Of a stretch of 16,029 nt of DNA, positions 1 to 16,029 are shown in pieces. Below the pieces are notes generated by a model. It ran no database searches. It was not told the origin of the DNA and worked only from the letters and a program-made list of their open reading frames with translations. The DNA is from a virus: positions 1 through 16,029 of the IMG/VR virus record IMGVR_UViG_3300007775_000008; one strand, 5' to 3'. How positions within the stretch are numbered: the stretch's first letter is position 1; each line of letters begins with the position of its first letter. A program made the position numbers and the translations under genes.

Positions 1-123
1 AACTTATTCCAGGCGTCCTTGATGCCGAAAATCTTCTCGAATACTTTGTTGAAACGTTCCACGAAGGCATCCCAGGCTTCCTGCAGGTATTCCGTGGCCG
101 CATCCGTATCACCTTTCAGGAAA
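1..123. repeat. Left copy of the exact 123-bp terminal direct repeat (assembly overlap of a circular molecule, or terminal redundancy)
   Basis: aacttattccaggcgtcc...cacctttcaggaaa at 1-123 is identical by eye to 15907-16029. Confidence 0.95.
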
Positions 124-1310
124 GATGTGAACGCCTTCCAGATATTCGTCCAGAATTTTATGCTGAACTGCATGGTATCGCGTATCCCCAAGAAGTTGGT
201 CTTCCAGGCCAGCGCGAAGATGGCCAGCGTCGCGATGACCGCCGCCAAGACCGCCAATATCGGAAGCAGTGCAGCAGCCAATGCACCCAATGCGGGTACC
301 GCGATGGTGGAGATGGATGTACCCATGGCAGTAATAGCTGTGCCTGCGCCTGCCAATACACCACCCGGCCCAAATAATCCAATTAATCCAGTTGCAGTTG
401 ATACCAGTGTACCTAAGAAAGAAAGCAGCGGACCCACAGCGGCTGCCATAGCGAGAAAACCTAAAACCATTTTCTGTTGAACAGGCGAAAAGTTGTTGAA
501 AGCTGCCAGCATCTTATTGAGCGTGGTTACAACTTCCAAAGCGATCGGTAGCAAGTTCTCACCGAGAGTGATCAATAGGTTCTTGAATTCAGCCTGAGTC
601 CCCTTCACCTGGTTCGCCAGACTGCCTCCCGTCTCTGCCATATCATTCAAAGCCGGATTAAGTTTTTCGTCTAAAGCGATCGCGTTCAAGATAATGGCGC
701 GTTGGTTCGCGGTTAGGTTCTTCGTGTTGGAATCGAGCAACCCATTGGCGGTGCCATAGGTCTTAATAAACTCATTCGTGATGAATGGGAAATATCGCTG
801 AATCGGTTCGTACTGTCCACGGATGGCACTCTGCCATGCGGCTGAGACATCCGCCGCTGCAGCTTCATGGAAAGAACCAAGATCAACAATATGCTTGACT
901 GATTGTTCAGCAAGTTCCGTTGCTTCTTTGATTCCCATGCCCCCTGATGTAAATATTGCACCCAATGAAGAAGCGTAATCCAAATATTCCGTCTTGCTCA
1001 ACTTCAAAGTTGCTGATGCTTTATTGGCATTTGAAACAACACTATCTGCCATCTCACCGAAGACAACTTCCGCTTTGTTTTTCGTTTCTTCAAACGAACT
1101 GGCCGCACTAATAGCCGCGCCCCCCAATGCAACAATGGGAAGTGTCAGCCCTAGTGTAAGTGTTCTTCCAGCCGCTTTCATGCCATTGCCAAGAACTACG
1201 CCAGCCTTCTGCAGTTGTTGAAGACCAGCAACACCCGTCTTGACTCCATTAGTCAGTCCAGAAGTATTGAGGCTAACTTTTCCGTATGCACTGCCGAGTT
1301 GTATTGCCAT
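1..1310 (-). CDS. Phage tail tape measure protein, N-terminal ~436 codons (runs off the window start and continues at 15906 after the wrap)
   Basis: ATG at 1310 is preceded by GGAGCAGATC. I checked every plus-strand triplet of this frame from 1310 to 3 and found no tta/cta/tca. An upstream in-frame TGA sits at 1323-1325. Translation: MAIQLGSAYGKVSLNTSGLTNGVKTGVAGLQQLQKAG...FEETKNKAEVVFGEMAD...NQRAIILNAIALDE..., followed by a Gly/Ala-rich hydrophobic block. This is typical of TP901-family tape measure cores. The ORF is absent from the track only because it has no stop inside the window. Confidence 0.8.
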   Translation of the reverse strand, partial: MAIQLGSAYGKVSLNTSGLTNGVKTGVAGLQQLQKAGVVLGNGMKAAGRTLTLGLTLPIVALGGAAISAASSFEETKNKAEVVFGEMADSVVSNANKASATLKLSKTEYLDYASSLGAIFTSGGMGIKEATELAEQSVKHIVDLGSFHEAAAADVSAAWQSAIRGQYEPIQRYFPFITNEFIKTYGTANGLLDSNTKNLTANQRAIILNAIALDEKLNPALNDMAETGGSLANQVKGTQAEFKNLLITLGENLLPIALEVVTTLNKMLAAFNNFSPVQQKMVLGFLAMAAAVGPLLSFLGTLVSTATGLIGLFGPGGVLAGAGTAITAMGTSISTIAVPALGALAAALLPILAVLAAVIATLAIFALAWKTNFLGIRDTMQFSIKFWTNIWKAFTSFLKGDTDAATEYLQEAWDAFVERFNKVFEKIFGIKDAWNK

Positions 1311-1320
1311 GATCTGCTCC

Positions 1321-1366
1321 AATCAAAAGCGCCCGAACAGAAATTCAAAGAATTTCTATCGGGCGC
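1321..1366 (-). terminator. Terminator-like hairpin between the integrase stop and the tape-measure RBS
   Basis: GCGCCCGA-ac-AGAAATTC-aaa-GAATTTCT-a-TCGGGCGC (1329-1366) is followed on the minus strand by TTTTGATT, then GGAG and the ATG. Confidence 0.5.
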
Positions 1367-1475
1367 AAGTTCGACTAAAGCACGTTACTAAGAACGTATG
1401 GCGCTTTTCCCTCTCACAACTTCCTGATCGGGCGCTTCTTATATAGCCCAATTTTAATACTTATTACCAAATACT

Positions 1476-2531
1476 TCAAGAGTCATCCAGGCCAAGAAAT
1501 ACACCGTCATTCTCCGCATCGCCATGATCGATATATCGAGCTGCGCTTGAAGGGGATGCCCACCCACCAAACGCCATCAATCCAGCCAGGGACACACGCG
1601 GATCATGCCCCGCCTGGGTTGCTCCATAATGACGGCAATCGTGCGGCGATAGTTTTTCAATCCCAATTCCCTGCCCCAGGTGCCTTACACGGTCCTGAAT
1701 ACTACGTGTGGCCATCCCCTTGCCTGGTGTTAGCTGTCCTGTTTTATGGGATGCAAGAATCAGCGGACCGCTTTCAGCGCGGTTATCCTTTTGGACATAT
1801 TCGCAAAGTCTCTGCCAAGCACGACCGCGCAAATTATGCGTTGACCACTTGCCTACTTTCGGGCGATAAAAAATCATTTGTCGGTCTTGAAAGTTTATAT
1901 CTTCAATTTTCAGGATCGCAAGTTCTGAAACACGCATACCATGATCCAAAAGCAATATCATCATGAGCGCATCACGGCGGGCTTGTGGCATGTCATTCTT
2001 GACCTTGCATAATGCCTGAGCTTGTTCCTCGGTGATCGTTGTAGCCTTTGCTTTCTTTGTCCCCTTGCGAATCTCCAACCCTTGCTTCGTGCGCTTTGCA
2101 TCTGCATCGATGCCCTCTTTGACTGTGTAGCCCTTTAGGCTTTGCAAGCGGATGATTTCACCATCGGGGATTATTCCTGCTGAGTTGGCCAAGGTCATAT
2201 AAACCTTGACAATTGAAACGCGATCATTGATCGTCTTTATGCTGTAGCCTTCCCTGAGCTGCCATTTCTGAAATGCAGCACAAAGCCCCCAGGTAATCCC
2301 ATGCCAGGCATTTGGATCTTCGTACAGGTCGCCTGTTGGCATGATTCCGCATGTTTGCAAGAATTTAGAGAATACTTTCAGCCCCGCACGTTGGCCGCGC
2401 TGCGTGTTGATCGGTCTGCGGTCCTGGTAGATCGCAAAAACCGCGCTCTCCGCGGCTCTGTTTGCCTCGAAGCCTAGAGTTTGCATGTTCTCCGATTCGG
2501 AGATGGTAATAGGTTGCAAAAGAGTGTTCAT
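1476..2531 (-). CDS. int: Tyrosine recombinase / phage integrase family
   Basis: 351-aa ORF. It has the catalytic-type motifs GMRVSEL (Arg), HDCRHY (H-x-x-R) and GGWASPSSAARYI (Trp/His plus the Tyr nucleophile), and an N-terminal SAM-like core-binding region. The start could alternatively be the internal ATG at 2486. Confidence 0.9.
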   Translation of the reverse strand: MNTLLQPITISESENMQTLGFEANRAAESAVFAIYQDRRPINTQRGQRAGLKVFSKFLQTCGIMPTGDLYEDPNAWHGITWGLCAAFQKWQLREGYSIKTINDRVSIVKVYMTLANSAGIIPDGEIIRLQSLKGYTVKEGIDADAKRTKQGLEIRKGTKKAKATTITEEQAQALCKVKNDMPQARRDALMMILLLDHGMRVSELAILKIEDINFQDRQMIFYRPKVGKWSTHNLRGRAWQRLCEYVQKDNRAESGPLILASHKTGQLTPGKGMATRSIQDRVRHLGQGIGIEKLSPHDCRHYGATQAGHDPRVSLAGLMAFGGWASPSSAARYIDHGDAENDGVFLGLDDS

Positions 2532-2557
2532 TTTTGGATTTTCTCGCTTTCATAATC

Positions 2558-2601
2558 GGTCTAAAATCAACAGGGGCAGGATTTATACCATCCCGCCCCT
2601 G
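2558..2601 (-). terminator. Possible weak intrinsic terminator upstream of int
   Basis: Hairpin 2571-2581/2591-2601 (CAGGGGCAGGA / TCCCGCCCCTG, one mismatch, 9-nt loop) is followed on the minus strand by TTGATTTTAG. Confidence 0.35.
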
Positions 2602-2643
2602 TACGTGTCTCTAAGGGCTGTTTTTTGTTACGGTATTGCCGTC

Positions 2644-2826
2644 TTATGCTTCAATGTTCTTTCGCTCACGATATGCAGCTTGTTTGTGGGCATTGTTGCA
2701 ATAGCGTTGTGAATAATATTCAGTTTTGAAGTTTTGCCCACAATAGCCACAGATCCACGTGTAAATCTTCTTTGGCTTTACCTGGAGGGGCTTCGGAGTA
2801 TCTTCGCTTTTGCCTGTCCCATCCAT
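2644..2826 (-). CDS. Small zinc-ribbon-like protein (CxxC...CxxxH)
   Basis: The C-terminus reads KKIYTWICGYCGQNFKTEYYSQRYCNNAHKQAAYRERK. The start is uncertain: ATG 2826, ATG 2907 or TTG 2916, none with a good SD. It overlaps the next ORF. Confidence 0.45.
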   Translation of the reverse strand: MDGTGKSEDTPKPLQVKPKKIYTWICGYCGQNFKTEYYSQRYCNNAHKQAAYRERKNIEA

Positions 2827-2948
2827 CGCGTGAGACGGTCCACTCCTGTTTCCCACTCGTGAGGACAATCGCTCGGCAATATCCACGGCCTGCCCTCCGC
2901 TTTGCATCGAAGGCAAAACACTATGCGACGGGTCCCGTCCTCCTGCAT
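2778..2948 (-). CDS. Small zinc-finger-like protein
   Basis: MQEDGTRRIVFCLRCKAEGRPWILPSDCPHEWETG... The ATG at 2948 lies 5 nt after the upstream stop (TAG 2954-2956). The track's longer form (to 3017) would overlap the upstream gene by 64 nt. Confidence 0.45.
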   Translation of the reverse strand: MQEDGTRRIVFCLRCKAEGRPWILPSDCPHEWETGVDRLTRWMGQAKAKILRSPSR

Positions 2949-2953
2949 TATCC

Positions 2954-3754
2954 CTAGGCCATATACTCTGGACGGTCTTGAAAAGGGCGCGGCGTTTCGC
3001 CTAACTCCTTCCCGCACTTCTCACACTTTGCCGCATGTTGGGGGTTTGAATTGCCACACCCTAAACATGTCCAGCCTCCAATAGGGTGATAGGTTGGTTC
3101 TTTGCTTTGTTCTTGGTCATAGGGATTTTTTAAAATAGGCATGGCTGTTTGCTGGTATGTTCTATCCTTTGGCAAGAATGGCATATTAGGATCGGCCTCT
3201 TCAAGCCCCAAATCCCGCTTTACCTGCGACACAATATCTCGGTGAATAGTCACGGCTAGACTTGCCTTTTCCTGGTCAAGTTCGTTTGTCGCCTGCTTTA
3301 TGGCGGTAGTGACGATCTCGCCGCGTGCAATGCCTACGTTTATCTTTTCGTGAATGTCGGGGGCGGTCGCTTCATGGGCGTAGAGCAGGGCGGCATGTAA
3401 AGCCGTCACGATGATGAAGCCATAAGTCATCCATTGCCCGATGTCGCCCGCTTCGATCTGTCCGCTGGATAAGATAACTTCGGCGGCCACCATGCCAAGA
3501 GTGCCAATGAATGCCACAATAAAACCAATGGCTGAGCTTGCATATTGACCTGTACTCTCGGACGTGAACACAAATGCCAAAGCCCAACACATCGCCGCAA
3601 TGTCAAACATGACAAGTCCCCACATGCGATTTATGAGACTATCCGGGAAGATGCGGGCAAGTGCGGAGTAGGTGAGGGACATTAGCAGCGCCAGGACTGC
3701 GATCCCGAACACTGCGAAGATATATTTACTTGCTGTTTGCAAAACTTTTTTCAT
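2954..3754 (-). CDS. Integral membrane protein (about 4 TM helices) with a C-terminal zinc ribbon
   Basis: The ATG at 3754 overlaps the upstream TGA (ATGA) and is preceded by AAGGA 7 nt upstream. The track start at 3772 is a TTG. The N-terminal half has hydrophobic helices and the C-terminus reads GGWTCLGCGNSNPQHAAKCEKCGKELG. Confidence 0.7.
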   Translation of the reverse strand: MKKVLQTASKYIFAVFGIAVLALLMSLTYSALARIFPDSLINRMWGLVMFDIAAMCWALAFVFTSESTGQYASSAIGFIVAFIGTLGMVAAEVILSSGQIEAGDIGQWMTYGFIIVTALHAALLYAHEATAPDIHEKINVGIARGEIVTTAIKQATNELDQEKASLAVTIHRDIVSQVKRDLGLEEADPNMPFLPKDRTYQQTAMPILKNPYDQEQSKEPTYHPIGGWTCLGCGNSNPQHAAKCEKCGKELGETPRPFQDRPEYMA

Positions 3755-4128
3755 GGGGTTATCCTTTCGCAATAGTGCGAATTTATCCAGCCTGTGAAAT
3801 TTTCAAACTGGACTTTTACCCAAGCGCCTGAAGACGGATCGGGTAAGAGAATCAATTGATCTCCCGGCTTTAGCCAGGTGATTACAATCCCTGCCATGCC
3901 TGGAGCGTCTCGCATGTACAAAGACTCCGCAGCGGTCACAACGCAAGTGCTCGGCGCTGGGGTGGTGCTTGCGGTCCCTGTGGGTGCAATCGAATTGATA
4001 GGGGAGGGGAGAGCTTGCTCAGTGGGAGAAACATCAACTGCATTTCGATCGATCGAATCCAGGAGCGATCCGCTGCAAGCCAAAGAAGACAGGGCGAGAA
4101 AGACCGCGATTAGTAATATCCTATTCAT
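3751..4128 (-). CDS. Lipoprotein with a bacterial SH3 (SH3b) domain
   Basis: MNRILLIAVFLALSSLAC is a signal peptide with a lipobox Cys. The C-terminus, LYMRDAPGMAGIVITWLKPGDQLILLPDPSSGAWVKVQFENFTGWINSHY, is SH3b-like. The ATG at 4128 lies 4 nt after the upstream TGA, so the longer track start is unlikely. Confidence 0.7.
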   Translation of the reverse strand: MNRILLIAVFLALSSLACSGSLLDSIDRNAVDVSPTEQALPSPINSIAPTGTASTTPAPSTCVVTAAESLYMRDAPGMAGIVITWLKPGDQLILLPDPSSGAWVKVQFENFTGWINSHYCERITP

Positions 4129-4132
4129 AATG

Positions 4133-4489
4133 TCACCCTGTAATTTCACGCGGGTAGCTTGTTCCACCAGGCGAATGGAACACTCCGCCAATCGCAGCTA
4201 TTTTATGGCTTGCCGATGAAACTGCCTCCAACATAAATTGATTCGCGATCGCTTTGACTTTTCCATCTTTTTCAGTTTCACTATCCCAAGTTGTTAAGAT
4301 GGCTATATCTTGCAGTAAGTCCAACGCATCCTTTTTGGCCCCAATCTTTTCGAGATAAGCTGCTAATGCCTCGAAAGCCGTATCCTTAATCGCGCTCAAA
4401 AATTCTTGAGAAAACACTGGCTCTTCAAATGCTGGACCTGCAATGTCAATTTCCCTAGCTTTCCGATCAACATCATTTTTCTTTTTCAT
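4133..4489 (-). CDS. Hypothetical protein (118 aa)
   Basis: It has a strong RBS (AGGAGTAAATC-ATG) and is the first gene after a regulatory intergenic region. I recognise no motif. Confidence 0.65.
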   Translation of the reverse strand: MKKKNDVDRKAREIDIAGPAFEEPVFSQEFLSAIKDTAFEALAAYLEKIGAKKDALDLLQDIAILTTWDSETEKDGKVKAIANQFMLEAVSSASHKIAAIGGVFHSPGGTSYPREITG

Positions 4490-4521
4490 GATTTACTCCT
4501 ACCTGTTACCAGGCTGATTTA

Positions 4522-4530
4522 TGCTAAAAT
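4522..4530 (+). promoter_or_regulatory. Extended -10 promoter element on the plus strand (TGCTAAAAT)
   Basis: TGn-TAAAAT lies at 4522-4530. The -35 is poor (CCTGTT at a 17-bp spacing). Confidence 0.35.
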
Positions 4531-4536
4531 TCTTAT

Positions 4537-4598
4537 GGATGTTTTGACCTGCCCACTCAGGTCAGACACTAGGCTGCCTCGCTAGGGGCAGCTTTTTT
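4537..4598 (+). ncRNA. Candidate ~60-nt plus-strand small RNA, antisense to the leader of the 4489 operon
   Basis: Hairpin 1 is TGACCTG-cccact-CAGGTCA (4545-4564). Hairpin 2 is GCTGCCTC-gcta-GGGGCAGC (4573-4592) followed by TTTTTTGTTTT. There is no plus-strand CDS here. Confidence 0.4.
4573..4598 (+). terminator. Plus-strand intrinsic terminator
   Basis: An 8-bp GC-rich stem (one G-T pair) with a 4-nt loop is followed by T6. On the minus strand it has no U-tract. Confidence 0.6.
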
Positions 4599-4699
4599 GT
4601 TTTCTTTTTCTTGCCCCTGTCCGTATCATCAATACCCAGGCTAAGAACCAGAGCGCACGATGAACGGTTATTCAGTTGTTAATGTGCGGGGTCTTTTCT

Positions 4700-4769
4700 T
4701 TGGTAATGAGTAAAAAGTAAAAATAATACGCCTTGCGGCGGCTCTTACTCTTTACATTGGTAAAGAGTA
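4700..4769. promoter_or_regulatory. Operator-like repeats TTGGTAA(T/A)GAGTA, one embedded in a 10-bp perfect palindrome
   Basis: TTGGTAATGAGTA lies at 4700-4712 and TTGGTAAAGAGTA at 4757-4769. TACTCTTTAC-attg-GTAAAGAGTA spans 4746-4769. The repeats sit between the terminator and the next operon. Confidence 0.45.
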
Positions 4770-4771
4770 TA

Positions 4772-4809
4772 CCAAAATAAAAAAACCCCGTCAAGCTAAA
4801 ACGGGGTTT
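4772..4809 (-). terminator. Minus-strand intrinsic terminator after the excisionase-like gene
   Basis: Stem 4783-4791/4801-4809 (AAACCCCGT/ACGGGGTTT) has a 9-nt loop. On the minus strand it is followed by TTTTTTTATTTTGG. Confidence 0.8.
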
Positions 4810-4828
4810 ACTTCTCGTCTTTTTGCAT

Positions 4829-5083
4829 CTATTGATCTGCCTTTCGGCGGGGATCGTTCTTTTCCATGTCTTTAGTTCGTTTGAGATATTCAGCCACCGA
4901 TTTTTTAGACACAAGCCATGCACGGCCAAACTTTACTCCATCAAGTGTTTTGTTTCGCAGCATCATTGGGATTGTCTTGACGTGAAAGCCTAGCTTTTTG
5001 GCGGCATCTTTTGTTGAGATGAATTCGCTTAAATCTGGCATATTATTGCTTCTTGCTTGTTTTGTAGGTGAAATATTTATCAT
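4829..5083 (-). CDS. Excisionase-family / MerR-like HTH DNA-binding protein (candidate Xis or RDF)
   Basis: ISTKDAAKKLGFHVKTIPMMLRNKTLDGVKFGRAWLVSKKSVAEYL matches the excisionase-type HTH pattern. The ATG at 5083 is preceded by GGAGA-TAAAC, and the recombinase TAA stop lies within that RBS region. Confidence 0.65.
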   Translation of the reverse strand: MINISPTKQARSNNMPDLSEFISTKDAAKKLGFHVKTIPMMLRNKTLDGVKFGRAWLVSKKSVAEYLKRTKDMEKNDPRRKADQ

Positions 5084-5085
5084 GT

Positions 5086-6708
5086 TTATCTCCATTCGAC
5101 CATGATAGATTTTTCACCACGTATTATCTGTGTGCCCCCACGGGGAGAGGCTACGTTACGTGAGTTATCAGATCCATTCTGAAACAGATCTATCATGGGG
5201 TATGTAAAAAATATTCTTGCTTTATTGTATCCGAGATCGACTCTTGAAACAAATTGCATAAGCCAGGCTTTTACATCTCTCACGTTTCCAGACTCTTGCA
5301 GATCTTCGAATTGATCGCGCCAGGCGATTATCATCAATCGGATTGCTTCCGGAGTGATCACTGTTTGAGCCGCTGTGAGCTGAAGACGTAAACGATCGAT
5401 CTCCGCTCTTGCTTGCATCTTTTCTGCCTCCCGTTCTTTTAGCCTATCCTGGGCAGAGGGAGAGTCTGTCTTTTCGATGGTCCTAAGCAGTCTCTGAATC
5501 GCAATGTCGAGATCATCCAGCTTTCGGTTTTCGGCGGTGATCTGCCTTTCAATTTCTGTTGTTGAATCAAGTTGTTTTTTCGTTTCGTCGATAACCTCCA
5601 TAAGATATTCAGGTGTAAGAACATGATCAAGCACGGCTTTTATAATTTGTGTCTCTGCATTGATCGCCCCAACTCTTCTTGACTTACAAGCAGCGGAACC
5701 ATGGCGATCCTTCTTTCCGCAAATATAATGTTTCCATACTTTATTTTTATTGCCGTTGCTATGGGTCATCATGTTCCCGCATTCAATGCAGTAAGTGAAA
5801 CCCGATAGAGCTGTAGGATTTCCCACTCGCCGCGGATGATTTAGGTTTCCTTTTTTTCCATAGCGCGGATGTGCCTTTCTAAGTTTTTGCACGGCTTCCC
5901 AGAGCTCCCAGGTGATAAGCGGCTCATGATGGTCCGTGATTTCAAGATCTCCGCTCTTGCCAATGCCCAAATAGGATTTATTCTTAAAAAAAGTTGTCCA
6001 TGTGTTGACACTTGTATACAACATCCCTTTTGTAGCTTTGGTGATTTCCCGATAAGATTTTCCCTCAGCTCTCAATTGCCAGGCTATTTTTACATACCCA
6101 CTCAAAACTGGATCAGGCTCCCATCTGCTAACCATGCGCGGTATACCATCGCGCTTTTCACCAATGTTCACTTTGACGGCGACATATCCGCGGGGAGGTA
6201 TGCCAGGCGAAAAACCCTTGCTCACAAGTGACTTTAAACCACGCTTCACATCACGGGAAGTTTGACGGCGCTTTTCTTCATTGGCCAGGCTGATAACTGT
6301 TTCTACAATACGCGCTGAAAAATCATCCACAGGGATCACGTCTGTCACGGAGTGGACCATTACCCCACGCTGCTGCAATGTTGCTTTGTAAAATACGGTG
6401 TCATTATAGTCACGCGAGAAGCGGGCAAAGTTCCAAATCAAGATAGCCTGGGGGCGGATTGTTTCGTCTTCGCTTTGTTCAATCATTCCCATAAATTCAT
6501 CACGTCCAGTTGTACTTCCTCCTGATCGGGCAACATCTCGAAAAACTTTGACCAGGGAAAGGTTATACCGTTTGCAATATGCAATGATTTCGCTTTCCTG
6601 TTGTCCTATGCTCTGCTCCTGAGCTGGTCCGCCGCTGTCACGCAAGTATGCCCACACGCGAGCACCTGCAGTCAAGCTCGGCGGGGGAGGGGAGTATTGA
6701 TCGCTCAT
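5086..6708 (-). CDS. Large serine recombinase (resolvase catalytic domain, recombinase domain, zinc ribbon and coiled coil)
   Basis: 540 aa. The N-terminus WAYLRDSGGPAQEQSIGQQESEI carries a YxRxS-type nucleophile motif. CIECGNMMTHSNGNKNKVWKHYICGKKDRHGSAAC is a zinc ribbon, followed by the coiled coil RKLDDLDIAIQRLLRTIE...EIDRLRLQL. RBS is AAGGATAAATT-ATG. Confidence 0.9.
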   Translation of the reverse strand: MSDQYSPPPPSLTAGARVWAYLRDSGGPAQEQSIGQQESEIIAYCKRYNLSLVKVFRDVARSGGSTTGRDEFMGMIEQSEDETIRPQAILIWNFARFSRDYNDTVFYKATLQQRGVMVHSVTDVIPVDDFSARIVETVISLANEEKRRQTSRDVKRGLKSLVSKGFSPGIPPRGYVAVKVNIGEKRDGIPRMVSRWEPDPVLSGYVKIAWQLRAEGKSYREITKATKGMLYTSVNTWTTFFKNKSYLGIGKSGDLEITDHHEPLITWELWEAVQKLRKAHPRYGKKGNLNHPRRVGNPTALSGFTYCIECGNMMTHSNGNKNKVWKHYICGKKDRHGSAACKSRRVGAINAETQIIKAVLDHVLTPEYLMEVIDETKKQLDSTTEIERQITAENRKLDDLDIAIQRLLRTIEKTDSPSAQDRLKEREAEKMQARAEIDRLRLQLTAAQTVITPEAIRLMIIAWRDQFEDLQESGNVRDVKAWLMQFVSRVDLGYNKARIFFTYPMIDLFQNGSDNSRNVASPRGGTQIIRGEKSIMVEWR

Positions 6709-6944
6709 AATTTATCCTTGCTGTTGTTAGGAATTATTTTTCCGTTTTCGTTTTTCAAAATTCCACGCTCTAAAAGATCATTAATGACAGTCTCAAAATT
6801 TATTACAAGCAGAGACAATGCCGCATCTTGCGCCGTTTTCAGATCGGCATATTGATTGCCGCTGATTTCTTCGATAATCATATCAGGCGCTTTCCGGGGC
6901 ATTGTCTCTGCTTTTATCCTTAGATCTTGTGTTACTTTTTTCAA
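6705..6944 (-). CDS. Hypothetical small protein, translationally coupled to the serine recombinase (ATGA overlap)
   Basis: 79-aa ORF. The start at 6944 is a TTG with a distant GGAG, and an alternative ATG lies at 6902. Confidence 0.5.
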   Translation of the reverse strand: MKKVTQDLRIKAETMPRKAPDMIIEEISGNQYADLKTAQDAALSLLVINFETVINDLLERGILKNENGKIIPNNSKDKL

Positions 6945-6968
6945 AACCCGAAGCTACTCCATAGGCCC

Positions 6969-7025
6969 CTGCTACATGTTACGTGTTTCGCGATTAAAAC
7001 GCGAAACATGTAAACATGTATGCAG
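6969..7025. promoter_or_regulatory. ~57-bp imperfect dyad, candidate attP for the serine recombinase or an operator/terminator
   Basis: The core stem is 12 bp (6981-6992/7000-7011, loop ATTAAAA). The arms extend imperfectly (CTGCTACATGTT vs the reverse complement of AAACATGTATGCAG). There are three ACATGT palindromes. An outer clamp AAAACCCG(6943-6950)...CGGGTTTT(7033-7040) encloses the region. Confidence 0.4.
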
Positions 7026-7050
7026 TATGCAACGGGTTTTTAATTAAATG

Positions 7051-9411
7051 CTAGCCTTGTGACGGGAACAGGCGCATTGTTGAGGGACCGCGCTTGCCTT
7101 TGATCTCTTTTTCAACCAAGATCCCATCCTTTAGTAATTGGTCAAGGATCATTTCTAATTGGTTTCGCTTTACTCCTGTTTGCATGTGAAGATCAATAGC
7201 TATCTCCCTGCGAGAATTTCTCCGAGATGTCTTCAACCGCGCAAGTATCCTTATGGCGAGTTCGTCCTCTTCACTTTCGAGAGGTGTACTCGCATCTTCG
7301 ATCATTCTATGAAGACTTGCTCGGTACCCTTCAGTAATCTCTTGGGCTCTAAACCAGTGGGCATCTTTCACCACAAGCGGATTACCTTTTGCCATCCTTG
7401 CCCAGTCTGATGTTGCCAAAAGAATAGCAATTTTGATTGCCTTTTCATGGAAACGGCCATAAGACGATTCAAGCTTTTCAGGTATCCTCTTTTTCTCAAC
7501 GAGTGAATACATGGCTTTATGATATTTATCCCACCGGCGTTTCACTCCTGGTGCCAGAGTAGCCTCAATAGCGGGTGGAGCTGGTGTTGAACCAAGAGCG
7601 TTTTCCTTTGGTGTTTCCAGCTTTTCAAACATCAGATGATTTATATGCTTTACTAGGGCTGGAGGAATAGGGAATGGATCCGGAAAGAACACACGCACCG
7701 GTGCAGTGTCAGGTGTAACAAGTAAGAAACGGGCAAATAGACCACCACTCCAATATTCAGGAGTTTTCAAATGCTGTCTCAATGCTGCAGGAGTGGTAGG
7801 TCCGCAAATCGTCAAGTAAATATTTCGGACCGTCTCACGACCGCGCGCAATGGTGGAAATTTTTATCTTCGATTCGCATTCATAAAATCTCAAGATGATG
7901 TTTTTGAGTTCTGCCAAATGTTTTTGTTGGAACCATGACAACATGCTAGCAGCTTCATCCATCCACCAGGCCCGCTGCGCTGCAAAAAGACGTTCATTCT
8001 GCCACTCTTCCTTTTCTTCTTGGTTCCAATTTTGGTAATTGTCTTGCGGCCTATTTGACAACTCAGTAATCAAACTTTGCGGTGTTACACCATCGGGCAA
8101 AAGCAGGTGAGATAATCCGGCCATCTTCATAACTTCCAATGCGGTTTTGTAGCCTGTTGTCTTTGTGTATAGTGTGGAAGGTGCTGAGAGCAGGATATAA
8201 AGATTGGGGTAGATGCTTTTCGATGCACCCATGTTCACAAATACGCGCCGTGCAATGGCCGTAGACAAAATAGCTAGTGCGTAGGTTTGATGAAATAGAT
8301 GTGGTGTCATTGGGGCATCTTTGATCGCAAAGGAGATGTAATCATCGATGAATTTACCTGCCTTTTTCCCTAGCTTTATCTCAGCGTCGCTCATCTGAGC
8401 AAAGCTAGGAAGTTCTGGCATGGCAGATGAGATTGCATCGTCTGGATGCTCATTCTCATCGTCAACATCACTTGAGATGATTGGCGCGGCCTTTCCTTGT
8501 TTCTTGACCATCTTCTCGAATGCGTGAGGGTTGGAAGGTGTCCGCGTTTGCGAATAGGCACTCTTGATTGTTTCAATTGCCTCCCCTTCCTTTTTCCCTA
8601 AGTTGGACCATACCGGCAAAAGAAAAGACTCTGCTTCACTTTGGGAATATCCGCAACCGTTCAAATCACAAGCGGCAATGAATAGCCTGTTATTTCGCGT
8701 ATGTGGTCCCGCGCCAAATTCAAGAAAGTCCTTGGTTTGGCTTGACACTCTTCCACGCTCATTACTGGAAAGATTTGCAGGAGTTGGATCTGTCGATTTT
8801 TTGTCATTCTTGAAGTCATCCCACAATTGACAAATGCGGATGATCTTTTCACCATCGTATTCGAGCGCGGACCTATCAGCATTGTGCAATTCATAAAGAG
8901 CGCCTCCCGGGTGCGTTGAAGGCGGCACAACGCCTTGATTGCCATTCCCCAGGAATTCCAAATGGACATCATGCCATTTTTTATTTTTGGGGATCGATCC
9001 TTTGATCTGTAATACAAGCTTGCCACGATCGGGCGCATCTGCTCTTTTTATAATTGGAGCATTGGCCAATCCGGGGAAGTATTCAAAGAATTCCTGCAGG
9101 TGATCGTCAATGTCAAGCAAACATAGTCCGCTTGATTTCTTTCCACACAATAGGCCAACATTCCCACCTTTTTTTACGTGAGGCAGAATATCCTTGAATG
9201 CGATCGGCTTGACCTGCCAAGCCTTGTCAATCGGTTGTTTCCCAGGGGAGTTTACCTTTGCGTTCCATGCAGCCACTCGGACAAAGTTGGCACCCTGTTG
9301 TGCAAACCATTCAAGGGATGTATAATCGTTTTGGATGTTCTGACGCTTCGCTAGCGTCCCTTGTGCCCTGGCTTCTGCTGGGGCACTTTGTTTTTCATTC
9401 TTCGTTGTCAT
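7051..9411 (-). CDS. Bifunctional primase-polymerase (Prim-Pol N-terminus, PriCT-like middle) fused to a DUF3987-like helicase/ATPase domain
   Basis: 786 aa. GKQPIDKAW...GGNVGLLCGKKSSGLCLLDIDDH and LEFLGNGNQGVVPPSTHPGGALY are Prim-Pol signatures. HTRNNRLFIAACDLNGCGYSQSEAESFL is PriCT-like. The C-terminal ~400 aa resemble DUF3987. RBS is GAAAGGAAAACGAAG-ATG. Confidence 0.85.
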   Translation of the reverse strand: MTTKNEKQSAPAEARAQGTLAKRQNIQNDYTSLEWFAQQGANFVRVAAWNAKVNSPGKQPIDKAWQVKPIAFKDILPHVKKGGNVGLLCGKKSSGLCLLDIDDHLQEFFEYFPGLANAPIIKRADAPDRGKLVLQIKGSIPKNKKWHDVHLEFLGNGNQGVVPPSTHPGGALYELHNADRSALEYDGEKIIRICQLWDDFKNDKKSTDPTPANLSSNERGRVSSQTKDFLEFGAGPHTRNNRLFIAACDLNGCGYSQSEAESFLLPVWSNLGKKEGEAIETIKSAYSQTRTPSNPHAFEKMVKKQGKAAPIISSDVDDENEHPDDAISSAMPELPSFAQMSDAEIKLGKKAGKFIDDYISFAIKDAPMTPHLFHQTYALAILSTAIARRVFVNMGASKSIYPNLYILLSAPSTLYTKTTGYKTALEVMKMAGLSHLLLPDGVTPQSLITELSNRPQDNYQNWNQEEKEEWQNERLFAAQRAWWMDEAASMLSWFQQKHLAELKNIILRFYECESKIKISTIARGRETVRNIYLTICGPTTPAALRQHLKTPEYWSGGLFARFLLVTPDTAPVRVFFPDPFPIPPALVKHINHLMFEKLETPKENALGSTPAPPAIEATLAPGVKRRWDKYHKAMYSLVEKKRIPEKLESSYGRFHEKAIKIAILLATSDWARMAKGNPLVVKDAHWFRAQEITEGYRASLHRMIEDASTPLESEEDELAIRILARLKTSRRNSRREIAIDLHMQTGVKRNQLEMILDQLLKDGILVEKEIKGKRGPSTMRLFPSQG

Positions 9412-9425
9412 CTTCGTTTTCCTTT

Positions 9426-9650
9426 CTAAACTGTATCGGTATTTGATCCGATACAGTTCGAAGCCGTACCGGTTATAGCCTTATTGATTGCAGGGTCTTC
9501 AGTTTCTATCGCTTTTTGAAGTGCAGCTTTCTTTTCTCTATAAGCATCCATCCAGGCGGATTCCTGCTTTATATCTCCGCCGTAATATGGATGTGGACAA
9601 AGCTTATCGTGGGGATATCCTGCTTGAGATCCACACATACAGAGGTCCAT
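9426..9650 (-). CDS. Small Cys/His-rich hypothetical protein (74 aa)
   Basis: The ATG at 9650 is preceded by AGGAG with an 8-nt spacer. The track start at 9668 is a TTG that lies over the RBS. Translation: MDLCMCGSQAGYPHDKLCPHPYYGG... Confidence 0.6.
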   Translation of the reverse strand: MDLCMCGSQAGYPHDKLCPHPYYGGDIKQESAWMDAYREKKAALQKAIETEDPAINKAITGTASNCIGSNTDTV

Positions 9651-9713
9651 AAGTTTTTCTCCTTTCAAATAAATTTCACGCCCCTTCTACCTATGTGTGA
9701 ACAGGTTATTTGC

Positions 9714-9759
9714 TTCACTCTGATAGCTTGGCGCGGCGTAGATTCACTCTATAAAGCTT
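9714..9759. repeat. Two direct repeats TTCACTCT-(GATA/ATAAA)-GCTT in an intergenic region
   Basis: Copies lie at 9714-9729 and 9743-9759. A possible minus-strand promoter TTCACA-N17-TGAAAT (9701-9673) lies just downstream. Confidence 0.4.
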
Positions 9760-9772
9760 CCAATAAAATCCA

Positions 9773-9988
9773 TTAGGAATAATTAGGGCATGTTTCATTC
9801 CGGCATACCTGTTTGCCTTCCGTAGTCAGGTGCAGCTCACAATGGCACTCTGAGCAGACCTGGATAACAACAATGTCCAGGATCTTGCCTGTCAAGATCT
9901 GCATTGCCTGGTCCCAGGCAGCACGCTTTTCAGGTGGTAACGGCACGTGCCTGATTTCAATATCAGCATCCAATTCTCTTTTTGGCAT
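9773..9988 (-). CDS. Small zinc-ribbon protein (71 aa)
   Basis: The ATG at 9988 is preceded by AGGAAAGGAATTGTT. The C-terminus reads CSECHCELHLTTEGKQVCRNETCPNYS (CxxC...CxxxxC). Confidence 0.6.
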   Translation of the reverse strand: MPKRELDADIEIRHVPLPPEKRAAWDQAMQILTGKILDIVVIQVCSECHCELHLTTEGKQVCRNETCPNYS

Positions 9989-10112
9989 AACAATTCCTTT
10001 CCTAAATATTTTGTGATAATGTGGCGGCGCGACCACCACTGTATAAGATCATCGTTGATTCCAGTAGTAAAAAAGAGCGTTGGGAGAGCGATCAATCAAT
10101 ACTGGATTTTTC

Positions 10113-10160
10113 CTGTACATTTTCTGTACATTTTCTGTAAAAATATTTTTATATCGATAT
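10113..10160. repeat. Iteron-like 11-bp tandem repeat plus AT-rich palindromes (candidate replication origin or promoter/operator)
   Basis: CTGTACATTTT occurs twice (10113-10134) with a degenerate third copy CTGTAAAAAT. It is followed by the palindromes AAAATATTTT (10140-10149) and ATATCGATAT (10151-10160). Confidence 0.45.
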
Positions 10161-10243
10161 CAGATCTCGACCCGTTTTTCTGGAAAAGTTGTGAAGCGCC
10201 GAGACGCTGCGCCCTCGGGCGCCTGGCCAGATCGAGCGCGAAT

Positions 10244-10277
10244 CCCCGAAGACCCCACCCCCCCTATCCCCTTCCCC
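10244..10277 (-). other. G-quadruplex motif on the minus (coding-sense) strand / i-motif on the plus strand
   Basis: Plus-strand C-tracts lie at 10244-10247, 10253-10256, 10258-10264, 10268-10271 and 10274-10277. On the minus strand this reads GGGGAAGGGGATAGGGGGGGTGGGGTCTTCGGGG. Confidence 0.6.
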
Positions 10278-10335
10278 ACACGCGAGATCTATACCGTGCC
10301 CGGACCTGTCCGCACGCACGCACTCCCGCACGGAA

Positions 10336-10392
10336 TTATTGGCGGTTAAATTCGTTTTCAAAACATCTTCAAAACATCTTGACCGCCAATAA
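10336..10392. repeat. 11-bp perfect stem enclosing a tandem 11-mer repeat
   Basis: TTATTGGCGGT (10336-10346) pairs with ACCGCCAATAA (10382-10392). The 35-nt loop carries TTCAAAACATC twice (10357-10378). Confidence 0.6.
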
Positions 10393-10464
10393 CTCAACAG
10401 TCCCAAACGTGTATAGGCTTCCCTATCAGATGCTATTTTCTGCAGTGATCGGGCTGCTTCTGTT

Positions 10465-10506
10465 GTCCGCGGTGTACTGTTAAAACTGTCACAGTACACC
10501 GCGGAC
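10465..10506. repeat. 16-bp perfect inverted repeat (hairpin or cruciform)
   Basis: GTCCGCGGTGTACTGT (10465-10480), loop taaaactgtc, then ACAGTACACCGCGGAC (10491-10506). There is no flanking U-tract on either strand. Confidence 0.7.
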
Positions 10507-10519
10507 TAGCAAGCCCCAC

Positions 10520-10587
10520 GCCCCAGGCAAATCACACAGGAAGGGCGGAGAAGGAGAAAGACCTCCCCTACCGTGTTTTCCTGGGGC
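10520..10587. repeat. Long-range 8-bp clamp around a purine-rich segment
   Basis: GCCCCAGG (10520-10527) pairs with CCTGGGGC (10580-10587). The interior reads GGAAGGGCGGAGAAGGAGAAAGACCTCCCC. Confidence 0.4.
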
Positions 10588-10660
10588 AGCATGGCCAAGG
10601 CACATAACGCCCAATAAAAGAGCATTTTGGGCTTCATGTTTCTACTGAATAAGAATTAAG

Positions 10661-11548
10661 TTATAAAGGTTCCATGGCGCGCGCCGCCGCCCCGCTATCA
10701 CGCTCCCGCTCTCGTTCTCGCTCCGCATCTTCCCATGCTTCAGCCCGCCTGACAGCGGACCTATAAGCCAAGGTCAAAGCCTTGTACCTGGGCGCGTATT
10801 TCGATCTCAGGCATTTTTCACAGATGACAAAATCTGAATCGATGTAAATAGATTCTTCTATGTATGCACCTTGCAGATCTTCAACGTCTGAAACAACTTC
10901 AAGATATTCGGCCTCTTCAGCCGCATAAGCAAATGTTCCAGCAGCGGACCAGTTGAAAGAAGTTCCACAAATTGCACATTCAGTAATTTCAAAATCCACA
11001 ATCTTTTCAAAACGCTGGGGGAAGTGGTTGATCTTGTTTGATATCTCACCGCTGCTTTTTGAGAGGTAATCCAGTATCCAATCACCCGCAATTTCAAAAG
11101 CGTGTTTTTGCAGATCGTCCATTAGATCGGTTTTGTAGCTGATCGCGTAAGATTGATTGCCCGTTTTTGGATCGGTGTAGATATGGCCAATCGTCTTCCA
11201 TTCATCAGTTGGATTAATTCTGAGTTTGGTTCTCTTTTCGTTGTTTGGTATTACCTGCCTTTTTGGATCGGCTTTCCGTTTCTGTAAAAACTTGAGTACC
11301 ATTCCAAATGTCCATGAATAGCGGCGCTTTAGCCAGGTGATTACATCGCCGGTTTCCTGCTCCATGCCTGGACGATTGATCTCATACGTTTGACGGCGGA
11401 TGTCCACAGTCAAGCCGTATGTATTTGTGCTGCGCCATATTTCGGAGTTTTTCGCGTCCACTTCAAACGCTTCGCCCGCTTCCTGCATGAGAAGCTCGAT
11501 ACGATGTTTTTCCTTCAATGCACGGAGTTCGTCTTTAGTCATCTTCAT
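10661..11548 (-). CDS. Hypothetical protein (295 aa) with two CxxC pairs and an acidic/ERERER tail, coupled to the upstream ATPase
   Basis: The ATG at 11548 is preceded by AGGTGA-CAGCG and overlaps the upstream gene by 14 nt. Motifs are CAICGTSFNW...ICEKCLRSK and a C-terminal AEAWEDAERERERERD. Confidence 0.65.
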   Translation of the reverse strand: MKMTKDELRALKEKHRIELLMQEAGEAFEVDAKNSEIWRSTNTYGLTVDIRRQTYEINRPGMEQETGDVITWLKRRYSWTFGMVLKFLQKRKADPKRQVIPNNEKRTKLRINPTDEWKTIGHIYTDPKTGNQSYAISYKTDLMDDLQKHAFEIAGDWILDYLSKSSGEISNKINHFPQRFEKIVDFEITECAICGTSFNWSAAGTFAYAAEEAEYLEVVSDVEDLQGAYIEESIYIDSDFVICEKCLRSKYAPRYKALTLAYRSAVRRAEAWEDAERERERERDSGAAARAMEPL

Positions 11549-12851
11549 CGCTGTCACCTGCCAATTCATATATCTTTGCACCCTTCGCAGCGCTCACGAA
11601 GATGATCTCTCGTGTTCCATGAAGAATTTCAATCCCTTCCCTAATATTTGCATCACTCAGGCTTTTATCAATGCGCTTTGCTTCTGCCCTCAATTGCGTG
11701 TGATTCAATTTATCGTTCTGTTTGAGGGCTTCAATGATCGCATCATGTGCCCGGGCAGTTTTGCTTCGATAGGCAATCCGCCAAAAACGCGCCTCTGTCA
11801 GATCCAAGTTTTCATCTTGGGTGTATGAAAAGTTTGCACTGATGTTGGGAGCATCAGGACCACGGACGGCCACTGGCTTGATCGTGACCTGGTCTTTATC
11901 AGCCATATCTCGTTCAACAAGGAACGCTCCGTCAACCCCAGCAAGGATGCTTCCCGATCCCCTTAGATTATCTTCAGGTGCCCCACCCGCTTTACCAATG
12001 CCCTTTTTGGCATGATGTACCAGGATGATCGCAACATTACACGCTTCTGATATCTGACGAATGGCTCCCATGATTTGAGAAGCTAGCGGACTGTTTTCAT
12101 CCACGGGGCCAAACACCTGCCCAAGATGATCTATAACAAGCACCCCAATATCTCCAAGCCCTTTTATGCGTTCGATCATTGCAGCCACATTTTCAGGCCT
12201 TGAAAAATCCGGCCATGGAGAGGGCATGCTGTAGGCTTGAAACTGGCCGTGGTCAATATCAATCTCCAGCGCCCTGGCGAATGCTTTCATGCGTCTTTTC
12301 AAAACTTGGGTACCATTTTCCAGATCGATCCAAACAACACGCTCAGACGCTACTTCAATGCCATCGCTTCCCTTGGGGGTGGTCATCCAATATAAGCCGC
12401 TCACAATGTGATGACACATATCCATAATGACCAATGTCTTTTTATGCTTCGGTTTTCCAAAGAAAACCACCACTGAAGGACGTGGAAGGAAATATCTCAC
12501 GACCCATGAAATAGGCGGGATCTCCTCCACCATCACATCTGCCAGGTCGAAGGCTTCCCAACCCTTTGACGTTTCCAGTGTTGCCAGGTCCGCATTAGGA
12601 TTTGCGAGATCGATCATGGGGGAAAGTATCAGATCCAAGCCACGTGCCGTCAGCTCTGCCTGTAATCTGCTCTTACGCTTTGACTTGTCCCTCCCCTCCG
12701 ATAGGACACTCATCACCACATCAAGCAATGGACCCTGTAAGCGGGATAAATCCGCCGCTGTTGGATCGTTTGCAGTGGAATCAGTCAATCTCCGTAGTAA
12801 ATGCGCCGCGTAGTTAAGTACGTGCTGGGGTTGTTGCGTTGTGTCTGCCAT
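11535..12851 (-). CDS. RecA-fold ATPase, RepA/AAA_25-like (replicative helicase-like)
   Basis: 438 aa. The Walker A-like motif is FFGKPKHKKT (12435-12458). VLVIDHLGQ is Walker B-like, followed by AIILVHHAKKG...LRGSGSILAGVDGAFLVER, typical of the AAA_25/RepA pattern. No clear SD precedes the ATG at 12851. Confidence 0.75.
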   Translation of the reverse strand: MADTTQQPQHVLNYAAHLLRRLTDSTANDPTAADLSRLQGPLLDVVMSVLSEGRDKSKRKSRLQAELTARGLDLILSPMIDLANPNADLATLETSKGWEAFDLADVMVEEIPPISWVVRYFLPRPSVVVFFGKPKHKKTLVIMDMCHHIVSGLYWMTTPKGSDGIEVASERVVWIDLENGTQVLKRRMKAFARALEIDIDHGQFQAYSMPSPWPDFSRPENVAAMIERIKGLGDIGVLVIDHLGQVFGPVDENSPLASQIMGAIRQISEACNVAIILVHHAKKGIGKAGGAPEDNLRGSGSILAGVDGAFLVERDMADKDQVTIKPVAVRGPDAPNISANFSYTQDENLDLTEARFWRIAYRSKTARAHDAIIEALKQNDKLNHTQLRAEAKRIDKSLSDANIREGIEILHGTREIIFVSAAKGAKIYELAGDSDEDD

Positions 12852-12889
12852 GTTTTCATTTTTTCAATAATCAACGGGTCAAACGTTTT

Positions 12890-13462
12890 TCACCTTTTGT
12901 TGAGTTTTCTTCGTAAGTCAGTCGGTGTGATTTCTTTTTTCGTTGTGATCTCGTTTGGAAAAAAATCCATCAACGCTGGAAGATCCGTAGCAATCTTTGA
13001 AATAAGATTGGCGCGTTTGGTTTGTACGTAAGTAAGGGTGTGATGATCGCCGCTTTTCAAGTCGGCTCGATACGCGCTGTATTTCTCTTTGAGCTCATCT
13101 GTCTTATTGGCAGCATCCAAAAACAGGGCGTAAATCTCATCCTGAATTTGCAGAGCATCTTTATTGATCTCCGCCATTCTGGAAAGGCGAATAGTATTTA
13201 ACTCTTTCGCACGTTCCTGTTCATCTTTCTGAATCTCAAAGTCCAGGTCTTTGATTCCCGTTTCGGTCCCTTCAATGCGAACTCGAAGATTTACAATCTC
13301 ATCAGTCAACTTGGAAGTTGACCGCCCATCACGTATTGCCTGGGATTGATCGGAGAGTTTCACTTTGAGAGATGCTCTCTGCTCATCAAGCAGTTTCACG
13401 AGCTCGGAGCGCTGCTCCTTGGTTGTAGCTAGTTTTTTTTCAAGTTTTTCAAGTGTGTTCAT
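12890..13462 (-). CDS. Coiled-coil hypothetical protein (190 aa)
   Basis: RBS is AAGAGGAAAC-ATG. The sequence is heptad-rich and charged (EKLEKKLATTKEQRSELVKLLDEQRASLKVKL...). Confidence 0.65.
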   Translation of the reverse strand: MNTLEKLEKKLATTKEQRSELVKLLDEQRASLKVKLSDQSQAIRDGRSTSKLTDEIVNLRVRIEGTETGIKDLDFEIQKDEQERAKELNTIRLSRMAEINKDALQIQDEIYALFLDAANKTDELKEKYSAYRADLKSGDHHTLTYVQTKRANLISKIATDLPALMDFFPNEITTKKEITPTDLRRKLNKR

Positions 13463-13471
13463 GGTTTCCTC

Positions 13472-13666
13472 TTATTCATCCAAGCGAATGAATGTTTTGT
13501 TTCGATTTTCGTCGCGTTCTTTAATTGAAACTTTTTTCCCCAGGCTCTCGTTCATTAGCTTTACGACCGCATCCTGAATCGATTGCTTTTCTTCTTCTGT
13601 CAACTTTTCAAATGCGGCCGCATCTTCATCGTCAACGGGAATGTATATGGATATTCTTTTTTTCAT
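13472..13666 (-). CDS. Small protein (64 aa), possibly ribbon-helix-helix-like
   Basis: The ATG at 13666 is preceded by AAAGGAG-TTTGAAA. The track start at 13672 is a TTG. The N-terminus KRISIYIPVDDEDAAAFEKL resembles an RHH strand-helix. Confidence 0.55.
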   Translation of the reverse strand: MKKRISIYIPVDDEDAAAFEKLTEEEKQSIQDAVVKLMNESLGKKVSIKERDENRNKTFIRLDE

Positions 13667-13668
13667 TT

Positions 13669-14166
13669 TCAAACTCCTTTAGGTGGAAAATATTGAATAC
13701 TTAACGCTGCATTTAACAGCGCCATGATTCCAGTGTCATCAAACTTTGCTAAGGCTACATTCTCAATAATCTTTTCAAGTTGATCCGCTATACTTTGCGC
13801 TTCAATCTCAATAGGCTTTTTAGGATGCTGTAGCCTTTCATCATCACTTACAGTCAAATAAGGTCCACGCTCGAGAATAATTTTTTCAATTATTTCCATT
13901 GTTCCGCTTTCAAATTCTGGAAGTTTATGCCCCGCTAAATAATGGCCACATTCATGTAGGGCAGTTAGGTAAAGATCGTATGTAGAAAGTTTCGGATTAA
14001 TATCGATGCAAATCACGCCTTTACCATCCCGGTAGATTTCTCCAGCGGTGTTCTGTGTTCTTGGCTCACGCCAATTGACCTTCACAGTCATTTGAATAAA
14101 GTTAATGCACATCAAACGAATCAGCCTTTTAACTTCTTCGATGTCAACTTGGTGATTTTCGTCCAT
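13669..14166 (-). CDS. HExxH zinc metallopeptidase-like protein (SprT/ImmA-IrrE-like zincin)
   Basis: 165 aa. GVICIDINPKLSTYDLYLTALHECGHYLAGH carries the HExxH motif in the context seen in SprT/DUF45/ImmA-type zincins. Confidence 0.6.
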   Translation of the reverse strand: MDENHQVDIEEVKRLIRLMCINFIQMTVKVNWREPRTQNTAGEIYRDGKGVICIDINPKLSTYDLYLTALHECGHYLAGHKLPEFESGTMEIIEKIILERGPYLTVSDDERLQHPKKPIEIEAQSIADQLEKIIENVALAKFDDTGIMALLNAALSIQYFPPKGV

Positions 14167-14180
14167 CTGATTTATTCATC

Positions 14181-14372
14181 CTATGTGGAAGATTCCGAGA
14201 TCTGCTCAGTGGGAAAAACATCTTGCGAAATATCAATCAATCCCTCTTGGGCAAGTCGTTCTCGAATCAATAATGCAGCTTGATCCCCAGGCTCTCGTTT
14301 CTCTCTTTCAGAGAGAGAAATCAAAGCACTCTTCTCTTGGTCACTCAAAATAATTGTTAGACGTGTTGACAT
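14181..14372 (-). CDS. Ribbon-helix-helix (CopG/Arc-like) DNA-binding protein
   Basis: 63 aa. TRLTIILSDQEKSALISLSEREKREPGDQAALLIRERL fits an RHH. RBS is GGAGTGAAAACAA-ATG. Confidence 0.65.
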   Translation of the reverse strand: MSTRLTIILSDQEKSALISLSEREKREPGDQAALLIRERLAQEGLIDISQDVFPTEQISESST

Positions 14373-14401
14373 TTGTTTTCACTCCATTAACAAAAAAATG
14401 A

Positions 14402-14435
14402 CGGCTATTCATGCCGTCATTTTTGCATATTATTT
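14402..14435 (-). terminator. Bidirectional intrinsic terminator
   Basis: A7, then ATGACGGC-tattcat-GCCGTCAT (14408-14430), then T5. On the minus strand the hairpin is followed by TTTTTTTG. Confidence 0.7.
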
Positions 14436-14475
14436 TTTGTTAGGCTACTTCAATGAACCTATCGATAACCTATTT

Positions 14476-15069
14476 CTACTTTCTTTCTTTATCGTAAGGG
14501 ATACGAGCATCTGGAAAGCTTCTTCTTAATTTAGAAATTTTGTTATGTACTGTTGTGACTTTCCAAAAGTCTAACCCTTTACCTTTAGTCCAATCTGAAA
14601 TTTCCTTTGCAGTTTTATTTTCACACCATAATTCAACAGCTTTACGTTCCTGGTCCGAAATACTTACTGGTAAATGGTCACAAGGACTCCAAATTTCTCC
14701 CATCGTTTTTACTGTGTCACCTTCCTGCAGTACCTTGGCATATGGCCCCCCCCAAATATAATCCTTATCTATTACACTTTTCCAAAACAACCAAAACAAA
14801 ACGATATTTAGTCTATTCACTTTGTCTGTTTTGTCTCTCAATACCACTTCTATTTTGCATCCATAACCTGTATGTTCAAAACTAATATAAGCACCAGAGA
14901 AGCTTATCGAATAATGCTCATCTTCTCTCCACTCATTAAGATGCGTCTTTATTTTTAGTTTTGTAAGATGTCTGTCGAACCATGCTGAAAGATAGCTTGG
15001 ACTTTGACCCGATTTTGCAATCCAAGATTCGGGAAGTTCATCAAGTTCTTTTTCCAATAATTCATTCAT
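14476..15069 (-). CDS. Putative transcription regulator with a C-terminal LuxR/sigma-70 region-4-like HTH
   Basis: The ATG at 15069 is preceded by GGAGA-TAAGAGAC. The C-terminus reads SDQERKAVELWCENKTAKEISDW...TVHNKISKLRR. The gene is visibly AT-richer than its neighbours. Confidence 0.6.
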   Translation of the reverse strand: MNELLEKELDELPESWIAKSGQSPSYLSAWFDRHLTKLKIKTHLNEWREDEHYSISFSGAYISFEHTGYGCKIEVVLRDKTDKVNRLNIVLFWLFWKSVIDKDYIWGGPYAKVLQEGDTVKTMGEIWSPCDHLPVSISDQERKAVELWCENKTAKEISDWTKGKGLDFWKVTTVHNKISKLRRSFPDARIPYDKERK

Positions 15070-15084
15070 GTCTCTTATCTCCAA

Positions 15085-15114
15085 TTGACTAGCCCCGCTC
15101 GGAGATGCTATAAT
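15085..15114 (+). promoter_or_regulatory. Near-consensus sigma-70 promoter on the plus strand
   Basis: TTGACT (15085-15090), an 18-nt spacer, then TATAAT (15109-15114). It lies back-to-back with the RBS of the minus-strand regulator gene. Confidence 0.6.
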
Positions 15115-15120
15115 CAGTCC

Positions 15121-15185
15121 GAGCATGAGCCCGTGATCTCATGCACTCCCATCTCCGCCCTGGACGAACAGGACGGAGATTTTTT
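15121..15185 (+). ncRNA. Candidate ~65-nt plus-strand small/antisense RNA
   Basis: It is fired from the promoter above. Hairpin 1 is GCATGAG-cccgtgat-CTCATGC (15123-15144). Hairpin 2 is the terminator. Only a 3-codon ORF is present. Confidence 0.5.
15151..15185 (+). terminator. Plus-strand intrinsic terminator
   Basis: ATCTCCGCCCTG-gacgaa-CAGGACGGAGAT (a 12-bp stem with one G-T pair) is followed by TTTTT. On the minus strand the same hairpin lacks a U-tract. Confidence 0.65.
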
Positions 15186-15211
15186 ATAGGGGAGATATTA
15201 TTTTACAAGAT

Positions 15212-15448
15212 TTAATTCACCTCGCTTAGCTTGTTTGCCAATCCTTGGGCCAACATTGCGAGTTTCATTCTAAACGTAAGCTTGTTACCCAGCAATGCCT
15301 GATATGAGCATGAACTCCAAATTGTGACGGGCTTCCCATAATGTGGGGATACTTTGCCATTGCAAAAGTGATCGTCTGTTGAAGTTTCTCTACCTTTGAT
15401 TTGAGTCCTACACATCAAGCAGACAGTTCCGACCTTCTTTTTTTCCAT
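15212..15448 (-). CDS. Small Cys-rich hypothetical protein (78 aa), coupled to the tape-measure stop
   Basis: GGAGG-CGTGTAGG-ATG, with the ATG 1 nt after the tape-measure TAG. It contains CLMC and HFC motifs. Confidence 0.6.
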   Translation of the reverse strand: MEKKKVGTVCLMCRTQIKGRETSTDDHFCNGKVSPHYGKPVTIWSSCSYQALLGNKLTFRMKLAMLAQGLANKLSEVN

Positions 15449-15449
15449 C

Positions 15450-16029
15450 CTACACGCCTCCTAAATTGAAAATCAACTCGTTGGCCAGCATATCAACCCG
15501 CTGATCGATCTCTCCACGAATTTGACGTAGTGTAAGACCGCTATTGAAATACTGGTTGATCGTCTGCTGCTGTGAATTGGACTGGTTCGTGATCGGTTGT
15601 ACCAGCGAACGCGCCATATCTTCAGGAGAGACGCGCTGCAAACCCATCTGAAAGCCCTGTGCGGTGAACATGCCCAGCTTCATAGCTTCTACCGACGGCG
15701 AACCAATCCCCAAAGATTTCTTGATCGCGCTTAGTACCGTCTCACCTACTTTTGTAGCAACCGTCAATAGTCCGGGGATGCCAAGCAACATGCCGTTCGC
15801 CAATCCCTGCAGGATGTATTTACCAACCAGCCCCCAATCGATGCGAGAGAATGTATCGCGGATATAGGTCACAAGTTTGCCGAGCGCATCACGCATGAAT
15901 GTCATGAACTTATTCCAGGCGTCCTTGATGCCGAAAATCTTCTCGAATACTTTGTTGAAACGTTCCACGAAGGCATCCCAGGCTTCCTGCAGGTATTCCG
16001 TGGCCGCATCCGTATCACCTTTCAGGAAA
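15450..16029 (-). CDS. Phage tail tape measure protein, C-terminal part (same gene as 1..1310 across the junction; about 588 aa in total)
   Basis: Track ORF 15450..15968 is in frame with the ORF from 1310 (1310 minus 62 equals 1248, a multiple of 3). The track's initial 'M' is an internal GTG valine. The sequence contains the LGIGSPSVEAMKLGMFTAQGF motif common in tape measure C-terminal regions. Stop is TAG at 15450-15452. Confidence 0.8.
   Translation of the reverse strand, partial: FLKGDTDAATEYLQEAWDAFVERFNKVFEKIFGIKDAWNKFMTFMRDALGKLVTYIRDTFSRIDWGLVGKYILQGLANGMLLGIPGLLTVATKVGETVLSAIKKSLGIGSPSVEAMKLGMFTAQGFQMGLQRVSPEDMARSLVQPITNQSNSQQQTINQYFNSGLTLRQIRGEIDQRVDMLANELIFNLGGV
15907..16029. repeat. 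Right copy of the exact 123-bp terminal direct repeat
   Basis: Identical to 1-123. It lies inside the tape-measure reading frame. Confidence 0.95.

Follow-up and report, generated by a model that had tools for sequence, protein, structure and literature searches.

A 15.9-kb circular, integrative element with a siphovirus-type tape measure gene and a possible satellite lifestyle

Organization and completeness of the element

The first 123 bases of the window (the whole 16,029-nt stretch of DNA that was analysed) recur identically as a direct repeat at its end (1..123 and 15907-16029). This terminal repeat is an assembler overlap on a circular path, so the unit is a circle of 15,906 bp. It carries approximately 20 genes, and every open reading frame (ORF) scored as a gene lies on the minus strand. 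The same element is found at NCBI in a MAG contig from Anaerolineales (DATFMU010000206.1; L001), which is 16,047 nt long, has an overlap of 141 nt and was linearised 17 nt away. The gene for a tape measure protein (TMP) crosses the circular junction: its first 436 codons run from an ATG at 1310 to base 1 (1..1310), and its last 152 codons and stop from 15906 to 15450 (15450..15906), the junction being read in frame to give a protein of 588 aa.

Using the AAA_25 gene described below as a family marker, relatives of the element were found, among them a second circle of 17,017 bp (L028) with the gene order of the window. The sequence-only reading had proposed a search for integrated copies, and these do exist: elements of 14.4-16.1 kb are bounded by direct repeats of 13-21 nt at the 3' ends of tRNA-Glu or tRNA-Val genes. 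They include L039 (16,058 bp, at tRNA-Glu), L043 (16,060 bp, at tRNA-Val) and L031 (14.4 kb). The window has a predicted attP core, TCTCCCCGTGGGGGCAC, at 5130..5146 (minus strand), in the final codons of the ORF for the serine recombinase. This core resembles the tRNA-Glu 3' end, and positions 5146-5091 are colinear with the attL of L039.

In all three assemblies the break falls in the TMP gene, a hint that another TMP gene in the sample has k-mers in common with it, and an alternative is that a piece of a 35-50-kb prophage was circularised wrongly. Such an artefact is extremely improbable and, as far as the DNA itself can tell, refuted: the TMP is in frame through the junction at exactly the family length, the circular L028 contig has its TMP internally with the same neighbours as in the window, the integrated 16.06-kb L039 has att sites at both ends and a TMP between them, and the window holds the attP expected of an excised form. 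The earlier view of a complete contig rather than a prophage fragment is thus upheld by the circular window, the second circle, the tRNA-bounded relatives and the matching attP. The best explanation of the window is a 15.9-kb element that integrates and replicates itself, here excised as a circle, and that has Chloroflexota of the Anaerolineae type as hosts.

Integration and replication genes

As the sequence-only reading had described, the integration genes comprise two recombinases and a Xis-like helix-turn-helix (HTH) protein, all matched by Pfam or PHROGs. The tyrosine integrase (Phage_integrase family; 1476..2531), which follows the HTH gene next to attL in integrated relatives, is likely the tRNA-site integrase. 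The HTH_17 protein, an excisionase-like DNA-binding protein of the AlpA/Xis type (4829..5095), would be encoded by the first gene after attL once the element is integrated, and the large serine recombinase (Resolvase, Recombinase and Zn_ribbon_recom domains; 5086..6708) is encoded by the last gene before attR in integrated relatives. The latter always comes next after p79, a small conserved protein (6705..6944). Integration would occur at the 3' end of tRNA-Glu via attP at approximately 5130-5146, most likely through the tyrosine integrase, with the adjacent HTH protein as directionality factor.

The element also has replication genes of its own, as claimed before. Pfam and PHROGs identified a primase-helicase-type protein with Prim-Pol and DUF3987 domains, analogous to 'pri-rep' (7051..9411), and an AAA_25 ATPase with a RepA/DnaB-like RecA fold (11535..12851). 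The AAA_25 gene is always coupled to that of p306 (306 aa; 10661..11581), which has a C-terminal CxxC...CxxC motif and an N-terminus weakly resembling the primase zinc-finger region; together with the Prim-Pol/DUF3987 protein, AAA_25 and p306 would replicate the element. The intergenic region at 10040..10660 is conserved and highly structured, and its hairpin or palindrome with 16-bp arms (10465-10506) shows compensatory changes across the family, making the region a candidate origin or a candidate site for a recombinase or regulator.

Other genes and missing functions

Three further proteins are conserved in the element family. The 190-aa coiled-coil protein cc190 (12890..13462), once suggested to be a scaffold, is similar to no phage structural protein, and since it is kept next to the replication genes in relatives that have no TMP, nothing points to such a role. 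An HExxH zincin resembling metalloproteases (13669..14166; weak SprT-like match, E 9e-4, phrog_87) is a candidate ImmA-like derepression protease, and p216 (14476..15126) is a candidate regulator whose C-terminal three-helix bundle appears HTH-like in a low-confidence model. The earlier calls of a ribbon-helix-helix protein (p63) and of antisense RNAs found no profile match and no Rfam match, respectively.

Several smaller genes remain. The small, Cys/His-rich p78 (15212..15448) is encoded directly downstream of the TMP, and is conserved at 49% in L039, also downstream of the TMP. Counterparts of the acidic p118 (4133..4489) immediately precede the TMP in true phage modules (L018/L019) as well as in elements L028 and L039, and by profile comparison p118 is not TAC-like. 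An SH3_3-domain protein with a signal peptide and the lipobox LSSLAC (3751..4128, the likely start being the ATG at 4128) adjoins mem272, a multi-pass membrane protein whose C-terminus carries a RanBP-type zinc ribbon (2954..3772). Prophage L007 encodes, downstream of its tail genes, a 38% homologue of mem272, again adjoining an SH3 homologue, and the pair is a candidate superinfection-exclusion or envelope module. Next to it is p90, small, Cys-rich and zinc-ribbon-like (2644..2916), which is conserved beside the same pair in relatives.

Searches of Pfam, PHROGs and NCBIfam with ORFs of at least 63 aa gave no match to a capsid, portal, terminase, tail tube, baseplate, endolysin, relaxase or coupling protein, in agreement with the description of the element as lacking capsid and terminase. 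The sole ORF that is large enough for a capsid fold and has no assignment is p306. No packaging signal was identified in the window, nor was a small terminase homologue or cos/pac-like DNA in common with phages found, where the phages compared may not be the actual helper; no helper phage was identified in the same sample.

The tape measure protein and its source

The TMP belongs to a genuine virion family: it matches more than 15 PHROG TMP families (best 2e-26) and TIGR01760 of NCBIfam (29.0 bits, cut-off 28.8), although a Pfam search gave no tape measure match, and its homologues lie inside siphovirus structural modules. The closest are P0002 (67%, 587 aa), P0004, P0027, P0043, P0052 and the TMP of Virus Rctr41k. 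In all of these cases the TMP gene sits between a DUF7391 chaperone-like gene and tail-tip genes of 123 and ~975 aa, in one syntenic structural module with the order TerS, TerL, protease-capsid fusion, portal and major tail protein. Contigs of this siphovirus lineage of Chloroflexota cluster at 40-46 kb.

The source lineage of the TMP comprises the metagenomic siphoviruses L003-L026 together with Virus Rctr41k (KX853513.1), whose TMPs are 45-67% identical to that of the window over the full length. With the closest of them the identity is 58-67% at equal length, and the lineage TMPs are 58-73% identical among themselves. The window TMP shares their regional conservation profile and has no indels, which suggests that it evolves as a functional allele. 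At 588 aa it is colinear with the phage alleles and within their modal length of 581-589 aa, so no change in tail length is expected and the proposed 're-measuring' of helper tails is unlikely. That the TMP is the only virion gene holds for recognisable virion genes, but p118, the SH3 lipoprotein and the 272-aa membrane protein have homologues in some phages of the same lineage.

The lineage phages and the element also have in common a type of serine recombinase (32-43% identity). Together with the TMP and the SH3/membrane pair, and with the listing of two relatives as viral contigs in IMG/VR, this might suggest a miniaturised, defective derivative of a lineage phage in which the TMP is a relic of the structural module. 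Such an origin is very improbable. The phages have complete structural modules and non-structural genes unrelated to the element backbone; the 41.3-kb Rctr41k record and the window have the TMP alone in common, and AAA_25 motif scans of IMG/VR gave elements only, which argues that the backbone is not phage-derived. Relatives without a TMP retain this same backbone, and since TMP lineages and slots differ between members, the TMP would have been gained rather than left behind.

Distribution of the TMP in the element family

A TMP is present in approximately 5 of 15 family members (the window, L067, L028/L027, L039 and L043), represented by three TMP lineages in two slots, and the ORF is intact in all of them. 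It is therefore an accessory gene and not, as first thought, the defining trait of the element type. About two thirds of the members have no recognisable virion gene, so the TMP cannot be required for the transfer of the family. In the window, L067 (586 aa), L039 and L028 the TMP occupies one slot, downstream of int_Y. In L043 it lies in a different slot, accompanied by two chaperone-like genes, a stand-alone Peptidase_S77 prohead protease and a Neck1/tail-completion gene, and in L027 it runs on into a phage post-TMP gene. These arrangements suggest that virion-assembly genes were captured repeatedly, and solely from the 40-46-kb phage lineage.

Capture alone could leave a passenger, that is, recombination debris from a co-resident phage without a role in a tRNA-integrating replicon. 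Most relatives indeed have no TMP, a sharp recombination breakpoint lies within the TMP of both L027 and L028, and the GC3 of the SH3-to-TMP block (0.51-0.59, against 0.30-0.48 in the backbone) is consistent with foreign origin. We nevertheless regard a useless passenger as distinctly improbable, since the ORF is intact in every TMP-bearing member, four of them hold it in the same slot, an element-specific clade (L028/L039) has been kept without decay at 54% identity over 741 aa, the window TMP shows phage-like constraint, and a 16-kb element is unlikely to retain 1.8 kb without use.

A possible satellite with its own tape measure protein

Once the relatives are considered, a satellite lifestyle is the best reading, as had been suggested. 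The architecture is satellite-like, with an integrase, an AlpA/Xis-like HTH protein and a primase-helicase in elements of 14.4-17 kb, compared with 40-46 kb for the putative helper contigs. The element would be a satellite of the 40-46-kb temperate siphoviruses of the same hosts, approximately one third of their genome size, and since genes for capsid, portal, terminase and tail tube are missing it would depend on a helper for these. Its full-length, helper-type TMP, taken from the siphovirus lineage, would most likely be incorporated into tails whose other components come from the helper, by analogy with the Vibrio PLEs. PLEs encode a TMP and a TAC, and in PLE11 BhuB as well, and build chimeric tails in which their TMP replaces that of the helper and is needed for efficient transduction (PMC12987554). 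The same study also maps tmp genes in PLE-like elements and, as putative TMPs, in some cfPICIs (Extended Data Fig. 10 there), and mycobacterial EPIP satellites carry a TMP through which their authors propose tail hijacking (PMC12822802). The statement that no described satellite carries a tape measure is thus outdated, given the PLEs (Nature 2026), the EPIPs and some cfPICIs. We give about an even chance to the element representing a new family of phage satellites with chimeric tails of the PLE kind. Satellite particles would then hold their own TMP and DNA-entry device, which, if true, could escape blocks on the helper TMP such as superinfection exclusion or element-encoded interference.

The same TMP could instead act as a decoy or dominant-negative protein that poisons tail assembly or DNA entry and protects the host population, the element being an unpackaged integrative replicon and a defence or interference island. 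Interference with tail assembly is known in mobile elements, from Tai systems (PMC11364771) and Rta of PLE11 (PMC12987554); the window TMP retains those conserved ends that contact with helper partners requires, searches for a packaging function found none, and the SH3 lipoprotein and membrane protein pair in common with a prophage could act in exclusion. This is unlikely, however, because a poison need not stay full length with phage-like conservation along the whole protein, the PADLOC defence models match no ORF of the window, and the extra assembly genes of L043 and L027 (protease, Neck1, chaperone-like and post-TMP genes) suit the building of particles better than blocking. Interference and piracy are moreover compatible, as PLE does both.

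Comparison with known systems

Like the PLEs, the element would be an integrative satellite of ~16-18 kb that has no capsid or terminase genes and encodes its own replication functions, a large serine recombinase and a TMP. It differs in its setting, Chloroflexota with a temperate siphovirus-type helper lineage, whereas the PLE helper is the lytic myovirus ICP1, and in integrating at a tRNA gene with an additional tyrosine integrase. Its backbone has Prim-Pol/DUF3987 and AAA_25 proteins, whereas replication of PLEs relies on a RepA-type initiator. No gene for a TAC, chaperone or baseplate-hub partner accompanies the TMP in the window. That TMP is 58-67% identical to those of the helper lineage and equal in length, while the PLE11 TMP is 20% identical to that of ICP1 with a length difference of 95 aa, and the TMP is accessory in the element family but conserved in all PLEs.

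PICIs (SaPI-type and Gram-negative) resemble the element in being att-bounded, ~15 kb and about one third of the helper genome in size, with an integrase, an AlpA/Xis-like HTH protein, a primase-helicase ('pri-rep'), unidirectional genes and accessory cargo. No terS, ppi, cpm or rpp-type gene for packaging or capsid redirection was recognised in the element, however, and it has two recombinases, a second replication module (AAA_25 and p306) and a TMP; to our knowledge, classical PICIs carry no TMP. Integrative elements and plasmids of the AICE type share a size of 9-24 kb, an integrase, an excisionase, Prim-Pol-type replication and integration at tRNA genes. They differ in their FtsK/SpoIIIE-type transfer gene, which was not found in the window; only one FtsK-like PHROG match occurred among 71 accessory ORFs scanned from 12 relatives. 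We know of no AICE that carries virion-assembly genes.

The cfPICIs are likewise satellites that bring part of the virion, some with putative TMPs (PMC12987554), and the prohead protease and Neck1 genes of L043 recall them; cfPICIs, however, have a full head module (capsid, portal, protease, adaptors and TerS), of which the window has none and L043 only fragments. The EPIPs (Extracellular Prophage-Inducing Particles of Mycolicibacterium; bioRxiv Dec 2025) share a small genome, a serine integrase, an HTH protein and a TMP, but are ~11 kb in size with annotated TerS, head-tail adaptor and stopper, scaffold and major capsid protein, all missing from the window (PMC12822802). EPIP tails are longer than those of the helper, whereas the equal TMP length of the element predicts tails equal to those of its helper.

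Circular unit and gene content

Nucleotides 1-123 of the window were identical to its final 123 nt on sequence comparison, so the unit is a circle of 15,906 bp. A contig of an Anaerolineales MAG (L001, DATFMU010000206.1) contains the same element in 16,047 nt that include a 141-nt overlap; its linearisation point lies 17 nt away. A Logan contig (L002) was rejected as independent confirmation, since its 100% identity to the window over 10.5 kb indicates that it comes from the same strain. All three assemblies break within the tape measure protein (TMP) gene: the window at its overlap (1-123), L001 at an offset of 17 nt, and L002 at 218. Exact k-mers shared with a co-resident phage TMP would explain breaks in this part of the gene (window 1-220), and the breaks may be a trace of a helper.

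Every ORF scored as a gene in the window is on the minus strand. The TMP ORF extends from 1310 past base 1, across the junction, to 15450, encoding 588 aa. Profile searches assigned, on the same strand, a tyrosine integrase (Phage_integrase, 1476-2531), a membrane protein with a zinc ribbon (mem272, 2954-3772), an SH3_3 protein (3751-4128/4191), an HTH_17/excisionase-like protein (4829-5095), a large serine recombinase (5086-6708), a Prim-Pol with DUF3987 (7051-9411), an AAA_25 ATPase (11535-12851) and an HExxH protein (zincin, 13669-14166). The sequence-only reading had recognised no capsid, portal, terminase or tail tube gene, and this was borne out by three profile libraries, in which no window ORF matched these or a baseplate, endolysin, relaxase or coupling protein. 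No defence system was matched among the window ORFs by PADLOC, the window had no Rfam match, and promoter and terminator scans of it were at background level. A step in GC3 separates a block made up of the SH3, mem272, p90 (an unnamed 90-aa ORF), integrase and TMP genes (0.51-0.59) from the backbone (0.30-0.48). The high-GC3 block spans 1-4191 and 15450-15906, and the lowest GC3 among the backbone genes was that of zincin and p216, an unnamed 216-aa ORF.

The only unassigned ORF large enough for a capsid fold, p306 (306 aa), had no match in Pfam, PHROG, NCBIfam or PDB, and was rejected as a cryptic capsid. Its single-sequence AlphaFold model (pLDDT 35.6) was unusable. As a primase it was also rejected, because hhalign against the DnaG-type primases of the family gave 16% probability in the zinc-finger region only. 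The p306 gene is always found in translational coupling with the AAA_25 gene, and looks replication-related. For p216 the model reached a pLDDT of 51, with moderate confidence for a C-terminal three-helix bundle only. A homologue search with p118 (118 aa) returned a single relative, and its hits among PDB profiles were all designed propeller repeats and were treated as spurious. The 190-aa coiled-coil protein had been put forward as a possible scaffold, an idea that was dropped when an HMM of six family members found nothing among phage structural proteins (best E 0.19).

The SH3_3 lipoprotein and the multi-pass zinc-ribbon membrane protein form a pair (window 2954-4191). The same pair is found downstream of the tail genes of a prophage on a 414-kb contig (L007, 18657-20101) and in four elements that have no TMP (L029, L031, L032 and L040). 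It is a candidate module for superinfection exclusion or an envelope function.

Integrated relatives and attachment sites

Using the AAA_25 protein as a search marker, approximately 15 distinct relatives were obtained from Chloroflexota MAGs and metagenomes. IMG/VR yielded a second circle, L028 (17,017 bp), with the TMP gene in the middle of the contig. It has in common with the window the gene order Rep, p79, serine recombinase, HTH, p118, TMP, p216, zincin, coiled coil, AAA_25 and p306. L028 keeps the serine recombinase and has no tyrosine integrase. Other cargo includes an IS1595-type transposase in L028 (14745-15725), and HicAB and BrnT toxin-antitoxin genes in another relative, L068 (4337-4953 and 17130-17444). 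The only AAA_25 relative in PLSDB (28% identity) is on a 40.8-kb plasmid of the Chloroflexota species Candidatus Promineifilum breve (NZ_LN890657.1, 33654-34586).

Integrated copies were sought in genomes, as the sequence-only reading had proposed, and were found at the 3' ends of tRNA genes with direct repeats on both sides. L039 is integrated as 16,058 bp, with the TMP gene inside, at a tRNA-Glu with a 21-nt repeat; L043 as 16,060 bp at a tRNA-Val with a 19-nt repeat; and L031 as 14.4 kb with a 13-nt repeat. The elements are 3-5% lower in GC than the flanking chromosome. The predicted attP of the window, TCTCCCCGTGGGGGCAC (5146-5130, minus strand), is colinear with the attL of L039 and lies within the final codons of the serine recombinase gene, just upstream of the HTH gene. 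Over window 5086-5146 the serine recombinase frame stays open across the predicted core, where the mimic of the tRNA-Glu 3' end encodes ...SPRGGT..., so integration would swap out its final ~15 codons. The integrated relatives have the order tRNA, HTH, tyrosine integrase. This corresponds to attL-xis-int, a classic layout, which points to the tyrosine integrase as the tRNA integrase. Given the L028 circle, the att-bounded copies and the attP, the window is a real element, and it is extremely improbable that it is an artefact of assembly.

The tape measure protein and its phage lineage

The identification of the 588-aa protein as a TMP, made in the sequence-only reading, was upheld. More than 15 PHROG TMP families matched it (best E 2e-26), TIGR01760 was passed marginally (29.0 bits against a cut-off of 28.8), and Pfam gave no match at E <=0.01. 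Approximately 200 relatives were present in the database, most of them 527-763 aa long with a mode of 581-589 aa. All non-element relatives whose context was inspected lie in one syntenic structural module, with the order candidate TerS, TerL, protease-capsid fusion (870-920 aa), adaptor, Neck1, portal, MuF-like, major tail protein, DUF7391 chaperone, TMP, a 123-128-aa protein and a ~975-aa tip protein, and with no sheath gene. The orthologues P0002, P0004, P0027, P0043, P0052, L009-L025 and that of Virus Rctr41k all have DUF7391 on one side and the 123-aa and ~975-aa genes on the other. The window TMP itself is outside any tail module, its neighbours being the tyrosine integrase and p78/p216. 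Many contigs of the phage lineage cluster at 40-46 kb, and Rctr41k (KX853513.1), a deposited record of 41.3 kb, is a member. Phage loci are richer in GC than the elements. The lineage is unusual in that its fusion protein joins a prohead protease, an Ig-like domain and a capsid (L007 765-6893; L057 161-5322; L064), and in that the portal and MuF-like genes of these three members follow the adaptor and Neck1 genes instead of lying beside the terminase.

The window TMP is 58-67% identical to phage TMPs, which are 58-73% identical among themselves, and it matches them in region-by-region conservation with no indels. It is thus an ordinary virion TMP allele, to all appearance functional, in a non-virion setting. 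Rctr41k has only the TMP in common with the window, and an AAA_25 motif scan of IMG/VR returned elements only, which argues that the backbone is not derived from a phage. That the element is a miniaturised phage, with the TMP left as its virion gene, is thus considered very unlikely.

Assembly genes across the element family

Five elements carry a TMP: the window (588 aa), L067 (586 aa, N-terminus MAIQLGSAYGKV), L039 (687 aa), L028/L027 (745 aa) and L043 (577 aa). In the first four the slot is downstream of the tyrosine integrase/p118, and in L043 a separate slot is used, ahead of p79 and the serine recombinase gene. No TMP is present in L029-L033, L038, L040, L042, L068 or L069, and two thirds of the family are without any virion gene. 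The closest relatives of the window allele are phage alleles and not those of other elements. The TMPs of L028 and L039, 54% identical over 741 aa, group together in a clade specific to the elements, with only their C-terminal halves phage-like, and the L043 TMP represents a third lineage. The TMP is thus an accessory gene in this family, and has been acquired repeatedly. It is improbable, in our estimate, that it is a mere passenger: its absence from most members would fit one, but the window allele has the conservation of phage TMPs.

Within its att limits, L043 also contains a five-gene cassette from the phage lineage (15066-18708), consisting of a chaperone-like gene, a stand-alone Peptidase_S77 prohead protease, a second chaperone-like gene, a Neck1/tail completion gene and the TMP. 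The protease is 56% identical to the phage fusion protein and Neck1 is 63% identical to its phage counterpart; both chaperone-like genes are DUF7391-like. L027 and L028 differ by one base over the first 5.4 kb that they have in common, and diverge abruptly within the final ~400 nt of the TMP gene (L027 5400-6296; L028 7350-7840). Beyond this breakpoint L027 runs on into a post-TMP gene of phage type (126 aa, 64% identical to that of phage-lineage member L019) and L028 into element genes; a recent recombination event involving a phage, or else a chimeric assembly at the common sequence, would account for this. Genes captured by the family would include the TMP (two slots, three lineages) and chaperone-like, Neck1, prohead protease and post-TMP genes.

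A putative satellite of Chloroflexota phages

At 15.9 kb, with a predicted attP and att-bounded relatives, the window has the form expected of a satellite, that is, a small integrative element without the genes for an autonomous virion. We tentatively propose that these are the first satellites of Chloroflexota, whose members capture, swap and lose single assembly genes of their helpers (modular piracy) and whose TMP alleles recombine with those of the helpers. No paper describing Chloroflexota satellites was found in full-text literature searches. The window represents a ~16-kb tRNA-integrating, self-replicating, att-bounded element that is also present as a circle and has an intact helper-type TMP as its only recognisable virion gene, and its relatives sample further assembly genes of that lineage of phages. 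We infer that it is a satellite of the TMP-bearing siphovirus lineage. Its TMP would be built into tails otherwise made by the helper, on the precedent of PLEs.

Assembly genes were captured repeatedly and from one phage lineage, which lends indirect support to the putative packaging in helper particles. The candidate TerS of L057, a phage-lineage member, had no homologue in any element, and the DNA around its gene, compared for this one member, had no match in the elements; TerS or pac mimicry thus gained no support from this member, and no pac/cos mimic was found in the element by this comparison. No helper was identified in the window's own sample. An island that interferes with phage and is not itself packaged is an unlikely explanation of these observations. 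If the proposed satellites are real, the TMP could give them a separate entry device, protect them from exclusion directed against the helper TMP, or interfere with the helper. Re-measuring of helper tails had also been suggested, but the window TMP is at the modal phage length, so no change in tail length is expected. Tails made with the TMPs of L028 (745 aa) and L039 (687 aa) might differ in length; phage alleles reach 763 aa.

The statement in the sequence-only reading that no satellite carries a TMP has been overtaken. TMPs are carried by PLEs, PLE-like elements and some cfPICIs (PMC12987554), and by EPIPs (PMC12822802). PLE TMPs take the place of the ICP1 TMP in chimeric tails, and deletion of the PLE TMP cuts transduction by 96-99.9% (PMC12987554). 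By analogy, the element probably works like a PLE. The window resembles PLEs in having its own TMP, and differs from them, as known by description only, in host phylum, in the Pfam make-up of its replication genes, and in having no tail assembly chaperone (TAC) or hub gene. As for the pairing of TMP and TAC in PLEs, L043 has two TAC-like genes, and p118 was rejected as a TAC (hhalign probability 0.8% against the DUF7391 chaperone alignment). In architecture only, the integrase, HTH_17 regulator and Prim-Pol/DUF3987 of the window can be likened to the PICI set, but terS, ppi, cpmAB and rpp were not matched by Pfam or PHROG in the window or in 71 accessory ORFs of 12 relatives. The capsid, portal, protease, adaptors and terS of cfPICIs are all absent from the window; among the relatives, a stand-alone protease and Neck1 were found only in L043. 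Sid, Psu, Delta and other capsid-size determinants of P4-like satellites had no PHROG or Pfam match in the window. Nor does the window have the FtsK/SpoIIIE-type Tra, relaxase or T4CP of AICEs and conjugative elements; one of the 71 accessory ORFs scanned from relatives had an FtsK-like PHROG match. The genomes of SaPIs and P4 are about one third the size of those of their helpers, and the element is likewise about one third the size of the genome of its putative helper.

Compared with PLEs, PLE-like elements, cfPICIs and EPIPs, the family differs in phylum, in backbone and in tRNA integration with two recombinases. Its TMP is accessory and swappable, and that of the window is helper-like and of equal length instead of divergent, and is found without a TAC and hub. 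The element was therefore not filed as a member of the PLEs, PICIs, cfPICIs, P4-like satellites or EPIPs, the comparison with PLEs and PICIs being by description only.

If these elements are satellites, the range of satellites reaches a phylum in which hardly any phage-host systems are in culture, and possession of a TMP arose independently in an unrelated element family, experimental proof having come so far from Vibrio PLEs only (2026). Siblings with and without a TMP on one backbone would then be a natural presence/absence series, which could show whether the benefit of the TMP lies in entry specificity, escape from exclusion or helper interference. If modular piracy is true, chimeric tails, demonstrated to date in Vibrio PLEs alone, would be a strategy that satellites use generally and that is labile in evolution. 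The tRNA-Glu/Val integration module and the small self-replicating circles could become genetic tools for Anaerolineae.

A conserved intergenic region after p306

A structured intergenic region following p306 (window 10040-10660) is conserved block-wise across seven family members, with counterparts in L028 (12865-13708), L039 (12327-12950), L038 (6570-7563), L029 (12204-13066), L040 (7556-7973) and L042 (8942-9398). Its predicted fold has an energy of -237.7 kcal/mol (z -9.5 against shuffles). It contains a long hairpin or palindrome (10465-10506) with conserved flanks, TTCTGTGTGAT and CCCGATCAC. The arm sequences differ between the window and its relatives and the pairing is maintained, with five of 13 pairs changed on both sides. 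The hairpin region had no match in Rfam, and the intergenic region is a candidate origin, recombinase site or structured RNA.

Within this region, window 10311-10351 matches 41 nt of the early region of Rctr41k (L064, KX853513.1, 2924-2964) at 85% identity, and none of 220 shuffles gave as good a match. No such match was seen in other family members, and scanning IMG/VR for the exact motif yielded two hits, both unrelated. The element and phage regions each contain TTAACCGC-type repeats and G-rich tracts as well, and the match may represent a common operator or origin, or chance.

Follow-up and report, generated by a model that had tools for sequence, protein, structure and literature searches.

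A circular mobile element of Chloroflexota with two unrelated recombinases: a putative serine integrase acting at a tRNA gene and a probably accessory tyrosine recombinase

Introduction

A small mobile element that encodes two site-specific recombinases of unrelated families raises the question of what each enzyme does. The case considered here is the window, the whole stretch of 16,029 nucleotides that was analysed (IMG/VR record IMGVR_UViG_3300007775_000008). A sequence-only reading had placed in it a tyrosine recombinase and a large serine recombinase (LSR), the latter coupled to an excisionase-like helix-turn-helix (HTH) gene, and had offered as explanations a split of roles, dual integration sites, or one element nested in or fused with another. 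We sought to distinguish between these by comparing the window with integrated and circular relatives.

Results

The record carries a terminal overlap of 123 bp, and the element is therefore a circle of 15,906 bp. It is a 15.9-kb circular mobile element of Chloroflexota bacteria with two intact, unrelated recombinases, and all of its genes lie on a single coding strand (the minus strand of the window), as do those of every relative. The tyrosine recombinase (1476-2531, 351 aa; PF00589, E 1.2e-24) retains the catalytic R-K-H-R-(H/W)-Y set as R200, K225, H297, R300, W324 and Y333, which are invariant among 41 homologues. The LSR (5086-6708, 540 aa), separated from it by a gap of 2.55 kb, has the domain set PF00239 (E 1.3e-18), PF07508 and PF13408 of the large serine recombinase architecture; residues Y21, R23, S25, Q30, R69, R96 and R99 of its catalytic domain and the cysteines C307, C310, C330 and C341 are invariant among 38 homologues, its C-terminal recombinase and zinc-ribbon domains are present, and it can be aligned to the solved resolvase-domain structures 3g13 and 3guv. 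The coexistence of both enzymes and the HTH gene, as originally read, is thus borne out by minus-strand ORFs with Pfam support and invariant catalytic residues, and the outcome that would have refuted that reading, one recombinase inactive or absent from all relatives, was not observed, as at least 8 different elements carry both.

Two small genes flank the LSR. The HTH gene (4829-5083, minus strand) is assigned to the excisionase family, with its winged-helix DNA-binding domain, by matches to PF12728 HTH_17 (33.2 bits, cut-off 27) and TIGR01764 'excisionase family' (38.7 bits, cut-off 28.8). The longest ORF (4829-5095) starts at 5095 and overlaps the end of the LSR gene, and the start in relatives corresponds to the ATG at 5083, in agreement with the start first proposed. 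Its position, beside the LSR in the circle and beside attL when integrated, makes the HTH_17 protein a candidate directionality factor or regulator. On the other side, an ORF of 79 aa (6705-6944, minus strand), with a 4-nt overlap between its stop and the LSR start, lies directly upstream of the LSR in most LSR-bearing loci by tblastn; it gave no informative family match in Pfam or NCBIfam and is an alternative candidate partner of the LSR, as open a choice for the directionality factor as the HTH gene.

The remaining recognisable genes point to replication. A replication module (10661-12851, minus strand) consists of an AAA_25 helicase-like gene (11535-12851, PF13481) and a partner gene of 306 aa (10661-11581), and a second replication gene, identified by Pfam, encodes a Prim-Pol + DUF3987 primase-helicase (7051-9411, minus strand). 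The same Prim-Pol + DUF3987 gene is found in L010, a 7-kb LSR-only element, and it belongs to the minimal backbone of LSR elements; the small LSR-only elements have replication genes too. Downstream of the 306-aa gene lies a palindrome with 18-bp arms and a 6-nt spacer (10465-10506), whose position is kept in all nine of nine elements with the AAA_25 module, including a circle that has no tyrosine recombinase (L032, the same as G002), and which is absent from the small LSR-only elements. We consider it a candidate origin and, less likely, a site for the tyrosine recombinase.

Integrated relatives in Chloroflexota genomes invariably show the order tRNA, HTH_17, further genes, small ORF and LSR, with the LSR as the last gene before host DNA. 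One whole integrated copy could be followed over two overlapping loci of a single 117-kb contig (L037/L003), where host DNA and tRNA-Glu are followed by HTH_17, the tyrosine recombinase, AAA_25, the primase, the small ORF, the LSR and host DNA again, with other genes in between. An arrangement from tRNA-Glu and HTH_17 to LSR and host is also seen in L010, L011, L012, L020, L023, L025, L027 and L015/L171, and HTH_17 adjoins the tRNA as the first gene of the element in 10 integrated loci. No PF00589 match was obtained in L009, L010, L011, L012 or L027 (for L009 and L027 this relies on contig numbers matched to accession order). The att junction sequences of L010-L012 are identical and that of L027 is slightly degenerate, and the left end of L009 adjoins a second element and not a tRNA. 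Because five tRNA-Glu relatives without a tyrosine recombinase share the same layout, with junctions read in three of them, we infer that the LSR is the integrase.

A divergent LSR clade (∼37% identity), represented by L040/L150 and L071, is integrated at tRNA-Val, whose 3' end lies at the same coding position; the LSR therefore tracks the target tRNA. Between the tRNA-Val and tRNA-Glu elements the tyrosine recombinases still share 55-69% identity, and the tyrosine enzyme does not follow the target. The tRNA-Val clade yielded no element without a tyrosine recombinase, and that its LSR would suffice there is argued from homology to the tRNA-Glu clade. In L040, tRNA-Val, HTH_17 and the tyrosine recombinase follow one another in what resembles a classical xis-int arrangement, an observation that counts against the explanation proposed below.

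The circular junctions of the window, L006 and L031 were compared with attL and attR of integrated copies in order to delimit the attachment site of the LSR. The putative attP spans ∼50 bp (5115-5164, minus strand), with its symmetry centre at G5141/T5140 in CCCC[GT]GGGG and outer inverted motifs CTCACGTA (5164-5157) and TACGTG (5123-5118). A block of 10 bp, GTGGGGGCAC (5141-5132), is identical to the 3' end of tRNA-Glu, and (G/A)TGGGGGCAC is the sole block common to attL, attR and the circular junctions. Inverted motifs of the CTCAC(G)TA type lie ∼16 nt to each side of the centre. Within any one element the two arms carry matching motifs, and the motifs vary from one element to the next; in L006 and L031 the outer motif is altered in both arms jointly. 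With imperfect inverted half-sites, a central dinucleotide and a short identity to attB over ∼50 bp, the predicted attP fits LSR-type geometry, and it is very probable that the LSR is the integrase and acts at this site.

The P arm of attP is the coding end of the LSR and the P' arm is a conserved tail of 14 codons (QIIRGEKSIMVEWR; 5089-5130, minus strand). Since attP lies within the 3' coding end of the LSR, integration swaps these last 14 codons and splits the LSR from the HTH gene. Only in the circle is the tail part of the LSR; integration leaves it between tRNA and HTH gene, and the LSR then ends in 1-5 host-encoded residues. The 14 residues are kept at the protein level in attL of integrated copies, and hand translation gives a weaker version of this pattern in the tRNA-Val clade (L040). 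The coupling of HTH gene and LSR that had been proposed from the window therefore stands for the circular form and does not extend to the integrated one, as attP is situated between the two.

The best NCBIfam models for the tyrosine recombinase are XerA (75.6 bits, cut-off 220), XerC (53, cut-off 335), XerD (44.6, cut-off 330) and XerS, all under the cut-off; membership of the XerC, XerD and XerA equivalogs was rejected on these scores, and the enzyme is Xer-like only. An AF2 model (pLDDT 86.5) has a helical N-domain from residue 12, and over its full length it is closest in structure to Cre (TM 0.65-0.70 over ∼350 columns), followed by XerA. The model thus predicts a two-domain Cre/XerA-like fold with no arm-binding domain; a lambda-type heterobivalent integrase was rejected, as the model has no beta-rich N-terminal domain and the first ∼16 residues are unconserved. 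The gene is always internal, at no fewer than four different positions among the relatives, and is usually found alongside the AAA_25 module, as it is in the window and in L037, L043, L039, L015, L071, L040 and L041. It is missing from the circular sibling L032, which has 17.1 kb and the same backbone and palindrome. Other LSR-bounded elements carry instead a different recombinase of 315-330 aa with SAM_1 and PF00589, so that such elements have acquired an internal simple tyrosine recombinase on more than one occasion.

Two candidates for the core site of this enzyme, for which two inverted arms around a 6-8-bp spacer would be expected, are present on the replicon. One is the palindrome at 10465-10506, which the enzyme-free element also has; the other is a dyad with 13-bp arms and a 7-nt spacer (2570-2602), ∼40 bp upstream of the start of the tyrosine recombinase, which could be an operator, a core-type site or a terminator for the gene before it and whose sequence is not kept in relatives. 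A search of the relatives for a conserved motif flanking the gene, or specific to the elements that carry it, found none.

We then weighed what else could account for two recombinases. An old fusion is improbable as the explanation: on this view the tyrosine recombinase would be the former integrase of an independent replicon, comprising also the AAA_25 gene, the 306-aa gene and the palindrome, that lodged in a minimal 7-kb LSR element and persists with or without function. L010 has the order HTH_17, SH3, membrane protein, 90-aa ORF, Prim-Pol, small ORF and LSR, and the ∼9.1 kb that the window has in addition lie exactly between the 90-aa ORF and Prim-Pol; L071 also has additional sequence there, but less of it. 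In the window, L015, L071, L043 and L039 the tyrosine gene lies at one of the two ends of this block, and it accompanies the AAA_25 module in every family member with enough context. However, no direct repeats of at least 10 bp flank the block in the window, 9-mers being at chance level, and no stand-alone block was seen, all close homologues with both ends visible being in LSR-bounded elements. Moreover, the tyrosine gene is missing from the block in the G002 circle, L037, L040 and L041 have the gene away from the block edge, and the invariance of its catalytic residues argues for a current function. The suggestion of a nested or fused element can therefore be kept as old history, but the lack of flanking repeats and of a stand-alone copy speaks against recent nesting.

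Dual integration, or bet-hedging, by which the tyrosine recombinase would serve insertion of the element at another chromosomal site or in different hosts, is distinctly improbable. The enzyme is intact and conserved, homologues of ∼40% identity occur in phage- or ICE-like contexts (L046, for example), and in L040 its gene adjoins HTH_17 and a tRNA. Yet all five integrated carriers, each partly seen, have as their limits tRNA and HTH_17, LSR and host, or both pairs; four (L037/L003, L015/L171, L040/L150 and L071) showed both ends and L041 the left end only. The integrated copies thus show LSR-side junctions at a tRNA and, in these five, none beside the tyrosine gene, divergence of the enzyme does not follow the target tRNA, its model has no arm-binding domain, and no tRNA-like or host-like segment was seen in the window outside attP. 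Dual integration sites, as first suggested, consequently have no support here, and the tyrosine enzyme is probably no integrase of the element's boundary.

A switch in which the tyrosine recombinase inverts or removes an internal segment and so changes gene expression could draw on a weak match to tyrosine-type DNA invertases in NCBIfam (E 8.6e-09, far under the cut-off) and on the variable gene order near the recombinase among relatives; it is very improbable, as the window has no site-sized pair of inverted or direct repeats, its sole strong palindrome is single-copy, and all genes lie on one strand in every relative. That the tyrosine recombinase performs tRNA integration where both enzymes occur, the LSR doing something else there, would suit the 3' ends of tRNA genes as classical tyrosine integrase targets (PMC4701971, PMC10484663) but is scarcely tenable, given that the tyrosine-free L010, L011 and L012 have identical junctions at the same tRNA position, that the att core is part of the LSR gene and varies from one LSR clade to the next, and that the att site has LSR-type geometry.

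Discussion

The LSR at the boundary of every integrated relative, its presence as sole recombinase in five of them, and the internal position and Cre/Xer-like character of the tyrosine enzyme favour a split of roles. We propose, with moderate confidence in the explanation as a whole, that the LSR is the integrase and that the tyrosine recombinase is an accessory enzyme, with multimer resolution as its likeliest role. The putative ∼50-bp attP in the last LSR codons reproduces the final 8-9 nt of tRNA-Glu, and crossover at the R-T dinucleotide in CCCC[G/A]TGGGGGCAC would put the circle into the 3' end of the host tRNA-Glu gene, which would be restored upon insertion. In the integrated state the LSR would stand at the right end, its 14-codon tail exchanged for a few host-encoded codons, with the excisionase-family HTH gene at the far left beside the tRNA, and excision would reunite the full-length LSR gene with the HTH gene. 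The tyrosine recombinase would take no part in setting the element ends; it would be optional, travel with the AAA_25 replication module, and resolve multimers of the replicating circle at a site inside the element. No site for the enzyme was found, and for multimer resolution specifically we would put the chances slightly short of even. The tyrosine-free 17.1-kb circle and the small LSR-only elements with their replication genes imply that a resolvase is not required for this lifestyle.

A more far-reaching extension of this proposal, which we regard as rather unlikely, is that an integration-state sensor is built into the element. Because attP lies inside the LSR coding end, a full-length, tailed LSR followed by the excisionase-like gene would exist only in the circle, and the integrated copy would have a tail-less LSR and the excisionase-like gene directly downstream of the tRNA gene. 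Tail and rewiring might then determine in which direction recombination runs or how stable it is, the Cre-like enzyme might let the circle persist as a plasmid, and tandem attB-like units downstream of host tRNA-Glu might be landing pads or scars of the LSR-element family.

Parts of this organisation have precedents. In the phiRv1 element of Mycobacterium tuberculosis a large serine integrase works with a small HTH-type Xis that acts as its directionality factor, and phiRv1 shares with the present element a serine integrase, an adjoining small excisionase-family HTH gene and a small prophage-like format; here, however, the target is a tRNA 3' end, attP lies in the integrase coding end between two genes, a Cre-like enzyme is added, and the role of the HTH protein is that of a candidate. 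The phage-plasmid P1, which does not integrate, has Cre/loxP and the Cin serine invertase. It resembles our element in pairing a simple Cre-type tyrosine recombinase, which in P1 serves upkeep of the circular form, with an unrelated serine recombinase that has another task, although the P1 serine enzyme is a small invertase and not an integrase, and no lox-like site was identified here. Streptococcal ICEs that target rumA with a single serine integrase have att within the integrase gene and integrase C-termini that differ between integrated and excised forms, and Mx8 Int is cited as a further case of att within the integrase gene (PMC4701971). The location of att and the form-dependent C-terminus are common to these systems and ours, but the rumA target is protein-coding, with reading frames swapped, whereas the partner here is a tRNA gene, a conserved 14-residue tail is kept in attL, and integration also detaches the downstream excisionase-like gene. 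AICEs such as pSAM2 and SLP1 are elements of 9-24 kb that integrate at tRNA 3' ends, excise and have their own Rep or Prim-Pol replication genes, the classic pSAM2 and SLP1 having a tyrosine integrase and an FtsK-like transfer gene (PMC2440964). Our element is similar in its tRNA target and its Prim-Pol and AAA_25 genes, and differs in its serine boundary enzyme and Chloroflexota hosts; an AICE-like class was rejected because Pfam detected no FtsK/SpoIIIE-like gene among the 20 window ORFs scanned.

The comparative evidence indicates that the two recombinases are not redundant, and it brings to light an undescribed family of small integrative, replicating elements of Chloroflexota. To our knowledge, there are almost no characterised mobile elements or genetic tools for this phylum. 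The serine integrases of the family would target tRNA 3' ends, a niche usually held by tyrosine integrases, with integrase clades matched to different tRNAs (Glu, Val and a possible Arg case), and their attP/attB pairs, readable from sequence, are candidate site-specific integration tools. With attP in the integrase gene, integration would edit the integrase and disconnect its likely directionality factor, a rare arrangement that is directly testable.

Gene organisation and relatives

The first 123 bases of the IMG/VR record are identical to its last 123, giving a circle of 15,906 bp, and all the credible window genes are carried by its minus strand. In transcription order, these begin with a tape-measure-like gene of ~592 aa that crosses the arbitrary contig junction (1-1322 and 15450-16029), followed by five small genes without known function, an AAA_25 helicase-like gene (11535-12851) overlapping the gene of its 306-aa partner, and a mostly non-coding stretch of ~1.2 kb with at most three short ORFs. 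A Prim-Pol/DUF3987 primase-helicase gene (7051-9411) precedes a 79-aa ORF, whose stop overlaps the start of the large serine recombinase (LSR) gene (5086-6708), and directly after the LSR in the circle is HTH_17, a gene of the excisionase family (4829-5083). A 340-bp gap, a 118-aa ORF, an SH3 protein, a membrane/zinc-ribbon protein and a 90-aa ORF lead to the last gene, a tyrosine recombinase (1476-2531). Capsid, portal and terminase genes were not detected in the window, whose only virion-like gene is the tape-measure-like ORF; in relatives this ORF encodes 683-745 aa (PF10145), and it is absent from the 7-8-kb LSR-only relatives.

Megablast searches with the complete circle found no match in the phage and plasmid collections, and a single-protein scan of viral contigs gave no relatives; these were recovered only with profile-based searches. 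The two recombinases reported by the sequence-only reading were confirmed at their coordinates, and the catalytic residues of both are invariant among homologues. Across 38 aligned LSR homologues, which share 49-83% identity with the query, Y21-x-R23-D-S25-G-G...Q30, R69, R96 and R99 are invariant, as are four zinc-ribbon cysteines; in the tyrosine enzyme, the same holds for R200, K225, H297, R300, W324 and Y333 over 41 homologues at 40-73% identity. By these residues, both recombinases look active. In several cases, the longest contig given for homologues of one enzyme has the same length as that given for the other, and co-residence was confirmed for three of these; the pair is found on the window, on the relatives L043/L068, L037 with L003, L015, L071 and L040 with L150, on the degraded L025 and on one further element, of the relative G003.

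Some members of the family depart from this layout. The 15.9-kb circular relative L043 (the same element as L006, L007, L030 and L068) has three recombinase genes: besides the family LSR and the tyrosine recombinase, it encodes a second LSR of 570 aa (L043:13591-15303; 36% identical), which fills the slot of the SH3 and membrane genes of the window. L025, integrated in an Anaerolineales genome, has both its LSR and its tyrosine recombinase (5063-6340 and 9809-11696) broken by frameshifts or stop codons, and is a decaying element that still occupies its tRNA-Glu site. The locus L016 is on an 11-kb contig titled Gammaproteobacteria bacterium Bin_33, the hosts of all other members being Chloroflexota; the label is probably a binning error, a host range beyond Chloroflexota being possible.

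The serine recombinase and the integrated elements

One integrated relative, on a 117-kb metagenome contig, could be seen whole with both its ends, in the order host gene, tRNA-Glu(CTC), HTH_17, two small ORFs, tyrosine recombinase, tape-measure-like gene, AAA_25 module, primase, small ORF, LSR and host genes. The same arrangement, with HTH_17 next to tRNA-Glu (TTC or CTC) and the small ORF and LSR next to the host at the other end, was found in Chloroflexota genomes at L010, L011, L012, L020, L023, L025, L027 and L015/L171. In circular forms (the window, L006/L043 and L031/L032), HTH_17 follows the LSR gene directly. Since the two genes are at opposite ends when integrated and adjacent in circles, the attachment site is located between them. 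The sequence-only reading had proposed that integrated copies would reveal which junctions are used; the boundaries were indeed found, between tRNA and HTH_17 and between LSR and host, and none of them involves the tyrosine gene, which is always internal.

Five LSR-bounded elements at tRNA-Glu (L009, L010, L011, L012 and L027) are without any tyrosine recombinase; PF00589 gave no match in six frames within these elements (contig numbers matched to accession order), and an ORF-by-ORF Pfam scan of L010 (7.1 kb) and L011 (8.1 kb) detected no tyrosine recombinase. The tyrosine-free L010-L012 share the same junction sequences, those of L027 are slightly degenerate and the left end of L009 abuts a second element, not a tRNA. 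At the start of this L009 contig (1-700), another LSR is represented by its C-terminal part; its gene reads through the GTGGGGGCAC core in another frame, and then come the next element's conserved tail and HTH_17. Apparently, two tandem elements are joined here at a hybrid attP-like site.

A second LSR clade (~37% identical), in L040/L150 and L071, is sited at tRNA-Val, and the tRNA-Val 3' end, (T/C)(T/C)AGCGCCCAC, is present in these LSR genes at the equivalent C-terminal coding position, with a tail kept after it in at least the L040 LSR (hand translation). The tyrosine recombinases of the tRNA-Val elements and of the tRNA-Arg element L041 are 55-69% identical to the tRNA-Glu ones. In pairwise comparisons between target classes, LSR distance rises sharply to 0.6 whereas tyrosine-enzyme distance stays at 0.3-0.45 (Mantel r 0.59, p 0.025), which indicates that, of the two enzymes, only the LSR varies with the target. 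Because tyrosine-free elements have the same junctions and the LSR follows the target tRNA, comparative anatomy points to the LSR as the integrase of the element.

The attachment site

The attP was read by comparing the circular junctions with attL and attR. The sole block common to tRNA, attL, attR and attP is (G/A)TGGGGGCAC, the acceptor-stem 3' strand of tRNA-Glu, which in the window is at 5141-5132 on the minus strand and codes for part of ...P-R-G-G-T... near the LSR C-terminus. The P arm, left of the block, is LSR coding sequence, and the P' arm, right of it, consists of the last 14 LSR codons (QIIRGEKSIMVEWR), with the start of HTH_17 directly after. In integrated copies, the LSR ends 1-5 host-encoded residues past GGT and the tail codons are found between tRNA and HTH_17, where synonymous and conservative changes are seen and the protein sequence is conserved. 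Inverted CTCACGTA / TACGTG motifs are placed 16 nt to each side of the G5141/T5140 step, over ~5115-5164, and the attP inferred from these sequences has serine-integrase geometry. The motif of L006 and L031 departs from that of the window in both arms, from CACGTA to CACGGA or CGCGGA in the P arm and to CGCGGA or CGCGTA in the P' arm. In the CTC-type tRNAs, the centre base is A in tRNA and element alike, and identity starts exactly there. Upon integration, the P' arm of the element would swap the last 8-9 nt of the tRNA for an identical copy.

A conserved dyad at ~6979-7013 (plus strand TTACGTGTTTCGCG...CGCGAAACATGTAA), upstream of the 79-aa ORF and LSR operon in the window, was also considered as attP and rejected, as it is intact in the integrated L005 (4321-4352), L017 (2765-2810) and L071 (10566-10600), and is instead an operator or promoter element.

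A search for an empty attB through the host-flank synteny of L025 in 61 family genomes gave one syntenic match (L157), with no tRNA-Glu nearby; unoccupied tRNA-Glu loci were found by direct search. Both occupied and unoccupied tRNA loci show 1-2 tandem units of ~85 bp, each made of a terminator, a short GC hairpin and a tRNA copy from the T-loop to the 3' end (TTCGAATCYCCGTGGGGGCAC). Such units are present at L169:1576-1760, downstream of tRNA-Glu in L170, and in the attR flanks of L003, L009, L013, L015, L016, L025, L026 and L150, and tRNA-Val loci show the same structure. Each unit looks like a complete attB-sized site and may be a scar or a spare landing pad.

The tyrosine recombinase as a probable accessory enzyme

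The best family matches of the tyrosine enzyme were archaeal XerA, then XerC, XerD and XerS, all far under the curated cut-offs, and the closest solved structure by sequence is an archaeal Xer. An AlphaFold model (41-sequence alignment, mean pLDDT 86.5) shows a catalytic domain preceded by a helical N-domain that starts at residue 12, and no arm-binding domain; among full-length structural matches, Cre-DNA complexes (TM 0.65-0.70) and XerA rank first. The gene is found at several positions, after the 90-aa ORF (window, L015, L071), after two small ORFs behind HTH_17 (L037), after HTH_17 itself (L040) or after the AAA_25 module (L043, L039). All close-family members with enough context are in LSR-bounded elements with an AAA_25 gene, and a match to the 306-aa gene was found in all of these except L041. 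No PF00589 match was found in any frame of the 17,140-bp circular sibling G002, which has the same backbone, palindrome included, and given G002 the tyrosine recombinase is dispensable. A different simple tyrosine recombinase of 314-330 aa is present in the LSR-bounded L016, L020 and L023 and in an 88-kb contig, and such an enzyme has been recruited more than once.

Solitary, ~40%-identical homologues are found between housekeeping genes of other, large metagenome contigs. The one at L081:9965-11005 has genes for a GDSL lipase and an acyltransferase to one side and, to its other side, those for TerC and an HtrA-like protease; the one at L098:9896-11020 is near genes for a MerR regulator and an ABC transporter. 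Some members of the wider family may be chromosomal, and possibly of Xer type. Capture of a host Xer was considered as the source of the enzyme and is not supported, no homologue being found at E < 1e-10 in two host-family genomes.

In light of its Xer/Cre-like family and fold, its variable internal position, the company of AAA_25, its dispensability and its repeated recruitment, we describe the tyrosine enzyme as a simple recombinase with an accessory role, whose substrate would be the element itself. Its most economical role is multimer resolution of the replicating circle; P1 is the textbook replicon with a Cre-type resolvase and an unrelated serine recombinase.

The recombination site of the tyrosine enzyme was not found; there is no conserved motif beside its gene in nine relatives, and no 13-mer is specific to tyrosine-bearing elements. 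The strong palindrome in the non-coding stretch (10465-10506; arms of 16-18 bp, spacer of 4-6 nt, TGTGAT-type repeats at its sides) keeps its position in nine elements and is more likely an origin, since it is present in G002, without the tyrosine enzyme. The dyad at 2570-2602, just upstream of the tyrosine gene, has the geometry of a core site, is not conserved in relatives and could be a terminator. CCTTACCAACTGAATAA, considered as a direct-repeat recombination site around the L040 block, also occurs downstream of HTH_17 in tyrosine-free elements, which makes a promoter or leader element the likelier reading. In addition, C(C/A)TTA(C/A)CAAC(T/C)GAATAA is found ~100-350 bp downstream of HTH_17, with or without the tyrosine gene, and again ~50-90 bp past the palindrome in several AAA_25 elements (window 4668-4684; L037:8627 and 19015; L040:9874 and 18215); it is probably a promoter or leader signal common to the two operons.

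Among the explanations that the sequence-only reading had offered for the pair, a split of roles is favoured; recent nesting and dual integration did not find support. An ancient fusion between an AAA_25 replicon and a minimal LSR element is possible, and would account for the co-occurrence of the tyrosine gene with AAA_25 and for the location of the extra block (tyrosine gene to 306-aa gene) at one slot of an L010-like backbone. As to recent nesting, a search for att-like direct or inverted repeats beside this block gave only chance-level 9-mers, and none of the loci examined holds a stand-alone copy of it. For dual integration there is no positive evidence, and DNA inversion is unlikely, since paired sites are absent and all the genes point the same way.

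Relation to known integrative elements

An attachment site inside the integrase gene, with exchange of the C-terminus, has been described for the serine integrases of rumA-targeting streptococcal ICEs and likewise for the Mx8 tyrosine integrase (PMC4701971). The usual users of tRNA 3' ends are tyrosine integrases, which dominate tRNA insertions in surveys (PMC4701971, PMC10484663). AICEs are small, self-replicating integrative elements that target tRNAs (PMC2440964); the classic ones have tyrosine integrases and FtsK-like transfer genes, whereas the probable integrase of the window family is an LSR. A literature search found no published description of this family, whose combination of known features is new and whose host phylum had no described elements of this type. 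Its main interest is that the LSR has its tRNA-mimicking attP within its own gene.

Follow-up and report, generated by a model that had tools for sequence, protein, structure and literature searches.

The island at positions 9989-10701 of the window proves to be genuine: it is a conserved block of control sites on the DNA and not a large structured RNA. Here, the window is the whole stretch of 16,029 nucleotides that was analysed. With a terminal overlap of 141 bp, it closes to a complete replicon of 15,906 bp, i.e., a circular, mobile, 15.9-kb element from an Anaerolineales MAG (Chloroflexi). One strand carries all genes of the element, and two operons meet at the island, which is located between the genes of an AAA_25 ATPase and a 293-aa protein on its 5' side and a Prim-Pol/DUF3987 gene on its 3' side. 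All features given below are located on the minus strand. With regard to function, our working interpretation, plausible and still tentative, is that of a composite origin and maintenance region, which would combine a replication origin, a dif-like multimer-resolution site and the promoter/operator of the primase operon.

The gene-free span comprises 672 nt, from the stop codon at 10661-10663 to the ATG at 9988. A first-pass annotation of the window had singled it out as the only long gap of the element, and it is indeed the longest gene-free stretch according to the gene calls, with runner-up gaps of about 340-380 nt. The true start of the island is a conserved 15-bp box (10687-10701) within the 3' end of the upstream gene. 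The annotation had also dismissed the internal ORFs as non-coding. This is in accordance with the stop-to-stop ORFs from the islands of ten relatives, which share just short patches that track the conserved DNA; on the same comparison, a conserved CDS within the island was rejected. The call of a 264-aa gene in relative L011 is actually a 121-bp tandem array.

All five features that had been listed for the island are present where they had been placed and exceed chance. That is, we find an 11-bp tandem repeat (10109-10139; period 11, 2.8 copies, 95% matches) with an AT palindrome directly after it (10138-10151), a GC- and C-rich core (GC 0.585 and GC skew -0.316 for 10201-10400, compared to GC 0.38 for 10001-10200), a stem (arms 10333-10349 and 10379-10395; 17 nt, 88% complementary) that encloses a second 11-bp repeat (10357-10380; 2.2 copies), a perfect 16-bp hairpin (arms 10465-10480 and 10491-10506) and a clamp (arms 10520-10531 and 10576-10587; 12 nt, 92% complementary). 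As a background model, 300 dinucleotide shuffles of 9989-10700 were used. The longest perfect stem is 16 vs. a shuffle mean of 6.5 (maximum 10), and the longest tandem run is 16 vs. a mean of 6.0 (maximum 11).

Beside the window, the searches recovered 16 additional distinct loci that carry a homologue of the 293-aa gene. Two relatives are viral contigs according to IMG/VR; they were found by a scan with the hairpin pattern and were already among the recovered loci. The first-pass annotation had proposed a comparison of homologous elements. Here, the island is present in each relative whose contig extends beyond the 293-aa gene, and covariation is confined to a single hairpin (H1, see below). 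The order of the island's parts is identical in all relatives reached, with the neighbouring protein merely 33-57% identical. Searches of phage and plasmid collections with the island (blastn) and the 293-aa protein (tblastn) gave no matches, nor did scans of IMG/VR with the flanking proteins or with the DNA pattern of the box next to the downstream gene (box 9). A scan of GTDB genomes gave a single, distant match, again from Chloroflexi. No tRNA or tmRNA was found in the window.

H1 (10465-10506) is the sole conserved secondary structure of the island, i.e., the RNAalifold consensus holds nothing else. In the window, it consists of a 16-bp perfect stem with the 10-nt loop GACAGTTTTA on the gene strand. 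The stem shows 12-20 perfect Watson-Crick pairs and no G-T pair in 16/17 sequences, the one exception being relative L022 with a bulge. About nine different stem sequences are found, which total roughly 250 pairs without any G-U, and compensatory changes are counted by RNAalifold. Since MAFFT misregisters hairpins of different lengths (37-46 nt for the whole hairpin), we dropped the formal pair count and used the stems of the individual sequences. Sequence conservation is found in the 8-10-nt loop, which reads TCTTTTAA/CTCTTAA, and in the flanks TGTGTGAT and CGATCAC. The distance from the stop codon to H1 is about 150-190 nt. Downstream, the next gene follows after about 480 nt and the Prim-Pol/DUF3987 gene after about 1.05 kb; H1 is kept in relatives where DUF3854 replaces the latter. 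Perfect stems of this kind could serve sense/antisense RNAs equally well. H1 was also considered as attP of the serine recombinase, which was rejected on the grounds that relatives inside large contigs keep it intact and mid-element.

The pentamer GTGAT and its complement ATCAC are arranged around H1. Their density is 9.6 per kb within the islands vs. 3.0 per kb elsewhere, where GTGAT is short and the enrichment is in part owed to the GT-rich hairpin arms themselves. In 10/10 relatives, GTGAT is found left of the H1 centre and ATCAC right of it. Islands hold 4-10 GTGAT/ATCAC copies, this window just 2 + 2, and the AT-rich centre is the hairpin loop only. The outer copy 5' of H1, TGTGTGAT (10531-10538), directs its GTGAT pentamer at the hairpin; CTGTGTGAT is near-invariant in alignment A3. 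The outer ATCAC copy 3' of H1, CCCGATCAC (10445-10453), has the opposite orientation and includes the conserved CGATCAC.

Two further boxes terminate the island. Box 1, GTGATAGCGGGGCGG (10687-10701), marks the left boundary in the 3' end of the 293-aa gene and is found at the same place in all relatives reaching it (consensus GTGAyAGcGcGGCGG). It is an inverted copy of box 9, CCGCCACATTATCAC (10013-10027), in which the promoter-proximal block (10013-10074) terminates. Box 9 precedes the ATG at 9988 by 24 nt, next to the RBS-ATG segment 9986-10003. The promoter-proximal block is conserved in ten relatives as TTTGGAA..CTTGAAATG..TGTGAttttnCCCCGCCrCryTATCAC, and GTGAT and ATCAC converge 21 nt apart near box 9 in several relatives. 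A long-range RNA helix between box 1 and box 9 was rejected, as each box drifts around the same consensus without compensation.

The remaining motifs are distributed over the whole island. Block A (10613-10655) comprises a T-tract, GTAG, an A-tract and (A/G)TCCCAAA, and is conserved in the 16-sequence alignment with an AT content of 0.62-0.72 and a column conservation of 0.65-0.79 across relatives. As one of three conserved AT-rich segments, it is, judged by its sequence, a candidate unwinding element. On the other hand, it counts against an origin that the AT-richest tract (10138-10161) is window-specific and that none of the conserved segments is a strongly AT-rich unwinding element. The clamped domain (10520-10587) consists of a helix (10520-10531/10576-10587) around a purine-rich insert. 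It is subfamily-specific: relatives L018 (CACGCCCAGGG/CCCTGGGCGTG) and L019 retain the helix although its sequence differs, and the purine-rich insert is absent from most relatives.

Right of H1, two AACCGCCAAT boxes (10336-10349 and 10379-10392, together spanning 10336-10392) are inverted to each other with an 11-bp repeat (10357-10378) in between, which is window-specific. These boxes are the arms of the stem noted by the first-pass annotation. They are direct repeats in five relatives (L007, L008, L009, L015, L016) and inverted in this window alone; we therefore regard them as a pair of putative binding boxes and not as a conserved hairpin. The GCGTGCG block (10310-10323) includes GCGTGCGC, which is invariant in the first six-sequence alignment and conserved in most of ten aligned sequences. 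It is followed by the G-run GGGGAAGGGGATAGGGGGGGTGGGGTCTTCGGGGA (10243-10277) on the gene strand, i.e., the C-rich core mentioned above; no other segment in the right half of the island is as conserved or as GC-rich (AT 0.16, conservation 0.85). With its four G-tracts, the window's G-run could form a G-quadruplex.

The palindrome TTTTCCAGAAAA (10172-10188) is embedded in AT-rich surroundings and kept as TTTCCAGAAAA or TTCTGGAAAA, such that its centre flips and its symmetry stays; the palindrome is repeated in relatives L019, L022 and L025. Likewise, AACCG boxes and the TTCCAGAA palindrome switch orientation between elements and thus behave like protein sites on DNA and unlike RNA helices. The segment 10108-10161, with the 11-bp repeats (2.8 copies) and AT-rich palindromes, is variable (column conservation 0.52-0.56) and window-specific. 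Its 11-bp repeats are without counterpart in relatives, and no conserved iterons were found when this AT-rich segment was searched in them.

The dif-like palindrome TCTGATAG-GGAAGC-CTATACA (10410-10430) is a candidate site of an Xer-like recombinase. The family consensus is GCTTCyGATAG-TGAAGC-CTATCrGCAAA with an 11-6-11 layout. Allowing for at most one mismatch, GATAG-N6-CTATC is found in the island of 11/18 scanned loci and at just 2 other places in all that DNA. Its half-sites co-vary, and the extended arms are symmetric at 9/11 positions, as read from the sequence. The Xer-like tyrosine recombinase of the element (1476-2531; PF00589), whose best NCBIfam similarity is XerA/C/D/S below cut-off, shares 66% identity with the recombinase encoded within the L025 island. 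The orthologous gene is found directly 3' of the palindrome in both L017 and L025. Given these sequence relations, the tyrosine recombinase is the probable partner of the dif-like site.

Next to the island, the gene of the 293-aa protein (10661-11542) is always found directly 5'. In residues 1-92, this protein is folded like the zinc-binding domain of DnaG primase (1d0q, probability 1.00, TM 0.66) with the cysteines absent, and its C-terminal part shows CxxC...CxxC and a long helix. For the protein, 27 homologues were found; searches of Pfam and NCBIfam gave no match, and PDB sequence searches with its profile and with the AAA_25 protein gave nothing significant. The AAA_25 (RepA/DnaB-like) ATPase (11535-12851; PF13481, E = 7e-24; PHROG primase/helicase families) is the constant partner of the 293-aa gene, with synteny in all loci. 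Downstream of the island, the window encodes a Prim-Pol + DUF3987 primase-helicase (7051-9411). Relatives have, in its place, DUF3854, DUF3987 plus a DnaG-like zinc ribbon, or Prim-Pol plus Rep_1. The families of downstream primases/helicases differ among relatives, so the hairpin is no signal for one specific primase. Among the element's proteins, neither a RepC-like nor a winged-helix Rep initiator was recognised, which speaks against an origin as well.

For a composite origin and maintenance region, the modules could cooperate as follows. A protein encoded next to the island, with the 293-aa primase-ZBD-like protein and/or the AAA_25 helicase as candidates, would bind the GTGAT repeats, which face each other across H1 and recur in the two terminal 15-bp boxes. 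Binding may, together with the AT-rich tracts, open the DNA, and the perfect inverted repeat would extrude as a hairpin on either strand, where it could provide a loading/priming signal for whichever primase/helicase is present. The Xer-like recombinase would resolve replicated multimers at the 11-6-11 palindrome (10410-10430), and the last 60 bp, up to box 9, would drive and control the downstream operon. An origin is the best of the three options that the first-pass annotation had offered (origin, cos/pac site, large RNA), even though its own grounds fail: the 11-bp repeats (10109-10139) that it took for iterons are part of the segment with the lowest conservation, and its stem at 10336-10392 is not a conserved structure. 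The cumulative GC skew has no turning point at the island, which is uninformative given the one-strand gene layout.

Alternatively, the island might be a purely transcriptional boundary without origin, where H1 ends the AAA_25/293-aa operon, the boxes act as operators and the primase operon is transcribed from a promoter at the right end. We consider this unlikely. It agrees with the codirectional genes and the two operons meeting at the island, with box 9 and a TGTGA...TCACA-like pair 25-40 nt upstream of the next start in all relatives, and with the other long perfect hairpins of these elements, which are terminator-like. However, no T-run follows H1 on either strand in any relative, unlike the canonical T-tract terminators found elsewhere in the same elements, and a consensus terminator scan does not report H1. 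Its distance to the stop codon and the sequence conservation of its loop argue in the same direction. Furthermore, a scan for sigma-70-like promoters performs no better than on shuffles, and about 650 nt of ordered conserved motifs by far exceed the needs of a terminator plus a promoter.

The strictly Watson-Crick stems of H1 would also be expected if both strands fold, i.e., if copy number were controlled by an antisense RNA (countertranscript) directed at H1, with sense and antisense RNAs folding and pairing through their loops. The conserved loop and the location inside a replication module fit such a control, yet cruciform or ssDNA hairpins account for the missing G-U pairs equally. Given that H1 is far upstream of the next gene (about 480 nt), that the recombinase gene intervenes before the primase operon in L017 and L025, and that no promoter-like sites flank H1 on either strand, we rate this explanation as improbable.

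The palindrome leads to a further explanation, namely that the island is mainly a recombination locus (attP/res) of the tyrosine recombinase with the 11-6-11 palindrome as core and the surrounding repeats as arm sites. In favour of it, the palindrome has the dif/lox format with co-varying half-sites, extra TTCCGATAG copies flank it in L009, L017, L018 and L025, and L017 and L025 have the recombinase gene directly beside it. Nevertheless, the island is intact and mid-element in relatives with large contigs, i.e., L009 (414 kb), L015 (117 kb) and L022 (236 kb), and is therefore not the point of an integration crossover. In addition, L019, L007 and L008 have a degenerate palindrome or none at all, and the palindrome covers just about 30-80 of roughly 670 nt. 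A recombination locus thus defined has, in our view, little probability. An att site at the tRNA-Val beside the recombinase of L009 was tried and rejected, as the 3' end of the tRNA has no duplicate in the locus.

A cos/pac site for packaging by a helper phage, also put forward in the first-pass annotation, is very unlikely. In this case, the cohesive ends would lie in the G-rich block, and the terminase would bind the repeats. The G-run is the best-conserved GC-rich block, the metagenome contigs L006 and L010 terminate at or just past it, two relatives are catalogued as viral contigs in IMG/VR, and the element encodes a tape-measure-like protein. However, the scanned ORFs gave no terminase, portal or capsid match in Pfam and PHROGs, and nothing points to DNA ends: contig breaks at a homopolymer G-run are a common artefact of sequencing, other contigs break elsewhere, and the window's contig was assembled as a circle, straight through the island.

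Finally, a structured non-coding RNA of about 600 nt from the gene strand, the third of these options, is largely refuted: the window's island folds far better than shuffles (z = -6.8 for RNA of the minus strand; z = -5.4 for DNA of the plus strand) and the terminal boxes could provide a closing helix, but the consensus structure is limited to H1, most of ten relatives have z-scores of about zero for both halves, the changes in box 1 and box 9 do not compensate each other, boxes change orientation between elements, some relatives have a gene or tandem-repeat array inserted inside the island, and no Rfam family is found at gathering score for the window and 11 relatives (at E <= 10, merely chance miRNA/snoRNA matches to hairpins).

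Mobile elements of Chloroflexi are almost unstudied, and the proteins adjoining the island are without named family. The island delimits a small coherent family of 12-17-kb elements, integrative or episomal, and its parts are cis-acting landmarks for delimiting these elements and for building replicons and vectors for Anaerolineae. The composite origin and maintenance region offers a hypothesis for both modules, i.e., a hairpin-centred origin with a primase-ZBD-like protein and a dif-like site with an Xer-like recombinase. If the origin assignment is true, the swapping of primases/helicases next to an origin-plus-loader unit that stays constant would clearly exemplify the modular evolution of replication modules. 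It is a more speculative idea, which we hold to be doubtful, that H1, the converging GTGAT and the terminal boxes represent an undescribed kind of origin. It would be recognised by the cysteine-less primase-ZBD protein with the AAA_25 helicase, whatever downstream primase (Prim-Pol, DUF3854/Toprim-like, DnaG-like) or rolling-circle Rep is present, and thus form a portable 'origin + loader' cassette.

With regard to known systems, the origins of SaPIs hold 6-12 penta- or hexanucleotide iterons directly 3' of rep, opposed around an AT-rich centre with two or more on either side (PMC9371898). The first-pass annotation had drawn this parallel, and the island resembles such an origin in part: a replication gene has a non-coding block as its immediate 3' neighbour, the element is small and integrative, and opposed pentanucleotides (here GTGAT) converge on the AT-rich loop of H1. 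In contrast, SaPI origins are flanked by the gene of a self-loading winged-helix Rep helicase, whereas here the upstream genes encode the AAA_25 ATPase and the primase-ZBD-like protein and no winged-helix Rep; the DUF3987 helicase is encoded downstream and absent in some relatives. Furthermore, the inner repeats are here within a perfect 12-20-bp hairpin, the AT-rich centre is just its 8-10-nt loop, and the island is 3-4x longer with unrelated extra modules.

RSF1010 uses hairpin ssi signals with RepA helicase and primase (PMC8567376). The IncQ/RSF1010 oriV resembles the island in its RepA-like (AAA_25) helicase, an element-encoded primase, GC- and AT-rich segments and a hairpin as possible ssi; AAA_25 and Prim-Pol genes are present here along with one palindromic hairpin, H1, able to form on both strands. 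This contrasts with RSF1010, where two separate ssi sites on opposite strands accompany the RepA helicase and the RepB' primase. The array of at least three tandem 20-22-bp iterons and RepC of that system also differ from the island, where the 11-bp repeats are window-specific (2.2-2.8 copies), no conserved 20-22-bp iteron array or RepC homologue was detected, and the primase family is inconstant.

For the palindrome at 10410-10430, the 28-bp dif/Xer sites are the closest model: inverted, imperfectly symmetric arms of about 11 bp, a spacer of 6-8 bp (11-6-11) and a cognate Xer-like tyrosine recombinase are found in both. The likeness concerns layout and partner only, with the recombinase below all NCBIfam cut-offs and the site degenerate in some relatives.

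Finally, the origin candidate of pRN1 is a stem-loop of unconserved sequence that requires perfect pairing and has conserved flanks (PMC4234260). The pRN1 stem-loop has about 100 nt and is located 3' of Prim-Pol (3' of a Prim-Pol/SF3 helicase/winged-helix rep gene); H1 has 37-46 nt, is located 5' of Prim-Pol and persists in relatives without a Prim-Pol gene. Both are found next to a primase-helicase module, and H1 shows, the bulge of L022 aside, the same conservation of structure without sequence, i.e., a hairpin whose sequence drifts between conserved flanks and whose pairing stays perfect.

The window corresponds to contig DATFMU010000206.1 from an Anaerolineales MAG, read in reverse complement. 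Since the ends of this contig overlap by 141 bp (direct repeat), the window amounts to a whole circular molecule (15,906 bp), episome or excised form. Nearly all of its genes are on the minus strand, which we refer to as the gene strand. In gene order, several small unknown genes are followed by an AAA_25 (RepA/DnaB-like) ATPase (11535-12851, minus) and a 293-aa protein (10661-11542, minus), whose gene lies directly before the island, the gene-free block at 9989-10701. The first gene after the island encodes a 71-aa zinc-ribbon protein (9773-9988), followed by a Prim-Pol/DUF3987 primase-helicase (7051-9411), a large serine recombinase (5086-6708), an HTH_17 excisionase-like protein and a tyrosine recombinase (1476-2531). 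A 588-aa tape-measure-like ORF (minus) spans the circle junction, running from 1-1310 over the window end to ~15450-16029. It has a long hydrophobic centre and is similar to tape-measure proteins of phages (PHROG families, E = 2e-26). The ORFs scanned gave no match to capsid, portal or terminase; two relatives (15.9 and 17.1 kb) are entered in IMG/VR as viral contigs. The first-pass annotation had called the island the only long gap; it is the longest gene-free stretch with 672 nt, compared to ~340-380 nt for the next largest.

Relatives were gathered by fetching the contigs of homologues of the 293-aa protein (only 27 among 5.8 billion proteins) and by scanning JGI metagenomes, which gave 16 further distinct loci. 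In every locus reaching beyond the 293-aa gene, a non-coding stretch of 650-1000 nt follows directly, and its parts keep the same order throughout the alignments despite a 293-aa protein identity of only 33-57%. None of the ORFs in it is conserved. The first-pass observation holds, and the island is real, conserved and functional.

The AAA_25 and 293-aa genes are the island's constant partners, while the gene after it varies: Prim-Pol/DUF3987, DUF3854, DUF3987 plus a DnaG-like zinc-ribbon protein, or Prim-Pol plus a Rep_1 rolling-circle initiator. Such primase/helicase exchange is seen in L007, L009, L011, L013 and L015. Three relatives are embedded in contigs of 117-414 kb and are thus integrated copies, with the island intact in mid-element. 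In the 414-kb contig (L009), a complete tRNA-Val gene (314-388) directly precedes the genes for the element's HTH_17 protein and tyrosine recombinase; at the opposite end (12968-15586), gene calling merges the serine recombinase ORF and epimerase/NAD-binding domains into one 872-aa fusion.

Along the gene strand (all positions minus), the island starts with the 15-bp box 1 (GTGATAGCGGGGCGG, 10687-10701) inside the end of the 293-aa gene. In the Logan assembly of SRR5210470, the element is split into two contigs (L003 end, L005 start), which share 22 nt precisely at this box (window 10682-10703). An AT-rich block with a T-tract, an A-tract and ATCCCAAA (10613-10655) follows, and then a clamped domain (10520-10587), the window's version of a variable hairpin region, with TGTGTGAT at 10531-10538. 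Next come hairpin H1 (10465-10506), CGATCAC (10445-10453), a palindrome with the family consensus GCTTCyGATAG-TGAAGC-CTATCrGCAAA (10410-10430), two AACCGCCAAT boxes (10336-10349 and 10379-10392), GCGTGCG (10310-10323), a G-run ending in GGGGTCTTCGGGGA (10243-10277) and the palindrome TTTTCCAGAAAA (10172-10188). After a poorly conserved segment (10108-10161), which in the window holds 11-bp repeats and AT palindromes, the conserved promoter-proximal block ends with box 9 (CCGCCACATTATCAC, 10013-10027), i.e., box 1 inverted, 24 nt ahead of the next ATG.

All five features reported by the first-pass annotation were recovered at the positions it gave: the 11-bp tandem repeat (10109-10139, 2.8 copies) and, after it, an AT palindrome (10138-10151), the C-rich, GC-rich core (GC 0.585, GC skew -0.32 in 10201-10400), a stem (arms 10333-10349/10379-10395) with a second 11-bp repeat (10357-10380), the perfect 16-bp hairpin (H1), and the clamp (10520-10531/10576-10587). 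The clamp helix is common only to L018 and L019 besides the window, with compensatory changes. In L007, L008, L009, L015 and L016, the AACCGCCAAT boxes form direct repeats, and only in the window are they inverted; since their orientation differs, what was noted as a stem around a repeat is a rearranged box pair.

The conserved linear sequence of the island points to DNA sites, putatively protein-binding. TTCCAGAA and TTCTGGAA alternate between elements, such that dyad symmetry is kept and the strand is not. Boxes 1 and 9 are each near one consensus, with non-compensating differences. The density of GTGAT/ATCAC pentamers is 9.6 per kb within islands vs. 3.0 per kb in the remaining parts of the loci, and in 10/10 relatives every GTGAT is left and every ATCAC right of the H1 centre; box 9 carries a second convergent pair. 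Furthermore, several relatives have large insertions between the parts of their islands, which argues for independent protein-binding sites and not a single RNA. L017 and L025 carry an orthologous tyrosine recombinase gene (66% identical) inside the island (3320-4415 and 6367-7434, respectively), L011 a 121-bp tandem array, and L018, L019 and L022 extra sequence. In L011 (6860-7400), a '264-aa gene' called inside the island begins within the H1 hairpin and holds the array (period ~121 bp; by TRF 7002-7235, 1.9 copies); its box 9 module is present twice (7599 and 7944), with a run of N after the second.

With extended arms, the palindrome at 10410-10430 has the 11-6-11 format of dif-type sites. 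GATAG-N6-CTATC (up to 1 mismatch) is found in the island of 11/18 loci scanned, with two other matches in all that DNA, and the half-sites covary (CCGATAG with CTATCGG, CTGATAG with CTATCAG). The element's tyrosine recombinase, the candidate partner, is closest to XerA/XerC/XerD/XerS models, below their cut-offs. Its gene begins ~30 nt past the palindrome in L017 and L025 and lies ~8 kb away in the window. Because integrated relatives keep the site intact, we infer that multimer resolution is more likely than integration. Just upstream of the window's Prim-Pol gene, 9429-9458 forms a perfect 11-bp hairpin (AACTGTATCGG...CCGATACAGTT). Related CCGA(T/C)AC motifs, tandem or inverted, lie upstream of relatives' primase/helicase genes (L009 9743-9768; L013 7071-7103; L015 8066-8090). 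The motif resembles the CCGATAG half-site of the dif-like palindrome and may be an operator.

Residues 1-92 of the 293-aa protein are modelled as a DnaG-type zinc-binding domain that has lost its zinc cysteines. This is based on an AlphaFold model (mean pLDDT 83), which shows the DnaG primase zinc-binding fold (1d0q, probability 1.00, target TM 0.66) and has viral CHC2-type primases as best BFVD matches. The C-terminal half holds four conserved cysteines (CxxC...CxxC) and a Glu/Arg-rich helix of ~50 residues. Pfam, PHROG and NCBIfam gave no match for the protein.

H1 is the only island part conserved as structure. In 16/17 sequences its stem has 12-20 consecutive Watson-Crick pairs with neither mismatch nor G-T pair, while that of L022 has one bulge. 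About nine different stem sequences occur (GTCCGCGGTGTACTGT in the window; others are, e.g., GTGCGTGATACGTGTTA, TTGGGTATGGTGTGATAGCC and GTGTGTGGGGGG), and the loop is kept as TCTTTTAA or CTCTTAA (gene strand). In dinucleotide shuffles of the island, a perfect stem never exceeded 10 and a tandem run never 11, compared to 16 observed for both. That G-T pairs are wholly absent suggests that H1 has to be able to fold on either strand, as in a cruciform or ssDNA signal; a pair of sense and antisense RNAs may equally account for this pattern. H1 is no canonical terminator, as it lacks a T-tract, unlike other hairpins in these elements. A/T tracts are present at an ordinary one, the canonical bidirectional terminator-like hairpin AAAAATGACGGC-TATTCAT-GCCGTCATTTTT at 14394-14424.

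Given its position, the short repeats converging on an AT-rich centre and the perfectly maintained hairpin, we tentatively read the island as an origin-containing composite control region, i.e., it would hold the element's origin together with sites for maintenance and control. An origin was the best of the three functions offered by the first-pass annotation, but the features cited for it are mostly window-specific; the informative ones (H1, GTGAT polarity, terminal boxes, dif-like site) emerge only by comparison with relatives. The main rival, a purely transcriptional boundary, appears unlikely to us. A large structured RNA, also proposed, is not supported: H1 alone is conserved as structure, the rest being linear motifs, boxes flip and insertions are tolerated. 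The whole window island does fold with z = -6.8 (RNA, minus strand) and -5.4 (DNA, plus strand). For the left half, however, RNAalifold finds H1 and otherwise nothing of substance (consensus energy -15.8 kcal/mol, 444 columns), and without H1 the MFE z-scores of both halves scatter about zero for most of ten relatives. The right-half value of the window (z = -3.7) is due to its own inverted AACCG boxes, and Rfam gave no family for the window or for 11 relatives. Nor is the proposed cos/pac site supported: the ORFs scanned gave no terminase match, and the ending of two contigs near the G-run is the usual effect of such homopolymers, with other contigs breaking elsewhere and the window contig assembled through the island.

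The origin reading has precedents. In SaPI origins, 6-12 iterons of five or six nucleotides lie just 3' of rep, opposed around an AT-rich region (PMC9371898). The origin candidate of pRN1 is a stem-loop whose sequence drifts while perfect pairing is required, with conserved flanks on either side (PMC4234260), and RSF1010 combines RepA helicase, primase and hairpin ssi signals (PMC8567376). The island fits none of these in full, which indicates mechanistic resemblance and not membership.

Follow-up and report, generated by a model that had tools for sequence, protein, structure and literature searches.

Why would a mobile element whose genes all read in one direction keep a near-consensus promoter that reads in the other direction, directly in front of a regulatory gene, and what would its transcript do there? 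The question is raised by a stretch of 16,029 nucleotides from the IMG/VR record IMGVR_UViG_3300007775_000008 (the window, meaning the whole stretch that was analysed), for which a preliminary description made from the letters alone had proposed that a short RNA of two hairpins, ending at a terminator, opposes in antisense the leader of a helix-turn-helix (HTH) regulator. Comparison of 16 copies of the unit supports this proposal, as far as sequences can speak for a transcript.

The element and its regulator

The window represents almost all of a 16,047-bp contig binned in an Anaerolineales (Chloroflexota) metagenome-assembled genome (MAG; GCA_035266825.1). In a second assembly the same sequence appears circularly permuted, its ends overlapping by 141 bp, and the two ends of the window overlap each other by 123 bp; therefore the molecule is a circle, or else a tandem array, of 15,906 bp. 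Every gene supported by homology lies on the minus strand, so the promoter does point against them, as had been stated. The genes that matter here are:

1476-2531, minus strand: tyrosine integrase (homology support)
4829-5095, minus strand: HTH_17 excisionase-like protein (homology support)
5086-6708, minus strand: serine integrase (homology support)
7051-9411, minus strand: PrimPol-DUF3987 protein (homology support)
11535-12851, minus strand: AAA_25 helicase (homology support)
Minus strand: SprT-like protein (homology support)
14476-15069, minus strand: regulator of 197 aa, with an N-terminal alpha/beta domain to which no function is assigned and a C-terminal GerE/LuxR-type HTH
15212-15448, minus strand: open reading frame of 78 aa
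Wrapping the window ends, minus strand: tape-measure-like protein of 588 aa (homology support)

The element is integrative and self-replicating rather than a complete phage. BLAST against the GenBank phages found nothing similar to either the region or the whole window, a scan of viral contigs with the AAA_25 protein alone gave no result, and ARAGORN detected neither tRNA nor tmRNA genes in the window.

The regulator has no close homologue: a word-indexed protein search returned only the protein itself, and an exhaustive HMMER search recovered 25 distant homologues. A Pfam search with the single protein yielded zero matches. A profile built from the regulator family hits GerE (1fse, E = 8e-6), which bears out the claim that the presumed target encodes an HTH regulator, and also other output domains of the LuxR/NarL type, DesR (E = 2e-4) and DevR (E = 0.01); additionally, 6 of 24 relatives match Pfam GerE. 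In the AlphaFold model (pLDDT 88) a disordered linker joins an N-terminal alpha/beta domain to a helical domain at the C-terminus, with its helices at residues 139-184. Foldseek with the whole model gave RhlR (E = 3e-3, TM 0.25) and no confident match, and a structure search with the N-terminal domain likewise returned no confident match. The most conserved segment of the family is the putative recognition helix, TVHNxISKLR.

Directly after the regulator gene lies a further feature, followed at once by the Shine-Dalgarno (SD) sequence of the next gene:

14394-14424: perfect 12-bp hairpin flanked by A5/T7

Upstream of this hairpin the window has short direct repeats at 14430-14475, and short direct repeats, a hairpin and a T-run occupy the same place in most of the 11 relatives examined. 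Since a terminator hairpin follows the gene here and in most of these relatives, the regulator looks like a transcription unit of its own that precedes the genes for replication and recombination, and presumably it governs the downstream genes for replication, integration and excision.

A predicted small RNA on the opposite strand

The unit in question consists of the following features:

15085-15090, plus strand: TTGACT, -35 hexamer of the small-RNA promoter (promoter scan)
15106-15114, plus strand: TGcTATAAT, extended -10 of the same promoter, with the TG at 15106-15107 (promoter scan)
15121-15186, plus strand: predicted small RNA of ~65 nt (fold and covariance-model match)
15123-15144, plus strand: hairpin 1, 7 bp, stem GCATGAG/CTCATGC, loop CCCGTGAT (fold)
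15151-15180, plus strand: hairpin 2, 7+4 bp with one C.A mismatch (fold, inverted repeat)
15180-15185, plus strand only: T6 run, end of the predicted intrinsic terminator

The promoter consensus of Chloroflexota is assumed to be sigma-70-like. The promoter scan confirmed TTGACT-N18-TATAAT on the plus strand at 15085-15114, with 11 of 12 consensus matches and the additional TG, and its -35 hexamer directly adjoins the SD sequence of the regulator on the opposite strand. It had also been called the best sigma-70 match in the window; the score stands, but it is shared with a second plus-strand site at 14735-14762, also with 11 of 12 matches. Promoter-like sites in the window number 26 against 24.3 +/- 4.6 in shuffled sequences, therefore the match at 15085-15114 taken alone is no better than chance.

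Transcription would start at 15121 or 15122, 7-8 nt past the -10 box, and the 3' end would fall within the T-run. The covariance model of the unit matches the window at 15122-15186 with 61 bits (E = 6e-18). Folding of 15121-15190 gives two hairpins with a minimum free energy of -27.6 kcal/mol (z = -4.3), and none of 200 shuffles folded as well. The fold recovers the 7-bp hairpin that had been described at 15123-15144, then a C-rich spacer and the terminator hairpin. The latter had been described as 12 bp followed by T5: a GC-rich hairpin with a T-run is indeed there, with 11 pairs plus a mismatch and with T6.

Other readings of the unit were considered and rejected. A small peptide gene was discarded, as the sole ATG yields Met-Ser-Pro-stop, and so was a bidirectional terminator serving the upstream genes, as the minus strand has no U-run after the hairpin. 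An attP core or the copied 3' end of a host gene does not agree with two of the related elements described below: in L171 the 132 nt that separate the integrase stop from the regulator start are taken up entirely by the module, and L048, which adjoins a tRNA-Glu gene as expected of an integrated copy, has that junction ~5 kb from the module.

At the gathering score Rfam has zero matches in the window; by E-value the region 14900-15500 gave sR52 alone (E = 6.9, chance level), and five relatives gave nothing at E <= 1. Thus no relation is seen to the curated families of antisense RNAs or countertranscripts.

The unit in related elements

The contigs of eleven relatives from the protein search were looked up; ten of them have DNA on record, and eight of these carry the unit upstream of the regulator (L004, L006, L007, L163, L139/L164, L170, L069/L171 and L082/L172). 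It is missing there in L008 and L167, in which another gene abuts the regulator instead. A pattern scan for hairpin 1 added L033, L048 and L069 (three Chloroflexota MAG contigs of 18-72 kb), L082 and L083 (two IMG/VR contigs of 15.9 and 17.1 kb) and L099, L103, L139, L154 and L155 (five new metagenome contigs). The genome scan returned 71 matches where arithmetic predicts ~87 (18 fixed bases in 596 Gb); most matches are therefore chance, and only those accompanied by a -10 box, a terminator and the gene neighbourhood were kept. The copies found in this way cannot test the conservation of hairpin 1 because they were selected for it. The distinct copies of the unit in related Chloroflexota elements amount to 16.

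All copies show the same order: an integrase or tape-measure-like gene, the small RNA on the opposite strand, a regulator homologue and AAA_25. Within the family the regulators are 24-45% identical and the AAA_25 proteins 59-72%, and L082 and L083 have no DNA similarity to the window that blastn detects; its surroundings have therefore diverged far more than the unit itself. Its covariance model matches the 16 loci with E-values from 1e-9 to 1e-24, including two that were absent from its seed (L170, 76.7 bits; L163, 34.8 bits).

What is kept in the 16 elements is the -10 box, its spacing, both hairpins and the strand of the T-run, so the promoter and hairpins are conserved in relatives. A TAnAAT box lies 5-8 nt upstream of hairpin 1 in every copy. 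The -35 is TTGCNN in most relatives, with N16/17 before TACAAT, and TTCAAG-N18-TAAAAT in L099, the closest to the window in layout. Every copy folds into two hairpins with a T-run. As the run follows hairpin 2 on the plus strand in 16/16 copies and on that strand only, the earlier statement that the structure terminates only in the plus orientation agrees with the family, and this strongly supports the small-RNA strand as the one on which the predicted terminator works.

Hairpin 2 differs in sequence in almost every copy, always with 9-13 GC-rich pairs. The preliminary description had called for an analysis of covariation across homologous elements, and the terminator stem does covary: in the covariance-model alignment, changes on both sides compensate each other at 7 of 10 pairs of helix 2 and 89.6% of the cells are paired, values that none of 500 column shuffles reached. 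When one partner was slid by 1-3 columns, at most ~60% of all cells were paired, compared to 94% in the true register. The covariance-model alignment was used for this helix; MAFFT followed by RNAalifold on the small RNAs recovers hairpin 1 only, because the terminator is mis-aligned, and the unguided MAFFT alignment of the sense leaders gave RNAalifold both helices with five compensatory pairs. Helix 2 contains 13 G.U cells on the small-RNA strand compared to 6 A.C cells, an excess that weakly favours that strand as the one folding.

Hairpin 1 behaves differently from helix 2. Its stem, GCATGAG/CTCATGC, is unchanged in all 16 copies, with one additional matched A:U pair inserted in L163. The loop follows CC-N2-4-AT (6-8 nt), and its centre is GUG, GAA, GGA, UCC, GC or UA. 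Antisense pairing tolerates compensatory change; therefore an invariant stem is not explained by it, and something else reads that sequence. An RNA-binding reader or constraints from both transcripts are possible.

GerE/NarL-type regulators typically bind inverted heptamers. Hairpin 1 might then be mainly a site for a protein, either a double-stranded DNA operator made of the 7-bp inverted repeat or an RNA handle, with RNA pairing secondary or irrelevant. We regard this as unlikely, though not to be neglected: the stem does not vary in 16/16 copies although the flanking proteins are 24-45% identical, its inverted heptamers are of the kind usual for this class of regulators, and the putative recognition helix is the best-conserved part of the regulator family. 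L167 also has a hairpin resembling hairpin 1, with the identical stem and the same layout of a -10 box plus 7 nt, before a different gene. However, the half-sites are 6, 7 or 8 nt apart, and 15 nt in L167, a variation that makes a rigid DNA-binding dimer unlikely since it would be intolerant of it. The matched pair added to the stem in L163 also speaks against a protein site, additional half-sites elsewhere in the elements occur at about the chance level, and a -10 box at a fixed distance and a covarying terminator with a strand-specific T-run would be left unexplained. The RNA-handle version is compatible with an antisense switch.

As for what a protein site would imply, the binder of an operator would be the element's GerE-type regulator or another HTH protein, seated between the two promoters, and in either version the short RNA would serve as a decoy or arise as a by-product.

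The probable facing promoter and the predicted regulator leader

An antisense RNA calls for a sense transcript, and the features of the predicted leader are:

15205-15200, minus strand: TAAAAT, candidate -10 of the regulator's own promoter (TAnAAT in 15/16 copies)
15070-15194, minus strand: predicted 5' leader of the regulator, ~124 nt
15190-15194 with 15146-15150, minus strand: leader helix H3, GGGAG/CTCCC, enclosing hairpin 2' and the A-run
15097-15103 with 15118-15124, minus strand: leader helix H4, GCTCGGA/TCCGAGC, flanking the -10 box of the small RNA
15107 to 15099, minus strand: anti-SD CAUCUCCGA, able to pair with the Shine-Dalgarno region
15082-15077, minus strand: GGAGAT, Shine-Dalgarno sequence of the regulator
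15069-15067, minus strand: ATG of the regulator

A facing promoter had been placed on the minus strand as TTGTAA-N16-TAAAAA at 15208-15181. Such a promoter probably exists, with its conserved -10 box at 15205-15200 and not in that arrangement: in 15 of the 16 copies the sense strand has a TAnAAT box that lies 13-20 nt past the T-run, and across the family the inner edges of the two facing -10 boxes are 75-91 bp apart. The facing boxes and the covariation of H3 argue for an overlapping sense transcript, but neither the window nor the relatives show a recognisable or conserved -35 for it. The predicted leader measures 117-140 nt across the family. With the sense promoter facing the small-RNA promoter at a distance of ~85 bp, the predicted leader would begin with ~70 nt exactly complementary to the small RNA.

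H3 brings together the segment between the facing -10 box and the A-run, a 5' arm that lies past the 3' end of the small RNA, and the spacer that separates the two hairpins. Cognate arms pair at -9.5 kcal/mol compared to -7.6 kcal/mol for non-cognate arms (16 members, permutation p < 0.0002), which suggests that the sense RNA starts upstream of the 3' end of the small RNA and that the overlap is complete. The same comparison of cognate with non-cognate duplexes gave p < 0.0002 for H4 and p = 0.02 for anti-SD:SD, two pairings that are mutually exclusive in the window and in L099. In single-sequence folds the SD is clearly sequestered in only ~4 of the 16 members. All members possess a strong GGAG-type SD located 6-10 nt upstream of the start codon. 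Complementarity stops 53 nt short of the ATG in the window and 48-64 nt short in the relatives, and in none of them does the small RNA overlap the ribosome-binding site or the start codon of the regulator. No attenuator (a hairpin with a U-run) was found on the minus strand from 15121 to 15070.

These cognate pairings bear on whether the conservation could come entirely from a structured leader (H3/H2', H1', H4 and anti-SD) that governs stability or translation by itself, the plus-strand promoter and terminator being coincidental mirror images. Complementarity puts every helix on both strands; H3, H4 and anti-SD:SD, parts of which fall outside the small RNA, pair in a cognate-specific manner, and a few G.U pairs of H3 and H4 work on the sense strand alone (L006, L099). 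Such a leader would nevertheless give no role to the TAnAAT box 5-8 nt upstream of hairpin 1 in 16/16 copies, nor to a T-run that stands on the plus strand in all 16 while the sense strand has no U-run after H2', and in helix 2 the plus strand has 13 G.U cells against 6 A.C cells. An exclusively self-acting leader is therefore a reading to which we give little credence. The leader structure is probably the target of the small RNA, so the leader and antisense models do not exclude each other.

A proposed antisense switch

The reading we favour, and which we consider probable while granting it a fair measure of doubt, is that a ~65-nt cis-antisense RNA and a pair of face-to-face promoters form a switch that represses the GerE/LuxR-type regulator. 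A strong and probably constitutive sigma-70-type promoter inside the regulator leader would fire away from the gene and produce a transcript made of hairpin 1, the C-rich spacer and the intrinsic terminator, whereas a weak sense promoter (TAAAAT, 15205-15200) would face it from ~85 bp away. Repression could then operate at two levels. At the first, polymerase seated at the small-RNA promoter or firing from it would block or collide with the sense polymerase. At the second, the small RNA would contact the leader through the hairpin-1 loops and zip up into a duplex of ~65 bp, destroying the conserved 5' stem of the leader (H3 + H2'). Loss of the 5' stem may expose the regulator mRNA to decay, and/or the leader fold past hairpin 1' (H4 versus anti-SD:SD) may shift to the alternative in which the ribosome-binding site is hidden. 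The element would stay quiet until the sense promoter is boosted. Modelling has shown that transcriptional interference combined with cis-antisense pairing can produce sharp or bistable switches (PMC4519249).

With the ribosome-binding site outside the duplex, the effect would have to pass through interference, duplex-dependent decay or anti-SD refolding. As the small RNA falls 48-64 nt short of the start codon, it cannot block the ribosome-binding site directly and a translational effect would need refolding, for which the pairing comparisons above provide weak support. We infer the production of both RNAs, as well as the direction in which the regulation works and the targets of the regulator.

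The small RNA might alternatively act in trans, on the element, the host or co-resident elements, in immunity or incompatibility as with P4 CI and P1/P7 c4, or in priming or gating replication in a ColE1-like manner. The stem is identical between elements and the loop centre varies, as if the loops set specificity groups, and the element is circular and encodes its own PrimPol and AAA_25 helicase. Nevertheless, no second site of at least 11 nt matching the small RNA is present in the 15.9-kb element, its 9-10-mer matches are at or near the chance level, Rfam matches are nil and the RNA has its own promoter and terminator rather than being cut from a longer transcript. A 3' end fixed by a terminator does not fit the primer form either. 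The output of an RNAduplex scan for trans targets against start regions was uninformative. Altogether we hold an action in trans to be very improbable.

A narrower idea, which is rather doubtful in our opinion, is that the invariant stem would be an RNA handle for a conserved protein of the host or of the element, with the loop centre setting "immunity groups" through which related Chloroflexota elements sharing a cell would tell self from non-self by a single small RNA; the handle would have been reused before other genes, as in L167. If true, it would represent an RNA-protein immunity code in a phylum without described mobile-element regulation.

Returning to the antisense switch, the feature is, on present comparisons, best described as a new and uncurated candidate small-RNA family of a familiar mechanistic kind. 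To our knowledge, almost all regulatory RNAs described from mobile elements come from Proteobacteria and Firmicutes, and a limited literature search, together with the lack of an Rfam match, revealed none described in Chloroflexota (Anaerolineae), a phylum that is abundant and barely cultured. The module is a compact, conserved candidate switch that can be transferred to a reporter system without culturing the host, and its covariance model marks a family of ~11-17-kb integrative, self-replicating elements in metagenomes. The sequence-invariant stem is a puzzle that points to a reader of that sequence. If the regulator is controlled as proposed, the locus would be where these elements decide whether to stay quiescent or to replicate or excise.

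Comparison with known systems

The preliminary description had likened the layout to P4 CI RNA, P1/P7 c4 and plasmid antisense RNAs. P22 sar, pCF10 prgQ/prgX and the plasmid countertranscripts are closer in layout than P4 CI and P1 c4.

P4 CI and P1/P7 c4 are processed from a longer transcript of the same operon and act on repeated target sites in it. The likeness is limited to a small RNA that controls regulatory genes of a mobile element. The analogy is a poor one, since the present RNA would be made on the opposite strand from a promoter of its own, end at its own terminator and have a strictly cis-antisense target, there is no Rfam match, and repeated target sites are absent (no match of at least 11 nt outside its own locus).

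IS10 RNA-OUT/RNA-IN also has face-to-face promoters tens of bp apart and a stable stem-loop RNA of ~70 nt directed against the 5' end of its target mRNA. The duplex of RNA-OUT with RNA-IN takes in the extreme 5' end of the latter and its ribosome-binding site, whereas here the ribosome-binding site lies outside the predicted duplex.

The resemblance to plasmid antisense RNAs holds up well, and the countertranscripts (together with P22 sar) make the better comparison. As with pMV158 RNAII, pT181 RNAI, pIP501 RNAIII and R1 CopA, a small RNA of one or two hairpins would be made from its own promoter, end at a rho-independent terminator and be complementary to the leader of a gene that is key to a replicating circle, with loop-loop contact as the likely first step. 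Unlike in those plasmids, the target is not a replication initiator, the hairpin-1 stem is invariant, which is atypical, and no Rfam family is matched; unlike in pT181 and pIP501, there is no attenuator between the pairing region and the start codon.

In pCF10 prgQ/prgX (Anti-Q/Qs), face-to-face promoters give overlapping transcripts, as is predicted here, one of them short and terminated and the other running on into a mobile element's regulatory genes. The overlap in pCF10 is ~220 nt, in contrast to a predicted ~65-75 nt here. The present system also has no peptide pheromone, and its short RNA would come from a dedicated and much stronger promoter.

In phage P22, Psar reportedly lies within the arc-ant operon and opposes Pant in immI (work attributed to Liao et al. 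and Wu et al., both of 1987). The sar RNA covers the ribosome-binding site of ant, whereas the present RNA would end 48-64 nt before the start codon; moreover, the two have no relation in sequence or structure and share no Rfam match, and here the host is a Chloroflexota bacterium and the target is of the GerE type. The sar RNA controls the antirepressor gene ant (PMC2629481), and what the unit described here would have in common with it is a short (~69 nt) antisense RNA on a temperate mobile element, with its own terminator and with a promoter that sits inside a regulatory gene's transcription unit and reads against it.

Form of the element and its integrated relative

The ends of the window (1-123 and 15907-16029) indicate a 15,906-bp circle or a tandem array, and the two public assemblies of the same element (L001 and L002) are circularly permuted relative to one another, the terminal overlap being 141 bp (k-mer). 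Integrases of both the tyrosine and the serine type are present on this one element. A relative found in an Anaerolineae MAG (Nak57; locus L048) is directly adjoined by a tRNA-Glu(CTC) gene. L048 is an integrated copy, and this places the family in Chloroflexota chromosomes.

Integrase genes and tRNA junction
Window 1476-2531: tyrosine integrase
Window 5086-6708: serine integrase
L048:5790-5863: tRNA-Glu(CTC) junction, beside the excisionase and tyrosine integrase genes of L048

Phage-like genes and a repeat array

The element encodes SH3/amidase-like proteins as well as a tape-measure-like protein, whose counterpart in a related locus (L172:148-2370) reaches 740 aa and carries the Pfam domain PhageMin_Tail. 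No recognisable capsid or terminase was found in the element, which is odd given its listing as viral in IMG/VR. A tape-measure-like gene that stands without them might be a sign of a satellite-like or otherwise unusual lifestyle. In L008, a relative whose regulator has no small-RNA unit upstream, a long tandem array lies between a p306-like gene and a DUF3854 gene. An iteron-like origin is one possible identity for it among others; no such array occurs in the window.

Tape-measure-like gene and tandem array
Window 15450-16029, wrapping to about 1300, minus strand: tape-measure-like protein, 588 aa
L008:4900-6300: tandem array with a unit of about 62 bp, roughly at least 20 copies (counted by eye)

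The regulator gene and its downstream region

Between the stop codon of the HTH regulator and the following gene, short direct repeats (AGGTTATCGATAGGTT) are accompanied by a -10-like box (TAATAT, minus strand) and a hairpin, immediately after which comes the SD of a 63-aa gene. In most of the 11 relatives examined, the same position is occupied by a hairpin with a T-run together with short direct repeats, and the hairpin is nearly identical in the window, L004 and L170. The repeats may be bound by the regulator and the hairpin may act as a leader terminator gating the replication operon. Inside the regulator coding region, a promoter-like site equals the small-RNA promoter in score and is likewise oriented against the genes. 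The run of eight C in the same region reads as G8 on the coding strand, where it specifies the regulator's conserved WGGPY motif, and could be slippage-prone or a hotspot of assembly error.

Features in and after the regulator gene
Window 14373-14475, minus strand: regulator stop to next gene, with direct repeats, -10-like box and hairpin
Window 14394-14424: perfect 12-bp hairpin with A5/T7 flanks
Window 14735-14762, plus strand: promoter-like TTGGCA-N16-TATAAT (11/12)
Window 14746-14753: run of eight C

A site resembling hairpin 1 in a relative

L167, another relative whose regulator is not preceded by the small RNA, harbors a site resembling hairpin 1, the first hairpin of that RNA.

Site in L167
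L167:440-520, minus strand of the locus: hairpin-1-like site, on the strand opposite the beginning of a gene with an SH3_3 domain

The site consists of a -10 box (TAGAAT), 7 nt, GGCATGAG-N15-CTCATGCC and a T-rich tail; the gene behind it, encoding the SH3_3 domain, differs, and the stem and its spacing from the promoter are the same as those of hairpin 1.
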